This document shows positions 1-64,000 of a stretch of DNA of 64,000 bases, one piece after another; position 1 is the first letter of the stretch, and each line of letters starts with the position of its first letter. The notes beneath the pieces are model-generated. The model made no database searches. It was not told the origin of the DNA and saw nothing but the letters and a program-made list of their open reading frames with translations. This DNA comes from a virus, in the IMG/VR virus record IMGVR_UViG_3300033048_000096. One strand, 5' to 3'. The position numbers were made by a program, and so were the translations under genes.

Positions 1-1824
1 TATGAAGTGAATTAATGAATCGTCATCTAATGCCCCAGAAAAAGTCGTGCCAGACAAATCCAAATTAGCAACACCAAGCAAGACAGAACCAACTCTATAA
101 CTGCCATCATCAATGGGACCGGTAGAACCAGTAACTATAGCTATGTCACCTTCTCTAATTCCACTGGATGATAAGTTTCCATCAAATAATGACAAAGTTA
201 AAGTTCCGCTTATCATCTCAATTGATGAATTGTCAAAACTCTGAACCAAACCGAAGCCACTTAGAATGTTTCCGTTCAAATTTAAACTATTTCCAGTCTC
301 ACCCTCAAACTCAATATCCAATAAAGATGACAAACCTAATGCTGCAGTACCATCATTGGAAGAACCTAATGATACTAAAATAGTCCTGTTTATACTGTCA
401 CCAGATATGTTAGGCATGTTATGAGATAAAGCAAGCTCATAACATTGGTTTTTTATAACCTTATATGCCGTTATATTAAGATGACTATCTACGGCTATAT
501 CATTTATTGACTGCATTATGGAATCTATTGACTGCTCAGAAACAGAAGAGTTGTATGTATCAATAGTTACCGGAGTTCCTCCGTCAATTGTTATGTCAAA
601 TGAACCTGATGACGAAGTTATATTGCTAGGTATAATACCTGATGAAATTATTGTGCTTGAATCAGGGTTCAATACCTGAACATCCGGAGTGTTCGTCTTG
701 TTAGCTCTAGGTCTAACTGTAGAAATAAATCCACCCAGATTATAGGACTTGTAAGTGTTTTTAGATATTTTAATTAGTAACCCAGACTCAGGCGCACTAA
801 GAGGTCCTCCGTGCACGATCACTGACTGCAGTAACCCGAAAGTATCTATCGTAACTTCCGAAATCTGATACTCTCTATTGTCATCTTCGCTCGTTAATCC
901 ACTTAATGTTAAAATGTCAAACTCCGAAATGTCACCAAGAGGAGTCTCGCCGGTTGTTAACGAAAATGTGGTAAACGCAGAACCAGAAGATTGAATATAT
1001 GATGCTGAGGTTAAGTCGAGCAATAGGCTGCCTAGATTATTACCCTCAAAACCATCGAAAGTTGAACCAGTTCTAACCCTACCGTTAGAACTTATATTTA
1101 ATATTGTATTTTTAAAACCAACAGTCTCTATGTTAGCTAAATCATCAATGGCTCCCTGTAAATCATTCGAAAATATAACCTCAGAAGTATTCGTCGTGTC
1201 ATAGAAAATTTGAGAAGATAAATGAGAGTTATTTAATGCTGATATATTGGCCCCAGTGTAATTAATATGAGAATTGTAAATCCCCTCAAGAGCCACCTGT
1301 AGGGTGTTTGCCGCCAAAGATAGGCCTGCAATGTCAGATGCTATGACGGACCCCTGAGAGACCGCTATGGAGGTCGCTGAGTGCCTGTTCGTTGACGTTG
1401 GCTCCACGTGTATCGAGAATGTTGTGGATAATTCCTCCAACCCACTCCTTATTAAATCTAGATTGTTATTTAATATCGAAATCTCATCCTGAAGTAATGT
1501 GGTCGGGTAATCAAGACGCAACTTGGACTCGCTTATCGAAGCTACCTTAGATACGTCAGAGTCGATTATTGGACCAGATAAAACATTGGCACGACTAAGG
1601 GCTTCATCTAATATGTTTCCATTGCTATCTAATGATTTATTTATCCTCTCAGATAATGTGTTGCCAGCGGAACCCTGGGGGTTTATACCTAAGGTTGATT
1701 CGATTTTAAATATAGCAGACCTAATGCTATTTATAACATCAGAACCTATCTCTGTAATATTATCTCTGACAGGAGGTATCTCAATCGATGTATCTAGCTG
1801 CTGTGGATATTTTGATTTTGGCAT
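1..1824 (-). CDS. Large virion structural protein (tail fibre/spike-like), 3'-truncated by window edge; paralog of 1839..6149
   Basis: Not in the ORF track because it runs off the edge. ATG at 1824 reads MPKSKYPQQLDTSIEIPPVRDNITEIGSDVINSIRSAIF..., near-identical to the N-terminus of the 1436-aa ORF. Confidence 0.75.
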   Translation of the reverse strand, partial: MPKSKYPQQLDTSIEIPPVRDNITEIGSDVINSIRSAIFKIESTLGINPQGSAGNTLSERINKSLDSNGNILDEALSRANVLSGPIIDSDVSKVASISESKLRLDYPTTLLQDEISILNNNLDLIRSGLEELSTTFSIHVEPTSTNRHSATSIAVSQGSVIASDIAGLSLAANTLQVALEGIYNSHINYTGANISALNNSHLSSQIFYDTTNTSEVIFSNDLQGAIDDLANIETVGFKNTILNISSNGRVRTGSTFDGFEGNNLGSLLLDLTSASYIQSSGSAFTTFSLTTGETPLGDISEFDILTLSGLTSEDDNREYQISEVTIDTFGLLQSVIVHGGPLSAPESGLLIKISKNTYKSYNLGGFISTVRPRANKTNTPDVQVLNPDSSTIISSGIIPSNITSSSGSFDITIDGGTPVTIDTYNSSVSEQSIDSIMQSINDIAVDSHLNITAYKVIKNQCYELALSHNMPNISGDSINRTILVSLGSSNDGTAALGLSSLLDIEFEGETGNSLNLNGNILSGFGLVQSFDNSSIEMISGTLTLSLFDGNLSSSGIREGDIAIVTGSTGPIDDGSYRVGSVLLGVANLDLSGTTFSGALDDDSLIHFI

Positions 1825-1838
1825 GTTATTTTACCCCG

Positions 1839-4800
1839 TTAAAATCCTAATGTACTTTCTACATCATTTGTTTGAATAGTTAGCCGAATCCAATATACGT
1901 CTAAATTAGAAGCTAGGTTATGAGTTATTGTTACGAAGAATAATGCGCCGCCCGAACCGGAAACGCTAAAGCTCGTAGTTCCTGATGTATTTGATATTAA
2001 ATTTATAGTTTTTATATTCGAACTTCCTGCCGTAGGGGACGAAGTACCAACCTCAGACGCTGTTAGCATATCCTGGGTAGAACTACCTCCGCCAGTAGAA
2101 CCTGTAAGTATAGAACCTGTCCAGGTAACTAACTCTGATGGATCTTGCTGGACTCCTAACGTTAATCCGGTTATTACCTCTCCAGGGTGCAAATCCTCAA
2201 CCCTTAACCTAAGCGTTTGGCCAGTCTCTAATTCCGCAACACCCCATATTAGATTACTTAAGTCCTGCGAATTAAGAGCACGCTCCCGATAAAGTGGCGA
2301 ATCTCCAAATGTACTGAATGCATACCCAGAACCGGACGTTCCTTTGTTAAACTCATCCATAGTATAAAGCCTAGTTCTTGTCTTAGAATTATTATACTTG
2401 TAATTCTCACCCGATATGTCCGAGCCAACAGTCAATCCCCTACTTAACCTATCTCCCCAAGGAATGTTACCGTCAGGATCGATTTTAGGACCCGAAGCGT
2501 CAGAGTTCGGAAGAGCGTTGTCAGCAATTATATTGCCAAAGAAATTGATATTACTCTCAGAAGGTGAACCTGACAGATCAAATATATGACCAGAACCTTC
2601 CACTCTAACCAAATAGTTATCAGTGCCGCCAGAAGAATTAGACGCATCACCCCGGGATGTATTGTTTGTGATATTTATATTTCTCCAGTCTGATGCGCGC
2701 TGAACAAAACTTATATGAGAATTTAAAAATTGACAATTAGAGATCGTTATATTACCAACATCAGTACCGTTAGTTACATCTACTTGCTCCATCCTTATAC
2801 CAATGTTATTTGAACTAAAATTAAGATCCTCAGTTCCATCAAAAGTAACAGAATCAACTGTTATCCCGAAATTTAACTTGTTTCCAGTGTTAGGATCATC
2901 AGTCGCTGGATCAAGAACCAAAATTCTTGAATTTCTCATTCTAAAATCTTTCAGAGTTATGAAGCCATCGCTGAATACCGAAGAATCTCCAGAAGGTAAG
3001 GTCGTAAGACCAGATCCAGGGATAAGTATGCGACCCCTATATATTCCGGAATTGTTCTTGTCAGCCTGACTGGGAGTTCTGTTGTCAGTAAATGTATTGA
3101 ATAAATTTAAAACAGTAGAATCACCCTCCCCAATAAGTCTGACAGGAAAGTTAATCCATATCCCGTCGTTATACTCTGATGTGAGGGCCGCAGAATCATT
3201 GGACGCTAATGCTACTGTCGTGGGATGATCTACGTATATATTATACTCGCCAGACTTCATCTGCACTGTAGGTACTCCAGCTTTTGGAAACACCTCCGAA
3301 AATCTCTTGGCATACCTCAAGGCTTTACCAACACTAGTGAAATGAGCCATGCCAGGCTGGTTACTTACCGTAATGGAATTCAATATCTTCAAATCTAAAT
3401 CATTTATAAATAACCTAAGATCAATGTTGTTTATCACCGATCCATCAAACTCTAATGATGAAAGAATACATACCTCCGATGATTCAAATGGTGACTTGCA
3501 GTCAGATGTTGACGCCTCAACCCTTATTATGCCATCCTCATCTATCGCTATAAATATCTTGTCAATCACAGAAGAATCAATGTCAGATATTATTACTGAT
3601 ATAGTATCTATTGAAATTTTCCGACCCTTTATATAACAATACCCATTCGTAATATCAAAAGTGTATAACCCCGATGTAGTTGTCTCATTAATTATCTCTA
3701 AACCATAAACTACACCATTAGACCTAAGCTCATTAAGCGGACTCTCAACCATAAAGCCTATAGCCTCAGATGATATATCCTTTATACCAATATTACCCCT
3801 GGAAAGTATAGATCTTATCCTGGGCGAACCAACGCCTCCATCTATCCTACCGTTGAAATTATTAAAAGCAACTCTAGATATTAAAAGATTAGAGTCCAGA
3901 TTTACACCGCCAAATCCAAACAAATTAATCGATATATCTGTGCCGGAAGAAGTTATTTTAGTTATCAAATCAGAAACACTAGGGATCATGAACTTAAGAC
4001 TTACATTTTCTAATCCAGATTTTACCCACACATAACTGTTGTTACCTCGAACATCCACACTGTCGCCAGAATCCAAAGAAATGCTGACCGAATTTATATC
4101 GGAAGAAATCTGAAGATTAAACGCCTTGTCAGAAATATCTCCGCGGAAATCAACAAGAATCGCCAACGAAGATGAACCAAGTATAGACGCGCTATACTCA
4201 AATCGTTTCGAACTAAAAACATTTCGATCCGAAGATACGAAAATGTCAGATAATATAGAGCCGAATGTACTACTAACCTTATCAAATATTACAGAATCGA
4301 ATGATACTATATTGGAATGAACCCTAAATCTAGTGCTATCCTGACTCGCCCCAGAAAACCCGGATGGCAACTGATCGCTACTTAAAATAAGCTGGGTTGA
4401 TGTAACTGACTCAATTACATAACTTCCGTCATCTGAGGCGTTGACCGAATCAGATATTACCAGCAAATCACCAGACTTTAAACCTAAACTTATCAGATCT
4501 AAACCAGAAGAGGAACTACCAACAATTAATGTCGTTGACAAAAATATCAACCCAGTAGAATCAAGCTTTACACTGAGACCCTCATAATTGCTGCCGTTTA
4601 TATAGTACGCCGAACCATACTCTGATGATATTACTTTATCTTCTATTGATGAAAATCCACATGCATCTATACCACTGTCGGATGAACGGCTCAACGTTAT
4701 TGTGTGCGTCTCCGAATCTTCATCAGGCAAATTATGAGATATAGCTACCTCAGATGACTTGTTCGAGTAATCAACTCTGTAGGCGAAAAAATTAGAGGCG

Positions 4801-6149
4801 TTTTCAGCTGATTGCTCATTAATTCTACTTACAATAGAATCAATACTCTGAGTAACTAACCCGCCAGAATATAAATCTATAGACCCAGAGGTTCCAGAAT
4901 CTAATGATATACCCAAAAACCTATTCGATGTCGTTATCTCCAAAGGTCTAATTCCAGATGAAATTACCTTCACGGAATTTGGATTGCAAATCTGTACCGT
5001 TCTCGCAGAACTAAGTAAAGCCTCCTCCCTCACAGAAGATAATAAACTTACCTGATTCGTTGTAGCTCTTATATTCTTACTTATCGTACCTAAAGTTATC
5101 GAAGTAGAGTCGGCGAAAAATAAACCATACACATCTATACTGACTAGATTTCCAGATATAATGGAAAAACTATCTATCTCGTAAGAACCAGAGTAAAGAA
5201 AACTGCTGTCACTTAAATCAGAAATGTTTAATATGTCCGACTTAGATAAATTAAAATCACCAACTGGTAGTATGTCATTTATAGTTACAGTCGATATACC
5301 TGATGAATTCCCTAAGGATATGTCAAATGATATCGATATATCCTCGGCTAATATATTACCTAGACCAGAATTTAAAGACGAATCAATCTCGCCAACATTA
5401 AGTATACCATTAGTATGATGCAAATTTTGATGGTCAATCTTTGAGTTTAATGCCGAATTAGCTACCTCCTCCATAGCATTTTGCATATCTACCGAAGATA
5501 TGATCGCACTTACATTGTCATTGTCGAAATAAATCTGACCAGCAATATGAGAGTTGTTATCCGAAGCTATATTAACCCCTGAATATCCGATGTGAGAATC
5601 AACTACCACCTCAAATGTCGACTGACTGCTGCCAGATGGTAAGTTTGCTAAAGCTGTATCACTAGGGGCAACTACATGTGATGATACAGAAATTGATGAA
5701 GCAGGATGCCTGTTCGTTGAACTTGAATTTATATGCGCAGAAAGAGTCACACTTAACTCTTCCGCTTGATTAATTAAAATCTCTATGCTGGAATTAAGTA
5801 TCGAAATCTCATCCTGAAGCAATGTGGTCGGGTAATCAAGACGCAACTTAGACTCTCTTATTGATGCTACCCTCGATACATCAGCGTCAATTATTGGGCC
5901 GGATAAAATGTTGGTGCGATCAATGGCCTCTGTACGTATATTTCCGTTGCCATCTAATGATTTATTTATCCTTTCAGATAATGTGTTGCCCACAGCGCCC
6001 TGAGGGTTTATTCCTAAAACCTTTTCTATGTTAAAGATCGCAGATCTGATGCTGTTTATTGCGTCAGATCCAACCTCTAGAACATTATCTCTGACTGGCG
6101 GTATCTCTACCGATGTGTCTAATTGTTGTGGATATTTTGATTTTGGCAT
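1839..6149 (-). CDS. Large Ser/Ile-rich virion structural protein, tail fibre/tailspike-like with probable right-handed beta-helix region
   Basis: 1436 aa, beta-rich. AHFTSVGKAL...MKSGEY...LIGEG segment followed by NITISNCQF/NINITNN repeats typical of beta-helix spikes. RBS GAGG upstream. Confidence 0.55.
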   Translation of the reverse strand: MPKSKYPQQLDTSVEIPPVRDNVLEVGSDAINSIRSAIFNIEKVLGINPQGAVGNTLSERINKSLDGNGNIRTEAIDRTNILSGPIIDADVSRVASIRESKLRLDYPTTLLQDEISILNSSIEILINQAEELSVTLSAHINSSSTNRHPASSISVSSHVVAPSDTALANLPSGSSQSTFEVVVDSHIGYSGVNIASDNNSHIAGQIYFDNDNVSAIISSVDMQNAMEEVANSALNSKIDHQNLHHTNGILNVGEIDSSLNSGLGNILAEDISISFDISLGNSSGISTVTINDILPVGDFNLSKSDILNISDLSDSSFLYSGSYEIDSFSIISGNLVSIDVYGLFFADSTSITLGTISKNIRATTNQVSLLSSVREEALLSSARTVQICNPNSVKVISSGIRPLEITTSNRFLGISLDSGTSGSIDLYSGGLVTQSIDSIVSRINEQSAENASNFFAYRVDYSNKSSEVAISHNLPDEDSETHTITLSRSSDSGIDACGFSSIEDKVISSEYGSAYYINGSNYEGLSVKLDSTGLIFLSTTLIVGSSSSGLDLISLGLKSGDLLVISDSVNASDDGSYVIESVTSTQLILSSDQLPSGFSGASQDSTRFRVHSNIVSFDSVIFDKVSSTFGSILSDIFVSSDRNVFSSKRFEYSASILGSSSLAILVDFRGDISDKAFNLQISSDINSVSISLDSGDSVDVRGNNSYVWVKSGLENVSLKFMIPSVSDLITKITSSGTDISINLFGFGGVNLDSNLLISRVAFNNFNGRIDGGVGSPRIRSILSRGNIGIKDISSEAIGFMVESPLNELRSNGVVYGLEIINETTTSGLYTFDITNGYCYIKGRKISIDTISVIISDIDSSVIDKIFIAIDEDGIIRVEASTSDCKSPFESSEVCILSSLEFDGSVINNIDLRLFINDLDLKILNSITVSNQPGMAHFTSVGKALRYAKRFSEVFPKAGVPTVQMKSGEYNIYVDHPTTVALASNDSAALTSEYNDGIWINFPVRLIGEGDSTVLNLFNTFTDNRTPSQADKNNSGIYRGRILIPGSGLTTLPSGDSSVFSDGFITLKDFRMRNSRILVLDPATDDPNTGNKLNFGITVDSVTFDGTEDLNFSSNNIGIRMEQVDVTNGTDVGNITISNCQFLNSHISFVQRASDWRNINITNNTSRGDASNSSGGTDNYLVRVEGSGHIFDLSGSPSESNINFFGNIIADNALPNSDASGPKIDPDGNIPWGDRLSRGLTVGSDISGENYKYNNSKTRTRLYTMDEFNKGTSGSGYAFSTFGDSPLYRERALNSQDLSNLIWGVAELETGQTLRLRVEDLHPGEVITGLTLGVQQDPSELVTWTGSILTGSTGGGSSTQDMLTASEVGTSSPTAGSSNIKTINLISNTSGTTSFSVSGSGGALFFVTITHNLASNLDVYWIRLTIQTNDVESTLGF

Positions 6150-6178
6150 ATTACCTCTTTAGCTACCGAAAAAATTTA

Positions 6179-6679
6179 TTAGAACCTCAATAGTGGAGCA
6201 CTACTTAATGTATTTGGGGAACTGAACGAATTGGAACCGACAGTGTCATTTAACTTGTCAGCAATTAATATAGACCCAACCGTTACTCCCACACCAGCGC
6301 CAAATAATACCCATCTCTCAATCTTAGTTAGATTGTTCTGCCTCTCAAGAGATCTTATCCTCGATAAATCTAAGTCGTGAAGATTGCTATACTCAGACAC
6401 TTGCAAATCTTTTATCCCTATTACCGACTCTAAACCAATTACTTGCTGATTTAAATTAGAATCTAACTTTTTTAACTCAAATATTATCTGACTCTTCGTT
6501 TCTATCGACTTCTCCAATTGAGACATCTGCTCTCTAAGCTCCTGAATCTCTTCCAGTGAAAATACATAAGAATCCTCAGAAAGAACCTCTCCGGACTTCA
6601 TAACCTCACTGCCATAAGCGTAAGGAGCTAACAAAGAGATAACCAAACCTGTGACTATAAACTTACTGAAGATCTTCAT
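6179..6679 (-). CDS. Exported coiled-coil membrane protein (spanin-like candidate)
   Basis: N-terminal signal peptide, long coiled coil, C-terminal hydrophobic WVLFGAGVGVTVGSILIA segment. Confidence 0.4.
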   Translation of the reverse strand: MKIFSKFIVTGLVISLLAPYAYGSEVMKSGEVLSEDSYVFSLEEIQELREQMSQLEKSIETKSQIIFELKKLDSNLNQQVIGLESVIGIKDLQVSEYSNLHDLDLSRIRSLERQNNLTKIERWVLFGAGVGVTVGSILIADKLNDTVGSNSFSSPNTLSSAPLLRF

Positions 6680-6908
6680 CGATTACCCCAACTAAACCTA
6701 TGTCTGGCTCCGGAAACGAAAACTCACTAGGAACAATTAGCGACTTTAACTCCCATAAGTCTATGCTAACTCGCTCGTCCAAAACAGTATGAGCTATCTT
6801 GACAGAAATCTTGTCATCGGAATATCTAAATATAGCCAATGCTAGCCTCTTCTTTAAACTATTTTTACTGAACTTTAAATAACTTAACAAATTACCTAAC
6901 TCAGACAT
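6663..6908 (-). CDS. Hypothetical protein
   Basis: 81-aa ORF overlapping both neighbours in an operon-like arrangement. Confidence 0.55.
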   Translation of the reverse strand: MSELGNLLSYLKFSKNSLKKRLALAIFRYSDDKISVKIAHTVLDERVSIDLWELKSLIVPSEFSFPEPDIGLVGVIDEDLQ

Positions 6909-7237
6909 TATAAATCCCTCTCTTTGAAAAAATTCTCAAGATCTTTTACGGATAGGTCAATTCTCTCCTCACGCTTCTTGTCCTCAAGAAACTTAATCTT
7001 CTCTCTGATCAAAGACTCCTCCTCCTTTAGGTTACTAACCATAAGAAGCTTCTCCTCGGAGTCTTCAGATAAGTTTGCTATCTCAATCTCAGAACTTACT
7101 CTAGATAACTCATAATCCATCTTGTCCTTAGCGCTAATCTTAGATCTTATAAAGAAATATAATACAAAACTTAATATACCCAAAATAGAAGCCGCTATAG
7201 CTTTAACCTTCATACTCATTTTGTTGAAAAAATTCAT
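6908..7237 (-). CDS. Single-pass membrane coiled-coil protein (i-spanin-like candidate)
   Basis: N-terminal TM (AIAASILGILSFVLYFFI) followed by a charged coiled coil. Confidence 0.45.
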   Translation of the reverse strand: MNFFNKMSMKVKAIAASILGILSFVLYFFIRSKISAKDKMDYELSRVSSEIEIANLSEDSEEKLLMVSNLKEEESLIREKIKFLEDKKREERIDLSVKDLENFFKERDL

Positions 7238-7240
7238 GAC

Positions 7241-7519
7241 TTAAACCTCATCTGCGTTACCAGGCTTTCCATTGTTAGGTAAGAACTTGCTGTCAGTCCA
7301 TCGCCTAGATACATATGCCGTAAATGTAGCACCTAAGTATACAGCCATAACTGAACTGTCCAAAGCTTGAAGCTCAAAGCTATATTCACCTAGGTTAACC
7401 GAACCAAATGTCGACAAAAGAACATTAAAAGTTACTATAACAAATGACCACAAAGCAAATGTTAACATAGCATCTGGCTTTCCATTAGTATTTTTAATCC
7501 ACCAAGTCTTATTTTCCAT
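7241..7519 (-). CDS. Two-TM small membrane protein (holin-like candidate)
   Basis: Start reassigned to MENKTWW at 7519 (AAGGAG RBS). Two hydrophobic helices, basic residues after TM2. Confidence 0.5.
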   Translation of the reverse strand: MENKTWWIKNTNGKPDAMLTFALWSFVIVTFNVLLSTFGSVNLGEYSFELQALDSSVMAVYLGATFTAYVSRRWTDSKFLPNNGKPGNADEV

Positions 7520-7535
7520 ATTAATCTCCTTATTG

Positions 7536-9548
7536 TTATTGTACCACAGGTATGTTGGATAAGTTAAAATCATAAGTGTAAACTATATCAGTCTTATCCA
7601 ACCTCTTCAATGCTATAGTCTGTTTGCCAAATCTCCTGTTAAATATCTTCTCCCTACCAACACTTAACACTTCATATATAAACTCAAAATCTTCAGTAAA
7701 GTCAAATCTCAAAATTAAATCCCGATCTCTAATCGCTGGTATCGGTGTCGTCCAACAACTAGGCTCAAACTCTTGCCGCAAATGAGACTGCTCACCAAGG
7801 GATAAATCTTCCGATGCCTCACTATATGATACCAAAATTCTCCTATCTGTTCTTCTTAAATTATCATACTGAAGGTAACCTCCAGAATATCCGGTGCCAT
7901 AACACTCCTGACAAGACTTCACCTTAGGGCTCATCTTTCTGCTATCCATGCAAGTGCAGGTTATACCATCCCATATCCTCTTTAAAAGAATTACCGGCTC
8001 ACCTGTTACACCCAACAAAACCTCTTCGCGATTTAACATTCTATCATAAAGATTGAATCCGCGGAATCCATTAAACTCACCACCAATGTAGCTGCCGCAA
8101 TCAGCACCACTCTTACCTGTTAATACCTCTTCCGGTCTCGGATCATGCCATCCGCAAAAATCAAAACCCGTGTAAAATACCTTGTCATTGTCAGAATAAT
8201 CCGTAACAACAACTCCCTCGCCATTAACAAATCTCTCAAAATCATAACCGTCCTGATATGTCGGGGTTGACATAACTATTACCGTATTCACATCAGTGCA
8301 ATCTAAAAATAATTTAACCGAATCACCAGGAAGATAAAAACCAGGAGAAGTCTCCAATATACCACGCCCATTTATGCTGACAGAGAATGTATTCGTTACA
8401 CGATCCAAACTGTCATACCTTATTACCTCATTACCTATTATAATTATACCAGCATTAGGGTAACCATATACAGAATCTACTGTTATAAATAAACCAGATG
8501 GCTCAACATTAGAAATTACTGTAGATGACTCAGGCAATCTGTAAAATCCGCTGTCAACCTCCTCCATTCCTACTAAATCAAATACGTCAACCGAAACCTC
8601 CAATGACCGGGCGCCAAATGATAGAGAAACACCAGCAGCTAAACCACTTAAGTTAGCCTCTCTTATACCAGGAAGAGAAATGTACTTTGGATTGTCAAAA
8701 ACATTCAACCTAAAACTATCCTCGTAAACTATGACAAATGACTCGTTTTTATAATTCTTTTGAATAGACTCGTTCCACTCTATAAATACCGAATCACCAC
8801 TGCCAACATCAGATACGCGCTCTATGCCTTGGAAAAATCCAGAGAAACCACTCTGTGGGAATATTGGAGGCAATATTAAATCTTTTAAACTTACGCTGAA
8901 ATTAATGTCCGATATTAAAAAATTACCCGTAGTGTCAGAAATACTATAGCGGAGATTGATAGAACCATTTCTTAAGGATTCAATCGGATCTATCCTGACA
9001 AAACAACTCGTGCCACTTATCGTTATATCAGATAATGGGCCGTTATGCTCCAAATCAACCGATCCATCCAATATGTAATTTAAGCCATTTAAAGATATTG
9101 TCACGGAATCCTTGTCTATTCCGTCAATTATATCCTCAAACTCAAAATATAAAACTTGAGGGCTAAATAAAACCTCGCCGTCATTGGGGGACGAAGTTAC
9201 CAATATAGGCTCGTTAGGTATCGTCTTAAATGAATACGTTCTGTTTAAATATACTCCAGCAAAATTACGTACCTGTATCTTTACATCATAAGCTTTCCCA
9301 ACTAAAAAATTAGACTCAGGGTCAACCACAACGATAAAGTTGGCTCCTTCAGGCAATATAGATGATAAGGCTCCGTCAAATCCACTCTCAAACGATGTGC
9401 CGCTTATTGACCTAAATCCCTTTATCTCAACTATAAGCGTAGATATATCTATGCCGGTGCCGTCATCAACTAAGGTGAACTCAACCGGAGAATCTAAAGA
9501 TACTAACTTCTCTCCCGGTGATGGGGAAATTCCTGTCAATAAGATCAT
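7536..9548 (-). CDS. Virion protein: N-terminal Ig-like repeats plus C-terminal head-closure/neck-like domain
   Basis: Two SPxxG...F...D.GID...I.V Ig-like modules. C-terminal GEPVILLKR...CTC...CQECYGTGYSGGY motif resembling phage head-completion proteins. Confidence 0.5.
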   Translation of the reverse strand: MILLTGISPSPGEKLVSLDSPVEFTLVDDGTGIDISTLIVEIKGFRSISGTSFESGFDGALSSILPEGANFIVVVDPESNFLVGKAYDVKIQVRNFAGVYLNRTYSFKTIPNEPILVTSSPNDGEVLFSPQVLYFEFEDIIDGIDKDSVTISLNGLNYILDGSVDLEHNGPLSDITISGTSCFVRIDPIESLRNGSINLRYSISDTTGNFLISDINFSVSLKDLILPPIFPQSGFSGFFQGIERVSDVGSGDSVFIEWNESIQKNYKNESFVIVYEDSFRLNVFDNPKYISLPGIREANLSGLAAGVSLSFGARSLEVSVDVFDLVGMEEVDSGFYRLPESSTVISNVEPSGLFITVDSVYGYPNAGIIIIGNEVIRYDSLDRVTNTFSVSINGRGILETSPGFYLPGDSVKLFLDCTDVNTVIVMSTPTYQDGYDFERFVNGEGVVVTDYSDNDKVFYTGFDFCGWHDPRPEEVLTGKSGADCGSYIGGEFNGFRGFNLYDRMLNREEVLLGVTGEPVILLKRIWDGITCTCMDSRKMSPKVKSCQECYGTGYSGGYLQYDNLRRTDRRILVSYSEASEDLSLGEQSHLRQEFEPSCWTTPIPAIRDRDLILRFDFTEDFEFIYEVLSVGREKIFNRRFGKQTIALKRLDKTDIVYTYDFNLSNIPVVQ

Positions 9549-9585
9549 ATCTGCTCCTCTATGATATATATAAACTAATAATATA

Positions 9586-10089
9586 TCATTGAGTTTTTTC
9601 TAATAGCTCTCTTTTCTTCTCTTCTCGGTTTTCAATCGGAATCTCGTGGTACTCTATTAAATCCTCGACGTAATCTTCCGCCTCATCAAATCCACGCTCA
9701 TCAGCTTCGTACTCTATCTGATACTGAAACGCCTCAATCTCATCACCGCGATCTAAATAATCCTGCTCCTCTAATGACTCAAGACCCTTTAACTTCATGT
9801 GCTGAAGTGAATGAACCAACTCGTGAATAGCATACCTCATTATAGTCTCGAACTCCTCATCCATTAAACTCGAATTAAGCTGAATCGCAGAATCAATCGT
9901 CTTCGCTGAAGCCTCCAAATTATCAACAAACTCAAATGATATGCCATCTATAATGTCTGTTCCGAAACCATACTCCTTACATATCTCTTTCGCTATACTG
10001 TTGGCTCGTAACTCGCGCTTAACCTTAGCCAAAAGCTCTATCGTGTTCTGAAGATTAGATTTTGACTTATTTGATATTACTGTTATCAC
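9586..10089 (-). CDS. Zincin-like metallopeptidase
   Basis: IHELVHSLQH (HExxH) with downstream EIEAF third-ligand motif. Confidence 0.7.
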   Translation of the reverse strand: MITVISNKSKSNLQNTIELLAKVKRELRANSIAKEICKEYGFGTDIIDGISFEFVDNLEASAKTIDSAIQLNSSLMDEEFETIMRYAIHELVHSLQHMKLKGLESLEEQDYLDRGDEIEAFQYQIEYEADERGFDEAEDYVEDLIEYHEIPIENREEKKRELLEKTQ

Positions 10090-10267
10090 TTAAACCCTCC
10101 TCTATCGTTACTTTAACCAAATAACTACTCTGCCTTAATGTAGACATACGCTTCTTAGCCTCGTAAATTGCTGTCTCTAATCCCAAAATCTCAAACTCTA
10201 ACTCATTTGGAGTCTGCGGAGACTTATATCCACAATACTTAATCTCGCAAAGATCAGGATCCCTCAT
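10067..10267 (-). CDS. Hypothetical protein
   Basis: 66 aa, ATGA overlap with upstream gene. Confidence 0.55.
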   Translation of the reverse strand: MRDPDLCEIKYCGYKSPQTPNELEFEILGLETAIYEAKKRMSTLRQSSYLVKVTIEEGLSDNSNIK

Positions 10268-10449
10268 GCACTCTCCTCTTCTTTAATATCCTCTGTAATC
10301 GAACTCTCATGATCCTCAAGATTCTCATGATGCTCTAACTCTTTCAATAACTCAAGCATTATCTTTGCCATCTTCATGTCTAACGAATGACAACGATCTT
10401 TTAACTTCATTATGTCATACTCACTGCTCTCAAACTTCTCATTAACCAT
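10264..10449 (-). CDS. Hypothetical protein
   Basis: 61 aa coiled-coil, tightly coupled to neighbours. Confidence 0.55.
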   Translation of the reverse strand: MVNEKFESSEYDIMKLKDRCHSLDMKMAKIMLELLKELEHHENLEDHESSITEDIKEEESA

Positions 10450-10450
10450 A

Positions 10451-11086
10451 TTATTCTCCGCTATCTCTGGATTTTAACAAAAACTTTATCTTCTCTAGAG
10501 CCAGTATCAAATCTGTAACTGTCTTGTTGTAATTCTCTAATAATTCACGCAACTCTATAACACGATCACTATTCACCTTCTGCAAACGATCCTCAAAATC
10601 CGATCGCAATGAATCGTTTACCTGGGTTATATTCGTCTGCAATGACTGAACTGATAACTCAAGCTTGCTAATTGAATCCTCTAGAGATTTTCTGACATAC
10701 CAAACAGGGACTCCGTCACTGTCACGAATGCTATGCCACTCCCATAAATCCTGGGTCTTCCTCTCCACCTGAGATATCTTCGTGTCAACTTCTAATATCT
10801 GAGTACCTAACTTCTCGATATTTAATAACTCCGTCTTCTCTAAATCAACTATCTGCTCTACCATCGGTATCATAGAATTTAAACTCGAACAAGCATCCTC
10901 CTGACGCTTCTTCATATCCTCAACTATATATAATATCTTGTCAATGTCAGAACTGTCATTAGACTTCTTCGGAGAACTCTTGTTGAATAACTGCTTCTCA
11001 CGAAACGTAATCCAAGCTATTGATATCGCCAAAAGGACTCCAAACATACCGCCCTTCTCAATTAGATATGTTATGATAAGTTCCAT
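10451..11086 (-). CDS. Membrane-anchored coiled-coil protein (possible holin-like)
   Basis: Start reassigned to MELIITYL at 11086 (GGGAG RBS). N-terminal TM, coiled coil, LWEWHxxxDxDGVPVWYV motif. Confidence 0.5.
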   Translation of the reverse strand: MELIITYLIEKGGMFGVLLAISIAWITFREKQLFNKSSPKKSNDSSDIDKILYIVEDMKKRQEDACSSLNSMIPMVEQIVDLEKTELLNIEKLGTQILEVDTKISQVERKTQDLWEWHSIRDSDGVPVWYVRKSLEDSISKLELSVQSLQTNITQVNDSLRSDFEDRLQKVNSDRVIELRELLENYNKTVTDLILALEKIKFLLKSRDSGE

Positions 11087-11230
11087 ACGATACACTCCCA
11101 ACTCTTGTGTTTGTACATTGACAAACCAAATATTATTAGAAACTAACTCTTTACTTAACTTATTCTCTAATATATAGGAACATACCGCCAATCAGCCTAA
11201 GAGCCCGCATAGAGGCCTATACAACCGAAG

Positions 11231-13009
11231 CTAAACCGCAGGCACTAAGCCTAACGAAAAAGCCCCAGAGGGCTTCTGAGGCTGCGCAATCGCTGTCTTA
11301 ATTAATATCTCCACCTTGCTAAACTCAAAATAAGGAATCCGCAACAAACCAATGCCACTATCCTCGCAAAACTTATTCTTAATCTCATCTCTACGCTTAA
11401 TAAACTCCAATGACTCCTCGGGGTTCTTCCACCAACCCTCATAATGCTGCTTGCCATCATACTCTATGCATAAATTATAGTCGGGCAAATAAAAATCAAA
11501 TCTTAGACAGGCTTTATCAGCACACTCTGCGAATGTTTTCTGACAGGAAAACTCTATATTCAATTTGTTAAGAATCTCTCTTACCTTGATTTCACCCTTG
11601 CTTGAACGGCACCCGGGGCAGCCATCGCCACTTAGATGATTGCTAGGCTTCTGCGCAAATTCCCCATGAACCTCGCATATAATGGTAACTTTAGTTTTTG
11701 AGTTACTATAATCAACTTTCGAATAATTATATTTGGATCCATGAATCGCTTTTGCTTTCTCTGTAAAAGCTGCCGTCGTTGAGGTTCTGGAGCTAGCTGC
11801 ATCTTCTCTGCTACACTTTCGGCAGCCTTTACGATCGAGATGATTGCCAGCGATTTGCTCGAATTCACCATGAGCCTCGCATATAATGGTAACTTTATCA
11901 CCAGTTCTTTTGTAATCAACTTTCGAATAGTCATAACGATTTTTATGTATTTCTCTTGCCTTACTTATAAAAGTCTCGGTGTTACCAGCTTTTGACTCAG
12001 ATATACTTATGAATCCGCACTCAAAACACCCCCGGCCTAGAGCATGATATTTTGGGGTCTGGAAAAATTCACCATGGATCCCGCATATGATGACGACTTT
12101 TGATAAGGACCTAGTATAATTTACATATCTGTAATCATACCTATCTCCATGCACAAGTCTAGCTTTTTTCACGAACTCAATGGTTTTTGCTGCTTTATCT
12201 TTAGGCAAACTTTCTGCGATGCATTTACAACATCCCAAACCCACACAATGACCTTTTGGTGATTGTGAAAATTTTCCATGTACTTTACAGATTATTATAA
12301 TTTTTTCTTTAGAATTATAGTTGGATTCTGAGTAGTCATAACGCTCTCCATGGGTTAGTTTAGCTTCTTTTACAAACTCAGTGGTATTTAAAAATTTATA
12401 TGATTTATTTTTATTACATAATACGCATCCATATCCACTAAGATGATCGTTGGGGGTTTGTAAAAACTCACCGTGAATATCGCATATAGGAGTGACTTTT
12501 GTTTTCGAATCAATATAATCAACTTTTGAGTAATCATATTTAGATCCATGCATAGCTTTCGCTTTTTTTATAAAATCTGATGTGCTTAACCTTTTTGAAT
12601 TAGCTGTCCGTTCCCGACCACATTTTCGACACCCCGACCCTGACAGATGGCGGTTTGGTATTTGCTCAAAACTACCATGCACGTTGCATATAATTGTTAT
12701 CTTATTTTTGCTGCCCGTATATATAGTTTTCGAATAATCATATTTTCCACTATGAACTGCTAAAGATTTTTGGATAAAATCTTCGGTGGTTAACTTTTTC
12801 AAGTTACCCATTTCACATCTGCTACATAATTTGCAACCTTTTGTGTTGATATGATTATCAGGAACTTGACAAAACTCTCCATGCTTAGGGCAGATTATAG
12901 TTACCGCTGTTTTTGCGTTAATATAATTTACCATTGAATAATCATATTTACCATTATGAATAAAGTTGCTTTTCTCTATAAAACTTGCTTTTCTTGATTT
13001 TTTTACCAT
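11231..13009 (-). mobile_element. Free-standing homing-endonuclease-like gene: 7 tandem Zn-binding modules (DUF723-like) plus C-terminal PD-(D/E)XK (Vsr/DUF559-like) nuclease
   Basis: Repeats F-x-x-K-A-x3-H-G-x-K-Y-D-Y-S...IICxxHGEFxQxPxxHxxGxGCxxC, then FDFYLP...IEYDGKQH. True start likely MVKK at 13009; the track's extension to 13288 translates intergenic repeats. Confidence 0.8.
11257..11284 (-). terminator. Rho-independent terminator (copy 1)
   Basis: Minus strand AGCCTCAGA-AGCCC-TCTGGGGCT followed by TTTT; overlaps the 3' end of the endonuclease ORF. Confidence 0.65.
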
Positions 13010-13015
13010 GCACAT

Positions 13016-13023
13016 ATTATACC
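13016..13023 (-). promoter_or_regulatory. Sigma70-like -10 element, probably leaderless transcript
   Basis: GGTATAAT lies 6 nt before the ATG at 13009; no SD sequence. Confidence 0.45.
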
Positions 13024-13039
13024 GAAAATCCAAATTTCT

Positions 13040-13270
13040 GACAACAAGAGCATAGACTCGCTGACAACATGCCAGAGCGCAGAGATTCGCTAACATGCAC
13101 AGAGCGCGGAAACTCGCTAAAGCAGGGCAGAAAAATAACAGAGGCCAGCTAACAACAAAGCAGAAAAAACAACGCAGAGATTCTCTGACAACATGCGCAG
13201 AGCCTCGCTGGAAACAGGCCGAAAATAACATAGAAGGCCAGCAGAGAAAATACCCCAGAGATTCGCTGAC
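13040..13270. repeat. Degenerate intergenic repeats, core CAGAGATTCGCTGACAACATG
   Basis: About six imperfect copies (e.g. 13080, 13175, 13256) plus GCAGAAAAATAACA-like units; plus strand markedly T-poor. Confidence 0.7.
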
Positions 13271-13286
13271 GCCCAAAAATTTAAGC

Positions 13287-13319
13287 AAAAAAAAGCCCCA
13301 GAAGGGCTCTCTGAGGCTG
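13287..13319 (-). terminator. Rho-independent terminator (copy 2) after neck/adaptor gene
   Basis: Minus strand AGCCTCAGA-GAGCCCT-TCTGGGGCT plus a T-run. Confidence 0.8.
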
Positions 13320-13327
13320 ACCGTGAC

Positions 13328-14254
13328 TTAGACTATACGACGGGCCCGTAGGTGCCGCAAACGCGTGTAGGCAGGGCTAGAACCGCCCAAATTGGTATGC
13401 GTGCCGTACCCGCGTGGTCCAGGGCGTATGCTGTTCTTGACGAACTTTAATTTTTCCCTGTACGAAGACAGCCAAGTGCCGTACGTGCTCGAAAGAAAGT
13501 CGGCCAACTGAGGCGGCTGGTAACTCACACCGCCATCAGATATTTGGAATTCCCTACCCTTTTCTACCAAACTCTGGGACGCGATCGCAAAGATAAATGA
13601 GCCTTCCACAACTAGCTGACTTAGGGTCGTTTTAATCAGATCGTCGCTAAAGAGGTATGCAGTAAAGAATGGCGTGGAATTTAGTTCGTGCAAAGCTTGT
13701 AAAAGAAAGCAGATCAATATTTCGTCCTCGAAAACGTTGCAAGCTTCGGTTACGATCTCCCCCGCGTCATCTAGGACGTAAGATCCGTTAATATCCCTTA
13801 CGGGCTTCTTTCCAGTGGATCTTAGTCTTGACTTCAAATATTTCAGTAAGATATTGACACCGACAATTTCTTCTGGTGAGAAATCGAAAACAACATCATC
13901 TGCCAAACTAACCTTACCTGGGCCAGTATTAGCGGACAGCCCAGTGGATGGAGATATTACTGTAAAGATAAATGATGTAGATAACGGAGATTCATCAATC
14001 ACGGCATTCCAGTCATCTGTCCAAAGTCCAGCATCACCCAGGGGATCGACACGATAAATATATTGATATAATCCGTCGCCGAGATGATCAACATTTTCGT
14101 TTGTACTGGCAAGTATGATATTGCCATCAAGATCGGAGATTTGTACAGAAGGAGTATCGTCGGCCATAACTTTGTCTCCGCATACATCAAAGTATTGTAT
14201 TTGTAACGCTACCTCTTGTCCTTGTACAGCAGAGTCTCTTGGATTGCATGGCAT
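13328..14254 (-). CDS. Head-tail adaptor/neck-like protein with N-terminal Ig-like domain
   Basis: N-terminal GDGLYQYIY...GLWTDDW beta-sandwich. C-terminal helical domain with FQISDGGVSY hairpin typical of adaptor proteins. Lies downstream of the capsid gene. Confidence 0.5.
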   Translation of the reverse strand: MPCNPRDSAVQGQEVALQIQYFDVCGDKVMADDTPSVQISDLDGNIILASTNENVDHLGDGLYQYIYRVDPLGDAGLWTDDWNAVIDESPLSTSFIFTVISPSTGLSANTGPGKVSLADDVVFDFSPEEIVGVNILLKYLKSRLRSTGKKPVRDINGSYVLDDAGEIVTEACNVFEDEILICFLLQALHELNSTPFFTAYLFSDDLIKTTLSQLVVEGSFIFAIASQSLVEKGREFQISDGGVSYQPPQLADFLSSTYGTWLSSYREKLKFVKNSIRPGPRGYGTHTNLGGSSPAYTRLRHLRARRIV

Positions 14255-14263
14255 ATTGACCTC

Positions 14264-14491
14264 TTATTTTGTGTATAGGATTTTCTTTATAGATCTGATG
14301 GTATTATCAAACTTACAAAATTCGCTATTTATATAATCAATGGATAGCTGGGAAGCATCTTGATTTGGATCATTTAGAATAAACTCAAATCTGCCGCCAG
14401 GAAGTTTTACAGCCCTTTGAAGACTTAACCCGCTTATAACTAAAAAAGCAGCTAGAGGTAAATCTGATGTAGTAAAGGTATCTTCTTCCAT
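14264..14491 (-). CDS. DUF5659-like small protein
   Basis: FTTSDLPLAAFL...G...FEFIL pattern. Confidence 0.55.
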   Translation of the reverse strand: MEEDTFTTSDLPLAAFLVISGLSLQRAVKLPGGRFEFILNDPNQDASQLSIDYINSEFCKFDNTIRSIKKILYTK

Positions 14492-14530
14492 ATTGAACTC
14501 CCATTCAAAAGATCTCTAATTTATTAATAG

Positions 14531-15121
14531 TTATTCGTTGCGCTTTTTGAACATTTTACGATGAGTGTTGCAATAAGGGCTTTTTTTAGGAGCCTGCTTC
14601 TTACAGGGCTCATCATTAGGCTTAATGTAGGCGCAGTGCTTAAATTTAAATCCATTTTTCTCCGTATAAGAACTCTCCTTAATGGGCTTGGGAACTGCAT
14701 CTAACTCAACCTCTTCCACCTCTTCGACCCCTTCCACCTCTTCCACCTCTTCGACCTCTTCCACCTCTTCGACCTCTTCCACCTCTTCGAACATTAAAAA
14801 ACTTGACTCATCTCCTGACTTAATATCCTCCTCAAACATTAAAAAACTTGACTCATCTCCTAACTTAATATCCTCCGAAATCGCAGAATTCTCGGCCTTT
14901 ATTTTCGCAGATAATATTCGCTCAGTTTGTATTCTCGCAGCTTCCATTTCTGACAAATCCTCTTCAAAATCATAAAAGGACTCAAACTCACTAATCTCAT
15001 ACTCAGATACATTGTCGACATTTCCAGTGCTGCGCCTACCGCGGTTCCCTGACAAAGGCTTATTTCTTAATGGAGTGGCTTTTATAAACTTTAATTTTTT
15101 CCTAAGCTCATCTCTCGTCAC
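14531..15121 (-). CDS. Acidic low-complexity protein with C-terminal CCCH-type zinc finger
   Basis: EEV repeats, duplicated EDIKxGDESSFLMFE, CAYIKPNDEPC...YCNTH. Confidence 0.6.
   Translation of the reverse strand: MTRDELRKKLKFIKATPLRNKPLSGNRGRRSTGNVDNVSEYEISEFESFYDFEEDLSEMEAARIQTERILSAKIKAENSAISEDIKLGDESSFLMFEEDIKSGDESSFLMFEEVEEVEEVEEVEEVEEVEGVEEVEEVELDAVPKPIKESSYTEKNGFKFKHCAYIKPNDEPCKKQAPKKSPYCNTHRKMFKKRNE
14708..14876. repeat. Coding tandem repeats: nine 9-bp EEV-type units plus two 45-bp-period units
   Basis: CCTCTTCCA/CCTCTTCGA units; AACATTAAAAAACTTGACTCATCTCCT at 14790 and 14835. Confidence 0.9.
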
Positions 15122-15308
15122 AACTATCCTCCTTAATAATTCTCTTTATATCTTTAATTAAAATCTTTACCCAAACATCCCTGCCGAAATTTAATATATT
15201 TAAATAATCCGAAGGTGTAATGTACTTATTACAAGATATGTAACTCAGGCTTCTCTTGTTATAAATGTTCGCAGCCTTAATAAGCCTCTTTTCTAAATCA
15301 TCTGTCAT
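15108..15308 (-). CDS. Small hypothetical protein (IKRIIxE family)
   Basis: 66 aa ending KDIKRIIKEDSCDER. Confidence 0.6.
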   Translation of the reverse strand: MTDDLEKRLIKAANIYNKRSLSYISCNKYITPSDYLNILNFGRDVWVKILIKDIKRIIKEDSCDER

Positions 15309-15461
15309 TTACAATGCTCCTCATCGATAATCCTCTTTACATATTCCGGCCAGGTCTCTATTTCAAAGTCCATTGCGATAAAATTCTGAGGGCTAATTTT
15401 ATATATTTTATTATACTTCGCCTGACACTCCTAAAAAATCAGACTCGTTAGCTTTAATCAT
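15305..15461 (-). pseudogene. Frameshifted small paralog (IKRIIxE family)
   Basis: ATG 15461 (ATGA overlap with upstream stop) reads MIKANESDFL. The +1 frame continues ECQAKYNK...PEYVKRIIDEEHCK to TGA 15305, which overlaps the next ATG. Confidence 0.55.
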
Positions 15462-16144
15462 ATACTTAACCATGGATTATTATCATAAATAACTGCGACT
15501 TTCTTAGGTAATGACATTCTAACATAACTATAATTAACGCGGTTCCACTTACCCTCTGAATGTAGATATATTAATCCCAAATCGTCAATCTTGATATTAT
15601 GTCTTGGGGATAAAACTTCGCCAAACATAAAACCCGAGGTCCAACCATCACACAGAAGATCTACCGTAATCGTTCTCCTAACACAACCCCTCTCTTGCTC
15701 TGAGATGATGCCACAGGGCTTGCAGCCTCCCTTCTTAGGCCCAGGTTTGCCGCAGGTGCCGCAAGCCTCAGGCGGCTCCTCAACGCTATTGGCAAACTTC
15801 GCACTTAACCTCTTAAACTCAGCACGCTCAGCTGCCTCAATCTCAGCCTCTTCAACCTCTTTAGCCTCTTTATACTTTATCGCTAATAAATCCAAAGGTA
15901 CCGAATACTCCGCGGGACCTAATTCGTAAATGTCAAGAGAGGTGTATCTAAAATGATCGTCACATAACCTTAGAGGATTTACAAAATCAGTCGAGCTATC
16001 TTTATTGTTAGATAAAAGACTTTCCTCAATATTTAACCTCATCTTATCAATTGATTCTGCACGATCAAACCAATAATTAATCCCGCAACCAACCGTGTTA
16101 TCACAACTAGACTCCTGTCTAGCAACTATTAAAAATCTCTTCAC
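15458..16144 (-). CDS. Hypothetical phage protein with Cys motifs
   Basis: Start reassigned to GTG 16144 (GTGA overlap with the 16141 stop): MKRFLIVARQESSCDNTVGCG...; CxxC...CxxC in the middle. Confidence 0.55.
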   Translation of the reverse strand: MKRFLIVARQESSCDNTVGCGINYWFDRAESIDKMRLNIEESLLSNNKDSSTDFVNPLRLCDDHFRYTSLDIYELGPAEYSVPLDLLAIKYKEAKEVEEAEIEAAERAEFKRLSAKFANSVEEPPEACGTCGKPGPKKGGCKPCGIISEQERGCVRRTITVDLLCDGWTSGFMFGEVLSPRHNIKIDDLGLIYLHSEGKWNRVNYSYVRMSLPKKVAVIYDNNPWLSI

Positions 16145-16386
16145 TCTGAACCATCCCTTATTATATCTTTTATTTCTCTTATTGTATCTTTTAGCTTTTC
16201 TTCTTTGGATTTTGCCATCTTCAGAGTAAACATACTTACAGGAGCTATCTCGTGAATCATCCAACCTGCAGTAGGTGTCTTAATAGGCTCAGAAGGTACG
16301 CTCTTAGATAGTTTTCTGACAGGACCGCTCCCGTGTCTTTTAATCTCCGCTTCCGATGGTATTATGATTTTATTTCCCATAAACAA
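16141..16386 (-). CDS. Small hypothetical protein
   Basis: 81 aa ending IREIKDIIRDGSE; divergent from 16468. Confidence 0.5.
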   Translation of the reverse strand: MFMGNKIIIPSEAEIKRHGSGPVRKLSKSVPSEPIKTPTAGWMIHEIAPVSMFTLKMAKSKEEKLKDTIREIKDIIRDGSE

Positions 16387-16443
16387 ACCCCCACATATAT
16401 CTTACCCATAATACATTAACGTAACAATAAAATGTTAATTACA

Positions 16444-16453
16444 TTCTAATAAT
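16444..16453 (+). promoter_or_regulatory. Candidate phage late promoter TTCTAATAAT
   Basis: An identical 10-mer lies upstream of the 11086 gene on the minus strand (11132..11141); related motifs occur before other morphogenesis genes. Confidence 0.4.
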
Positions 16454-16467
16454 TAAATCACACTAAA

Positions 16468-17574
16468 ATGAGGGCGATAATGAAAGAACAACTAGACACG
16501 CTGCGAAAATGGCTGAAACAAAATAACTTCCGAAAAGAAGCAAATATCGTACGTAAACTAATTAACAAAAAATCTATGCTCATTAACGGCGAACCAAATG
16601 ACTCAGGAATAATCGCATACAAAGAAAATATATGGCGGCTCTCAGAATATGAAGAAATAGACGAAAATATTAGAAAAGAAATAAATGAAAAACTTGGCAC
16701 AAAAGAATGGCTCGACTTCAATGACCTACGCGAAGAACTAGACGAATTAGAAAGATTCGACGTTCTAATTGGCACACTCGATGACGGAGACCTCTACATA
16801 TATAATACTACTCTAACCATGGACCCCAAATCCTCTGTCCTAGTTAAAAAAGTTACCAAAGAATTAAAACTAAATAATGTATACTTATATGCAGAAGAAA
16901 TAGGCGACGAAGAAAGAATACCAAGATATATCATGAAAGGAAAAACTATAGATGTCGCTTATCATGGAACCTCTACCAAATATCTTCAAAGCATACTCAA
17001 ATTCGGGATCGCTCCAAATAAAGAAAAATCAAACTATAAAGATATAGAACACCCAGATGCTATATTCTTCTCATCAAGATTCCTCGAAGCTAAAAATCAT
17101 GCAACACATACCGCTACCAAGAACGGTGGCGATCCAATGATTCTCGAATTTAAAATACCAAACAAAAATCTCCTAATACCAGACTATGACGTCGATATTA
17201 AATCAGGAGAATCAGGCATCTATGACTATATCCCAAGCAGGGTCAGAGAAGATAACGCCAGTAACTCCGAAATGAAAGGATCAAGCAACTCCTTGTCTAG
17301 AGAATTCGGAATCTATGGCTATAAAGGAAGAATTCCAAGCTCATTCATTGACTTCTATTATATACTCATGAACTCAGACGAAAACTACGAAGAAGACACC
17401 TCATACAAATCAAAAGAACATTACACTAAAGCAACTAAAGAAGAAGCCGCTGTATATGCCAGAACCAAAGAAGAATTTGGATTCGGAATGATCGAATATG
17501 ATGAAGAAGACTACGAAGAAGAAGATGATGAAGAATACGAAGAATACGAAGAAGATAACCAGCTGAACTCGTAA
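16468..17574 (+). CDS. ADP-ribosyltransferase-fold (Tpt1/KptA- or PARP-like) protein with acidic tail
   Basis: AYHGTS...ILKFGIAP...AIFFS...A..HA......GGDPMILEF...GRIPSSFI; only plus-strand gene in the window. Confidence 0.65.
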   Translation: MRAIMKEQLDTLRKWLKQNNFRKEANIVRKLINKKSMLINGEPNDSGIIAYKENIWRLSEYEEIDENIRKEINEKLGTKEWLDFNDLREELDELERFDVLIGTLDDGDLYIYNTTLTMDPKSSVLVKKVTKELKLNNVYLYAEEIGDEERIPRYIMKGKTIDVAYHGTSTKYLQSILKFGIAPNKEKSNYKDIEHPDAIFFSSRFLEAKNHATHTATKNGGDPMILEFKIPNKNLLIPDYDVDIKSGESGIYDYIPSRVREDNASNSEMKGSSNSLSREFGIYGYKGRIPSSFIDFYYILMNSDENYEEDTSYKSKEHYTKATKEEAAVYARTKEEFGFGMIEYDEEDYEEEDDEEYEEYEEDNQLNS

Positions 17575-17617
17575 ACATAATTAAACTGTCTATGCAAAAT
17601 CCTGACAAAAGAACTCT

Positions 17618-17875
17618 CTACTCCTTACAACTCGAATCATACTTGACTCGCTCATTCTCCTCTCTTATTATTCGCTTTATATACTTATCCGCAGACTCTA
17701 ATTCCGGGTAATAAAGAGCCACATAGTCTAATATATTCTTCTTCATAATTCCCTGCATACCGCCGCGACAACTATATGCACTTAATAAGTTGCTTAACTT
17801 ATTCTTAACCAACTTATTCTCAACCAACTTATTCTTAACCAACTTGCTTACCTCACTCACTAATACCTCCATCAT
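17618..17875 (-). CDS. Small hypothetical protein (IKRIIxE family) with 15-bp KLVxN repeats
   Basis: KLVKNKLVENKLVKNKLSN; ends DKYIKRIIREENER... Confidence 0.55.
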   Translation of the reverse strand: MMEVLVSEVSKLVKNKLVENKLVKNKLSNLLSAYSCRGGMQGIMKKNILDYVALYYPELESADKYIKRIIREENERVKYDSSCKE

Positions 17876-19160
17876 TACTCATCTTTTTAACCATCTTCTT
17901 TATGTGATCCAAAATAAACTCCGGCGTATGGACGTGCTTTACGAAATTACAAGTTCCACAACATGGTACCACATTGTCTTCCGTATAGCCACCGTCAGAA
18001 TCTATCCTGTCAAAACGGGACATGTCAAGCTCAACGCCGCAGTAATGACACTCCGCATTCCAATTAGAAATAACAAACTCCTTCGTTAACCCAAAATATA
18101 TGCCGCGACGATCAGCGCCACGCCTCAATGATGTAAAACGCTCCCCAGGGGCCACACCATATCTCTTGCCGTTACGACTCCTCGCTCTCTTTAAAGGCTT
18201 CTGCTTACTACCTTTTTTATAACCAAAATTATTGCACTCATGATCGGAATTGTTGCCAAACTCCATGATCTTGTTTTTATCCATCTGCTTAATCATCTTT
18301 CTTAAATGTGCTAAAAGAAACTCGGGCGTGTGAGTAAGCTTCACATAATTACAGTTCTTACAACAGGGAACCACGTTGGCCTCCGTATATCCCTTGTCCG
18401 AATCTACCCGATCAAAACGAGCTATGTCAAGCTTCACTCCGCAGTAATTACAATCCGCATTCCAATTGGCAATCATAAACTCCTTCGTTAACTCAAAATA
18501 TATACCGCGAGACTTGGCACCGGACCTTAATGAAACAAAACGACCATTGTGAGTTAGGCTATGCTCCTTATGCCTTTTTAATATCCTCTTCCTGTTCTTT
18601 TTGTAATGCTCCTTTCCTATGTTCGGATTCGCTTCCTTATATTTAGCCGAACTTATGCGGGCAGCCGCTTTAGCGTGATCGCTCTTCATATATTCAACAT
18701 TATATTTTGTGTGGCAATCCTTACAAGAGGTGCTAAAGCCGTCATCTCTTGTACTATCTTTTGAGAATTTATGAATAGACCTTTCCTCTTTGCACTTAGA
18801 ACATTTTTTGCTCGTCTTTATGACCCCACTCGCATGATAAGCTGCTGCATTTTGCTTTCTCTTATTTGTGCGGCAACTCCTGCAGGTCCCTTCTCGACCA
18901 TCTCTAGTCATGCCAGACTTATTAAAGCTAGAAAGGTGAAATGTTTCCTTACAGGCATTACAGGCTTTATATGCTTTTATAACGTACTTCGGTTTAGGAT
19001 TTAAAGCATTTTTGGCATCTCTCTTTATCTTCCTAGCTATACTATAGCATGGCTTACATTTATTACTGTATCCATCTCTAGTAGCCTTGTTTACAGTGTA
19101 ACTGTCGTATCCTAATAATTCTCCGCAGTCATTGCATTGTTTCTTTTTATCTTCACTCAT
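17853..19160 (-). CDS. HNH (His-Me finger) endonuclease: three CxxC...DG...CxxC zinc modules plus two tandem HNH domains
   Basis: CNYCG...DRVDSDKGYTEANVVPCCKNCN and CHYCG...DRIDSDGGYTEDNVVPCCGTCN. Start MSEDKKK at 19160 (TAAGGA RBS). Confidence 0.8.
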   Translation of the reverse strand: MSEDKKKQCNDCGELLGYDSYTVNKATRDGYSNKCKPCYSIARKIKRDAKNALNPKPKYVIKAYKACNACKETFHLSSFNKSGMTRDGREGTCRSCRTNKRKQNAAAYHASGVIKTSKKCSKCKEERSIHKFSKDSTRDDGFSTSCKDCHTKYNVEYMKSDHAKAAARISSAKYKEANPNIGKEHYKKNRKRILKRHKEHSLTHNGRFVSLRSGAKSRGIYFELTKEFMIANWNADCNYCGVKLDIARFDRVDSDKGYTEANVVPCCKNCNYVKLTHTPEFLLAHLRKMIKQMDKNKIMEFGNNSDHECNNFGYKKGSKQKPLKRARSRNGKRYGVAPGERFTSLRRGADRRGIYFGLTKEFVISNWNAECHYCGVELDMSRFDRIDSDGGYTEDNVVPCCGTCNFVKHVHTPEFILDHIKKMVKKMSNDGGISE

Positions 19161-19181
19161 TTCGCTATTCCTTAATCTCAC

Positions 19182-19775
19182 TCATCTTTTTAACCATATC
19201 ACTTCTGTCTTTTTAATATTCTTCTGTAATGCTCTTTTCCCGCGCCCGAACCTCCGTATTGTTATGTTTACGCGATCATACTATTTGACGTAATTATTCC
19301 TAATATGCCCTGATTGATATTTTGCATGGCAATCCTTACAGGAGGTGTTGAAGCCGTCACCTCTTGTACTATCTTTTGAGAATTTATGAATAGACCTTTC
19401 CTCTTTGCACTTAGAACATTTTTTACTTGTTTTTATAATTTCCTTCGCATGATAAGCTGCTGCATTTTGCTTCCGCCTATTTATTCGGCAACTCCTGCAG
19501 GAACCCTCCCTACCGTCTCTAGTTAGCTTAGACCTATCAAAGTTAGAAAGGTGAAATGTTTCCTTGCAAGCCTTGCAGGCTTTATATGCTTTTATAACGT
19601 ACTTCGGTTTAGGATTTAAAGCATTTTTGGCATCTCTCTTTATCTTCCTAGCTCTGCTATAGCATACCTTACATTTATTACTGTATCCGTCTCTAGTAGC
19701 CTTGTTCACGCTGTAACTGTCGTATCCCAATAATTCTCCGCAGTCATTGCATTGTTTCTTTTTATCTTCACTCAT
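19182..19775 (-). pseudogene. Duplicated, internally deleted copy of the HNH gene (zinc modules only)
   Basis: Near-identical N-terminus offset by 615 bp; stop at 19281. Remnants GKEHYRRILKRQK and MVKKMS follow, so both nuclease domains are missing. Confidence 0.7.
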
Positions 19776-19930
19776 TTCGCTATTCCTTAATCTCACATTA
19801 ACATTACTCTTACCAGCCTCGATTAGCAGCAGATCCTCATGTTATGAGTATACCTCGTGCGCTAAAAAAAAACTATGCTATTTTTAAAATTATTTTAGGA
19901 AAAATGACGCGGTTGCCTCACCGGCAAGCA

Positions 19931-19990
19931 CCCAGAGCACCGAAACCTAGGCTCAGAGATTCGAACCTAAGCTCAGAGATTCGAACCTAA
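19931..19990. repeat. Tandem 20-bp repeats GCTCAGAGATTCGAACCTAA x2 plus one degenerate copy
   Basis: Exact copies at 19951..19970 and 19971..19990. Confidence 0.9.
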
Positions 19991-19993
19991 AAC

Positions 19994-20024
19994 AAAAAAA
20001 AAGACTCTAGCCGAAGCTAAAGTC
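19994..20024 (-). terminator. Rho-independent terminator after major capsid gene
   Basis: Minus strand GACTTTAGC-TTCG-GCTAGAGTC followed by T9. Confidence 0.9.
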
Positions 20025-20060
20025 ACTCTAGTTTGCATAATGCGCCCAAAATGGGGGTTA

Positions 20061-21083
20061 TTAGTCGGTTACGTAACCGCTAGCAACGCCTCTGGGGTTA
20101 ACTATGCCGATTCCCAATATCTCAGATACCACCCATCCTAGCTTCAGCTGCTTGGGTTCATCAGCGGGAAGAACTTCAATATCTTGCCTTATGGGCATAA
20201 CTCCTACGAATTCTGGATCCGCGGTAGCAAAGACTTGTTTAGGCGGCACGATTTTGGAGACGATAATATCTGCCCCAAAGAGGTGTCCATAGAGTCCAGT
20301 TTGAAGTAGTTCACGTTGGGTCACAGGATCGACCTGAGAGGCACCAGCGGCACCAGCGGATTCCCAGTTAAGCATATCAGTAAATTCACGAATATTCATG
20401 AAGTACTTAGCAGTAACATTATCCCAGCCATCGATTTCGCGCTTAAGTCTGAGTAATCCTTGCTTAGACAGTTCGGAAGTTACGATACCATTATCAAGAG
20501 TTTGCAGGCTATTTTCACCACCACGAGCGGCATCAGAAGCGAAATCTAGAGCAGCGAAGACATTGGAGTCTTCTTGCGCTTGAATTTCCTGACGAGCTTT
20601 CTGTTGAGCACGATCGATTACATTGAATCTACGTCTCTTAACTTCAGCGATACGCACAGTAGGATTAGAAACGATTTCGAATTCGGGAACAGAAACTCTA
20701 TCACCGAACACGCGTGATTCGGGTACAGAGCCGTTGCTAGAAATAACAACAGCGCTGACATCGATATCACGATCATATATAGCGAGAGCGCCTTGCGGGA
20801 GCGGATCAACTACGAGAGCTTTACGTCCGACACCTTGATAATCGAGGTTTCTTCGGATTGGGTTAGCCATAGCTTGTCCTAATGCAATTTTCCCTTCCAT
20901 GGTAGAAAGAGCTTGATGAATCATCTCGTCTCTTTGTGACTCATTGAATGAGGGTGATTGAGTTAGGCTAGAACTGGATGGGCTAAGTTCATCGATAATT
21001 GAGGCGTACTTAACAATTTTGCTTAGAGCATCCTTGACATTACCTGCACTTAGTTCACCTTGTGTATTAAATATATTAGACAT
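20061..21083 (-). CDS. Major capsid protein (HK97 fold)
   Basis: 340 aa; GQAMANPIRRNLDYQGVGRKALVVDPLPQG...PEFEIVSNPTV...RRFNVIDRAQQKARQEIQAQED...GWVVSEILGIGIVNPRGV. GGAG RBS, strong terminator, downstream of protease and portal. Confidence 0.85.
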   Translation of the reverse strand: MSNIFNTQGELSAGNVKDALSKIVKYASIIDELSPSSSSLTQSPSFNESQRDEMIHQALSTMEGKIALGQAMANPIRRNLDYQGVGRKALVVDPLPQGALAIYDRDIDVSAVVISSNGSVPESRVFGDRVSVPEFEIVSNPTVRIAEVKRRRFNVIDRAQQKARQEIQAQEDSNVFAALDFASDAARGGENSLQTLDNGIVTSELSKQGLLRLKREIDGWDNVTAKYFMNIREFTDMLNWESAGAAGASQVDPVTQRELLQTGLYGHLFGADIIVSKIVPPKQVFATADPEFVGVMPIRQDIEVLPADEPKQLKLGWVVSEILGIGIVNPRGVASGYVTD

Positions 21084-21092
21084 AATATCTCC

Positions 21093-21749
21093 TTATACGC
21101 CTACGCCAAGTAGGTAAAGTGCACAGTGCTCGACTTGTGGAGTGCCAAGACCTGCGTAAGAAGCTGTGGTTGACACTAGTGACTTATCTGACACTAGGCC
21201 TAGAGCGCGCGCGACAGTGTCACCGACTCCTGTGGTGGTAAGCTTACCGCGATCAGCAGCCGCACCAGCGACAGCGAAGACATCGTCACCGAGAACGGCA
21301 GCATCAAATTCTGCTGAATCGCTCCAAGCATCTGAAGTGACTCCATAGAGACCTGGTTTGGTCCACAGGGTAGCTTTTCCTGAGCCACGAATGGTTGAGG
21401 GTCCGATAACGACAGTACCGACACCGGGCATACCACCTACGCCAGTTCCCTGACCTACGGTAGCTCCGATAACTTGTCCGAACATAGTTCCGTATCCTTT
21501 TCTGCCGAGACCTGCTGAGCTACCTTCATCAAGTAGTCCATACACATCTGTGGTTGAGTCTAAAGCAGTATCCGCTAGGCGCAAGTGCACAGCTGGTCCG
21601 TTCTGAAATACATCAGCGGCGTAACCATCTGTAGCATAATCGATAGCGCGAAAAATGGCTAGTTCGCCACCAACAACTAAGTCAGTGTCGTCATCTTCGA
21701 TATCGAATTGCCCTAGGGGCTCAATTCCTGGTTGTAGTAAAATTAACAT
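21093..21749 (-). CDS. Capsid decoration/cement protein
   Basis: Gly-rich beta protein directly upstream of MCP; YGLLDE...STIRGSGKATLW...GLYGV...GKLTT. Confidence 0.6.
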   Translation of the reverse strand: MLILLQPGIEPLGQFDIEDDDTDLVVGGELAIFRAIDYATDGYAADVFQNGPAVHLRLADTALDSTTDVYGLLDEGSSAGLGRKGYGTMFGQVIGATVGQGTGVGGMPGVGTVVIGPSTIRGSGKATLWTKPGLYGVTSDAWSDSAEFDAAVLGDDVFAVAGAAADRGKLTTTGVGDTVARALGLVSDKSLVSTTASYAGLGTPQVEHCALYLLGVGV

Positions 21750-21824
21750 TTTTCCAGTTCTCCCTAAAAATTATTGTTTTAAGATATGATATCACCATAA
21801 GATTGGTGAGATCAAGAGTTTGTT

Positions 21825-24443
21825 TTAAATAGACATCAGCTTTTGAAGAGCATTGTCTATAAGATCTGAGGCTTCGTTCAATCCTGAATCGTCAGCCTGG
21901 TCTCCTAACTTAACTAAGTTTTGTATAACCCAGGCGTGTCTTCCTCTGAAGTTACCTGAAGGCATGCTTAACGCAACGCCTTTGTTATGTCTATGTTGTT
22001 CGATTTGGTTTTCAACAACTCCTCCCTTCCCCATGGCATCAGCGATATCGATGGTTTTCGGATGAGCGGCTCCAATCAGATCGGCACCTGACTCGTTATG
22101 AACCTTATAAAGCTTAACGAAGTCAGCTTCAGATTTGCCAAGTTTATTATCATACATGCTTTTTAGCCCTGCATAATAAGATTTAGCGTATTGGTCCTCA
22201 AGACCTGCGACAGCATCTTGGAAGTATTGTTTTGAAATTTGATCTGCTTTCTTATGCATATCTTTATTAATCCCATTGTCATAAATAACACTTGATTCGT
22301 TAGAATTAGCAGGTTTCGTAAATTTTTGTGTAAAAAAGTTATTATTTTTTTGATTAGCATATTTTCCTAACTTCCCTCTATAAAACTTGACAGCATTTTT
22401 CCACCCGCTCATTCGTTTCCTTCCGACCTTATCTAGGTTTTGCCTTACAAATTTTCTAAGATCGGTTCTATTGAATATTTTATTGAGGTATAGATATTTT
22501 AGAGATCTAAGATAATCATTTTGATTATTCTGAGTTTTGGTAAGCCACCCGCCCCATTTATTCTCTGGGTCAGTAAAGGCTAAACCTTCTGGTGTGTTTA
22601 GTACTTTCTTGATGATTCTTGGGGCGGCGCTTCTCATTCCTCTGCTTAGGCGGCTTATATCTATATCTTCATTGTTGATGGAGACAATTTGAGGGTAGGG
22701 ATTATCTTTATTTGAGAGAGGCTCTTCTGTGTTTTGTTGGTTAGTGTTTTCTGCTGGTCTAGCTATTGGTTGATTTATGCCTCTGGATTCTTCTTTTTGG
22801 TTATCACTTGGTTCGTCTAACAGTTCGTCTGAGTATTGCATAGCTTGCATCATTATTTCTTTGAATTCGAGTGTATTTTCTGACAAAGCAGTTAGAGCAT
22901 TAATAGCTTCGTCAAATCCATTCCCTGCGTTTAGGTCTTGTTTTATATCTTCTTGTAGTTTTAGGTAGTTATCTACATAGGCTTCCATAGTTGTAAGATC
23001 AGTGAGAGCGTCAAAGAATTCTGCTTTGGATAGGTCTTCTTTCTTTAAGTTATCTAGTGAGTTGAATGATTTGAGTATAATTTCAATTAGTTCTGATGTT
23101 TGATTAAGGCCATTGGATCCTTCTTTGAAGTTAAGCTCCCTTAATTTTCTTATTGCATTATATTGGTTAGCTCTAAGTTGGTCTATTTCTTCTTCGGCTA
23201 ATTGGAAGTTACTTCTGAGCCAATTAATCCAAGCATAAACTGCTCCTTCGCTAACTAATCCTGCTATAGCTAAGAAGGTCAATCCTTTTATCAGTGTTGC
23301 CGAGGTTCCCAGTATTTTTGGGCTATTCTTAAGAAACAATTTCATAATAAATGCTGTAGCTGTGGACGGTCTTGATGGTTTTGAAGTTACTTTAGCGACT
23401 TCTTTGGCTGCTTTTGCTGCGCCTTCCTTTGATGCCTTGGCTGTTGCTTTAGATACGGTCTTAGCGGCCGCTGGGGAGGCTTTGGTTACAGCTTTGGTTG
23501 CTGACGCGGTATCCTTTGAGGCTTGTCGTGCGGCCGCTGAGGTTGCTTTTGCCGCGAAAGAGTTTTCTCCCGCCGCTTCTTTCGCTGCTTTAGCTAGCCC
23601 CTCTAGGTATCCAGCTTTTCTTGATTCATCTATAGCTTTTGCGAGTTCTTTCTTATGTTTAGCTGCAAGCTTTATTCCTTCTTCTGAGAGGTTTTTTATT
23701 GTACTTTCCAGTCCGCTTATATTGTCGGCACCTTTGGCTACATCATCTTTGAGTGTTTTTATTAGATTCCCTTTTTCATCTAGTTTCCCTCCGAGATCTA
23801 ATATTTTTTTCTCTAAGGTATCGACCATTGCTTCTGATTTTTTAAGAACAAAGATTGATTTTTTATATAATTCTTCTAGATTAAGTTTTTCATTTAGCAA
23901 TTCGCTTGTTTCTTTGGATGCTTTTAGTAGCGCATTTTTAGCTTTGGTAGCTTGCCCTGCCATTGAGGCTCTGCTTCTTTTTAGGTTAACCATCATCAAT
24001 GCTACTTCATCTACGCTTTTGTCACCTATTAGCTTCATCCCTTGAGCTATTTTGGAGATCACTGATATTTGCTCAGTCATTATGTTTGCTGCGTTAATTA
24101 ATTCTGGAGCAAGCTTAGATACCTTTGGTGCGTTTTTAACGCCTAGTTCGACAACTTCTTTTCCTGCATTCATTAGTTTATTAATTTCATTAATATTTTT
24201 GCCGGTAAGTTTGGATATTTCTTCTGGCGTTATCATGCCTGACTTAAGAGCTTTAATTATAAAATCATCCAGTGTCATTCCGGCAGCGCTTAGTAGTGTC
24301 TTGAGAGAACTTAGCCCTGATTCTTTAAGAGCCTTGATCATAGGCGCCATAACGTTAGCTTGTTTTTTGAGCATATATTTTTGCATTACTGCAGAATATT
24401 CGTCAAAGACTTCTGATGATGCTGTTTTTTGAATCCTAGACAT
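21825..24443 (-). CDS. Large Lys/Ala-rich coiled-coil protein, putative internal head (ejection) protein
   Basis: 872 aa with coiled coil, Ala/Lys-rich stretch and one hydrophobic segment; K-x-A motifs; C-terminal helix-G-helix motif. Confidence 0.5.
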   Translation of the reverse strand: MSRIQKTASSEVFDEYSAVMQKYMLKKQANVMAPMIKALKESGLSSLKTLLSAAGMTLDDFIIKALKSGMITPEEISKLTGKNINEINKLMNAGKEVVELGVKNAPKVSKLAPELINAANIMTEQISVISKIAQGMKLIGDKSVDEVALMMVNLKRSRASMAGQATKAKNALLKASKETSELLNEKLNLEELYKKSIFVLKKSEAMVDTLEKKILDLGGKLDEKGNLIKTLKDDVAKGADNISGLESTIKNLSEEGIKLAAKHKKELAKAIDESRKAGYLEGLAKAAKEAAGENSFAAKATSAAARQASKDTASATKAVTKASPAAAKTVSKATAKASKEGAAKAAKEVAKVTSKPSRPSTATAFIMKLFLKNSPKILGTSATLIKGLTFLAIAGLVSEGAVYAWINWLRSNFQLAEEEIDQLRANQYNAIRKLRELNFKEGSNGLNQTSELIEIILKSFNSLDNLKKEDLSKAEFFDALTDLTTMEAYVDNYLKLQEDIKQDLNAGNGFDEAINALTALSENTLEFKEIMMQAMQYSDELLDEPSDNQKEESRGINQPIARPAENTNQQNTEEPLSNKDNPYPQIVSINNEDIDISRLSRGMRSAAPRIIKKVLNTPEGLAFTDPENKWGGWLTKTQNNQNDYLRSLKYLYLNKIFNRTDLRKFVRQNLDKVGRKRMSGWKNAVKFYRGKLGKYANQKNNNFFTQKFTKPANSNESSVIYDNGINKDMHKKADQISKQYFQDAVAGLEDQYAKSYYAGLKSMYDNKLGKSEADFVKLYKVHNESGADLIGAAHPKTIDIADAMGKGGVVENQIEQHRHNKGVALSMPSGNFRGRHAWVIQNLVKLGDQADDSGLNEASDLIDNALQKLMSI

Positions 24444-24445
24444 AT

Positions 24446-24889
24446 TTAGTCCTCATCGTATATGATTGAATCTATTGCTCTCTCGATTTTATATGCAACT
24501 TTGTAGTTACCCGAGTGGGAAGCCTCTGCTGCCATTTGTCCTAATTCTTCTAACAGGGATGCTTTAGCTATAGATTCTTCTTCTTGTCTTTTAGCTAGCT
24601 CTTCTTTTTCTGTTGGTTCAATTTCATCTTCGGCTAAGTTTTCTGCCATATCCATGAAGCTTCCTAACTCCTTTGATGCCGTCTGGGTATCTTTGCTAAC
24701 TTGCTGAAGCTTTTGGGAGACCTGTCCAGCTTGCTGAGCTTCCACGAACTTTTCAGCTTTTTTGATTTGCATGATGGCCGCCTTTTCGATAAGAATTTTA
24801 AACTCATCCATTGTGGTTATCTGCGCCTCATTCCATTTTTCTTTGTAATCAACATATTGTCTAGCCATAATAAACCCCTTACCTATCAA
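24446..24889 (-). CDS. Putative internal head/scaffold-associated protein
   Basis: Helical; C-terminal LLEELGQMAAEASHSGNYKVAYKIERAI motif. Likely start MARQY at 24868. Confidence 0.5.
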   Translation of the reverse strand: MIGKGFIMARQYVDYKEKWNEAQITTMDEFKILIEKAAIMQIKKAEKFVEAQQAGQVSQKLQQVSKDTQTASKELGSFMDMAENLAEDEIEPTEKEELAKRQEEESIAKASLLEELGQMAAEASHSGNYKVAYKIERAIDSIIYDED

Positions 24890-24953
24890 GAAAAATAATT
24901 AGTATTTAACTATTTTAGTTACCGCGTATATAATATTTTATCCATATTAATTC

Positions 24954-25646
24954 TTACAGCAAAAGGAATTCTAATGTTGAGTTAATTGCGGATGGAGGTC
25001 CCGTAACGATAGCTACTCCTGGGTGATTAGCGGTAGGCTGTTTTGACGTAAGCTTACCACCTAGGCTGACATATAGTGTTACATTAAGTGCGTATGATTG
25101 ATTCGCCTCGAACTGGTCTGTCGCATAGAAGCCACGTCCGTAGAATACAGTTACGCGACCACTCCCGGCTGTCGAATCATCCCCTGGCATATTAGGGATT
25201 CTGTAACTATAATTCACTACAACCTTGAATGAATCAAGATCTCCATCTTCATTAGCATCATAATTCAGTTCAGTTCCTGCGGGTATTATTATAGCTCCAT
25301 TGGATGAGTTAAGCACCACGGGAATTGTTGAAGTGAAGCTACTTTCTATTATGCTTGGATTATTTAAGAATCCGATTTCGTCTCTTGAGTTAACTATTCT
25401 TCCATTGGAGTCTAGCTCTGTATCAATAACGGGGACTTCAACTATTTCATCAATCTGTGTCGTAGTGAATGCACTTGTTCTGACGTCATCTATTACGCCT
25501 AGCGGAGCAGTTCCGTCACTTACACCACAGACGATATCATTACCGATGACCTTCAATTGAGCGAACATACCTGGCTCAAATTCTGCGGTTGGGTCTAGCG
25601 GCCAACTTCCCGGCAACCCATTTCCTACGTGAACTATTCTTAACAT
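24954..25646 (-). CDS. Second capsid decoration-like protein (paralog of 21093..21749)
   Basis: MLRIVHVG...PLGVIDD...DSTAGSGRVTVFYGRGFYATD...GKLTS aligns by eye with the 218-aa protein. Confidence 0.55.
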   Translation of the reverse strand: MLRIVHVGNGLPGSWPLDPTAEFEPGMFAQLKVIGNDIVCGVSDGTAPLGVIDDVRTSAFTTTQIDEIVEVPVIDTELDSNGRIVNSRDEIGFLNNPSIIESSFTSTIPVVLNSSNGAIIIPAGTELNYDANEDGDLDSFKVVVNYSYRIPNMPGDDSTAGSGRVTVFYGRGFYATDQFEANQSYALNVTLYVSLGGKLTSKQPTANHPGVAIVTGPPSAINSTLEFLLL

Positions 25647-25664
25647 ATAATCTCCATATTAGAC

Positions 25665-25694
25665 AAAAAGGAGGAATCTTTACGATCCCTCCTT
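25665..25694 (-). terminator. Rho-independent terminator
   Basis: Minus strand AAGGAGGGATC-GTAAA-GATTCCTCCTT then TTT. Confidence 0.75.
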
Positions 25695-25728
25695 ATATTA
25701 TACTTATTTTAGCAAATTAATGCTTTAA

Positions 25729-26319
25729 TTATCCTTGCTTTTTGATATTTTGTATTGTGGTAGTGACTACGTCTCCCGTCATCCTATCACCTTTACTATA
25801 AGCATCAGCAGCCATTTTTTGAAGTCCTGAGACAACTCTTAATTTATTAGCAGCTTTTTTGAGGGCATTATTTTTTATGTTTTTAGCTGTAGACAATATC
25901 ATATCAGCCGCGAAATTTTTATCTTTAGCTCTCATTTCTCCTGCGATCTTTCCAAGTTCATGCAAAACATACTGTGCTCTTCTATCTACCAAGTATGACG
26001 TATCATTAGCCATTGATTCAGGCCTTTCTTGTTCGCAGCCATCTTCAGCCATATGCTCCTTGTTGCACTTGCCGCAAGGTCCATCACTAGCATAAGAAGA
26101 TACTTCTTTGATTTTCCTATCAAGTTGATCGCCATGAACATCCACCTCTTCGGCAGGGCTAACTAGAAAGTCCTCTGGACTTACTTGAGCAAGCTTTGAA
26201 GCGAGTTCCTCTTCTTTTTTCCTAACAAGAGATGCTTCCTTCTTAATGTTATTAAGTTTAGACATACTCTGATGGAAGCTTTTCGCAAGCTCTTCTGCTG
26301 CATATTTATTTCCAAACAT
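25729..26319 (-). CDS. Putative internal head protein with two helix-G-helix modules
   Basis: 196 aa; NKYA, KKEA, SKLA, KKAA, QKMA motifs; AGGAG RBS. Confidence 0.55.
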   Translation of the reverse strand: MFGNKYAAEELAKSFHQSMSKLNNIKKEASLVRKKEEELASKLAQVSPEDFLVSPAEEVDVHGDQLDRKIKEVSSYASDGPCGKCNKEHMAEDGCEQERPESMANDTSYLVDRRAQYVLHELGKIAGEMRAKDKNFAADMILSTAKNIKNNALKKAANKLRVVSGLQKMAADAYSKGDRMTGDVVTTTIQNIKKQG

Positions 26320-26329
26320 AGTATACTCC

Positions 26330-29300
26330 TTAATCCCACATCGAGGCTAGAGTCTTATGGTTAATGCCATCTCTATTCGTTGAGTTTTGTCCAGGCTCAT
26401 CAGTTACTCCAATATTAAGGCCGGTAACATCAGAGGCAATCTTTACTGACGTATGGCCAGTAAAGGATGCGACACTTCTCTTGAATGACTCAAAGGCTTT
26501 ATCATCAAAGTCCATCATATTATCGACTTGACGATTAAGTGCGGGTCGCGTACCTGCAAGCATACCTTTTCGTTGCATTTCCATAGCGACGTCATAAGCT
26601 CTACGAAGTCTTATCTTGTAAGCATCTCTTTCGTCTTCGGCCTTTTTGTAGAGGAAACTCTTATTTAGCTTTGACTGAACAGAACTTAGTTGATCAGCCG
26701 CGTCACTTTCTTTGTCATGAAGGCTCTCTTCGTGCTTATCAACCTCTTCTTCGGCAACCTCCTCAACTTCCTCTCTCTCCTTAGCGCTAAGATCATCTTC
26801 TGCGGAATTTTGAAGTCTTCCATCATCAGCGGCATGCTGTTGAACGGATGTTACTGATTTTTCTGCGACTTGACGTGACGGAGTGCTTGGATAGCTGTCG
26901 TACTGGTTAGCGTCTTGGTTACCATGGGAAGGTGCTGGCTTATGCTCACCACCGGTCGGGTTTTTATTGGCTATATCTTCGGCCATATCAGTGGTTACTC
27001 CGGATACTTGAGCATTCTCCTTCATTCCGATGCCGTCATGAGCCTCATTCTCCCGAGCCTCATCACCCTCAACCTCTTTATCGTCAGCATACGCTTCGGA
27101 AGCCTCATCACCATTCTCAAGATCCATACCGTTAGCTCTAAGTCTAGCTTGAGCTTTCTTTAATAGTTCTTGACGACGCTGCTTTCTCAGCTTCATTGCG
27201 CTAGCGATTAACTCACTCTCTCCTGAAACCGGAGCTTTAGCGGGAGTCACAATTGCTGCCGATTCCGTATACTCGGATACCTTAACCATGGATGTCGAAA
27301 TAGTGTTGGCCATGCTGACTAACGCTTTTGATTGACCTACGATCGTAGAGAAGTCACGAAGCGCTGCTCCAGAAAGACCCTTAAGATCGCGCCTCTGAGT
27401 AGAGGAAAGCTTTCCGTATCTTTCGTAGGTTTCGGCTATTAGCGCTAACTCATCCGCGGAATCTTTCGCTTCAGCCAGAACAATCTTTAGCTGACCAAAA
27501 ATCGTGCTAGAAAGCTTCATACTTTCTTCTGGCATATCCGGCATATCAACACCTTCGCCAACATTAATGGTAACATCACCGTCGGAATCTCCAAGATCAC
27601 CAAGTGCACTTCGGATTTGCTCGATCGTATCTTCCATCGCGAGTAATGAATCTTCAATTTCCGACTTGGGAGTGCCTTCGCTCTCAAGCTCTTCGCCTTC
27701 CACCGGAAGCTCTTCACCCATATCTAAGGGGGCCTCTTCCATTGGGGCGGGAGGAAGCTCTGCACCCAACTCCGCACCAGGCATTTCGGCGCCTAGGTCC
27801 TGAGCAGTTCTTGTTAGATTGTATCCAACAAATCCTATTCCATCTTCTCGGATAGCAGCAACTACTGCTTTCGCGTAGTCAGTGCTTTTTAAGAATTCCC
27901 AATTAGCCTCAAGATTTTTACCGAAAATGTTTTTAGCAGTAGTTGCAATAACTAACTTGCCACCAGAGTAAACTTCGAAGCCAGAAGCAGCCTTATTTAT
28001 GCTTCCATCTAGAGCGCGCTTTTGCTTAAACTTGGTAGAAAGCGAGGGACCTTTATACTTAGATCTTTTTTGAAGTTGCTTTATAGCGTCATCTCCAGGA
28101 AACATGCCCTTGTCACCGCCCATATTTCCGGTCTGCAGCATATGCTTGTCAGAATCCCAGTACTTATGATAATCTTCTGAGGTGAACGTAGAAGGCTCAA
28201 CGGAAGGGGCCGCTCCACCGAAGTAGTAAGCTCGCTTTTCAGTAGCGACATTCTTATCTTCAGCTCTAAGTTGCTTCTCTTTTATCTCTTTATCACCGGG
28301 AACCATCCCGTCGGGACCGCCAAGGTTAGTTGGGTTTGCATGCATTTGTTTATCATCCTGTTCGCGAATTTTCTTTTGTAAAGCACCCTCATCCTTGTAG
28401 GTACTCGGTTCTGATGCTGGAGCCGCTCCTCCCTGAGGATAGGCTAGACGGCGACGAAGCGCAGCCCTTTTACGTAATCTTGACTCATTCATAATGTCCT
28501 CCGTTATGGAACTTAATTTAATTTTATCATTTATCTTCTCTTGTGAAAAAGCATAATTTTCAGGCCCTACACCGTCTCCCTTAAATGAATCAGGATTTGG
28601 CTCACTAACACCTGCGACCAGACCGGAAGACCCGGTGCCAGTATAATCACTAACGTCACCATCATCTTTCATAGTAATGGTATCACCACCAGAAGCGTTT
28701 TCGCCACTAGTAAATACTTCGCCGAGTGGATCCGAAAGATCATCACCAGCAATTAACTCGTCGCTAAAGAAGCTTCTGAATAACTCAGGAGCTTGCTCCA
28801 TAGTCTTGCCGGTAGCTGAAGCGAAATCTGCCATAGCTTTAGCAAGTTCATTTCTGTCTTGAGCATTCTTTTTACTGGCAGATTTTGTGAATCCACCGGT
28901 AGACAAATATCCCTTAACAATTCTCTCTCTCTGCTCTAAAGAGCAGCTTCCCGCACTACAAACAGAATTAAGCAATAAATCTAAGTTATTAACCTCTTTG
29001 GCACTAAGCTTTTTGAGATCCAAATCTACTCCGTAAGAACTCAACTCTTCTTTGTGCTTATTAATCGAAGCGAAGCATCTCAACAAGATCGAGCCAGGTT
29101 CTGCCGGATGAACTACTAGGCTATATTCAATTGGACTCAGACCTACGTTAATCTCTCCCCAAGCTTGTCTCGTCATTATATGACTACAATATTCTTTAGG
29201 AGTAGTTGCCGGCTTTCCACATTCAGTACAAATTGATGTAGCTACCGCAGTTCCCATCGAACCATAGCGAACTACGCCAGTAGATACTTTTCTTGCTAAA

Positions 29301-29821
29301 TCCGGATAATTAACTTTATCCAAAGCGCAAAGCCCAACGACTTGCTTTAACCTCTCATCATAATGAGTGTCTAGAATTATTCCCCTTACACCATCTACAG
29401 TATCAGACTTGTGATCAACACATAGGGGTCTTCCAATCCAATCCCTTGCGGCCTTCTTTAACTCAGACTCAGGAAAAATATCTCCATTATTATTTTTATG
29501 AGCTTTTACGTTGCCGTGCCACTTCCACTTTTCATCAAAATATCCCCAAGCATTATCTTTACCAACTTTCTTTAGATTTCCCTCTCCGTCGATTAACGAA
29601 GACTCTGCAGCCTTTAGAAAGATAATGCTGAAGTATAGAAAGTCGTCAGATTTCGGAGCAATAGTCTTTATTGTTTGTGCAAACTTATTTAATCTATTTA
29701 ATATATCTTCGCTAGCTAATTTGGTGTCAAACTCTGATGGACTTATTTCGCTTACCACGCTCATCTCTGTATGTCCAAATTTAACAATTTGCTTACTAAT
29801 CATACTTGCCCTCGATTTCAA
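26330..29821 (-). CDS. Prohead (maturation) protease fused to scaffold
   Basis: N-terminal NNNGDIFPESEL...GRPLCVDH...GIILD...SMGTAV..SICTECG...YCSHI...EYSLVVHPAEP protease-like domain; long acidic/coiled-coil C-terminus; between portal and MCP. Likely start MISKQ at 29803. Confidence 0.75.
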   Translation of the reverse strand: MKSRASMISKQIVKFGHTEMSVVSEISPSEFDTKLASEDILNRLNKFAQTIKTIAPKSDDFLYFSIIFLKAAESSLIDGEGNLKKVGKDNAWGYFDEKWKWHGNVKAHKNNNGDIFPESELKKAARDWIGRPLCVDHKSDTVDGVRGIILDTHYDERLKQVVGLCALDKVNYPDLARKVSTGVVRYGSMGTAVATSICTECGKPATTPKEYCSHIMTRQAWGEINVGLSPIEYSLVVHPAEPGSILLRCFASINKHKEELSSYGVDLDLKKLSAKEVNNLDLLLNSVCSAGSCSLEQRERIVKGYLSTGGFTKSASKKNAQDRNELAKAMADFASATGKTMEQAPELFRSFFSDELIAGDDLSDPLGEVFTSGENASGGDTITMKDDGDVSDYTGTGSSGLVAGVSEPNPDSFKGDGVGPENYAFSQEKINDKIKLSSITEDIMNESRLRKRAALRRRLAYPQGGAAPASEPSTYKDEGALQKKIREQDDKQMHANPTNLGGPDGMVPGDKEIKEKQLRAEDKNVATEKRAYYFGGAAPSVEPSTFTSEDYHKYWDSDKHMLQTGNMGGDKGMFPGDDAIKQLQKRSKYKGPSLSTKFKQKRALDGSINKAASGFEVYSGGKLVIATTAKNIFGKNLEANWEFLKSTDYAKAVVAAIREDGIGFVGYNLTRTAQDLGAEMPGAELGAELPPAPMEEAPLDMGEELPVEGEELESEGTPKSEIEDSLLAMEDTIEQIRSALGDLGDSDGDVTINVGEGVDMPDMPEESMKLSSTIFGQLKIVLAEAKDSADELALIAETYERYGKLSSTQRRDLKGLSGAALRDFSTIVGQSKALVSMANTISTSMVKVSEYTESAAIVTPAKAPVSGESELIASAMKLRKQRRQELLKKAQARLRANGMDLENGDEASEAYADDKEVEGDEARENEAHDGIGMKENAQVSGVTTDMAEDIANKNPTGGEHKPAPSHGNQDANQYDSYPSTPSRQVAEKSVTSVQQHAADDGRLQNSAEDDLSAKEREEVEEVAEEEVDKHEESLHDKESDAADQLSSVQSKLNKSFLYKKAEDERDAYKIRLRRAYDVAMEMQRKGMLAGTRPALNRQVDNMMDFDDKAFESFKRSVASFTGHTSVKIASDVTGLNIGVTDEPGQNSTNRDGINHKTLASMWD

Positions 29822-29865
29822 GATTATACAATCTTATTAGTTGTTTTAAAATTTTGTGTAAAAAA

Positions 29866-31713
29866 TTAATCAGATAATATAAGTAATCCTAAAATATCTG
29901 AATTTATATATTCCATGCCCCGATCTATCGAAGAGTGTAAGTCTTCAATAACTCTCTCGTACTCATCAACCTTTTCTGACAAGACCTTATGAAAGTCGCC
30001 TGACTCAATTTCATCAATAAGATCGAATATAGCTTCTATTGAATCCGAAGCTGTTTTGGCCGAATTAGCTAGCCCATCTATAATCTCTGATGTTGTTGAG
30101 ATATCTTTAATTTCATTAAATATCTTTATGGCGTCACGTATCTTAATTAAATAATTTCTAACTATCCTCGTGTTACTCCTGACAGACTGGTTGTACTGAC
30201 CCTTACTTCTTGTTACCGCGCCCGAATCGGCTTTTATCTTATCATATTCCACTAGATTCTTTTTCATATTATCCAGGGATGTATCAGACAATTCTTTGGC
30301 CGCATCTAATAACTTATATACTCTTTTCGCGCGGCTTTTTACAGAGTCCGGGACCGGAGTGCCTGCTCTTTTAAGAAGGCTCTTGTCACTAAATACTTTT
30401 ATATCTACATTTCCGCACGCAATCTTTATGGCACCAACAACATCATAAGCGTCAGAATCTTTTGAAACTTTAATTACTTCCATATTAATCGGCTCCCCAA
30501 ACTGAAGACTTAGTCTGGCGCAAACCATTGACTTTAGATATTCGGGATTAGGTGATCTTGTTACCACGATCACTCTTGAGTTAGATTTCGAGGCAGCTTT
30601 TCTGACCTCATTAAATATCTTTGTTGCGTTGTTAATTATTTTTTTATCATTAAGGAAATATGAAAAACTCTTATTCAGGCTAGCTAGTATGGATTCATTA
30701 CTTTCTATACCATTTGACATTATCTCATATAGATGAACATCTCTGTATATTTCATTGCCGTCCGATGTCTTATCTATAGATACGGCATGGCCATCTATTC
30801 TTATGAATGGAATATCTTCATCAGAACATTCTGAAGTCTTATATACTCTAACAGTAGGCGAATCCTCTATCATTCCGTCAAAATCAAATGCATATACACT
30901 TCTGTTATCAGAGTGTGTGAACTTACTTACCAGATCCGATATTAAGTGATCCTCGCTAGCTACTTTTTCAAACTTGTCATTTACCGACAATATGGGGTAT
31001 CCCTTCCAGTTATGAAACCCCGGCCTAAAAGTATTTGAATACTGAACAATTATATCCCTCCTGATACCAAGTTTGCTTGATATTTTATTAAGAGCACTTA
31101 CACTAGATAATTCAGAATCTTTTCCATGTGATATATCAACACTATGTCCGACGCTTATTCCTAGCCTATCAGAAAGGCCTCCAGCGATCTCTAATACATT
31201 TTTAACATTAGCACAGCCAAATGTTCCTAAAGTTCCAGGCTTTATATCTTTATATATTTTTTTAATCTTATCGTCACCATCGATGAACACTATATCTATA
31301 GGGAAAGATACCGTCCCCATATGGTAAATGACGTCTTCAGGATTGTTATAAGGGAAAATTAACCCGGCCGTATCGGCTAACCCAGAATAAGGCTGGAGGC
31401 CCGATACCTTGTCTTTAAATGTATTAGCTATGTTGCATGCGAAGTTTGCCAATATACCTTCGTCATCCGACACCTCCACACTTGCTTTCTCGCTACCATT
31501 ATCGTCAGCCAGAGAAACATCTTCGACGGGACTTATCATTCCGTTTTCGTACGTCACTGAACTGGCCTGATCATCTAATACAGACTTGTCAGGAACTAAA
31601 CCGTCTGACGGTTGATGACTCTCTTCTATTCTGTCTTTGTAGCTTCCATCAGGAGAGCCTGAGCCCATCTCATGCTCAGTGCTACCGATCCACGGCCATG
31701 CGATTTTTTTCAT
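29866..31713 (-). CDS. DUF192 + HAD-like + coiled-coil fusion protein
   Basis: IANT..DKVSGL...GLIFPY...YHMGTVSFPIDIVFID...VLEIAGG (DUF192); VYAFDFDG...VIVVTRS (HAD motifs I/II). Start MKKIAW at 31713. Confidence 0.65.
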   Translation of the reverse strand: MKKIAWPWIGSTEHEMGSGSPDGSYKDRIEESHQPSDGLVPDKSVLDDQASSVTYENGMISPVEDVSLADDNGSEKASVEVSDDEGILANFACNIANTFKDKVSGLQPYSGLADTAGLIFPYNNPEDVIYHMGTVSFPIDIVFIDGDDKIKKIYKDIKPGTLGTFGCANVKNVLEIAGGLSDRLGISVGHSVDISHGKDSELSSVSALNKISSKLGIRRDIIVQYSNTFRPGFHNWKGYPILSVNDKFEKVASEDHLISDLVSKFTHSDNRSVYAFDFDGMIEDSPTVRVYKTSECSDEDIPFIRIDGHAVSIDKTSDGNEIYRDVHLYEIMSNGIESNESILASLNKSFSYFLNDKKIINNATKIFNEVRKAASKSNSRVIVVTRSPNPEYLKSMVCARLSLQFGEPINMEVIKVSKDSDAYDVVGAIKIACGNVDIKVFSDKSLLKRAGTPVPDSVKSRAKRVYKLLDAAKELSDTSLDNMKKNLVEYDKIKADSGAVTRSKGQYNQSVRSNTRIVRNYLIKIRDAIKIFNEIKDISTTSEIIDGLANSAKTASDSIEAIFDLIDEIESGDFHKVLSEKVDEYERVIEDLHSSIDRGMEYINSDILGLLILSD

Positions 31714-31714
31714 A

Positions 31715-32002
31715 TTATAACCCCTTATTAAGCTCGTCAATAACCGTTTTTATAAAATAAGGATCTCGACCATTTAAAATATTCTTAACCAAACTTATAC
31801 TGGTCCCTATATAAGAGCCTCCGGGCTGATTCTTTGAGGACATATCGGGTATGTTTAATTCGAGAAATTTTCTTTTCAAATTAGGATAAGCACTTTGCTG
31901 AGAGTCAATCGACATTCTACCAATCATAACATCTATTATGTCACGTATTTGATTTGCTACAAATTTAGGATCATGTGGAAATCCACGAGCTTCTTTTTTC
32001 AT
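31715..32002 (-). CDS. Hypothetical head-module protein
   Basis: 95 aa beginning MKKEA. Confidence 0.6.
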   Translation of the reverse strand: MKKEARGFPHDPKFVANQIRDIIDVMIGRMSIDSQQSAYPNLKRKFLELNIPDMSSKNQPGGSYIGTSISLVKNILNGRDPYFIKTVIDELNKGL

Positions 32003-32006
32003 TTTA

Positions 32007-32531
32007 TTACTCGGAAAGATACTGATCAGCTCTTGTTAGAGTTTTCTTGTAGGCTGATTCTTTTGATTTATTTAAGTTACCATTTTTCATGTGCTCAAGG
32101 ACCAATGTTCTGCTATATATTTTCGCTAGCTTCTTCAAAACTTCATTCGTGTTAACTATCTCCGCATTATTAACTTTTATCATTAATTGATTAAACAAAT
32201 CGGTATAGTTGATCTTATTTGATTGGGCAAATTTATTAATTAAAAAATCAGCAAAACCTGCGAAAGCTTCCTCGCCAGAATTATCCATCTCGTCCCCTAG
32301 CGTAACCAAAAGATCCATGATATTTTTATCTAATGTCATCTCACCACTATCAAACTCGTAAGTATCATAAATGTCCGGATCTGTATGATCGAAGTCCGAA
32401 GTCATTTCTGTCAAACCAAATCCTCTACCTCCTGATTCCGTCGCGGTCTCTTTATCGACTAAATCAGTGGAAGGACCAGTTACCTGAGCCTCCTCTCCAG
32501 GCTTAGCTACACTATAAGAAGCTTTGTTCAC
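32007..32531 (-). CDS. Hypothetical head-module protein with helix-G-helix module
   Basis: IMDLLVTLGDEMDNSGEEAFAGFADFLINKFA. Confidence 0.6.
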   Translation of the reverse strand: MNKASYSVAKPGEEAQVTGPSTDLVDKETATESGGRGFGLTEMTSDFDHTDPDIYDTYEFDSGEMTLDKNIMDLLVTLGDEMDNSGEEAFAGFADFLINKFAQSNKINYTDLFNQLMIKVNNAEIVNTNEVLKKLAKIYSRTLVLEHMKNGNLNKSKESAYKKTLTRADQYLSE

Positions 32532-32731
32532 TCACTCCTCCTTACTTTACCAAACTCTTTGCTAGTCACTTGATCAGACAAAGAATAAAGTTTATAAGGT
32601 TTCTTGGGCTTGTAACCAGCGACAATCTCTTGTGCAGAAAATTCCTTACCAGAAGCGTCAATATATCTAGACTGAGTTCCTGACGCATTAGCGCTCTTTA
32701 CAAACTCTTTATCTTTATTATCTTTTGACAT
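32528..32731 (-). CDS. Small hypothetical protein
   Basis: 67 aa, GAGG RBS, GTGA overlap. Confidence 0.55.
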   Translation of the reverse strand: MSKDNKDKEFVKSANASGTQSRYIDASGKEFSAQEIVAGYKPKKPYKLYSLSDQVTSKEFGKVRRSE

Positions 32732-32799
32732 ATATATACCTCTATCATTTAGATGTTAAATTACCAGATAGGAACCGCTCACTAGGGCCCTACAGGGGG

Positions 32800-34578
32800 T
32801 TAACCGGGTGGTCCGCCTTCCGGTAGTTCAGGAGGCATGTCACCGCCTAAGTCGCCCCCTCCTAAGCCTCCTGGACCTCCTGGGTCCATAGGCGGACCAC
32901 TACCGCCTGACATTCCTGGAAGCTCTAAGCCCATGTCATCTCCGGATTCACTATCCATACCCGGTAATCCCCCTGAACCACTGTCAGGTGGTTCAGGTAT
33001 TATTCCGTCAGCATCTAGATTCTCCAACTCTCTTAATCTCATTGATTGAAGTGACTCCAATTCCTTAGTTCTAATTACCTCATCAATAGCTTCTTCTCGT
33101 AGTCTACGCTTTTCTTCTTCGTAACTCAAGTCTAAGCTTCTATATAACGTCTGCAATGAAACTTGCTTATTGGATACGAAATTACTTACTCCCTGAACGT
33201 AATCATTCATGTCATATAAATTCATGTGATTGAAGTCAATCGTCGGAACTAATAATACTTTTTGACCATCTTTAAATTCGAAGAAATCTTGCATTTCGCA
33301 TATTGGTGCAAATATTTTTTGCTCTAACCACTTCTTTATCATATTTCTAAATATATCATACCTCTGCCTGAGAACCTCTAAACCTATTGACGAACTGGCG
33401 TACGAAGCAGATTCCTGATCCATTAAGGCTTTTGGAACCATCAAGCCTGTGTAAAGATTGTTCATGATTAACTCTATATCAGAAGATATATCAAGCACAC
33501 CTCCCGAATAACCAACCCTCTCTATGGTGACTCCATCATGAGTAACGATCTTGAAATCCTTGTCATACTGCGACTCTTCCAAAACGCTTCTCATTTCTTC
33601 TATGTCAGATTGAGTCGGCCTATAATCATTTCCGTTTCCTAATTTAACTAAAGTAAGGGGATTGATCATGCTGTCAGCTTGGGCAAACTTAGACTCTCTA
33701 AGCTTATCATAAAGCATTAAATCTTTATATATAGATACAATTACAGAAGTTCCTCTAACGTCATACGGAGAACTCAATAATTTCAAGTGTGATACATTTA
33801 TGTTATCCAAAGGTATTGACTGACCTTTCTTTACGGCATCAATTATATGCCTGGGTAATCTTCTCTTAAGCTTTAGATCTGAAGGTGAATTAGAATTAAC
33901 CAACCTACCTAGAGCGGCATCTGGCTTTAATGATATTATAGTCTGGTCACCTATTGCCGCTTTCTTAACATGAACAAAGTCTGGATTAAGAATTGTTATT
34001 CGTTTCCAGGAACCAGTTTCTTTATCTAACTCTGCGTAAGGAAACACCTCACCCATTTTCCAGAACTCCAACGAAGCTCCGTAAACGACTGAATACAGAT
34101 CAAGCTCTTCTGCCATCTGAAGGAAATATTCTTGAACTTCTTTTACGGGATGACTTATATTTATTTTGCTTATCGGGAATGATGCATGCAAGTTTATAGC
34201 ATTTCTTACGATCGGATGTGTATCGTAAAATATTCTGTTCCACGCATTCATCGTGACACGGTCTCTTGGGAGGTTTAAATTCGCTAACTGGAATAATGGA
34301 GAATATACTTCCGGACCCATCATATCAGATAAACCCTTCGTTGTAGGTAACGTTGAAGCTCCGCCCATAGCTCTCTTCGTCATCAAACCCCTATAAGCCG
34401 AACTATGAGATACAACCGAATGTCTGCTGCCACCAACTCGCTCTTCATCATTAACCCTTTCCGTTTCCGCATCTTGAATTTGGGCTCTTCTTAATCCTGA
34501 TAACTTCTTGAAACCATCTTTGGATAACGAATCGCTAATATTACTGATGATTTTACTCTCTTTTCTTCTGTTTTTCAC
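32800..34578 (-). CDS. Portal protein
   Basis: FYDTHPIVRNAINLHA...FWKMGEVFPY...ITILNPDFV...YDVRGTSVI...NPLTLVKLG...GLMVPKALM; Gly/Pro-rich tail; directly downstream of terminase. Confidence 0.85.
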   Translation of the reverse strand: MKNRRKESKIISNISDSLSKDGFKKLSGLRRAQIQDAETERVNDEERVGGSRHSVVSHSSAYRGLMTKRAMGGASTLPTTKGLSDMMGPEVYSPLFQLANLNLPRDRVTMNAWNRIFYDTHPIVRNAINLHASFPISKINISHPVKEVQEYFLQMAEELDLYSVVYGASLEFWKMGEVFPYAELDKETGSWKRITILNPDFVHVKKAAIGDQTIISLKPDAALGRLVNSNSPSDLKLKRRLPRHIIDAVKKGQSIPLDNINVSHLKLLSSPYDVRGTSVIVSIYKDLMLYDKLRESKFAQADSMINPLTLVKLGNGNDYRPTQSDIEEMRSVLEESQYDKDFKIVTHDGVTIERVGYSGGVLDISSDIELIMNNLYTGLMVPKALMDQESASYASSSIGLEVLRQRYDIFRNMIKKWLEQKIFAPICEMQDFFEFKDGQKVLLVPTIDFNHMNLYDMNDYVQGVSNFVSNKQVSLQTLYRSLDLSYEEEKRRLREEAIDEVIRTKELESLQSMRLRELENLDADGIIPEPPDSGSGGLPGMDSESGDDMGLELPGMSGGSGPPMDPGGPGGLGGGDLGGDMPPELPEGGPPG

Positions 34579-34585
34579 TTTTGCC

Positions 34586-36367
34586 TCACATTTTAAGTCT
34601 AGGTGCGTAAGCTAATGAAGGCCTTGGCATTGTAGATTTCGTCTTCTTGCCAGGCTTAAGGGTAAACCTTTCTGTTGAGTCAAATTTCCAAGCCATATAT
34701 GCATACATTAAAGCCATTAACCCATCATTAGGTGTCGTGCCCTTAACGTATGTTTTTACTTGTTGACCCCCACCCTTTATGCGAATAGATGTACCCATAG
34801 AGGTGCAGTGATCAATTAACCATTCCACATGCTCATAGCTCTTCCACGGAAATCTTATTTTACCCTTTCTTATTTTATCAAACAATTCCTCAATCATAAG
34901 ATCTTTATTGTACGAAACCATTAGCTCATCTTCTCTGTATTTTAAAGGGTTTAGTAAAGCTCCGCTTCCCTGTGCCCCAAGTAACCTATCACCCATTCCG
35001 GCCTGTATATCTCTAACAACATCCTGACCGAAGAAGAAATCTGATACCCCCTGTTTTATACCGAATCTCTTATACATTTCCAAGACTGTTTCTTTTTTAT
35101 ATCCAAAACTTCTCTCTCTAAGCTTATGTGCGTGCTCAACCAGTAGAGTTCCGTCTCCTGCGTCCGAAAGAATAACGACGCACGAATATGACTGTCCTCG
35201 GCCATCTTTCTCAACCTTATCCCCCCAGTCAACACCTAAATATGTGTTCTTATCTCGGGAACTTATACGCCGCGAAAAACTCCTGTCAGGATCTTTACAG
35301 TACATCTCGATTTGAGTTCTTGTTAATGGCATGCCTACACCGGCATAAAACTCGCCAACAACTTCGTTATTCCAAACTCGCTCAGATTGATTTGGATTAT
35401 TTTCCGGCATTAGATCATTTATGTATTCCCTATTTAGATTCGGAATATAAAGCTGATTAATATGAAAACCAACATACTTGCAGTCATCTGGATTTCTGGA
35501 AGGAACCCACTTACCTAGCTCAATGGCATCAACCTTCTTGCTTATAGCCCCACAATGAGGACACCTAAAATCATATCCCTTAATCCATATATCTTTCCAA
35601 CCATCATCCTCGGGTTGATAAAATGGGTACGTACCTTTACACCCTACACATCCTAAATGATAATACCTCTGATCAGACATGTTCCAGGTTGTCTCAAACC
35701 AACTTCCTTTCTCCTTGGGCGTCCCGAAATATACCTGCACACCTTTTCCGTTTTGACCATACTTTGCGGCAGTCAATGTCTTTGTGGTGTTACCTATCCC
35801 AATTGCTGTCATATCCTGACACTCATCAAAGAAGGATATGTCAATCGTCATACCACGCGTCCTATCACCTTCGGCACCTATGCTTTCGATCCATAGGGTT
35901 CCTGTCTTGAACTGTTTCATCGTCAGGTTATCAACGGCGGTTGGCCCCACTAACTTATTCTTATTTATAAAGTCATCCTTTGCGCTTCTTATTAAACCTT
36001 CCAACTTGTCTTGCGTAAATCTCTTAACCATAGCTAATGCTGGGAACAAATGAGCTACGCGTATCGGGGGGTTGGTAAATAAACCGCTATTAGTGAAGTA
36101 TAGGTCTAACGCTCCAGCCATCATTGTGGCGCCCACCTGCCGGCCTTTCTTTATCACAACTGGCTTACCGTTTTTTCTAGAAGCTTGCAGAGCTATATAC
36201 CTATAGACATCCGCCATGAATTTCCACCCATTCCCTATAACACTGAAAGGCTCACCATCGAGAGTTAAATTGTTCTCGATAAAATGAGCCGGATCGTAGT
36301 CCAAAAAACTGGTCTTTACTTTGCTAAATAACTTTCTTTCTTCATTCTTTAAATTTTTCTGAGCCAT
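34586..36367 (-). CDS. terL: Terminase large subunit (lambda gpA-like, with zinc ribbon)
   Basis: Walker A VIKKGRQVGAT, Walker B FFDECQD, FGTP motif, CVGC...CPHC, nuclease YLGVDWG. Confidence 0.9.
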   Translation of the reverse strand: MAQKNLKNEERKLFSKVKTSFLDYDPAHFIENNLTLDGEPFSVIGNGWKFMADVYRYIALQASRKNGKPVVIKKGRQVGATMMAGALDLYFTNSGLFTNPPIRVAHLFPALAMVKRFTQDKLEGLIRSAKDDFINKNKLVGPTAVDNLTMKQFKTGTLWIESIGAEGDRTRGMTIDISFFDECQDMTAIGIGNTTKTLTAAKYGQNGKGVQVYFGTPKEKGSWFETTWNMSDQRYYHLGCVGCKGTYPFYQPEDDGWKDIWIKGYDFRCPHCGAISKKVDAIELGKWVPSRNPDDCKYVGFHINQLYIPNLNREYINDLMPENNPNQSERVWNNEVVGEFYAGVGMPLTRTQIEMYCKDPDRSFSRRISSRDKNTYLGVDWGDKVEKDGRGQSYSCVVILSDAGDGTLLVEHAHKLRERSFGYKKETVLEMYKRFGIKQGVSDFFFGQDVVRDIQAGMGDRLLGAQGSGALLNPLKYREDELMVSYNKDLMIEELFDKIRKGKIRFPWKSYEHVEWLIDHCTSMGTSIRIKGGGQQVKTYVKGTTPNDGLMALMYAYMAWKFDSTERFTLKPGKKTKSTMPRPSLAYAPRLKM

Positions 36368-36375
36368 TACTATCC

Positions 36376-37011
36376 TTAGGATAAATTTGGTTCCGCATGA
36401 TTATAATATTCCGCCACAGAATCTTCAGCATCTCTTTCTTGATGCTTAGAACTATCAGAGGGAATATATGAAACTAAACTACTGAAACTATCATCATGCG
36501 CACCAAGTAAGTCTTTTACGTAGCCAATTAATTTACCTTTATCTATCTTACTCTCTAAATCATTATATCTTAAACCATCCTCCTGCTTGCAACGAGAGAT
36601 TACGGTGGATGCGTCCAAGTGAGGCTCATGCTGAACCATATCTTTAATGTATGTTAAAATGTTTCTCATTAATTCCACATCTCTATGCGGATGAGCCATG
36701 GCTGTTTTTATAGAACAAGCGCAAGAAGAACTTGAATGCTTACACTCGCATCTATTTAATGCCATTTTTTCATTGCTTACTTTCTCCATTTCATTAACAA
36801 TCTTTATTGTTAAATCAAAACCAAGTCTTTCTCTGAAATCAGCCATCTTCTCATCTATACTGCCGAATTTCTTATCCTTATGTATCTTGTTAAGATATTC
36901 CCTTAGATAATCAATGTTTTGTGCATTTTTATCCAGATCGTGAGCAAATTCGTATAACCACATCGCGGTTATTTTACTCTTTTCGTTTAAGCTATGTCTT
37001 TTAATTTTCAT
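36376..37011 (-). CDS. Hypothetical head-module protein
   Basis: 211 aa; DKNA, EKVS, EKMA, IKTA motifs. Confidence 0.6.
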   Translation of the reverse strand: MKIKRHSLNEKSKITAMWLYEFAHDLDKNAQNIDYLREYLNKIHKDKKFGSIDEKMADFRERLGFDLTIKIVNEMEKVSNEKMALNRCECKHSSSSCACSIKTAMAHPHRDVELMRNILTYIKDMVQHEPHLDASTVISRCKQEDGLRYNDLESKIDKGKLIGYVKDLLGAHDDSFSSLVSYIPSDSSKHQERDAEDSVAEYYNHAEPNLS

Positions 37012-37020
37012 AATTATTCC

Positions 37021-38064
37021 TTATGCAAAGTAATTCTTCATAAAATCAACTCCCTCACCATCACCGTCATTATCAGATTCGCCTATAGAACCTCTATCCT
37101 TGAAAATAGGCTGGCCCATATCCATAAGAATTTGCAAAATAGCCAACTCTTCTCTGTCAGTAAATTTATACTTCTTCTTTAGGAACTCATAAACATCCTC
37201 AAAAGGTTTTCCGGCGGATACTACCGAGTTAATTATCATGCCTGTTATTGCTCGCTCCCATGGAGTCATTATGAGCTGAATCTGCGCAGTACCTGCTTCC
37301 TTCTTTATGCTAACAGAACCGGTTCCGCCCTTCTTGTGCCTTTTGTTAAGCTTTTTAATATGTTCTTTTAAGGTAACCATATCTCTTATCATATTGACTC
37401 TTATACCTTCTAGGGTCGGTAGATCCAATGCATCATTCTTGTCACTTCTTAATGCTTCGGATATCTCCTTATTTCTGTGAGTCAAGAATAAAATAGCTCT
37501 CTCGCATCCCAATGTAGAGCTTCCGTCATGGGCGGGAATTCCGTCGGGATATGCCGTCTTAATATACTCCATGAAATGGGAGGGGTCTCTGTCGTTAATC
37601 CAGTCAGTTACTTTATCCGCAACCTCTTCTTTAACTTCACTATCCTTATTGTCATCAACATAGTCCGTAGCACCAGGTAATCTAAATGAACTTGGAGAAT
37701 CTATTGTCTCATCGCTCTCGGTGCCTGGAAGACCAAAACTTCCGCTCATATCAAAAGTCTCATCAGACTCCTTATTTTTTTCGCCAGACTCTCCCTCGAT
37801 AAATTCAATCATATCATCTAAGCTGCCTTTATCACCAACATCATCTAACGGCAATATTAAAACCTCAGGCTCAGAGCAGCTCTCTTCATCTTCATCTTCA
37901 TCTTCGAACATATGCTCATCGAAGGTTATGATCAAAGGGCTGTCACCACCTGGGAACCCATGATCTTTGTCAGAGATAGAACCTAAATTAAATTCCTGCG
38001 CAGTCTTGCTCTGCTCAATATACTCTGTAACAATAACTTTTGACATCACTCTTCTCCTATCCAT
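37021..38064 (-). CDS. Hypothetical acidic head-module protein
   Basis: 347 aa (likely start MSKVIV at 38046, AGGAG RBS); SKTA, IKKEA motifs. Confidence 0.6.
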   Translation of the reverse strand: MDRRRVMSKVIVTEYIEQSKTAQEFNLGSISDKDHGFPGGDSPLIITFDEHMFEDEDEDEESCSEPEVLILPLDDVGDKGSLDDMIEFIEGESGEKNKESDETFDMSGSFGLPGTESDETIDSPSSFRLPGATDYVDDNKDSEVKEEVADKVTDWINDRDPSHFMEYIKTAYPDGIPAHDGSSTLGCERAILFLTHRNKEISEALRSDKNDALDLPTLEGIRVNMIRDMVTLKEHIKKLNKRHKKGGTGSVSIKKEAGTAQIQLIMTPWERAITGMIINSVVSAGKPFEDVYEFLKKKYKFTDREELAILQILMDMGQPIFKDRGSIGESDNDGDGEGVDFMKNYFA

Positions 38065-38338
38065 AAAAACTTGTAAGTAACCCGGTCCATGTTCTGCTTA
38101 TATTATCATCTACGTATTCTGACTCGTTAAACTGCCCTTGTAATGGCTTGGCAGAGTCACCAACATACACCCTGGGGTACAAAGGACTACCACTTAAAGG
38201 AATATTAACAGAAGATTCTTCGTCATCAATCTCATACTCTTCGGGGTCATATTCGCCCTCCTCTTCGTACGCAATGATTTCGTCATCAAGATAATTTTTA
38301 AAATGTTTTTTGTTCATAATATTATTCATAAATATCAA
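38057..38338 (-). CDS. Small acidic hypothetical protein
   Basis: 93 aa within the operon. Confidence 0.5.
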   Translation of the reverse strand: MIFMNNIMNKKHFKNYLDDEIIAYEEEGEYDPEEYEIDDEESSVNIPLSGSPLYPRVYVGDSAKPLQGQFNESEYVDDNISRTWTGLLTSFYG

Positions 38339-38341
38339 CAG

Positions 38342-40048
38342 CTATTGTTGGTAGCCGCTTAACTTAATTAACCTTTCTTTTCTATTATTAATATTAGCAA
38401 GTTTATTTTTCCTCCCAAGAATAGATACGTGATAATGAGGACCGGCCATTTTAGTCTCGTCAACAATCTTTATGTTAAAATCATTATCTATACGCATCGC
38501 ACTTAACACCTCTTTTATACCGGAAGTTAACGAAAAATCCAAGGCTTGTCCTGGGTCCGTAATATGATGGCTTCCTACAGTTCTGCTTCTTATAACCTTA
38601 GCACCTAACTCTTGAGCATCTTTTCCTACCCCATAACTCTCAAATATATCTGACATCTTGCTTCCATAACTTTTTCCGTATAGCCCTTCCAGATACTCTC
38701 TTCCGCCATTCATTCCGCCATTATCATTCCAGTTTCTTCCCATCAAGGCGGATTGGTTTCTTATAGATCTCCAACCACTAGTTATTATTGGGGTCTGAAC
38801 ACCCATCTCCTTAGCTTTATTACCTATAGCCTCAATGAAATCTTTTACATCTTGGGTTACATTATTAATATTAACCCCGGGTTTAGTATAAACATTTCCT
38901 CTGGATACAGAAGTGTACCCAGAGGCTCGCTCCGGTACCCTGTTGGAACTTAAATTTCTATCCGGTATAATGAGATTATAAAGCTTATTTCTTCTCTCTC
39001 TAAAGCCTTCCGTTAATGATGGCGGAATTAAAGAACTAACTCCCCAGTTAGAACCGCTTAGCTCATTTTTCATTATACTAAGAGTCTCTTCTGGGCTTTT
39101 ATGAATATTATTCCACTCGTTTTTATATTTATTAGAATACCAAGATGCCCAACTATTATACGACGGACTAGATTGTTCTGAGATATTATTGTAATTAGCC
39201 TTCCACCACTCTTCTAGTTTTTTATATTCAGGGCCCTGCGATACATACGAGTTCCAATTATTAGCCAAGAAAGCAAACTTGTTATCTAATGCAGGGCTGC
39301 CGAGGTAATCAACCAAAATCTTCTTCTCTATCAATATATCTTTAAAATATCCTGACAAGGGAACGTTCTTAAATAAGCCCAGATCTTTAAGCAATTTGAG
39401 CGTTAGATCTTGATTTGCCTTAAGGGCTTTTCCAATTTTAACAGCTATATACTTGTCTTTTACGTTGCCCGAACTAAATAATGATGGATTGCTGATTGTG
39501 AACTCTTTAATCTCAGGAGCGATATCAAAATCATATCGTGCTGCAAGATTTATCGCGCGGTAAACTCTACGAGGATCATCGGTTAACGTAATTTCCGGAG
39601 GAACCGGGGTACGAATCAATTTACTTCTCATATCCTCAAAGCCTTGGCCAGTGGGATCCGTTATCTCCCCAGAAATTAAATCCTGATGCAAAGCATTTAT
39701 CGTGAAGTCTCTACTGAATGCTTCCTCAAAGCCCTCGTTAGCCCCATTTAAATGTTTCACTACCCCGTCAGATACGAAATTGCTTGAAAAGTCTAAATCA
39801 AATTCTTCAGAAAATACTGTAACATGACCGTCGTCAGAAAGCTCGAAAGTAACATTTAATTCTTCGGCCAATAAAATTCCCAGTCTTAAAACCTCAGATG
39901 AATTAGTTGTTAGATCTATATCTGTAGTCTTTACGTTAGGGATATCCATAAATATATCTCTGGGTAACCCACCAACAACAAAAGTCTTGTCAATAAGGTA
40001 TTTATTAGCTATGCTATCAATAAACTTAAGCGTATCTTTTAAACTCAT
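38342..40048 (-). CDS. CCA-adding enzyme/poly(A) polymerase-family nucleotidyltransferase fused to peptidase M15-like domain
   Basis: VVGGLPRD...DIDLTT...RDFTINAL...DPTGQG...DDPRRVYRAI (class II NTase). C-terminal ITSGWRS...SHH...ALDF...HYHVS (M15/LAS metallopeptidase). Confidence 0.85.
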   Translation of the reverse strand: MSLKDTLKFIDSIANKYLIDKTFVVGGLPRDIFMDIPNVKTTDIDLTTNSSEVLRLGILLAEELNVTFELSDDGHVTVFSEEFDLDFSSNFVSDGVVKHLNGANEGFEEAFSRDFTINALHQDLISGEITDPTGQGFEDMRSKLIRTPVPPEITLTDDPRRVYRAINLAARYDFDIAPEIKEFTISNPSLFSSGNVKDKYIAVKIGKALKANQDLTLKLLKDLGLFKNVPLSGYFKDILIEKKILVDYLGSPALDNKFAFLANNWNSYVSQGPEYKKLEEWWKANYNNISEQSSPSYNSWASWYSNKYKNEWNNIHKSPEETLSIMKNELSGSNWGVSSLIPPSLTEGFRERRNKLYNLIIPDRNLSSNRVPERASGYTSVSRGNVYTKPGVNINNVTQDVKDFIEAIGNKAKEMGVQTPIITSGWRSIRNQSALMGRNWNDNGGMNGGREYLEGLYGKSYGSKMSDIFESYGVGKDAQELGAKVIRSRTVGSHHITDPGQALDFSLTSGIKEVLSAMRIDNDFNIKIVDETKMAGPHYHVSILGRKNKLANINNRKERLIKLSGYQQ

Positions 40049-40058
40049 TTAGAACCCC

Positions 40059-41594
40059 TTAAACTAATGGCTCGTCTGGCTGCTTAACTGGAGAAACTTT
40101 AGACTCCTCAATTCCCTGCTGTATAGCTGCGGCACCTCTATCTGTCTCATCTTCATTCTCTGGCTCGAAAACCTTTCTAACCTCTTTCTTCGTGCGGCTA
40201 TTTAATTCATTCTTTTTAGCGTCAGATATCTCAATCAAGCTCTTGCCACTAGCCAACATTCCAAGCATCTTAGTGACACGAGTTAAGGCATATGAATTAC
40301 CATCAATTAGCTTACTTTGAGCTTCAGCTAATTCGGGAAACATTGCAGCGATACCAATCTTGTCAATCATAATATCAAACTCAGCTAACATACGAATGGT
40401 TCTTCTGTCTGATAACCTTCCAGCGATCTCCTCAAGTTTAATGACGGCATCAGTTAATGTTATGGGACCACCTAACTGCTCATACTCACCCTCTCTAGCC
40501 TGAGAACCGCCAGACAAAGCTTTGCTTAATGAGCTTTCGTTAACCTCTTCTGACTCATTTCTATCAGGTGTCAGCTCAGAAATTCCTTCTGATATGGGTT
40601 CAGGGACATCATCTAATGTGGGCTCTAGGACATCCTCTGATATGGTGTCTGGAATATTCTCTGATATGGGCTCAGGAACATCCTCTCTGTTCTCTAATGG
40701 ACCTGGAGATAGATCCTGAGAGAATTTCATTAGCTCATCATGGCCTTTTGAGAATCCAGCTTTCTTAAACTTATTTGCATATTTAAATGATAAATCCGAT
40801 GCAGTTACCTCATGCTTAAGACTTCTAACCTCTTGATCAAAATGATGAAGCAGGTCGGCCAAGTCTCTATGCGTTTCCTTATCTATGTGATCATCACTTT
40901 GCCTAAGAAGCTTATCAATCCTTCTTATCGCAGAATATAACTTGCTGCGCCATTCTATATACTCACCCTTAGAATCGTGCTTTTTAAATGATGGATTGTT
41001 TTTAGGAACAATAGCGTTATCAGGCCCGTAAGTACCTGGGCCCATTAGCGGAAATTGAAATCCATTTTTCTTTATATTGTCTTCTTCGTCAGAACTGTAT
41101 TTTAGATGCTCCCCTTTTTGATAATACTGAATCCATTTTTTGAACTTTTCATCCTCGGAGGTTTTAAGATCTAAACTGCCAGCATAATAATCTATAGCGC
41201 TAGGTAAATTCATGTCGCCGCTACTTACAGCGTCATAAATCTTATGAACCAACCCTGACCACTTATCTATGTCAAATTCCTGATCACCTTCCTGAGGGCC
41301 AAACATCATCGGATAAGAGAACTTTTTAATCTCCCTATTTTCCATCGCTGACTTGAATATTAAATAATAATAATCGTTCAATGTTTTTAGACTGTAATCA
41401 TCCTTATTGTCAAATGACTCAATGACCAATTTTGGATTTAGACGGCTACCAAAAGTTGCCTCAATTATATTATGAATATTTACAAGATCTCTATAATCAG
41501 ACGAAGACTTAACAAGCACTTCCGGGTACAAGATCATAACTTTTTTTAAATCTTTTTTAAAGCTCATTTTTCTTCTCAACATTTTTGATAGCAT
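40059..41594 (-). CDS. Putative internal head protein with short DVPEPISE repeats
   Basis: 511 aa (likely start MSFKK at 41567); VKSS, KKFS, LKYS, FKYA, MKFS motifs. Confidence 0.55.
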   Translation of the reverse strand: MLSKMLRRKMSFKKDLKKVMILYPEVLVKSSSDYRDLVNIHNIIEATFGSRLNPKLVIESFDNKDDYSLKTLNDYYYLIFKSAMENREIKKFSYPMMFGPQEGDQEFDIDKWSGLVHKIYDAVSSGDMNLPSAIDYYAGSLDLKTSEDEKFKKWIQYYQKGEHLKYSSDEEDNIKKNGFQFPLMGPGTYGPDNAIVPKNNPSFKKHDSKGEYIEWRSKLYSAIRRIDKLLRQSDDHIDKETHRDLADLLHHFDQEVRSLKHEVTASDLSFKYANKFKKAGFSKGHDELMKFSQDLSPGPLENREDVPEPISENIPDTISEDVLEPTLDDVPEPISEGISELTPDRNESEEVNESSLSKALSGGSQAREGEYEQLGGPITLTDAVIKLEEIAGRLSDRRTIRMLAEFDIMIDKIGIAAMFPELAEAQSKLIDGNSYALTRVTKMLGMLASGKSLIEISDAKKNELNSRTKKEVRKVFEPENEDETDRGAAAIQQGIEESKVSPVKQPDEPLV

Positions 41595-41817
41595 CTATCC
41601 AGGATTCCAGCTGTCTAATCAACTTTAGCCAAAAAGAATTATCAATATCTTTGGCATTAGACACAGCCCTCTTAATATAAGTAAGAAATATTAACAAGTG
41701 CTCATCAGGAATCTTCTTATCTTCATATATCTCTGCAATGTTTTCTTTTAGCCACAATCTAAATGATTCTATATTCTTTAAATTGTCTTGTGTTATGAAG
41801 TTATACCTATTATGCAT
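41557..41817 (-). CDS. Hypothetical protein
   Basis: 86 aa overlapping neighbours. Confidence 0.55.
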   Translation of the reverse strand: MHNRYNFITQDNLKNIESFRLWLKENIAEIYEDKKIPDEHLLIFLTYIKRAVSNAKDIDNSFWLKLIRQLESWIDAIKNVEKKNEL

Positions 41818-42511
41818 CTATAACTTCCAATCTGTTGTAATTATTATAACTTTCAGAATTATGCTTCGTGTTAATAAGTTTTGAGTTTACCTTCTCAACG
41901 AACATAGGTATCAACGACGGGTCCAAATCTTGAAGGACCTCGAATACAATGTTCTTTAGAACAGTTACTTGTTCGTTAACGACAGTTATGTTTATGTTGT
42001 GATCGATGGTCTTATCCGCGACTCCCTCAACATACTTTTTCCAATCCTGAACTAATCCGCGCTGAGTGTTAAGAAGATCAATTAACATCTTATCCTCCTT
42101 TAGACTGCCATTGTTAGTTTGCAATGTGTTGAAATAAAACTCAATTCTAGTGCTCACAAGCGTAAGCATCTCAAGAATCTTTCTGTTAGCGTCTAACTCG
42201 GTAGATACAATCTCATCTAACTTCTGCTGATATGCTGATGAATTTGAGATAATTGATCTGGCATTTAAAGCGTCAGAATCGCTATCACTTTCTTTTCTTG
42301 CTGTCTTTAAGTTATCAAGAACCTCTCCATGTACACCTAAATGCTCTTTTCTGAATTTCTGCAATGTGGCGTAAGAAATTTGAAGGCGTCTTTTTCTGGG
42401 ATGTTTCCTTTTTAACCAAGCTTCAACTTTTTTCACAGACTCTCCGTTAAGAAGCTTCTTGATAATCTCTTCCCTCTCTGGGTGCCCAAATACTTTGTTC
42501 TGCTTTTCCAT
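41810..42511 (-). CDS. HTH + coiled-coil protein, possible terminase small subunit
   Basis: HPEREEI...LLNGES...ISYATL N-terminal HTH, long helices, terminal beta strand (HNINITVV); upstream of terL. Confidence 0.4.
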   Translation of the reverse strand: MEKQNKVFGHPEREEIIKKLLNGESVKKVEAWLKRKHPRKRRLQISYATLQKFRKEHLGVHGEVLDNLKTARKESDSDSDALNARSIISNSSAYQQKLDEIVSTELDANRKILEMLTLVSTRIEFYFNTLQTNNGSLKEDKMLIDLLNTQRGLVQDWKKYVEGVADKTIDHNINITVVNEQVTVLKNIVFEVLQDLDPSLIPMFVEKVNSKLINTKHNSESYNNYNRLEVIDA

Positions 42512-42523
42512 TATTTATACCTC

Positions 42524-42557
42524 AAAAACAAAAGCCCGCTAATAATCGTAGCAGGCT
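42524..42557 (-). terminator. Rho-independent terminator
   Basis: Minus strand AGCCTGCTA...TAGCGGGCT-TTTGTTTTT. Confidence 0.6.
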
Positions 42558-42590
42558 AATCATGTAAATATATTATACCAATTAAATCTC

Positions 42591-43055
42591 TCAGCTTCTA
42601 TTTAAAATGTCCGTCTGCAAAGAAACTCTGCCTCCGACAAACGTCTCCCCATCTTCCGTTTTGAAGCCATCGTTCCAATCGTAAATTTTATTAGTTATTG
42701 GGTCCTGAAAAACACCGTCAGAAACTCTGCGGGCCTGAACACCAACTCTATCAGGTGAGTATCTTGTCGACAATGAACGATCAAATACGTCCGTAGAAAG
42801 ATCGGTCTTTTTGTGATCAGATAATCCAACGCCGTATAGCTTGGAACTATCGTCATCGCCTCCACGCTCTACTGTCTTATGGCCGCGAGTATCATACTCA
42901 GATGAGGTACCTCGGGAATTCTGTAAAATCCCGTACTCTTCTGCCGTCTTAAGGATTGAATGTAATGCAGTTATTCTCATTGCTCTGGCAAGCTTTTTGT
43001 TTTTTAATTTATTAGCCTGCTTTAACACTAACCCAACTTTAGTCTCTTTACTCAT
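42591..43055 (-). CDS. Hypothetical head-module protein
   Basis: 154 aa; LKQA, KKLA, LKTA motifs; RSLSTRYSPD conserved-looking block. Confidence 0.6.
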   Translation of the reverse strand: MSKETKVGLVLKQANKLKNKKLARAMRITALHSILKTAEEYGILQNSRGTSSEYDTRGHKTVERGGDDDSSKLYGVGLSDHKKTDLSTDVFDRSLSTRYSPDRVGVQARRVSDGVFQDPITNKIYDWNDGFKTEDGETFVGGRVSLQTDILNRS

Positions 43056-43063
43056 TAGATCTC

Positions 43064-44641
43064 CTAGGTAAGTAATATTCTGCTTGTATTAATTGAATTA
43101 CTTTCAATTTGATTATCCGCTCTAAGCCTTCTACCCTTAGGGATCACTCTGCCTTTCTCGTCAAAAGAAATTTTGCTGACAGGTAGGGCCAGGTGCGGGC
43201 TGTAAAGCTCTACGGAGGTTGGGACCTTAATTAAATCTCCGCGATCAAATGCCGCCTTAATAAGCTCCTTTCTTTTTGAACTGTCAGAAGAATACTTTAT
43301 CATCTCAGAATACTTATCAAAAGCCGCTACGTACTGATCACTACCAAAACGATGATTTATCGTCTGTAAGGCGTCCTCAGCTAATTTGTAATCTTGCTTA
43401 GCTACACCATCAAGAACCCGATCCATCAGCTGGTGATACGACATGGACGCTAGTATGCCTGTATGTCTAGCCACATTAAGCGATTCGCTTTTCGTACTCA
43501 AACCGTTGGCGAAGTTTTCAAAACCTTCCTTGCTGAAGTCAAAAACTTTCTGCTCATCTGACGCAACATTCGCCGCAAATCTATTGGGCAATAAAGGCAT
43601 TCCGTTAGAAATCTCCACAGGAACATGCACTACCGAATTCCCTAGTCTCGTAGGAATGTGAACATCAAACAAAATCCCGCGTTCACTCGATGAAGCGATC
43701 TTTATATTAGTACTTGCCGCGCCGAATGACGCAAACTCAGCACCAAGCATTCCTATCGCTAACTGAATATGGTTAGCGTCGAATTTACTCGCTGCAGCCA
43801 CTAACGCATTTTCTAAGTCAGCAAACTGCTCTAAGCTATTAGGAATAACAGACTTTCTCATCTCTAATGATGGGGCACCGTCTCCTCTCGCTGTGGCGAA
43901 ACGTCTATTCTGATTGGCCTTGAGACTCTTCTCCTGCTCCTTGATCGCTAAATACAAATTTCTGCCGTCAAGCTCAACGGCCTCTTCTGCAATTATAATA
44001 TGCTTAGGCTCTCTAGCTACACCATCCGTTATCTGAACAGGTATTAGTGTCGTTACACTAGATAAGTTGCTAGTCTTATGAGTTGCTGCGCAAAGAGCGA
44101 AGTGCTCGTTAGACTCTACTATATCAACGCCCGATGGCATATACCCCAAACCACTCAGCTTAGCTATTACCGCCTTTTTAACACTCTTGTCTTCACCGGG
44201 CTTATATGTGCCGAATGATGCACTCCTTCCTAATGAGAATAGAACCGAAAAAGCGTCGGAAAGCTCAGAATCCTTATTGATAGGCTCCAATGGATTTTCT
44301 GACATCTTACGCTTATTCGATCCAGCATGGACAATTTTGGCGAACCGTCTATTGGGAGGTAGCAAATCCTCTAATGTGTCTCTAAATGCAGTGTGACCAC
44401 CGGACATACCATATAGTTGGTCATAAAGCTTTCCAATCTCACTTTGCTTTATATACTCTCTGTTTTTAGCCACCTTAACTAAAACATCACGCATGTTGCA
44501 TATCAGCTGATCAGTTGAGTTTTCATTGGCAGCTTTTTGAAGTCTAATAACAACATAATCAGCTGGGTATGTTTTGCCAGACTCCATCTGAGCTAATGCC
44601 TCTTGGGCTTCTTTTAAAATTTTTCTAATTTCTTTACTCAT
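43064..44641 (-). CDS. Hypothetical virion-associated protein with internal duplication
   Basis: 525 aa; two similar segments (TLIPVQITDG / VHVPVEISNG); K-x-A/S motifs. Confidence 0.6.
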   Translation of the reverse strand: MSKEIRKILKEAQEALAQMESGKTYPADYVVIRLQKAANENSTDQLICNMRDVLVKVAKNREYIKQSEIGKLYDQLYGMSGGHTAFRDTLEDLLPPNRRFAKIVHAGSNKRKMSENPLEPINKDSELSDAFSVLFSLGRSASFGTYKPGEDKSVKKAVIAKLSGLGYMPSGVDIVESNEHFALCAATHKTSNLSSVTTLIPVQITDGVAREPKHIIIAEEAVELDGRNLYLAIKEQEKSLKANQNRRFATARGDGAPSLEMRKSVIPNSLEQFADLENALVAAASKFDANHIQLAIGMLGAEFASFGAASTNIKIASSSERGILFDVHIPTRLGNSVVHVPVEISNGMPLLPNRFAANVASDEQKVFDFSKEGFENFANGLSTKSESLNVARHTGILASMSYHQLMDRVLDGVAKQDYKLAEDALQTINHRFGSDQYVAAFDKYSEMIKYSSDSSKRKELIKAAFDRGDLIKVPTSVELYSPHLALPVSKISFDEKGRVIPKGRRLRADNQIESNSINTSRILLT

Positions 44642-44653
44642 TTTAACAACCCT

Positions 44654-45160
44654 TTATAAAAACTTTTTTAATTCTGGAAAAGTACTGGCTAATGCTAATC
44701 TTTTTGCCTTAGGCTGCTCGTCGAAAACATCCTTAACAAATGCTTCATCATTCGTCGCGCTATCAAGTAATGCAGCTTTAAATGTTATTATATCATTAGA
44801 TGAAAAGCCGTACTTGTCAGATGAAAAGCCGGCTACAGGTACCTTATTATATGATAGTGTGACGTTGTTTTTGTCGTAATTGCTAGTTACCGTCCAGTTG
44901 CCATCACCAGACTTATCATACTGCGGATCTGAAGCTCGGACTAGATGGGGGCTTCCGTCGACATCCTGAACAACCCACAAACCATCGTAAGGATCATTCT
45001 CCATTCTGAAAACATCAAATGCAACACGCTTAATCGTTCCGTTACTCTCTAACTCTTCAGAATAAGCAATTTTATTTTTATTGCTAACACTACTTGATGT
45101 TCTTTCAATAACATCCTGTAAAACCCTATCAATGTTCGCTAAGTATTTTTCTTTAGACAT
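44654..45160 (-). CDS. Hypothetical protein
   Basis: Start MSKEK at 45160 (GAGGG RBS); NKIA, KRVAFDVF, LVRAS motifs. Confidence 0.6.
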   Translation of the reverse strand: MSKEKYLANIDRVLQDVIERTSSSVSNKNKIAYSEELESNGTIKRVAFDVFRMENDPYDGLWVVQDVDGSPHLVRASDPQYDKSGDGNWTVTSNYDKNNVTLSYNKVPVAGFSSDKYGFSSNDIITFKAALLDSATNDEAFVKDVFDEQPKAKRLALASTFPELKKFL

Positions 45161-45214
45161 TTCAAGCCCTCGTATGTAATTTTCCAATGTTATTAATAGA
45201 AATTCTATTGTAGA

Positions 45215-45649
45215 TTAATCCTGAATTCCATTCTTTACGTTATTGATTTTTATCAATATATGCTGTATATTTCCGTTATTCTTGCAAATCTTTCTTAATT
45301 TCTTAATAATACCGCCATAACGCTTCTTGTTGTTTTTATAATCTATATTTCCGTGCATTGCCTTATGTACAGCCGATTGGGTTATCCCTAGATGGTCAGC
45401 TATCTCATTTTGAGTCTTCCCCATAAGCCTCATTAATAGTATTTTTTTCTGATGCTCCGTTAAAAACTCGCCGTGGACCACGTCATATAGCTCCTCCATC
45501 AAGGTTTCTCTCAAATCAGCGATCTTCTCGTTCGTTGTAGTCTCCGATAAAATGTGACCGATTCCGCGCTCCATCGGAAAATTACTCAACTTTGCCTGGT
45601 CAAAGGATATCTCCACAATCTTATGCTGGTATAACTTACTCTTGTTCAT
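45215..45649 (-). CDS. Sigma70 region-4-like HTH DNA-binding protein
   Basis: LTEHQKKILLMRLMGKTQNEIADHLGITQSAVHKAM. Confidence 0.7.
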   Translation of the reverse strand: MNKSKLYQHKIVEISFDQAKLSNFPMERGIGHILSETTTNEKIADLRETLMEELYDVVHGEFLTEHQKKILLMRLMGKTQNEIADHLGITQSAVHKAMHGNIDYKNNKKRYGGIIKKLRKICKNNGNIQHILIKINNVKNGIQD

Positions 45650-47186
45650 AATAATTCCCCTTATTAAACTCTTCTTCTAATATAACTTCAATATTCTTTA
45701 GATCAAAATGAGAAATCCTTAACAAGTTGATTTCAAACTTCTCACAATAATCGTTCTTTATCTTATCTAACTTCTTGATATAACTTAAGCTATCCTCGTT
45801 ACCGCCCCAACCAGTTATGTGCTGTAAGCCGTCATACTCAATGCATAAATTATGCTCCTTAACATAAAAATCAAACTTTAACTCACGCTTATTTCTGCAG
45901 TCACTAAACTTCTTCTGAGTCTCAAATGATAAACACCTGCTCTTTAAAAATTTAAAGACGCTTCTCTCTCCAATACTCTGCTTGCAGTCAGCGCAACCGT
46001 GACCCGATAAATGATCTGACGGCCATTGACTAAAATCACCATGATTAACGCAAGTTATGATAACCTTTGCCTTCGATGACGTATAATTCAAATTAGGATA
46101 CTCATATAGATTCTGATGTATACCTCTGGCTAGTGATATAAACTCCTCATTGCTATATTTTCGGTCATGGCTCTTTGATAGCATTATACTCTCTCCACAT
46201 TTCTGACACCCATGCGTCCTTAAGTGATTTGTCGGTGTTTGCTCAAATATGCCATGCTTCGCGCATGACATCCTATATAGAAAACTCATTCCTCTGTAAT
46301 TTTCTTCACTATATATATACTTATCCCCATGAACCTCGTTGGCTTTTTTTATAAACTCATTAAAATCATCCCTATTCTTATTTGCAGCTGAATTAATTCC
46401 GCAAAGCTTGCAACCAAACCCTACGATGTGAGCCTTCGGTGTTTGATAAAACTTTCCATGCTCATTACATATTATACCAACTTTGATCCCAGAATTCTTG
46501 TAAATAATATCATCATAATTATACAGGCTTCCGTGAACCTTAAAAGCCTTCTCCTTGAATGTCGAAAATAAACCACTCCTCCTCTTTTCTAACTTGCAAG
46601 AATTGCAACCACCACTGCCCTTTAAATGAAGATTATTCTTAATCCATACTCTACCATGATCGTTGCAATAAATCTCAATCTCTTTTCCGAGCTTATAATG
46701 ATAATTATCTCCATGAATCTTTTTAGCATTAATAACGAAGTCTGAAAAATTAAACGATGAACGCAAAGAACGCTCCTTCCTTGAGCAATCTTTGCAACCT
46801 TGATCTCCATACAAATGATTAAAAGGAGCTTGGTAAAATTTACCGTGCTCCTTACATATAATTTTTATTCTTATTTTCGATGTTATATAATCAACCTCAC
46901 TATAATCATACCTACCCGAATATAACCCGTAAGCTTTCTTTAGAAATATTTCAAAGTTTCCGCTTCGCCTTTTCGCGTTCCTAACCTCAGCGCGACATAA
47001 CTTGCAACCTCCATATTTACTCAGAAACGTCCCGGGCTTCTGAGAGAAATCTCCATGAGTTAAACAGGTTATTATGACATCCTCCCAAGAACCTAAATAT
47101 TTCACTCGCTCATAAGAATATAATTCCCCATATAACTTAATGGCCTTATCTAAGAAATTATAACTTAAACTACTTTTCATTGCCAA
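45636..47186 (-). mobile_element. Homing-endonuclease-like gene: 6 Zn modules plus PD-(D/E)XK nuclease
   Basis: Six CxxHG...CxxC modules; FDFYVKEHNLCIEYDGLQH. Confidence 0.8.
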
Positions 47187-47938
47187 CCTGGTATGTACTT
47201 ATCTAGATCCTCGGAAAATGACTCGGCAGTCCCTCCCTTTAGAAAATAATCGTCTATGTCCTTGCAGTTAGGGGGTAAGGATAAAAATCTTAACTTAATC
47301 CCCTTATTGCAATATTTTAAATATATCCTCTCCATAGATTTTCGACCGCCATCATCCCGGTCCAATACGAATGTTATCTTGTCTGTATATCTAGACAACT
47401 TAAGCATGTGATTCTTTGAGAATGATGTTCCACATATAGCAACCGAATTGTTAATGCCGTTCGAATCTAATGCTATATGATCAAAATATCCCTCAACTAC
47501 ATAAGCATTGCTCTCGCGAAACATACTGCCACGAGACTTATCTAGACCGTATAAATAATCTCCCTTTTTAAATGTACTGTTATTATACTTGGGCAAATTA
47601 AACACACCGCGCTCTATAGGATCCAATAAGCATCTGCCACCTATACCGATCGGCTCACCATATTCGGAAAAAATAGGAAATATTAAATGAAAAAATTCCG
47701 AGAACTTGCTGTTCCCAGAATAATCTACTATACTTAATTTGTTCAAAACACCTTCAGACACAAACTCTATTAACTTGGAAACACTCTGGGGGAAATATCC
47801 AATCTTATACTTCTCTATCGACTCCAAAGATAAACCGCGCTCACTCTGTAAATAATTTAAACTCTCATTAGAATTGGTTAGGTTTAGGTGGCAAATATCT
47901 ATTAACTTGCTCATTTCAGCTTGCTCATCTTTATTCAT
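47177..47938 (-). CDS. dnaG: DNA primase, DnaG-type catalytic core (TOPRIM) lacking the N-terminal zinc-binding domain
   Basis: YLQSERGL...IGY...IFPI...IGIGGR...KYNNS...YLYGL...VVEGYFD...AICGTSF...DRDDGG...KDIDD. Confidence 0.85.
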   Translation of the reverse strand: MNKDEQAEMSKLIDICHLNLTNSNESLNYLQSERGLSLESIEKYKIGYFPQSVSKLIEFVSEGVLNKLSIVDYSGNSKFSEFFHLIFPIFSEYGEPIGIGGRCLLDPIERGVFNLPKYNNSTFKKGDYLYGLDKSRGSMFRESNAYVVEGYFDHIALDSNGINNSVAICGTSFSKNHMLKLSRYTDKITFVLDRDDGGRKSMERIYLKYCNKGIKLRFLSLPPNCKDIDDYFLKGGTAESFSEDLDKYIPGWQ

Positions 47939-47956
47939 TTAACTTAACTGCTCCAC

Positions 47957-48307
47957 TTAATCTTTGTCGTCAGATATTTTGTCACCCTGAATTTGACGTC
48001 TCGCATATATCGAAAATTTAGAAACGTTGAATTTACAATCACAAGACTCACAGTCTACTCCAACTAAACTACTTCCAACTACCTTAGTCTCTACATTCTT
48101 TTCGCAAATAAGACATTCATACTTAAATGACTTCTTAGAATTATTTCTAACTATATCTCCAAGACTCTTCATGCTGGCTTTGGTGAACGGTGAAACCTTT
48201 AAGCATTCACCGCATAACTCACAAACTACTTCGTCTTTACTGACATCCAGAGATGCCGTTGTTGTTGATTTTTTTCCCGCACACCCCGGGTTGCAGTTGA
48301 TAAGCAT
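47957..48307 (-). CDS. Cys-rich zinc-ribbon protein
   Basis: CNPGC, CELC, CLIC, CESC. Confidence 0.6.
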   Translation of the reverse strand: MLINCNPGCAGKKSTTTASLDVSKDEVVCELCGECLKVSPFTKASMKSLGDIVRNNSKKSFKYECLICEKNVETKVVGSSLVGVDCESCDCKFNVSKFSIYARRQIQGDKISDDKD

Positions 48308-48322
48308 AAATATTCTCCCTCA

Positions 48323-49248
48323 TTAGTAGATTTCAAAGCGTAAACTCGCTCTAATTAATTTTTCTATATTGTTAAACTCAAAGTATGGTATTCTTAGTAG
48401 ACCAATACCGTTATCCTCGCAAAATTTATTCTTAATCTCATCTCTACGCTTCGTGCCAGCTAATGACTTCTCGGGATTTCTCCACCAGCCTCTGTAGTGC
48501 TGGATCCCATCATACTCGATACATAGATTGTAATCAGGCAAATAAAAATCAAATTTAAGTTTGCTCTTGTTAATGCATCCAGTGAATGTTTTCTGACAGA
48601 CAAACTCTATGTTTTGCCCCTTAAGTACTTCAAGCACTTTCTTCTCACCTCTACTGAGACTGCATTTGGGGCAGCCTGACCCGCTATAGTGATAGGCCGC
48701 AATCTGATGGAATATACCATGCTTCTTGCATATAATAGCGACTTCACTCTTATTCCCTGTGTAGTTGACCTCAGAGTAATCGTAAAGATCGCCGTGAATA
48801 GCTTTTACCTTAATTATAAATTCTTCTGTATTTGATCTTCTTGCCGAAGATATCCTATTTAATCCACACAGCTTACAACCTCGACCACCCAAATGAGACT
48901 TTGGAGATTGTAAAAATTCTCCATGAATTTTGCAAATTATAATTACCCTTAAATCAGAACTAATATAGTCAACCGCTGAGTAATCATAAATGAACTCATG
49001 AATAATGCCAGCCTTAGCTGCGAAGCAATCCTTGGAGGATGATAACTTTTTAGAGATCGCTTCTAACCCGCACTGATTGCATTTATATCCGCTAAGATGA
49101 TTATTCGGCCTCTGCCTATACTCACCATGATCGGGACATATTATAGTGACTTTTTTTTTGATCCCACATAATCAACCTTGGAATAATCATACTTGCTACC
49201 ATGAACCTTTATGGCGCGCTCTATGAAGATTTCTGTGGTAATCCGCAT
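48323..49248 (-). mobile_element. Homing-endonuclease-like gene (3 Zn modules + PD-(D/E)XK) interrupted by a frameshift at an A9 run
   Basis: ATG 49248 reads MRITTEIFIERAIKVHGSKYDYSKVDYVGSKK. A -1 shift at 49151..49159 continues KVTIICPDHGEY... in frame with the 48323..48892 ORF. Confidence 0.75.
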
Positions 49249-49250
49249 GC

Positions 49251-50405
49251 TTAGAACATTCCCTCAATAGTGTCGGGCATAATCATCTCCTCAATTACTT
49301 CGGTGCTATGATCGTTGTTCATATATTGCTCACGAATCTGACCCTCAAGCTCGCCCTTATTTTTCTCAATATATTCCAAAGCCAAACTCTTAGAGGTAAT
49401 GGAGTTTCCGTTAATTATATATGTACGATTATTTGGACGAGTTATTACCCCCTCCAAAACGCCCGTCTCTAAAATCTGCTCACTCACCATCGTCACTCCT
49501 CTAGTAAAGTCAATGAAAAACTCGGCCTTCTTATGAGGGCGGCCCAACTTATTCTTGTCAACCTTGATTCGAACTTTGTGTCCTATTTTTTCTTGGTTCG
49601 AATCTAGGATCATATTATCCACTCCTGACAGCGAGGATACCGAAAGCTTTACCGAGCATGCGTGTGATAACGCACTTCCACCTGGGGTCGATGTTCCGGC
49701 ATACATACCTATTCCAACTTTGAGATGATTGATGCCTACGAAGCATACATTTGATAGAGCAATTGCTGGTGTCAAGCTTTTAAGCTCTGCGGTCAAAAAC
49801 CTTGATAGGGTGGCGACATTTATTTTGCCAACTTCGCTTTGCGCCTCCTGCGGCACCTGCATGCTCGCTATTGAGTCGAGAACGATAATTCCCATTTTCC
49901 CCAAATTAAGCTCTATAGATTTCCCCCCGACCGTGTGCTTTATTATCTGACCAGCCTCAATCATTTTAAGTAGACCAGGTATTCTTATTACCTTCTTAGT
50001 TGTCTTATTAACCTTAGGGACCCCAAGCAGTCCCGTGAATATGGTTTTAGCGTCATTACTTTTAATCAAAAGAACTCGATCATTATCAATCCCTAACGAT
50101 GCTGCCCATACCGGATCATAGGTAAACTCGGCGTCAATAAAGCAGCAGCAATTCTTGGGATCTTTACTTTGCCACTCGACCATCGCTATTAAGGCTAAAA
50201 ACGTCTTCCCCGAACTCGGCTTCCCCGCTATTTGATATATCCTGCCGCGAGCCCAGCCGCCTACCTGCAGCGCTCTATCCAAAGCTGGAGAACGGGTAGT
50301 AAATGTCTCGACACTTTCCACTTGGTCGGGGTGCCTAGCTTCTCCCCCAAATAACTCGTTAATGCTCTTCCACGCAGCGGCTGATGTAATTAATTCTTTA
50401 GCCAT
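49251..50405 (-). CDS. recA: RecA/UvsX recombinase
   Basis: ALDRALQVGGWARGRI, GKPSSGKT, FIDAE, IVLDSIA, TPGGSAL, KNK. Confidence 0.9.
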   Translation of the reverse strand: MAKELITSAAAWKSINELFGGEARHPDQVESVETFTTRSPALDRALQVGGWARGRIYQIAGKPSSGKTFLALIAMVEWQSKDPKNCCCFIDAEFTYDPVWAASLGIDNDRVLLIKSNDAKTIFTGLLGVPKVNKTTKKVIRIPGLLKMIEAGQIIKHTVGGKSIELNLGKMGIIVLDSIASMQVPQEAQSEVGKINVATLSRFLTAELKSLTPAIALSNVCFVGINHLKVGIGMYAGTSTPGGSALSHACSVKLSVSSLSGVDNMILDSNQEKIGHKVRIKVDKNKLGRPHKKAEFFIDFTRGVTMVSEQILETGVLEGVITRPNNRTYIINGNSITSKSLALEYIEKNKGELEGQIREQYMNNDHSTEVIEEMIMPDTIEGMF

Positions 50406-50421
50406 TTAAAAACTCCTATTT

Positions 50422-52074
50422 TTAGTATTCGTGATTCAATCCACCATCCTTAGGGTCTCTGTAGCCCGCAGGTGGTTGCCAACCCGAAACTTGATTCGGA
50501 TTATCTACAATTATCGCATCAGTGGTAATTAGCAGTTGCGCTATGCTAGTCGCGTTGCTTAAGGCCACACGCGTTACCTTCTTGGGATCTATGATACCCA
50601 TTTCTATTAAGTCTCCAAATTCTCCCGTACTAGTATTATACCCCTCCGCCATTTCCTTACCCACATTTTTTAAGATAATTTCCGGGTCCAGCCCGGCATT
50701 TTTGATAATCTGCCTCGCGGGCGCTCTAGCCGCCTCTGTGAGGACTCTGGCCGCCTCATGCCACTCAGGTACGGCTTCTAGCTCAAGTCTCGCCTCAAGG
50801 CGCTCTGCGGCCCTCCAGAGGGCAAATCCTCCACCCACAAGGAAGCCTTCTTCTATAGCCGCCTTTACCGCAAACATTGCATCCTCAACACGATCCCCTA
50901 GCTCTCGTAACTGAAGGTCCGTAGAATACCCAACTGTTATGACAGCAACCTTGCTTTTTAGAAACCCGACTCGGTCTGTAATACTTATCCTGTCAGCATC
51001 CCCTAAGGTTCTGGATAAGTTCTCCTCATATAGTCTTATGCGGTCATTGACCATTTCTGTATTTTTTCTGGGATCAATTATCTTAGTTTGAAAACTATTT
51101 ATCTCTATTTTTTTAGCAAAGCCTAGATCACTAATTTTAAAGTCTGCGAATTGTAACCCCTCGTCACCTCCCATTATGGTGGCGTCTGTTAATGATGACA
51201 GATCTTCGAGCCATCTATTCGCATGTCTTTTGAATTTTGGAATTTTTATGGCGCACACATTCATTCTTCCTTGGACGAAGTTATGGGCGAAAAATGCGAG
51301 ACCCTCTTTTTTCATATCCTGACAGATGATTAGGATGTCTTTTTGTAAATCAGCTATCTTTTGTATGGCAGCAGAGAAATCGGTATCCGCGACATTTAAT
51401 ATTTCAAAATCACATATGAGCACTACCGCATTCTTAAGATCTCTCTTGGCTTGACCCTTTTCCAAGAAGTGTCTCGATATGTATCCTGACTCCAACTCTA
51501 TTCCGTCAACCACTCTGAACGAATGAGGAACTCCAGGGGCGGCCTCGGCGCTAACCATACCCTCTCTATCTACCGCAATATATGCTCCAGCAATTACTTT
51601 TCCAAGCACCTCATCGTTATTGGTCGATATTGTCGCTACATCTATCAGAGATTGATCATCGTTAATCTCGTGAGTCATTAAGGATAACTCATTAATCATG
51701 GCTTTTTGAGCCCAATCTATTCCGTCCCGGAAGTGTATTGGATTATATCCGGAGTTTATTAACTTCAGCCCCTCTTTGAATATCGAATAAGTCAATACCG
51801 TAGCTGTAGTTGTACCGTCGCCGGCTATAGCCGCTGTGCGGCCCGCAGCCTCTTTTACTAGCTGACACCCCAACTCCTCTATAGGATCGTCGAGAACCAC
51901 CTCTCTGGCCACGGATACGCCATCTTTTGATATCACTGGCGCCCCGATAGTTTTGCCTATGATAACATTCCTGCCTCTTGGCCCCATAGTAACTGCGACT
52001 ATATCTGATAACTTTTTAACACCGTCAAGTACTTTTTGCCTAGCCTCATTGCCGTAAATCATTATCTTGCCCAT
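50422..52074 (-). CDS. groEL: Phage chaperonin GroEL
   Basis: VTMGPRGRNV, KDGVSVAREV, AGDGTTTATVL, GIIDPKKVTR. Confidence 0.95.
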   Translation of the reverse strand: MGKIMIYGNEARQKVLDGVKKLSDIVAVTMGPRGRNVIIGKTIGAPVISKDGVSVAREVVLDDPIEELGCQLVKEAAGRTAAIAGDGTTTATVLTYSIFKEGLKLINSGYNPIHFRDGIDWAQKAMINELSLMTHEINDDQSLIDVATISTNNDEVLGKVIAGAYIAVDREGMVSAEAAPGVPHSFRVVDGIELESGYISRHFLEKGQAKRDLKNAVVLICDFEILNVADTDFSAAIQKIADLQKDILIICQDMKKEGLAFFAHNFVQGRMNVCAIKIPKFKRHANRWLEDLSSLTDATIMGGDEGLQFADFKISDLGFAKKIEINSFQTKIIDPRKNTEMVNDRIRLYEENLSRTLGDADRISITDRVGFLKSKVAVITVGYSTDLQLRELGDRVEDAMFAVKAAIEEGFLVGGGFALWRAAERLEARLELEAVPEWHEAARVLTEAARAPARQIIKNAGLDPEIILKNVGKEMAEGYNTSTGEFGDLIEMGIIDPKKVTRVALSNATSIAQLLITTDAIIVDNPNQVSGWQPPAGYRDPKDGGLNHEY

Positions 52075-52091
52075 CTTATCTCTCCCTGAGT

Positions 52092-52358
52092 TTATTTAAT
52101 TTTTCTAAATTTAGCCATATTGAAAATTATAACATCTTTAATTTCGCTTAAGGATTTATCTAATATATCTTCTATCGTATATGGCTCGTTAAATTTCACT
52201 AGAGGGCATTCTTCGTTGTAATCACAAAAATAATCATCTCTATCTCTTATTCTAAGCCATATACCTTCATCCACAACAAACTTTACTTTATTAAACGTAA
52301 CCAAAGTATACAAGAGTTTTTCAGAGGCAGATCTAATTTCGTTTATTTTATAATCCAT
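52092..52358 (-). CDS. Hypothetical protein
   Basis: 88 aa within the operon. Confidence 0.55.
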   Translation of the reverse strand: MDYKINEIRSASEKLLYTLVTFNKVKFVVDEGIWLRIRDRDDYFCDYNEECPLVKFNEPYTIEDILDKSLSEIKDVIIFNMAKFRKIK

Positions 52359-52360
52359 AA

Positions 52361-52897
52361 CTATCTATTCTCCAGGTAGTACCCAATGGCAACTATAATT
52401 GCGTCGGCCTCGTCATAATGCTCTGTCTTTACGTTACCGACCCTATTGTTTGTCGTTATGAAGTTTTTGAAATATTTCTTACAGAAGGCTAGGACGTCAT
52501 CTTTATCCTTGATGTCTTCTTTGTATTCTTCTTTGACTAATTTTCTAAGAGTTCTTACAGGAATTCTTACCGGCTTCTTGTTTAATATCTTATAAGTTGA
52601 TAGGCCGCACACTTCGTTAAATGAAGCCAAAACCAATATTGTGTTTGCGCTACTCCTACCTGCAGAAAATTTCTTTGCATAATCTTCTATGACAACAATA
52701 TCTGGTTTTGCGCCCAACGTTAATTTTTTTATCTCTTCGAATGCAAAATCCAGTCTTAACGAAAAATTATCTTTCGACTTCTTTTTGCTTGGCGGTTTTA
52801 TATTCCCATATTCAAGAAGCGATATGCCTTTATCACTTACTTCCATTAAGCTCCATCCTATAACTGCGGATGAAATATCTAATCCAAGTATTTTCAT
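52361..52897 (-). CDS. ruvC: RuvC-like Holliday junction resolvase
   Basis: MKILGLDIS...IGW, PDIVVIED, DEADAIIVA; start at 52897 with GGAG RBS. Confidence 0.8.
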   Translation of the reverse strand: MKILGLDISSAVIGWSLMEVSDKGISLLEYGNIKPPSKKKSKDNFSLRLDFAFEEIKKLTLGAKPDIVVIEDYAKKFSAGRSSANTILVLASFNEVCGLSTYKILNKKPVRIPVRTLRKLVKEEYKEDIKDKDDVLAFCKKYFKNFITTNNRVGNVKTEHYDEADAIIVAIGYYLENR

Positions 52898-52924
52898 AAT
52901 TTCTCCGGTACGATAAATTATACC

Positions 52925-52963
52925 AAAAAAAGCCCTGACATACAATTAAAATGTATGTCAGGG
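52925..52963 (-). terminator. Rho-independent terminator after SSB
   Basis: CCCTGACATACA...TGTATGTCAGGG inverted repeat followed by a T-run on the minus strand. Confidence 0.85.
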
Positions 52964-52983
52964 TCTTAGACACTTATACGCTC

Positions 52984-53598
52984 TTAGCCCTTGAAGACGA
53001 ACAAACCTTCATCAACATCGCCTGAATCTGCTGACGGACTTTCACTCCATCCCATAAGCTCACGTACAGAGTCAGGCTCTGCCGGCTGAGTAAGCTTAGA
53101 TACATCCATTCTATCATTGAAGCTCTCGTAAGCATCTTTGAATGACGCCTCAAGATCTGACTTTGGACGAGGAGTAACTCTATAAAGGGGTTGCTGACCG
53201 GGAGAACCACGATCGATGGTTACGTCGTAAGTTGTAACCGGACCCCAATCCTCATCAAGATACAGATTCTTAATACCGTTGAAGATTTGGCTGCCTATCT
53301 CTAGGAGCTTGAACTGACCGTCTGCACGATCGAGAACTTTAACCATCCAACGAGCCTTGCGGCCAAAGCCAGCATCACCTAACCTTCTGACCAGATTCGC
53401 GTCAGATATCGGACTATTGACCTTTCTCTTTTTTCCATCTGGAGTATCTAACCAGTGGATGTAGAATTGAACGGGATTTCCCATAACTCTAACACGGCTT
53501 TTGCCTTGCTCAAGACGCATGAAGTCATTTCTTTGAGAGCTGCCATCGCTGACATCACCCGAGTTCCAATCAATCTCTCCGAATACTACTTTAGACAT
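52984..53598 (-). CDS. Single-stranded DNA-binding protein (gp32-like OB fold)
   Basis: FMRLEQG..RVRV, VLDRADGQFKLLEIG..IF, YDVTIDR...YRV; acidic tail; AGGAG RBS. Confidence 0.7.
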   Translation of the reverse strand: MSKVVFGEIDWNSGDVSDGSSQRNDFMRLEQGKSRVRVMGNPVQFYIHWLDTPDGKKRKVNSPISDANLVRRLGDAGFGRKARWMVKVLDRADGQFKLLEIGSQIFNGIKNLYLDEDWGPVTTYDVTIDRGSPGQQPLYRVTPRPKSDLEASFKDAYESFNDRMDVSKLTQPAEPDSVRELMGWSESPSADSGDVDEGLFVFKG

Positions 53599-53701
53599 AC
53601 TTTATCTCCTAGTTGTTAGAGCCCTTTCGATTTAAATTATGGTAATTTACCAAAGAATATCTTTACGGGCTCACTTGTTGTTGTTGTTGTTAAGGTTGAA
53701 G

Positions 53702-54262
53702 CTATTCGCTCCAGTTCATATCGCCACGAGTCTCATCACTCTCTTCATCTGAATTCGGCTCACGGACACCCGAATCCACACTACCATTATACCCCATCTG
53801 GCTAAAATTACCAAGTTTTTCTAGGCCATAATCCCTTTTAATGAATGTCTTGAAAGCATAGTGCCAATGCTCAAAATGCTTAGCTTTATTCTCTAACCAC
53901 CTCTTTGCTGCCTTAGCTATCGCAACCTCATTGCAAGCCTCTATATATTCATCGTCTGCTTGCGCAAACCACTCCCTATTCTTTACCGTCTTGTAACCAG
54001 CTGCACTCGCTTTAACTAGAGCAGCCTCTGTCCAAGCCTTATTTTTTTGACTCTCTTTTATACTCGTCCATCTATCAACCTTCGCTATATGCTCTTGACA
54101 TATGTTTTGGGCATGAAGAGTCATGACCAAACCTCTTTCTGCTATATTAACATCCATCACGCCATTAGATGGTAACCAGTCAAACACACTGTCAATCTCG
54201 GTTGTGTTCATATCCTCTATTGAGAATGAGTCTAAATTAATTCTATCACGAAATGTACTCAT
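53702..54262 (-). CDS. Helical protein, possibly UvsY-like recombination mediator
   Basis: AQADDEYIEA...AKAAKRWLENK helical motif; located between DnaE and SSB. Confidence 0.35.
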   Translation of the reverse strand: MSTFRDRINLDSFSIEDMNTTEIDSVFDWLPSNGVMDVNIAERGLVMTLHAQNICQEHIAKVDRWTSIKESQKNKAWTEAALVKASAAGYKTVKNREWFAQADDEYIEACNEVAIAKAAKRWLENKAKHFEHWHYAFKTFIKRDYGLEKLGNFSQMGYNGSVDSGVREPNSDEESDETRGDMNWSE

Positions 54263-54270
54263 ATTTAACC

Positions 54271-54561
54271 CTATACCCTTTCTTCTAATTTCAGAAGTCT
54301 ATCTTCCAAGCTCTCCATTCTTAACATCCAATTATCAAACCTTCTCAATCTCTGATTAAACATTAAATTTAAGAAGAAAAATATTAAGATCGTTGCAGTG
54401 GGACTTGACTGAGTTGGCATAACAGACACTATCCTGCCAGCATCGTTAGTTTTAAACAAACCAATGAACGCTTCCTTCCCGAATGATTTTTCTAACTGAA
54501 TATAATACTCATATTCCTCATTGCTTATCTCAAGCCTCTGATTCGCTATGGCTCTTATCAT
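54271..54561 (-). CDS. Hypothetical protein
   Basis: 96 aa, ATGA overlap. Confidence 0.55.
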   Translation of the reverse strand: MIRAIANQRLEISNEEYEYYIQLEKSFGKEAFIGLFKTNDAGRIVSVMPTQSSPTATILIFFFLNLMFNQRLRRFDNWMLRMESLEDRLLKLEERV

Positions 54562-55061
54562 GACCTGCTTACACCCCTAAATCCATTGCCGCGCCTAGCA
54601 GGCGCTTTCCCCATGTTGGGGTTACTGAGCAGCTGCTGCTCTCTAAGCTTCTTTAGTCTGTCAGCCTTGCTGAATATCTCTTCACTAACCACTTCGCCAT
54701 CGTTTGTTAGCTTAGCTATTTCATCCTCAAGCTCTTCCTCAATCTCTCTCTTTACAGCATCTATTTTCGGATTCGGACCTTCGAGTTCTTTTGAACTTAA
54801 ATTTGCAATCCCATCATCTATTAATGATTTTCCGATTCCACTCTTAAACTCATTAAATATAAATAAAGATATGTCATAGCTCAACTCTTCCGTTAACTTT
54901 CCCGAGAACCTCTCCGCGGACAACCTCTGCCGGATCATACTTATTAGATTGGTATCTCTATTTGAAAACAGACTCGACCCGCAAGATGGGCATGAGTTTT
55001 GCATTAATGCAAACTTCATTAATTCGTTCACCGAAAATCCGCACTCACTGCACTGTATCAT
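54558..55061 (-). CDS. Zinc-ribbon hypothetical protein
   Basis: MIQCSECG...CPSCG; ATGA overlap with dnaE. Confidence 0.6.
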   Translation of the reverse strand: MIQCSECGFSVNELMKFALMQNSCPSCGSSLFSNRDTNLISMIRQRLSAERFSGKLTEELSYDISLFIFNEFKSGIGKSLIDDGIANLSSKELEGPNPKIDAVKREIEEELEDEIAKLTNDGEVVSEEIFSKADRLKKLREQQLLSNPNMGKAPARRGNGFRGVSRS

Positions 55062-58000
55062 ATCTCCCTCCCTAATACTCTCTCAAGGACTGACAGAGAC
55101 AGGCCTTTTTGTCCCATATACTCATCCACCTTGCATATTGCTTTAATTGGCAACCCATCTTTTAATACTAAATTATATCTCTCATAATCTTTTTGCCATA
55201 CAGTCATCTCCGTAGTCGCTCCGGACGCGTCTTCTACTAGATATTTAGCAAACTTCTTACCTATATTTCTTCCTCGCTTAATCTTAAGCTCTTTAACTTT
55301 CATATTTATTATGACCTCAATCTTTATATTGTCGCCCTCATGGAGATTATTTAAACTATTTAGAGGGGTTATGTTTGGTCTGTTAGTGAAGAACCCAGCA
55401 AATACCTCATGAAGAGAGCCGCTTATCGTGCGACCAAGAACTTCCCTCTCTGCGATTAAGAACTCCTTCCTCTCCCATTCTATATCATACCTTGGCAATT
55501 TGATATCATCAATAGTTTTTTCCTTCTTTTTTTCCTTGCTAACCTTAGTTCTGTATTCTGAGTAATTATCGAATATATCCTTCCTTGTCCTGTTTAGAGA
55601 CCTAAATGCTCCGGCCTTAGCCATAGCTTGGATTACTCTTTTATTTATCACTCTACCGTTAGTTCTGAAGAAAAAATCTTCCAATGAAACAAATGGCTGC
55701 AATGACATTAATTCGGAAATTGCTCTCTCTCCAACGCCCTTCATCGCGGTAAGCCCAGTTGCTATCTCTCTATCACCAGTGATCACATAATTACCCCTAC
55801 TTGTATTAACATCGGGCGGAGTTATGCTTAGCCCCATAACAGAACAAACATTTATATACTCCATTGATTTATCACTATTGGAATCTTCGCCGTTTAACAA
55901 AGCACACATAAATTCTGTAGGGTAATGACATTTTATCCATGCCGTATAATATGATATATGTGAATACGCCACTGCATGCGCCAAGTTAAATCCATATAAA
56001 CCAAACGGCTCTATCTCTTCTTTCCATATTTCTTTCGCTTTTCTATAAGTCATTCCCGAATGCTTCATGCAATCCTCCACAAATGATGACTCAGTTCTCT
56101 TAACCAATTCGGGATCTTTTCCCTTCAATTTAGTAATCTTTCTTAACGCATCAGCCTGATTAAGATCCCACCCTGCGCAATCCTTAGCTATAATCATCAT
56201 ACCTTCTTCGTACAACGAAATACCGAGTGTGCTTTCTAATGCCCTTTTAAGGTTCGGATGCCTATAAGTTACCGCATCTAAATTATACTTTCTCCTAATA
56301 AAAGCATTTCTCTCCGCTGGTGAGCACGATGGTCTTCCTAATGCATTTATATCCGCAATCTCCTTTATGCTCTTAGGTTTGATTTTCACACATAAGGGCG
56401 TAAGTGAAGATTCTAACTGAAATACTCCTGCAGTCTCTCCTCTACCAATCATGTCAAATGTTTCCTTATCCTGAAGAGGCATATTATCTCTGGTTATTTT
56501 ATCTTTACGGGATAAATTTACCATATCAAGTGCGTCATCAATCACATCAAGCGTTTTTAAACCTAGGATATCCATCTTTATATATCCAAAGTTTTCAGTT
56601 CTGTTCTTTTCCCACTGGACGACCATATTTCCTTCCTTGTCAATTCTGACAGGAGCGTTGTTATAAATAGGTTCTATTCCTATTATCACGCCAGCCGCAT
56701 GCGTAGACCAATTTCTCGTTATACCTTGTAGCTTAGATGAGTACTTATATAGATCAGGATACTTTTTCATGTAGCCCGCAAAAGCTTTGCTCTCATCTAT
56801 GTTATTCTCTATAGTCTTCGAATCAGACATTGATGATGTTATGCTGTTGGATATCTGAAAAGCAGTCTTTTTACTGCCACCTAGCTCCAAACTTCTAGCA
56901 ACATCCTTTATAGTTACCTTAGGGGATAAAGTAGACCAATTACTTATATAAGCAACCTTCTCTCTTCCATATTTACTCTTGAGATATTCCTTGATCATAT
57001 TTTTATTTCTCTTTGAGAAATCTAGGTCGATATCCGGGTATGACTTTTTTGATGTATTATGAAATCTCTCAAAGAATAAACCATACTCGATCGGATCAAC
57101 CGAAGTTATTCCTAACAGGAAGGCGACCAATGAACCGACCACACTTCCTCTGCCAGGCCCTGCAGAGACTCCGTTATTTTTTCCCCACGTTGTGTAGTCA
57201 GACACGATTAACATATATGATGAGAAATTTCTTAACTCCAAAACATTGATCTCCGTCTGGATACGTTCCCACCTAGCCTTTAACTCATCCTTCGGTAGAC
57301 CGGAGAATTTATTCTTAAAACTAACTATGCACTTATATCTTAAATATGCTTTATCTTCAGGCATACCTACACTGTTCTTTTCAAACCAGGCTCTGAAATC
57401 TAAATAATCATCCTGATCCTTTACCGGAAACCTGGGCAGCGTCGGACCAAGAGGCTCAAGATAGCTCGGGTTATCACATGCGTCAAATATCTTCATGGAA
57501 TTTTGCATGCCAATTTCGCTAACCTCTTTGCCAAAAAAATCTGTGATTTCATGACTTGGCTTCAAATACATATCCTGGACGCCATACCTAAACCTATCTG
57601 GATCTGAAAAACTTTTCTTAGACTTTATGCTCAACATGAAGTCATGAACCTGCGCCATTTCCTTATTTCTGTAATGAGCGTCACAAGTGATCACGAATGG
57701 TATATTTAAATCCTTGGAGTACTTAACCAAGGCTTCGTTCAGCTTTACTTGGTTAACTTCCTTTCCGTCTTTATTTACATGGACTAAGTTGTGCGGCTGA
57801 ATTTCGAGAAAAAAACGATCCTTGAATATAGACTGAAATTTGGAAATAATAGACAGAGCCTTTACTTCATCTCTGTCAGAAATTAACGTCTTAGATATTA
57901 TCCCACTAGAACATGCGGTTAGAGCAAAAACACCCTTATTGTAGAGCTTTAAATGTTCCCAGCCAATACGAGGGGTTCTCTTACCCATGTACCCTGATGA

Positions 58001-58333
58001 TTGATTTTTATTCGCTTCATAATTTAGTCTTAATATGTTTTTATAACCTTCTTTGTTTTGTGCCAGAAGGACTAGGTGATAAGACTTCTTCTTCGTGAAA
58101 TCATCAGTAAAGTAAAACTCACAGCCAGGTATTAACTTTACTCCAGTCTTTTTTGACATCTCCCAGGCATCATATATTCCCGCCATACTCCCGTGATCTG
58201 TTAGGGCCACTCCAGCGTGCCCAGCCTCCTGAGAACCTATGAACAAATCCTCCATGGAGTTTAGCCCATCTAGAGGTGAACCCATGAATGAGTGATTGTG
58301 TAGGGAAATTAATTTCCCACCAGATTTTGACAT
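55058..58333 (-). CDS. dnaE: DNA polymerase III alpha subunit (family C) with PHP domain
   Basis: HNHS...LDG, TDHG, HLVLLA, DAHY, GPGRGS, LFFERF, PDIDLDF, HAAGV, KMDILGL, YGFNLAHAVAY; start MSKSGG at 58333. Confidence 0.95.
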   Translation of the reverse strand: MSKSGGKLISLHNHSFMGSPLDGLNSMEDLFIGSQEAGHAGVALTDHGSMAGIYDAWEMSKKTGVKLIPGCEFYFTDDFTKKKSYHLVLLAQNKEGYKNILRLNYEANKNQSSGYMGKRTPRIGWEHLKLYNKGVFALTACSSGIISKTLISDRDEVKALSIISKFQSIFKDRFFLEIQPHNLVHVNKDGKEVNQVKLNEALVKYSKDLNIPFVITCDAHYRNKEMAQVHDFMLSIKSKKSFSDPDRFRYGVQDMYLKPSHEITDFFGKEVSEIGMQNSMKIFDACDNPSYLEPLGPTLPRFPVKDQDDYLDFRAWFEKNSVGMPEDKAYLRYKCIVSFKNKFSGLPKDELKARWERIQTEINVLELRNFSSYMLIVSDYTTWGKNNGVSAGPGRGSVVGSLVAFLLGITSVDPIEYGLFFERFHNTSKKSYPDIDLDFSKRNKNMIKEYLKSKYGREKVAYISNWSTLSPKVTIKDVARSLELGGSKKTAFQISNSITSSMSDSKTIENNIDESKAFAGYMKKYPDLYKYSSKLQGITRNWSTHAAGVIIGIEPIYNNAPVRIDKEGNMVVQWEKNRTENFGYIKMDILGLKTLDVIDDALDMVNLSRKDKITRDNMPLQDKETFDMIGRGETAGVFQLESSLTPLCVKIKPKSIKEIADINALGRPSCSPAERNAFIRRKYNLDAVTYRHPNLKRALESTLGISLYEEGMMIIAKDCAGWDLNQADALRKITKLKGKDPELVKRTESSFVEDCMKHSGMTYRKAKEIWKEEIEPFGLYGFNLAHAVAYSHISYYTAWIKCHYPTEFMCALLNGEDSNSDKSMEYINVCSVMGLSITPPDVNTSRGNYVITGDREIATGLTAMKGVGERAISELMSLQPFVSLEDFFFRTNGRVINKRVIQAMAKAGAFRSLNRTRKDIFDNYSEYRTKVSKEKKKEKTIDDIKLPRYDIEWERKEFLIAEREVLGRTISGSLHEVFAGFFTNRPNITPLNSLNNLHEGDNIKIEVIINMKVKELKIKRGRNIGKKFAKYLVEDASGATTEMTVWQKDYERYNLVLKDGLPIKAICKVDEYMGQKGLSLSVLERVLGREI

Positions 58334-58394
58334 ATTCAAATCCCTTCTTTTATTATTCAATATATATTTCGATATAATTATATGGTCGCATCAT

Positions 58395-58811
58395 TTATAA
58401 ATCAAAGATCATGATCGCGTCACTAGAAATGCCGCGTATGCGCTTCCCGACGACAGTAACATTGCAATGATTATTACCAGGAGGAAGGCCTAATGAGAGA
58501 ATAACCTTACTTCGGTAGTATTGATATAGCAAATACACTGAATTCTCATTATGCTTGCTTCTTGCTACGAAATAAATTTTTAAATTCTTATTATTCCCTG
58601 ACCATTCTGCCTCAATCATTTCCAAAATTTTTCCGGTCGTTATCCCAGCCCTTCGTCTTTTGTCTAAGCAATATTGATTTCGTTTGCTTTTTATTTCGAA
58701 ATCTTCGCGCATGATGCCAAATATAATTAAAGAGTCACAATAATTCCTCTGACTCAAATAATAATCTGGCGCAACTAATCCGCAAGCTTTATAAAATTTT
58801 AAATCAGCCAA
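58395..58811 (-). CDS. Hypothetical protein (possible degenerate P-loop fragment)
   Basis: RRRAGITT and IRGISSDAIMIFD. Confidence 0.4.
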   Translation of the reverse strand: MADLKFYKACGLVAPDYYLSQRNYCDSLIIFGIMREDFEIKSKRNQYCLDKRRRAGITTGKILEMIEAEWSGNNKNLKIYFVARSKHNENSVYLLYQYYRSKVILSLGLPPGNNHCNVTVVGKRIRGISSDAIMIFDL

Positions 58812-59228
58812 TCAATCAATCAAATCAGCTATATTCGCGTATATCTCGGCAGACCTAGTTAGATCCAAATCCTTCTTTAACGCTTTGATCGCTAAGTCAA
58901 TTTCTCCGCGAGGCACTCCGTCTTCCTTTGCGTCTGAAATCAATTGACGCCTATCCTCAACCGCATCACCTAAAATATCTTTATATCCTTGAATCACCGG
59001 ATTGTTGCTGATTAAATCAGCTCTATCTTCTCTTAGTAGCTTGATTTTCTCATCTATACTTTTAACCTCATCATTAGACACTACCGCTTCCTTCATATCA
59101 GAACGCGCATCCTTTATCGTTAGGCTAACCTCCTGAAGGTCTTTAATGAATTTACGAATCGTAGCATTATCAGCTACTGTTGCGGCCTTGGCGAGTGGAT
59201 TCACTCGCCCCATTAGAGTGTCGGACAT
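58812..59228 (-). CDS. GapR/DsbA-like double-stranded DNA-binding protein
   Basis: IRKFIKDL...; LISDAKEDGVPRGEIDLAIKALKKD resembles the DUF2312/GapR C-terminus. Confidence 0.4.
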   Translation of the reverse strand: MSDTLMGRVNPLAKAATVADNATIRKFIKDLQEVSLTIKDARSDMKEAVVSNDEVKSIDEKIKLLREDRADLISNNPVIQGYKDILGDAVEDRRQLISDAKEDGVPRGEIDLAIKALKKDLDLTRSAEIYANIADLID

Positions 59229-59266
59229 TAAACTTCCCCATTACTTTATTTGTTAACAAATCGCTT

Positions 59267-62200
59267 TTAAAAGCCGGGCATCTCGACATCGCTGAAGTCG
59301 AAAATTCCCAGTGATAATATTATACGGTCTAGCTCAGATCTTCTCAATGAAATCTTCTTACTATATTCTGAGGCGACTTTAATTCCGTCACTTGCGGGAT
59401 TCTCTCTGGCGCCCGAAGTTCTTGACGTGATATACTCAAGCATATCCTCCTCTATTTTTCTACCTATATCACTGCCATAAACACTCTCACTCTCCTGGTC
59501 TAGCCCACTAAGCTTTAAATATCTAGAAGCATTTATCAGAACTTTGATTTCCGGATGAGCATCTTTCGTAAACCTAATTGAAGAGTTGGGTGACGTTGAA
59601 TATGTGTATTGCAAATAACTACCAGAGTTATTATTATTGTTTCCTGGATTTAGAGAGAAATAATCACCAGCGGACTGAACATACCCAGGAACCTTCTCTC
59701 CATCCTTATTTTCAAAACTTGATACTCCTAAATAATTCCTAGAGATAGGATACTTCTCTGGGTTAGCTAGAAGCTCTCTTGATGTAACATTCTTATACTC
59801 AGAAAATGCTAAAGGCTTTTTTCTTGCGTAAAAGTGCATCAAATCCCTTATTGTGTCAATGTTGTAAACTCTTATTATAAAGTCGATATATCTATCCTTA
59901 TCCTCCTTAGATATGCTAACTCCACGGACCTCCGAATTCATAATAAGCCAATAAGCACGGATCGGATCCTCTATATTAACCCTCGCCATAGGTCTCGCTG
60001 ACATTCCGTCCGGGTCAACATAACTTTTCGTCGTAAGCAAACCCAGGGGGTATGCGTCCAAGCTTCTCAAATGAGGCTCAACCTCAATAGTTAATCTGTT
60101 CTTCTCCTTGGATATAAACTTAGTCAGAATTGTTTCGTCATTATTTATAGCATCTTTGTTACTTAACTTAAACAATCTTATGTTATTTCTTGATGTGCTG
60201 TGAGCAACCATAACCTGAAGCTCTTCCTTTCTCATGCTATTCGCGGAAAGCTTATCAGCCTTTTTACTTTCGGATTTACTCAGATTTTTACCGCTACGTA
60301 TACGACCTCTCCTAAGCAAAAATGAAATATCCATGGGCCTTCCGTCATAATCTATCTCAAACCTATAGCTAGGGATGGGGATTTTATTCGCATAATTAAT
60401 TGCGGGATCGGAGGAGTTGCTCTTAACGAAGAATGGTAAGTTTAATCCAACAAAGCGAAATGAATCCGGATCCGGCGGCCATTTTATTTCCGCACCGGCT
60501 TTCTTAGCTGTAATTCCAAATTGAGAACGACTACCGTCATATCCATTTTCCTCATTTACCCAATAACTTTCGGGCATTACAGTTATGTTACCTGCCTGAT
60601 TGTCCTTGGATATTTCAAGCTTATAATTCTCTGCCTCAATTTTTGTGGCAAATGGCACAACCTCTTTCGTATTTAGGTTTGTAACTACCCACTCCTCCAC
60701 CCTCTTAGTGCCTGGTACATCCAAAATACTTATCACCTTATCTTTAAGAGAGTAAAGGAGAGGCAATCTACGTTTAGTTATTAGAGAATTTCCCATCTCA
60801 GGCTTCGCTGATGTACCGCTAAAAAGTATAGATTTATTTGGAAAACTATTAGAAACTCTTTTGCTTATTTCCTTCTGATCCTTGCCTGACATAAATGATA
60901 GCTTGGATATGATATAACTTTTAGCTCCCTCCATACTTCTCGATGACATCGACTCTCTTCTTGCCCTCTTTAAGTAACCCTCCAACTCTTTCCATGCATT
61001 ATCTATTCTATCCTCATATCTTAAAGTGCCGCTAGGAACTTTAGGTAGCTTATTTCTTCCGTTTAAAGCCTCCAGCATCGTTGTGGGGATTCTCTCTATA
61101 TCCTCCTCGGTTATGCCGCCAACCCACTCTCCATTAGACTCACTTCCGATTATACTCTCGGAAGATGAAAGGTCTATTTTAATATCATATCCTATGTAAA
61201 AATCAGACTGGGGTTCAGCTAGATACTTCAACGAGAATATTGACAGAACTCTAGATAGGTATTGTGCATATCCCACTAAGGCTACTCTACCTACCTGCTC
61301 CGTTCTTCTTCTTTCCTTTATTGACTGAACCTCACTCAACTGAGAGATCTCTCTTACGATATCAGGATTCGCAGAGATAATAGCCTCCGTCACCTTTTTC
61401 GAAAACTGCTCCCTATCTCCTGACTTAACATTTAAGTATATAGAACCATGCTCATTGGATATAGTGCCCTCGTCTAATAACTCTAATAAACTTGATCGTA
61501 TTATTTGCCTAGCAATATCTACTTCGTATGACTCGCCGTTTAATGAATAAATATTCGCTCTAATATAGTCGTACATAGATGTTCCCTTTCTATTTATAGA
61601 GTCAATTAGCCGCCTTCTCATTAGTAGCTTGAGCTGAACCTGCTCGCCATACCCCACAGGAATATCTTCTCCGTCATCGTCCTCTTTGTATATATCAAAA
61701 TATGCAGAAAGGGGCTCTGTAATTCTACTCGAATAAAGAGATATATCTATCTTTCTGTCGTTAAGTATAGCTTTCATCATCCCATCACTAACTACGCCGG
61801 TGGTCCACACTTTAATTATTCTTAAACATGATTTTAAAGCTCTCGATAAGTGAAGAACTTTGTTGCCAAAAGCTTCTGGCCTTATATTTTCATTCTCATC
61901 GTAAACAGATAGTGTACCCGGAATTGGCTCGCTAGGTGGACGATTATAATCCTCATAATCATCCCTACCCTGATTTGCATTCTGAATCACAAAGTTAGAC
62001 TTTTGCGCTAAATCAAGCAAAGACGTCGCGCCAGCACCGGTTATACTCCGATCACTTAATGCTGACTTTTCATTCTCATTTTTTTCTACGTATTTAACTG
62101 TATGTTTAGCATCCAAAAATGACCTTTCGCTACTCCAAACGTTGGCCTTACTACCTATCGATTTTTCGTAAAAAACGAAATCCTTTTTCTCTCCGCTTAA

Positions 62201-64000
62201 GTTATATGGCAAGTTGAAAATTAAAATCGGCCTACTTAAATCCCTCTTGATAGGAAAAACAGTTCTATTTTCTAAAGTAACCCACTCATCATAATTAAGC
62301 TTAGTAAAACCTCGCATTTCCGGGTGGTCTGCGGGCACTAACATATTACTAGGTCGGACTTTAGAACGCAAAACTCTAGGCTTCAAAAGCGATCTTATAT
62401 TATCGTCGCCCTCGGAAGTTATTACATCTCTATAAAGTGAACCCACACTATCTTTGTTGAATATTCCGGCATATTTTTTCCCAAAATTAAGGCTATGCTC
62501 AATGGTGAATCTATGACCAAATGGACATACTAGGGTTAACCCGCCCAAAAGCCTTCTGATCTCGGAATCATCTTTCATATTAATTTCTGATGTCTTTATT
62601 ATATCATATAACTTTTTCATCCTAACTTTGGCGGTGGAGTTTAAATTACTAGCGTTCTCTATATAGCTGTCTAGATTTAGATCTAATTCCATGGTCTCTT
62701 CGACCGTAAAACCTTGCCTTATAAGGTGCTTCATTAGCTTCCTATAATCACCCATGTCAGAAGTTCTTATATTTTGAAAATGCTTCAGGATAAATCCCGT
62801 ACTTTCCGGAGACCTATCATATGCTGACAAAGAGGTGGCCGCTCCGCATACTAAAAATGCCAAAGTACCATCCTTAATGTCCAGATCCAATGACCCATCC
62901 GGATTTGTTGGGTACAGGAAATTATCAGATCCGGCTGGCCCAGGTTTTGATATTGCTATGTTGCCATGCTTATATGAAGTAAGACTCGTTACATCCTTCA
63001 CTCTAGCCGTACATGCGAAATTTAACTTAGAGAACTTATACCCGCCTCTCTGCAATCTCTTGGCTTGATCTAACAAATCTTTATTTTCCCACAAGTCATC
63101 GCCCAATGAATTAGACTTATATTGATCCTTTACGTTATTGGTTCTGGTTCCGTCCCATGAGGGCTGCAAAGATAATCCGCCAGATAACGGAGTGACGCTC
63201 TGAGGAGCAAATGATATTCCACATCCAGAAACTTCGGAATCTCCAGAATCCGAAAAAGGACATTCCGTCATTATATTTTTAACTTGAACATGCTCAGTGC
63301 CTATTGGCCAACCACCAGATAAGCGCAAAGCTTCAGATCTGCGGTGCCACCCCTCCTCCTGCTCGCTTCTGTTATTTGAGTTTAACAACTCCTGAATCTC
63401 TTTCCAAGTTTTTTCCCCGTCTTTGCCGTATCCAATTACTTTTGCTTGCTCAATCTTTAGGTCACTATAAGCGTTTGGTAGGGGTGCCGGCCAACTTCTA
63501 GAATTAAGATATTCTAATGTTACCTTGGGGCGACTTTCATCTCCCGTGTAAAAAGAATAAAGCCTTACGCTGAAGCTAGAATTTCCACCAGGAAATGTAT
63601 CCCTAGCTCTTTTGCTTATATTCCAAGGTATATACTTATGACATGTCGGACACGGCCTGTACTCTACCTTGGGGCTTTGGGACGTCTCATGTTTTACTGC
63701 GCTCTTAAAAATATACTCCCATCTTAAACCTACCGCATCCAGTAAGTTCCTTACTCCATATGTGTTTTCTAGATCAAAATAACTTACAAGATTGTTTATT
63801 GTTACTTGCCTAGAAGTGCTAGACATAGCGGTTCTTATTTCATCTATCATTGAAGAATCTATGTGGTCATTCTTTGGGTCATTTCTTATTACTTTTTCTA
63901 GCGCTTCATTTTCGCCAAACATAATTAGCTTAGCTAAGCTAGGCGCCGCTATAGCTAAAGAAACTGAATATAATGTTTCTCCAAAATCTTCGTCCGAAAC
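59267..64000 (-). CDS. Giant hypothetical protein, 5'-truncated by window edge
   Basis: Frame stays open from 63922 to 64000 (VSDEDFGETLYSVSLAIAAPSLAKLI), so at least 1577 codons; scattered Cys pairs; C-terminal GIKVAS. Confidence 0.75.
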   Translation of the reverse strand, partial: VSDEDFGETLYSVSLAIAAPSLAKLIMFGENEALEKVIRNDPKNDHIDSSMIDEIRTAMSSTSRQVTINNLVSYFDLENTYGVRNLLDAVGLRWEYIFKSAVKHETSQSPKVEYRPCPTCHKYIPWNISKRARDTFPGGNSSFSVRLYSFYTGDESRPKVTLEYLNSRSWPAPLPNAYSDLKIEQAKVIGYGKDGEKTWKEIQELLNSNNRSEQEEGWHRRSEALRLSGGWPIGTEHVQVKNIMTECPFSDSGDSEVSGCGISFAPQSVTPLSGGLSLQPSWDGTRTNNVKDQYKSNSLGDDLWENKDLLDQAKRLQRGGYKFSKLNFACTARVKDVTSLTSYKHGNIAISKPGPAGSDNFLYPTNPDGSLDLDIKDGTLAFLVCGAATSLSAYDRSPESTGFILKHFQNIRTSDMGDYRKLMKHLIRQGFTVEETMELDLNLDSYIENASNLNSTAKVRMKKLYDIIKTSEINMKDDSEIRRLLGGLTLVCPFGHRFTIEHSLNFGKKYAGIFNKDSVGSLYRDVITSEGDDNIRSLLKPRVLRSKVRPSNMLVPADHPEMRGFTKLNYDEWVTLENRTVFPIKRDLSRPILIFNLPYNLSGEKKDFVFYEKSIGSKANVWSSERSFLDAKHTVKYVEKNENEKSALSDRSITGAGATSLLDLAQKSNFVIQNANQGRDDYEDYNRPPSEPIPGTLSVYDENENIRPEAFGNKVLHLSRALKSCLRIIKVWTTGVVSDGMMKAILNDRKIDISLYSSRITEPLSAYFDIYKEDDDGEDIPVGYGEQVQLKLLMRRRLIDSINRKGTSMYDYIRANIYSLNGESYEVDIARQIIRSSLLELLDEGTISNEHGSIYLNVKSGDREQFSKKVTEAIISANPDIVREISQLSEVQSIKERRRTEQVGRVALVGYAQYLSRVLSIFSLKYLAEPQSDFYIGYDIKIDLSSSESIIGSESNGEWVGGITEEDIERIPTTMLEALNGRNKLPKVPSGTLRYEDRIDNAWKELEGYLKRARRESMSSRSMEGAKSYIISKLSFMSGKDQKEISKRVSNSFPNKSILFSGTSAKPEMGNSLITKRRLPLLYSLKDKVISILDVPGTKRVEEWVVTNLNTKEVVPFATKIEAENYKLEISKDNQAGNITVMPESYWVNEENGYDGSRSQFGITAKKAGAEIKWPPDPDSFRFVGLNLPFFVKSNSSDPAINYANKIPIPSYRFEIDYDGRPMDISFLLRRGRIRSGKNLSKSESKKADKLSANSMRKEELQVMVAHSTSRNNIRLFKLSNKDAINNDETILTKFISKEKNRLTIEVEPHLRSLDAYPLGLLTTKSYVDPDGMSARPMARVNIEDPIRAYWLIMNSEVRGVSISKEDKDRYIDFIIRVYNIDTIRDLMHFYARKKPLAFSEYKNVTSRELLANPEKYPISRNYLGVSSFENKDGEKVPGYVQSAGDYFSLNPGNNNNNSGSYLQYTYSTSPNSSIRFTKDAHPEIKVLINASRYLKLSGLDQESESVYGSDIGRKIEEDMLEYITSRTSGARENPASDGIKVASEYSKKISLRRSELDRIILSLGIFDFSDVEMPGF

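What the first reader, a model, noticed from the sequence alone, without database searches (positions are those of the whole stretch)
21825..45160. Pervasive hydrophobic-x-K-x-[A/S] motif across head-module proteins: candidate maturation-cleavage code for virion cargo polyproteins
Seen: the motif clusters at termini and domain boundaries. N-termini: MKKIA, MKKEA, MNKAS, IQKTA, GNKYA. Portal leader: MTKRA. Protease/scaffold: LNKFA, FTKSA, LRKRA, LYKKA, VKIA. DUF192/HAD/coil borders: FEKVA, LLKRA. Around the M15 domain: DNKFA, KNKLA. Others: IKKEA, ILKTA, LMKFS. Established: T4 gp21 and phiKZ gp175 process many internal head proteins at short motifs ending in Glu. Inference: an analogous system cutting after Ala/Ser with Lys at P3, releasing domains inside the capsid. 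The motif is short and also occurs by chance, e.g. in the zinc modules.
Basis: partly seen in the sequence, partly recalled or inferred. Interest (0 to 1): 0.85.

Follow-up and report, generated by a model that had tools for sequence, protein, structure and literature searches.

The report
Predicted head-protease cut signal, giant phage
The head-assembly proteins of this uncultured giant phage, and of its cultured relative Bacillus/Lysinibacillus phage G, carry a short recurring signal (hydrophobic-x-Lys-x-Ala) that most likely marks where the phage's own capsid-maturation protease cuts them; this would be an undescribed cutting rule for a known kind of system, and no cut has yet been measured.

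Summary
The window is the head module of a phage G-like jumbo phage (capsid protein 51% identical to phage G gp27). Hydrophobic-x-K-x-A occurs 43 times in the head module against 13.8 expected; replication genes (7/6.2), tail-side genes (1/2.9) and the terminase family show no excess. The signal is in-frame only and favours N-termini and domain linkers. It peaks in the head module of two independent whole genomes. In phage G the most enriched of 588 ORFs is the head protease gp19. The same blind scan recovers T4's known L/I-x-E cut motif. The protease domain has the T4 gp21/herpes assemblin fold with invariant His and Ser. The motif sits at natural gene fusion/fission junctions, which partly supports the polyprotein idea. 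Best reading (0.62): the phage protease cuts after Ala, at L/I/F/M-x-K-x-A then S/Q/G/A. About 40% of the loose [A/S] matches are chance; cleavage and packaging are unproven; the 'HAD' label was not confirmed. I found no paper with this rule, but this scan reported it on at least eight other genomes. New variant of a known kind, testable on phage G.

The parts
26330..29803 (-). Prohead protease-scaffold fusion (1157 aa from the ATG at 29803). Protease core about 29108-29653, with His (codon 29411-29413), Ser (29258-29260) and a zinc-ribbon insertion; then a helical domain and an acidic scaffold region with about 9 conserved K/R-x-A sites
   Evidence: PHROG 18299 head maturation protease E=1.3e-13; His/Ser invariant in 34 sequences; T4 gp21 Z=9.8, rmsd 2.8 over 123 aa; site conservation; C-terminal part matches phage G gp21, E=1.6e-7
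29678..29692 (-). LNKFA site just before the protease core (candidate N-terminal autoprocessing site)
   Evidence: P5 hydrophobic 39/39, K/R 37/39, Ala 37/39; phage G gp19 has two such motifs at the same place; lies in a low-confidence predicted helix
28877..28891 (-). FTKSA site after the helical domain that follows the protease (candidate release site)
   Evidence: motif within +-4 columns in 25 of 39 relatives
20061..21083 (-). HK97-fold major capsid protein with a 45-aa leader absent from phage G gp27; the leader holds IVKYA followed by Ser (21003-21017), then a variable Ser-rich linker
   Evidence: 51% identical to phage G gp27 / PDB 6WKK; in 120 sequences Ile 117, Lys 118 (Arg 2), Ala 120, next residue Ser 84 / Ala 34
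32800..34578 (-). Portal protein; poorly conserved leader ending at a K-x-A/S site (34369-34383) shortly before the conserved core
   Evidence: PHROG portal E=4e-48; motif retained with register shifts in relatives and in phage G gp14
29866..31713 (-). DUF192 + alpha/beta domain + helical bundle protein (615 aa), with sites MKKIA (31699-31713), FEKVA (30958-30972) and LLKRA (30364-30378)
   Evidence: Pfam DUF192, Foldseek 3m7a/3pjy; K3, K448 and A450 at least 90% conserved in a family of 36% mean column identity; first and last sites lie in pLDDT<50 linkers, FEKVA in a loop
31715..32002 (-). 95-aa protein starting MKKEA
   Evidence: 31 of 31 listed stand-alone relatives have hydrophobic-x-K-x-A/S after a leader of variable length; fused to the upstream protein in 7 loci (5 distinct) with the motif at the junction
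32007..32531 (-). 174-aa protein: N-terminal motif plus a helix-Gly-helix hairpin (about 32217-32324) ending in INKFA
38342..40048 (-). CCA-adding-type nucleotidyltransferase fused to an M15-like peptidase; K-F-A at the junction (39272-39286) and K-L-A after the peptidase (38396-38410)
   Evidence: Pfam PolyA_pol; VanY E=0.037; separate genes in G001 and L009; junction Lys invariant in 8/8, K/R-x-A after the peptidase in 6/7
21825..24443 (-). 872-aa Lys/Ala-rich head-region protein with N-terminal sites and a weakly scoring C-terminal hairpin
   Evidence: 9 vs 3.2; relatives have 34 sites in the first 35 aa vs 5.9 expected
25729..26319 (-). 196-aa motif-rich helical protein
   Evidence: family enrichment 6.7-fold (102 vs 15.2)
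36376..38064 (-). Two motif-bearing proteins upstream of the terminase (211 and 347 aa)
   Evidence: family enrichment 2.7-fold and 4.0-fold
40059..44641 (-). Block holding further motif-bearing unknown proteins (511, 154 and 525 aa)
   Evidence: the G001 orthologues of the 154- and 525-aa proteins are among its five most enriched ORFs
34586..36367 (-). Large terminase: internal negative control (not a head-core protein, no motif excess)
   Evidence: 0 vs 1.8; relatives 3 vs 10.1

Best explanation
The motif is the recognition site of the phage's own clan SH (T4 gp21 / herpes assemblin fold) prohead protease, which cuts after the Ala of [L/I/F/M]-x-K-x-A, usually before S, Q, G or A. Ser at P1 and Arg at P3 are tolerated, and P5 is helpful but not obligatory. 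Shown: the motif, its confinement to the head module, its conservation at N-termini, linkers and fusion junctions, and the protease fold with invariant His/Ser. Inferred: after prohead assembly the protease frees itself from the scaffold, chops the scaffold into pieces of about 35-180 aa that can leave the shell, and trims the 27-residue capsid leader, the ~70-residue portal leader and 5-35-residue leaders of internal proteins. Where two cargo genes have fused, the retained site would let the protease separate them again.
For: Enrichment 43 vs 13.8 in the window; none in replication or tail-side genes. In whole genomes the top 10-kb bin is the head module in G001 (21 vs 6.3) and in phage G (13 vs 3.7). 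Phage G gp19 protease ranks first of 588 ORFs (7 vs 0.77), and the top five G001 ORFs are all head-module proteins. Positive control: the blind pair scan returns L-x-E and I-x-E for T4 core proteins (35 vs 14.6), the known gp21 motif (PMC9026906), and K-x-A for phage G (52 vs 24.5) and Tunturi_5 (38 vs 17.4). Protease fold: T4 gp21 is the top hit. Fixed positions alternate (P5, P3, P1) while P4 and P2 vary, as expected for an extended substrate strand. Small residue after Ala 0.40, after Lys 0.13, background 0.23; h-x-K-x-A-[S/Q] 13 vs 1.7. The best-conserved sites of the DUF192 protein lie in disordered linkers. The motif is kept at fusion junctions. Hosts differ widely (Lysinibacillus, Acidobacteriota, Mycobacterium), which favours a phage-encoded reader.
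Against: No cleavage has been observed in any member; the phage G papers I could read report none, and Gonzalez 2020 was not available. Some conserved matches lie inside the protease core (FLKAA, LKKAA) or in predicted helices (LNKFA, the capsid leader, hairpin ends), so not all are sites. In the scaffold the residue after Ala is not biased to small residues (0.24 vs 0.25). The hydrophobic P5 is weak or absent in Tunturi_5. Dickeya phage JA29 has a related protease but no such motif, so the rule does not cover the whole protease family.
Confidence: 0.62

Rival explanations
1. The motif is a docking or targeting signal that brings proteins to the prohead core or shell (like the targeting half of the T4 capsid-targeting sequence) and is mostly not cut.
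For: It clusters at N-termini and ends or begins a 28-residue helix-Gly-helix hairpin found on many unrelated proteins (47 of 78 hairpins have K-x-A/S at their end). Several sites are in predicted helices.
Against: A docking tag does not need about 9 spaced copies in the scaffold or copies flanking the protease core. T4's real cut motif shows the same statistical pattern. The bias for small residues after Ala fits a scissile bond. Phage G has the motif but no detectable hairpin.
Confidence: 0.17
2. The phage protease does cut at this motif, but after the Lys (hydrophobic-x-K, a Lys version of T4's L/I-x-E), with Ala at P2'.
For: Hydrophobic-x-Lys parallels T4's L/I-x-Glu (PMC9026906); HK97 protease cuts after Lys (own knowledge). 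h-x-K-[SA] is somewhat raised (47 vs 30.9).
Against: The residue after Lys is usually bulky or charged (I, E, K, T; small only 0.13), and K-[S/A] overall is depleted (85 vs 103.7). Lys-Ala spacing stays fixed even when the hydrophobic residue is absent.
Confidence: 0.11
3. The pattern is a by-product of amphipathic, Lys/Ala-rich helices in head and scaffold proteins and has no reader.
For: Many head proteins are helical. GroEL shows 3 vs 1.2 and the zinc modules are mildly raised.
Against: Composition is controlled per protein. Only Lys is enriched at P3 (log2 +1.6; Glu -0.2, Arg +0.1, Gln +0.2). The helical tape measure of phage G is not enriched (6 vs 5.2). JA29 head proteins are not enriched. 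The motif is conserved in disordered linkers and variable leaders.
Confidence: 0.06
4. A host protease, a phage ClpP, or a Lys-modifying enzyme reads the motif.
For: Phage G encodes ClpP/ClpX, found in particle preparations (PMC12484599). Host-protease processing of capsid leaders is known in staphylococcal phage 80alpha (own knowledge).
Against: The motif is shared by phages of unrelated host phyla and is densest in the clan SH protease itself.
Confidence: 0.04

Closest known systems
Phage T4 head maturation: gp21 protease cutting gp22, gp67, gp68, gp23, gp24, IPI-III and Alt after L/I-x-E (PMC9026906)
   Same: Same protease fold (Z=9.8); multi-substrate short gapped motif; many sites in the scaffold, N-terminal leaders on retained proteins, sites flanking the protease; same statistical signature
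   Different: Predicted P1 Ala and P3 Lys instead of P1 Glu and P3 Leu/Ile ([IL]-x-E is not enriched here: 86 vs 84.1); HK97-type single capsid protein; protease fused to the scaffold; zinc-ribbon insertion
phiKZ gp175 (S/A-x-E) and SPN3US gp245 (A-x-E) proteolytic maturation (PMC9026906, PMC10052503)
   Same: Jumbo phage; portal, capsid and many internal proteins carry propeptides; protease autoprocessing
   Different: Glu motifs are not enriched here (131 vs 126.5; 45 vs 40.8); unrelated lineage; cleavage is measured there and only predicted here
Herpesvirus assemblin (e.g. pseudorabies pUL26; predicted R-site YLQA-T, M-site VQA-S; PMC4498786)
   Same: Related fold (VZV protease Z=6.8); protease fused N-terminally to the scaffold; cut after Ala before a small residue
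   Different: Herpes [V/L]-x-A-[S/A/T] pattern not enriched here (23 vs 22.5); Lys at P3; Ser-His-His triad not established here; herpes has about two sites, here dozens of candidate substrates
Bacillus/Lysinibacillus phage G head module (gp4-gp21, gp19 protease, gp27 capsid; PMC12484599, PDB 6WKK)
   Same: Homologous capsid (51%), portal (31%), protease (33%) and scaffold C-terminus; same motif, 22 vs 7.6 in the gp4-gp20 stretch
   Different: Phage G has protease and scaffold as separate genes, no capsid leader and no detectable hairpin tag; no cleavage sites are reported in the papers I could read

Membership tests
Clan SH prohead protease (T4 gp21 / HK97 / assemblin fold) | Assemblin-type beta-barrel fold | tested here: met
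   AlphaFold2 model: T4 gp21 5jbl Z=9.8, rmsd 2.8, 123 aligned, the only hit with Z>=8; Foldseek ranks T4 gp21 first, then herpes proteases, none with E<=0.001
Clan SH prohead protease (T4 gp21 / HK97 / assemblin fold) | Conserved catalytic His and Ser | tested here: met
   His (D-H) and Ser (S-M-G) invariant in 34 sequences, with an invariant Glu-x-Ser downstream; their catalytic role is inferred from the family pattern
Clan SH prohead protease (T4 gp21 / HK97 / assemblin fold) | Gene between portal and capsid genes; family profile match | tested here: met
   Gene order; PHROG 18299 head maturation protease E=1.3e-13; homologous to phage G gp19 and Rhodococcus E3 gp77 'prohead protease'
Clan SH prohead protease (T4 gp21 / HK97 / assemblin fold) | Proteolytic activity on head proteins | not testable with these tools
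   Needs biochemistry or virion proteomics
T4/phiKZ/SPN3US Glu-specific maturation system | Cleavage motif ending in Glu (L/I-x-E, S/A-x-E, A-x-E) in head proteins | tested here: not met
   86 vs 84.1, 131 vs 126.5 and 45 vs 40.8, whereas T4's own core proteins give 35 vs 14.6
T4/phiKZ/SPN3US Glu-specific maturation system | One short motif repeated in scaffold, protease flanks and leaders of many head proteins | tested here: met
   (with K-x-A in place of the Glu motif)
T4/phiKZ/SPN3US Glu-specific maturation system | Substrates are inside the virion and are found cleaved | not testable with these tools
   No peptide-level data available
Herpesvirus assemblin system | Protease-scaffold fusion | tested here: met
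   One ORF of 1157 aa whose C-terminal part matches phage G gp21; the scaffold role is inferred from position and composition
Herpesvirus assemblin system | Site consensus V/L-x-A followed by Ser/Ala/Thr | tested here: not met
   23 vs 22.5
   The window has F-D-F-D, but the first Asp varies in relatives; an alpha/beta domain is predicted; no Pfam or Foldseek HAD match on the whole-chain model
Peptidase M15 (C-terminal half of 38342-40048) | Zinc ligands S-x-H...D...H-x-H and an upstream S-G-x-R-S motif | tested here: inconclusive
   T-S-G-x-R-S, His, Asp and H-x-H invariant in 8 sequences; Pfam VanY only E=0.037; Atlas M15/VanY clusters at 0.80-0.81, lead level only

The most novel reading that the evidence does not exclude
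Phage G-like jumbo phages run a genome-wide 'load and release' code. A K-x-A site, often at the end of a portable 28-residue helical hairpin, lets unrelated enzymes (an ADP-ribosyltransferase-like protein, kinases, a tRNA nucleotidyltransferase, cell-wall peptidases) be packaged in the head. Because the protease cuts at the retained site, genes can fuse into virion polyproteins that are split into working domains during maturation.
Probability: 0.25. Interest if true: 0.72.

Novelty: new variant of a known kind. Interest (0 to 1): 0.5.

Why it matters
Measured multi-substrate cleavage rules for large phages (T4, phiKZ, 201phi2-1, SPN3US) all end in Glu. A Lys-x-Ala rule would be a second specificity, sharing the herpes assemblin's P1 Ala, in a large and mostly uncultured lineage (1,860 capsid homologues at E<=0.001) that includes phage G. 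It would give a sequence-only way to pick out likely internal head proteins among hundreds of hypothetical genes, and to predict mature protein boundaries. It can be tested now: phage G is cultured and has particle proteomics (PMC12484599). The principle itself (one prohead protease trimming many head proteins) is long known, and this scan has reported the same motif repeatedly.

Tried and rejected
No whole genome is held for the window, so whole-genome tests used G001 (a complete 335-kb relative), phage G and JA29. Literature searches for a K-x-A cleavage rule found nothing. Gonzalez 2020 (phage G proteomics), the RSL1 paper and the E3 paper are not held. The phage G preprint supplement, cut when stored, showed no proteomics table. 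The only solved relative is phage G gp27, which lacks the leader, so it says nothing about processing. DNA-level origin of the motif: rejected. Start-codon bias (M-K-K): rejected as the sole cause, because the motif persists after longer leaders. T4, phiKZ, SPN3US and herpes motifs: not enriched. Hairpin related to the scaffold C-terminus: no support (hhalign probability 1%). Co-folding of the hairpin with the capsid protein gave no verdict; it is not used as evidence either way. HAD label: no family or fold match. Searches for viral-contig relatives of the M15 part and the ART-like gene found none. The T4 control used proteins known to be cut, which favours it.
Full report
WHAT THE WINDOW IS. 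Almost all ORFs lie on the minus strand. The block 20061-45187 is a phage head module: large terminase (34586-36367), portal (32800-34578), a protease-scaffold fusion (26330-29803) and a major capsid protein (20061-21083). The capsid is 51% identical to gp27 of Bacillus/Lysinibacillus phage G, its closest cultured relative. The contig is 238,913 bp. Sixty-two related loci were fetched, and a complete 335-kb relative, G001, is syntenic over nearly the whole window. Genes to the right are replication and chaperone genes; genes to the left are tail/neck-side genes and zinc/HNH modules.

CHECK OF THE OBSERVATION. All quoted motifs are present. With per-protein shuffles, [VILMFY]-x-K-x-[AS] occurs 72 times against 30.3+-5.2; the Ala form 43 against 13.8+-3.6; the Ser form 29 against 16.5+-3.9; K-x-A without a hydrophobic P5 is not enriched (39 vs 33.1). 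The replication block (7 vs 6.2), the left block (1 vs 2.9) and the terminase (0 vs 1.8) show nothing; the zinc modules are only mildly raised. A blind scan of all residue pairs at distances 1-6 ranks K-x-A first (p=4e-6). The excess is in frame only. About 40% of the loose matches are chance.

INDEPENDENT GENOMES. The top 10-kb bin is the head module in G001 (21 vs 6.3, p=3e-6) and in phage G (13 vs 3.7, p=1.5e-4); Dickeya phage JA29, which has a more distant protease homologue, has no such bin. By ORF, phage G's head protease gp19 ranks first of 588 (7 vs 0.77), the gp4-gp20 stretch gives 22 vs 7.6 while the rest of the genome gives 192 vs 174, and the helical tape measure is not enriched (6 vs 5.2). 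In G001 the head module gives 46 vs 17.0, the rest 35 vs 40.9 and 84 vs 77.7. K/R-x-A is also raised in the Tunturi_5 scaffold (20 vs 7.4) and in the protease-scaffold protein of mycobacteriophage NoodleTree (34 vs 17.9).

CALIBRATION. The same blind scan on T4 gp67, gp68, gp21, gp22 and the gp23 leader returns L-x-E and I-x-E as the top two pairs (35 vs 14.6). That is the measured gp21 cut motif (PMC9026906). On phage G gp4-gp21 and on Tunturi_5 head proteins the scan returns K-x-A first; on JA29 it does not. So a real prohead-protease motif leaves this kind of trace, at a similar strength.

SHAPE OF THE MOTIF. Pooled over dereplicated relatives, P5 prefers L, F, I, M; P3 is specifically Lys (log2 +1.6, against Glu -0.2, Arg +0.1, Gln +0.2); P1 is Ala, then Ser; P2 avoids Gly, Pro, Asp. 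In non-scaffold head proteins a small residue follows the Ala in 40% of sites and the Lys in 13% (background 23%); in the window h-x-K-x-A-[S/Q] occurs 13 times against 1.7. This favours a cut after Ala, with all determinants on the non-prime side (P5, P3, P1), as in T4 and phiKZ (P3, P1). The T4, phiKZ, SPN3US and herpes motifs are not enriched.

WHERE THE SITES ARE. Capsid: a 45-residue leader missing from phage G carries I-V-K-Y-A followed by Ser or Ala, nearly invariant in 120 sequences, then a variable Ser-rich linker. Portal: a poorly conserved leader ends in the motif, with register shifts, before the core; phage G gp14 has the same. Protease-scaffold: conserved sites precede the core (37/39) and recur at ORF positions about 315, 453, 460, 531, 587, 673, 849, 890, 1061 and 1129, which would give pieces mostly of 35-180 residues. 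DUF192 protein: in a family of 36% mean column identity, K3, K448 and A450 are at least 90% conserved, and both sites fall in pLDDT<50 linkers, the second between the alpha/beta domain and the helical bundle. Some conserved matches lie inside the protease core or in helices and are probably structural.

FUSIONS. (i) The 95-aa protein (31715-32002) starts with the motif in all 31 stand-alone relatives listed, after leaders of different length and with a dozen different residues at P4 and P2; in 7 loci (5 distinct) it is fused to the upstream protein and the motif remains at the junction. (ii) The nucleotidyltransferase and M15-like peptidase are fused in the window and separate in G001 and L009; the junction Lys is invariant in 8 of 8 sequences, including the free peptidase of L009, and K/R-x-A follows the peptidase in 6 of 7. 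The free G001 peptidase lacks the site. (iii) Protease and scaffold are fused here and separate in phage G. These cases fit cleavable polyproteins but do not show packaging.

THE PROTEASE. PHROG 18299 (head maturation protease) matches at E=1.3e-13. His and Ser are invariant in 34 sequences. The AlphaFold2 model (pLDDT 74.5) aligns best to T4 gp21 (Z=9.8, rmsd 2.8 over 123 residues) and to the varicella protease (Z=6.8); Foldseek gives the same order at weak E-values. Phage G gp19 is annotated as the head maturation protease; PMC12484599 says both that it was and that it was not detected in particles.

A SECOND FEATURE. A 28-residue helix-Gly-helix hairpin occurs on 13 unrelated G001 proteins above the decoy level, mostly at N-termini, and in the window at 32217-32324 (score 32.6), weakly at the C-terminus of 21825-24443 and at the start of the plus-strand gene at 16480. 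It was not found in phage G or JA29. 47 of 78 copies have K-x-A/S at their end. It accounts for only a few of the window's sites. Its partner is unknown.

MECHANISM AND RIVALS. Best: the phage protease cuts after Ala at h-x-K-x-A, releasing itself, fragmenting the scaffold and trimming leaders (0.62). Rivals: an uncut docking signal (0.17), a cut after Lys (0.11), a helix by-product (0.06), a host or other enzyme (0.04). Shown: motif, distribution, conservation, fold. Inferred: cleavage, register, packaging, release of domains.

KNOWN AND NEW. It works like T4 gp21, phiKZ gp175 and SPN3US gp245 maturation (PMC9026906, PMC10052503) but fails their Glu criterion; it shares the predicted P1 Ala and the protease-scaffold fusion with herpes assemblin (PMC4498786) but not its site consensus. 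A distant relative, PaBG, shows multi-site processing without mapped sites (PMC7412058). I found no paper with a K-x-A rule, within the limits of the library. This scan has reported the motif on at least eight other genomes and the hairpin on several; those notes are not counted as evidence. Verdict: real, new variant of a known kind, unproven but directly testable; interest 0.5.

Noticed in passing
window:16480-16587 (+), 32217-32324 (-), about 21837-21920 (-); G001 genome-wide: A portable 28-residue helix-Gly-helix hairpin on unrelated proteins (13 in G001, including kinase-like and VanX-like proteins), often ending in K-x-A/S; not detected in phage G or JA29. Candidate head-loading tag.
   Followed up: partly
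window:16468-17574 (+): The only long plus-strand gene: hairpin leader followed by a domain with a YHGTS motif and a weak PARP match (E=0.022; PHROG 11974). It would parallel T4 Alt if packaged.
   Followed up: partly
window:38342-40048: CCA-adding-type nucleotidyltransferase fused to an M15-like peptidase; separate genes in G001 and L009, fused in several other relatives.
   Followed up: yes
window: about 29160-29235: The protease carries a CxxC...CxH zinc-ribbon-like insertion after the catalytic Ser, conserved in relatives and in phage G gp19.
   Followed up: no
window: about 28040-28450: The scaffold contains repeats that begin K/R-x-A then Y-x-Q/F-G-G; relatives vary in copy number.
   Followed up: partly
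window:17853-19181 and 19281-19796: Tandem zinc-ribbon/HNH-like genes with near-identical N-termini; further Cys/His-repeat endonuclease-like genes at 11231-13288, 45636-47186 and 48323-48892, which have no BLASTP match in the syntenic G001 genome, so probably mobile.
   Followed up: no
L062 protease; G001 portal (90249-94109) and terminase (87366-90239): An intein-like insertion in the protease of L062; G001 and several loci have portal and terminase ORFs 350-700 aa longer than the window's, probably inteins.
   Followed up: no
window:1-1824 and 1839-6149: Two large paralogous Ser/Gly-rich proteins with nearly the same N-terminal domain, probably tail or fibre proteins; no motif excess.
   Followed up: no
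window:21093-21749 and 24954-25646: Two conserved small proteins flanking the motif-rich block lack the motif in all relatives (2 vs 3.0 and 1 vs 2.4); probably outer capsid or decoration proteins.
   Followed up: partly
L065 (Dickeya phage JA29) 19719-25629: JA29 has a related protease and a capsid with an N-terminal extension of about 70 aa but no K-x-A excess; its cut rule must differ.
   Followed up: partly

Follow-up and report, generated by a model that had tools for sequence, protein, structure and literature searches.

A head-operon fusion protein of a phage-G-related jumbo phage joins a tail-less class II nucleotidyltransferase to a predicted cell-wall peptidase

A jumbo phage of the phage G kinship encodes in its head operon a 568-residue protein, P0001, in which a tail-less class II nucleotidyltransferase is followed by a disordered K-x-A junction, a Trp-rich domain, a zinc peptidase of the M15/Hedgehog fold, and a C-terminal helix. 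On our best reading, in which we have about even confidence, the gene arose when two neighboring head-operon genes fused: a core nucleotidyltransferase gene and an inserted Trp-domain/M15-fold peptidase cassette that retained its K-x-A leader. For its function, we give roughly an even chance to a head polyprotein that would be cut by the prohead protease, with the peptidase opening the wall locally and the nucleotidyltransferase adding C to tRNA ends early in infection. Features are listed in Table 1 by their positions in the window, the whole 64,000-nucleotide stretch of viral DNA analyzed here.

Results

The fused gene and its place in the head operon

The 568-residue product comes from one gene, as had been read from the sequence: its open frame recurs on five contigs (one of them the Logan assembly of SRR5988111; the longest 238,913 bp), and 34 further fused homologs drawn from four sources align end to end with P0001 at 35–68% identity. 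The recurrence of the same protein and the alignment of all 35 full-length sequences exclude a frameshift artifact. No relatives were found in viral_contigs. An AlphaFold2 model of P0001 built with the 35-sequence alignment had a mean pLDDT of 85.7 and a pTM of 0.47, a combination that is the mark of predicted domains that are well folded and joined loosely; only residues 252–260 and 333–367 were of low confidence. P0001 shows no signal or membrane segment.

The fused gene lies upstream of the genes for the large terminase, portal, prohead protease, and major capsid protein. The surrounding gene order was unchanged in nearly all long loci mapped, and in the mapped loci the nucleotidyltransferase gene never leaves the head operon. 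Next to the fused gene, a short acidic ORF (38057..38338 of the window) corresponds to the final part of a Cys-rich gene that most relatives have, in longer form, at this place; the ORF is fused to the nucleotidyltransferase in P0040. Elsewhere in the window, 16468..17574 is the sole long plus-strand ORF, and tandem endonuclease VII/HNH-like ORFs (17853..19181 and 19281..19796) are similar near their N-termini. Among related loci, the terminase of L003 (12974-15829) contains an intein, and much longer terminase or portal genes in L012, L018, and L028 (>900 residues) probably contain inteins too. One 383-kb contig with this jumbo-phage head operon (L091; JAIXLO010000160.1) was binned in a Chitinophagales MAG, reflecting either misbinning or a host link.

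Table 1. Positions in the window of the fused gene, its parts, and genes of the head operon (aa, residues of P0001)
Feature	Coordinates	Strand	Remarks
Major capsid protein	20061..21083	-	51% identical to phage G gp27
Prohead protease/scaffold protein, putative cutter; 16 K-x-A sites	26330..29821	-	protease domain 33% identical to phage G gp19
Portal	32800..34578	-	
Large terminase, without K-x-A	34586..36367	-	
Whole fused ORF, P0001, 568 aa	38342..40048	-	one open frame
Second, weaker K/R-x-A site (38396..38404) and basic C-terminal helix	38345..38410	-	in 28/35 fused homologs
M15/Hedgehog-DD-peptidase-fold Zn peptidase, aa 381-546 (R427, H495, D504, E531, H538, H540)	38411..38908	-	
Variable low-confidence linker, aa 333-367, without K-x-A	38948..39052	-	
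Trp-rich helical domain, aa 262-331, no known family	39056..39265	-	accompanies wall-hydrolase modules, not stand-alone nucleotidyltransferase
Disordered junction, aa 252-260, with K257-x-A259 (39272..39280); candidate prohead-protease site, probable leader of former peptidase gene	39269..39295	-	
Tail-less class II nucleotidyltransferase, aa 1-250 (head, neck, part of body)	39299..40048	-	D43/D45/D86, S-R-D motif B, D-D-x-x-R template motif

A tail-less, CC-adding-like nucleotidyltransferase

The sequence-only reading had placed an intact class II nucleotidyltransferase at about residues 1–250, and several results agree. This region matched PF01743 (E 8e-12) and phrog_2244 (E 4e-21), structure comparison gave a VIA Z of 21 to 4wby, and the class II marks are present (motif A G-G-x-x-R-D, D-x-D, a third carboxylate, and the head/neck fold). 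Asp43, Asp45, Asp86, the Arg113-Asp114 pair of motif B, and the template Arg161 were invariant among 28 diverse members, and the template Asp158 is retained in most members of the family. Motif B reads S-R-D versus R-R-D in the reference, with the central Arg-Asp kept and the first residue different; likewise, the template motif reads D-D-P-R-R versus E-D-x-x-R, with the Asp/Arg kept and the first residue different. Members of one subclade (P0044-P0070; also L005:10001-11794 and L091:5001-5723) no longer have the template Asp in motif D, which is of the N-K-N-R type, and this loss could alter base choice; most of this subclade has a long acidic tail after a K-x-A site.

The class II assignment thus stood, but the accompanying label of CCA-adding/poly(A) polymerase proved too loose. 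The structural match to class II enzymes stops at residues 253–258, which leaves the phage enzyme with no tail domain, and stand-alone members are only ~250–290 residues long; the P0001 family does not have the body and tail domains of a full CCA-adding enzyme of ~400 residues. A basic/acidic motif before the flexible loop is required for A addition, and its absence is a criterion for CC-adding enzymes (PMC7014341). This motif (R-x-E/D after the third carboxylate) occurred in 0/110 family members. The flexible-loop spacing is mostly 25–40 residues (27 in P0001), compared to 16 in loop-less bacterial enzymes, and the segment is predicted to be helical with no loop consensus; among cellular S-R-D enzymes, a set chosen by the S-R-D pattern, 46 of the 56 that could be measured were loop-less. 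The β-turn signature of bacterial poly(A) polymerases, h-h-G-R/K-R/K-F between motifs A and B, was also found in 0/110 members. P0001 is therefore a class II nucleotidyltransferase, yet lacks what marks a full CCA-adding enzyme or a poly(A) polymerase. With no tail, no basic/acidic motif, and no poly(A)-polymerase signature, the enzyme looks CC-adding-like, and addition of A by it appears unlikely.

A Trp-rich domain precedes a predicted wall peptidase

What had been described as an Asn/Trp-rich linker is instead a folded helical domain with invariant Trp residues (residues 262–331; pLDDT 80–89); the loose linker actually follows it, at 333–367. Matches of this domain in the Atlas were all weak. 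We considered whether the domain might be a displaced CCA tail and rejected this, its match to CCA tails having a probability of 0.2%. The Trp-rich domain also heads stand-alone peptidases, and P0255 contains two Trp-domain cassettes, one preceding an M15 domain and the other a phage tail lysozyme that scored higher than its Pfam cut-off. These cassettes are bounded by K-x-A/S, which argues that modules have been swapped at such sites.

The M15-like domain proposed for the C-terminal part was supported by fold, profile, and metal-site comparisons. Arg427, Asp504, Glu531, His538, and His540 are present in 35/35 homologs and His495 in 34/35. The predicted structure matched Hedgehog (Z 8.0; rmsd 2.7, 97 residues aligned), Ply500 (Z 6.9; rmsd 4.0, 119 residues aligned), and T5 endolysin, VanXY, and MepA (Z 6.8), all of these Z values being middling. 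The peptidase profile matched VanY structures at E 1e-6, and 14 of 18 members matched VanY; against Pfam VanY, P0001 itself scored E 0.012, under the curated cut-off, and its homolog P0041 exceeded the M15_3 cut-off (29.5 versus 23.2 bits). By sequence and predicted fold, zinc ligands and conserved Arg included, residues 381–546 are best placed in the M15/Hedgehog-DD-peptidase superfamily. Among 139 peptidase relatives, 26 carry PG_binding_1 and 4 carry phage tail lysozyme, partners that indirectly suggest that the peptidase would act on muropeptide.

Near the C-terminus lies KNKLA, noted in the sequence-only reading and taken here as a candidate second site; its Lys is not conserved, the site often reads R-x-A, and it is sometimes absent, making it the weaker of the two. 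P0040 retains the C-terminal helix despite having lost the peptidase. In P0038 and P0039, a domain with a His..Gly-Cys motif replaces M15 after the Trp-rich domain and is followed by an RNA-repair HAD phosphatase (PF10307). By eye, P0037, P0038, and P0042 have additional domains resembling wall hydrolases, for which family searches gave no firm match.

The junction resembles a site for the prohead protease

The sequence DNKFA occupies residues 255–259 (39272..39286), where it had been reported, within the first low-confidence segment. Several observations bear on its role. First, K-x-A occurs at the junction in 30/35 homologs and K-x-A/S in 35/35, the segment being otherwise variable, and the frequency of K-x-A here is ~44 times that within the nucleotidyltransferase domain; these homologs share ancestry and are not independent counts. 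Second, across loci, six putative head proteins, the protease among them, had K-x-A at 2.4–3.3 times the expected frequency, with the reversed A-x-K control at 0.8–1.1; observed/expected ratios were 0.4 for terminase, 0.2 for a sigma-like gene, 0.9 for RecA, and 1.2 for GroEL, and a non-structural protein, primase, was an exception at 2.0. Third, the same excess is seen in phage G, where gp19 has eight K-x-A sequences versus 2.4 expected, gp21 has seven versus 2.8, and terminase has none versus 2.1. In this cultured phage (L006), head-region proteins with K-x-A excess are gp4, gp5, gp7, gp11, gp14, gp19, and gp21, and no excess is seen in the terminase or capsid protein. Finally, the operon contains both a candidate site motif common to putative head proteins and a prohead protease, presumably cognate, which resembles phage G gp19 and Myrna gp97.

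The idea of a cleaved precursor is thus supported by a junction that is conserved, disordered, of a type enriched in putative head proteins, and found at the borders of swappable modules, and by the presence of a prohead protease in the operon; on these comparisons the junction K-x-A/S is likely to be a head-protease cut site. Our search of the literature found no published demonstration of K-x-A cleavage. Cutting after Ala259 would yield products of 28.9 kDa (pI 4.8) and 32.9–34.9 kDa (pI ~9.3).

Two further features of this operon involve K-x-A. The ORF at 29866..31740 of the window contains DUF192 and a HAD-like D-x-D-G segment with K-x-A sites between them, and 23 of its 25 homologs begin with K-x-A/S. 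A helical hairpin motif beside K-x-A is common to the putative head proteins encoded at 21825..24443, 24446..24889, 25729..26319, and 32007..32531 and also heads some peptidase relatives (P0154); it is possibly a targeting signal.

Fused, split, and stand-alone forms

C-terminal domains vary among homologs, with the peptidase separate, lost, or swapped for other modules. At most metagenome loci, the nucleotidyltransferase is encoded alone at the same position. At seven loci, the Trp-domain peptidase is the next, separate gene, overlapping by 4–8 bases in six of them, so that fusion would be a small step. Short K-x-A/S leaders begin 10 of 18 stand-alone Trp-domain peptidases. Because the peptidase can be a separate next gene, often with such a leader of its own, the junction in P0001 is probably a leader that the peptidase had before fusion and has kept since. 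Among all peptidase representatives, K-x-A/S in the first 14 residues was not enriched (33/141 versus 56/235), and an L-x-E leader was present in 29/141 versus 2/235, a lead only, as this pattern was set after seeing the data and the control came from another clade.

The proposal that an RNA enzyme is delivered at infection emerged weaker than first stated. Of 110 non-redundant phage enzymes, 57 stand alone without a leader, and K-x-A in stand-alone enzymes is 1.2 times expectation. Leaderless stand-alone enzymes and a junction that resembles a peptidase leader weaken the step from a fused protein to purposeful delivery of the RNA enzyme. On the tree, forms lacking the peptidase are interspersed with fused and split ones. 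Multiple origins of fusion were considered and not supported, as a single origin was compatible with the tree test (p-AU 0.34); repeated selection for fusion within the clade therefore lacks support.

Candidate tRNA substrates and a second phage family

No tRNA genes were found in the window or, in 13 related loci, within 10 kb. A related 383-kb phage contig encodes one such nucleotidyltransferase and at least nine tRNA genes, eight of nine without encoded CCA, which makes these tRNAs a plausible substrate. On that contig (L173-L176; G001:C75), eight of nine tRNA genes end in the discriminator plus a single C, and one encodes CCA.

A second large-phage family, on contigs of up to 470 kb, encodes full-length CCA enzymes; among its 73 leader-bearing members, 68 have L/I/V/F-x-E directly ahead of the catalytic domain (9.4 expected). 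The shared ancestry of these members makes the counts non-independent, but both enzyme subfamily and leader type differ from those of the P0001 clade. Members of this L-x-E family (P0266-P0384; L089:8001-10049) are often in polyproteins and are located among tRNA genes; one, P0336, has a K-x-A/S-type leader in place of L-x-E. Named housekeeping enzymes on one second-family contig begin without such a leader, as judged by eye. In P0177, a full-length canonical CCA enzyme is joined in reverse order to a peptidase of the same family as that of P0001, and L-x-E lies where the two meet. In T4, Alt and other head cargo are distinguished by leaders that end in L/I-x-E (PMC5694885). On these sequence comparisons, the L-x-E-leader family and the P0177 fusion would strengthen again the case for purposeful delivery.

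Discussion

From the gene and motif comparisons, the two fused enzymes probably enter the capsid as one protein and are separated inside it. We infer cleavage, packaging, ejection, and both substrates as follows: the precursor would be built into the prohead; the phage protease would cut after Ala259 to leave the nucleotidyltransferase and a 33–35 kDa Trp-domain peptidase; both products would exit the head at infection; and the peptidase would then cut stem peptides of peptidoglycan locally as the nucleotidyltransferase, being CC-adding-like, adds C residues to unfinished or trimmed tRNA 3′ ends. In a broader form that we advance tentatively, a widespread phage-G-related jumbo clade would pack a minimal CC-adding-like enzyme into the head together with a wall peptidase, as a polyprotein cut at K-x-A, and inject this enzyme so that it works on tRNA ends from the opening minutes of infection, and a second, unrelated large-phage family would have converged on this strategy with full CCA enzymes behind L-x-E leaders.

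The fusion might instead be passive, with the peptidase cassette as the sole true head cargo, the nucleotidyltransferase acting late in the cytoplasm to finish phage tRNAs, and packaged copies as hitch-hikers. Stand-alone enzymes without leaders, the short overlap of split genes, the peptidases' own K-x-A/S leaders, and the CCA-less tRNA genes of a related phage would all fit. This explanation is nevertheless rather unlikely in our judgment, given that the gene stays in the head operon with tRNA genes absent nearby, that CCA enzymes of another phage family bear a head-type leader of their own, and that P0040 kept the C-terminal helix after losing the peptidase. We consider it improbable that the nucleotidyltransferase is an effector adding non-CCA tails to host tRNA or other RNA, thereby shutting down or redirecting translation: retention of Asp158 and Arg161 in most members predicts normal C/A selection, and some relatives are fused to an RNA-repair phosphatase, set against the missing tail domain and basic/acidic motif, the helix replacing the flexible loop, the loss of the template Asp in one subclade, and the toxicity in E. 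coli of gp22 of fHe-Kpn01, a short class II-like phage protein (PMC7291057).

That Ply500 and T5 endolysin share the peptidase fold, and that relatives carry PG_binding_1, would also fit an uncut protein whose peptidase serves in lysis and is set free as infection ends. The head-operon position, the conserved junction motif, the lack of a signal or membrane segment, and the absence of the peptidase at this locus in most relatives and from one whole 383-kb contig (possibly incomplete) make such an endolysin highly improbable. Two genes are indeed present at seven related loci, but the chance that sequencing or assembly error joined them here is negligible in view of the five contigs and the four sources of the other fused homologs.

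Phage CCA-type enzymes have so far been viewed as cytoplasmic tRNA-repair helpers. If they are virion cargo, control of tRNA ends would set in with injection and precede the reading of any phage gene, a point of relevance to the survival of large phages under tRNA-targeting defenses. Two testable subjects come out of the present analysis. One is a conserved nucleotidyltransferase family that lacks the tail and has a fixed place in the head operons of many uncultured jumbo phages; the other is a putative K-x-A/S rule for the prohead protease, which can be checked in a cultured relative, phage G.

The phage enzyme resembles class II tRNA nucleotidyltransferases (CCA-adding 1miv and 3h37, Aquifex 4wby, and S. 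pombe cca1/cca2) in its head and neck fold (Z 15–21 over ~228 residues), three carboxylates, the R-D of motif B, and the template D..R; unlike them, it ends at ~250 residues without a tail, is encoded among head genes, and is fused to a wall peptidase. The loop-less B. halodurans enzyme, which the PMC7014341 criterion marks as CC-adding, likewise has S-R-D in motif B and lacks R-x-E; the phage loop, by contrast, is not deleted (27 residues compared to 16) and is predicted to form a helix. Phage CCA-adding enzymes (PHROG 2244/24229) belong to the same superfamily, occur in large phages, and have a proposed role in tRNA-end repair (jumbo-phage RNA repair; PMC7824862); the best matches to the P0001 enzyme in deposited phage records are partial and only ~27–36% identical, and our search of the literature on these enzymes found no virion targeting or peptidase fusion.

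Fold, S-G-x-R motif, and a His..Asp..His-x-His metal site relate the peptidase to M15/Hedgehog-DD-peptidases (VanY/VanXY, Ply500, T5 endolysin, MepA, and the Streptomyces DD-peptidase 1lbu), from which it differs as a separate family of 357 representatives, without a match in deposited phage records, that combines a Trp-rich partner domain with a long insert of helices. Leaders of this kind allow T4 to package Alt and internal proteins, trim them, and eject them (PMC5694885). By analogy, P0001 may work like processed head cargo of the T4 or phiKZ type: internal proteins and Alt of T4 and ejection proteins of phiKZ/SPN3US (PMC5694885, PMC10052503) are likewise cargo with leaders that a protease can remove, and their prohead proteases are encoded with the head genes. 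T4/phiKZ-type proteases cut after Glu, in contrast to the K-x-A/S site proposed here, and P0001 differs further from such cargo in being a two-enzyme polyprotein.
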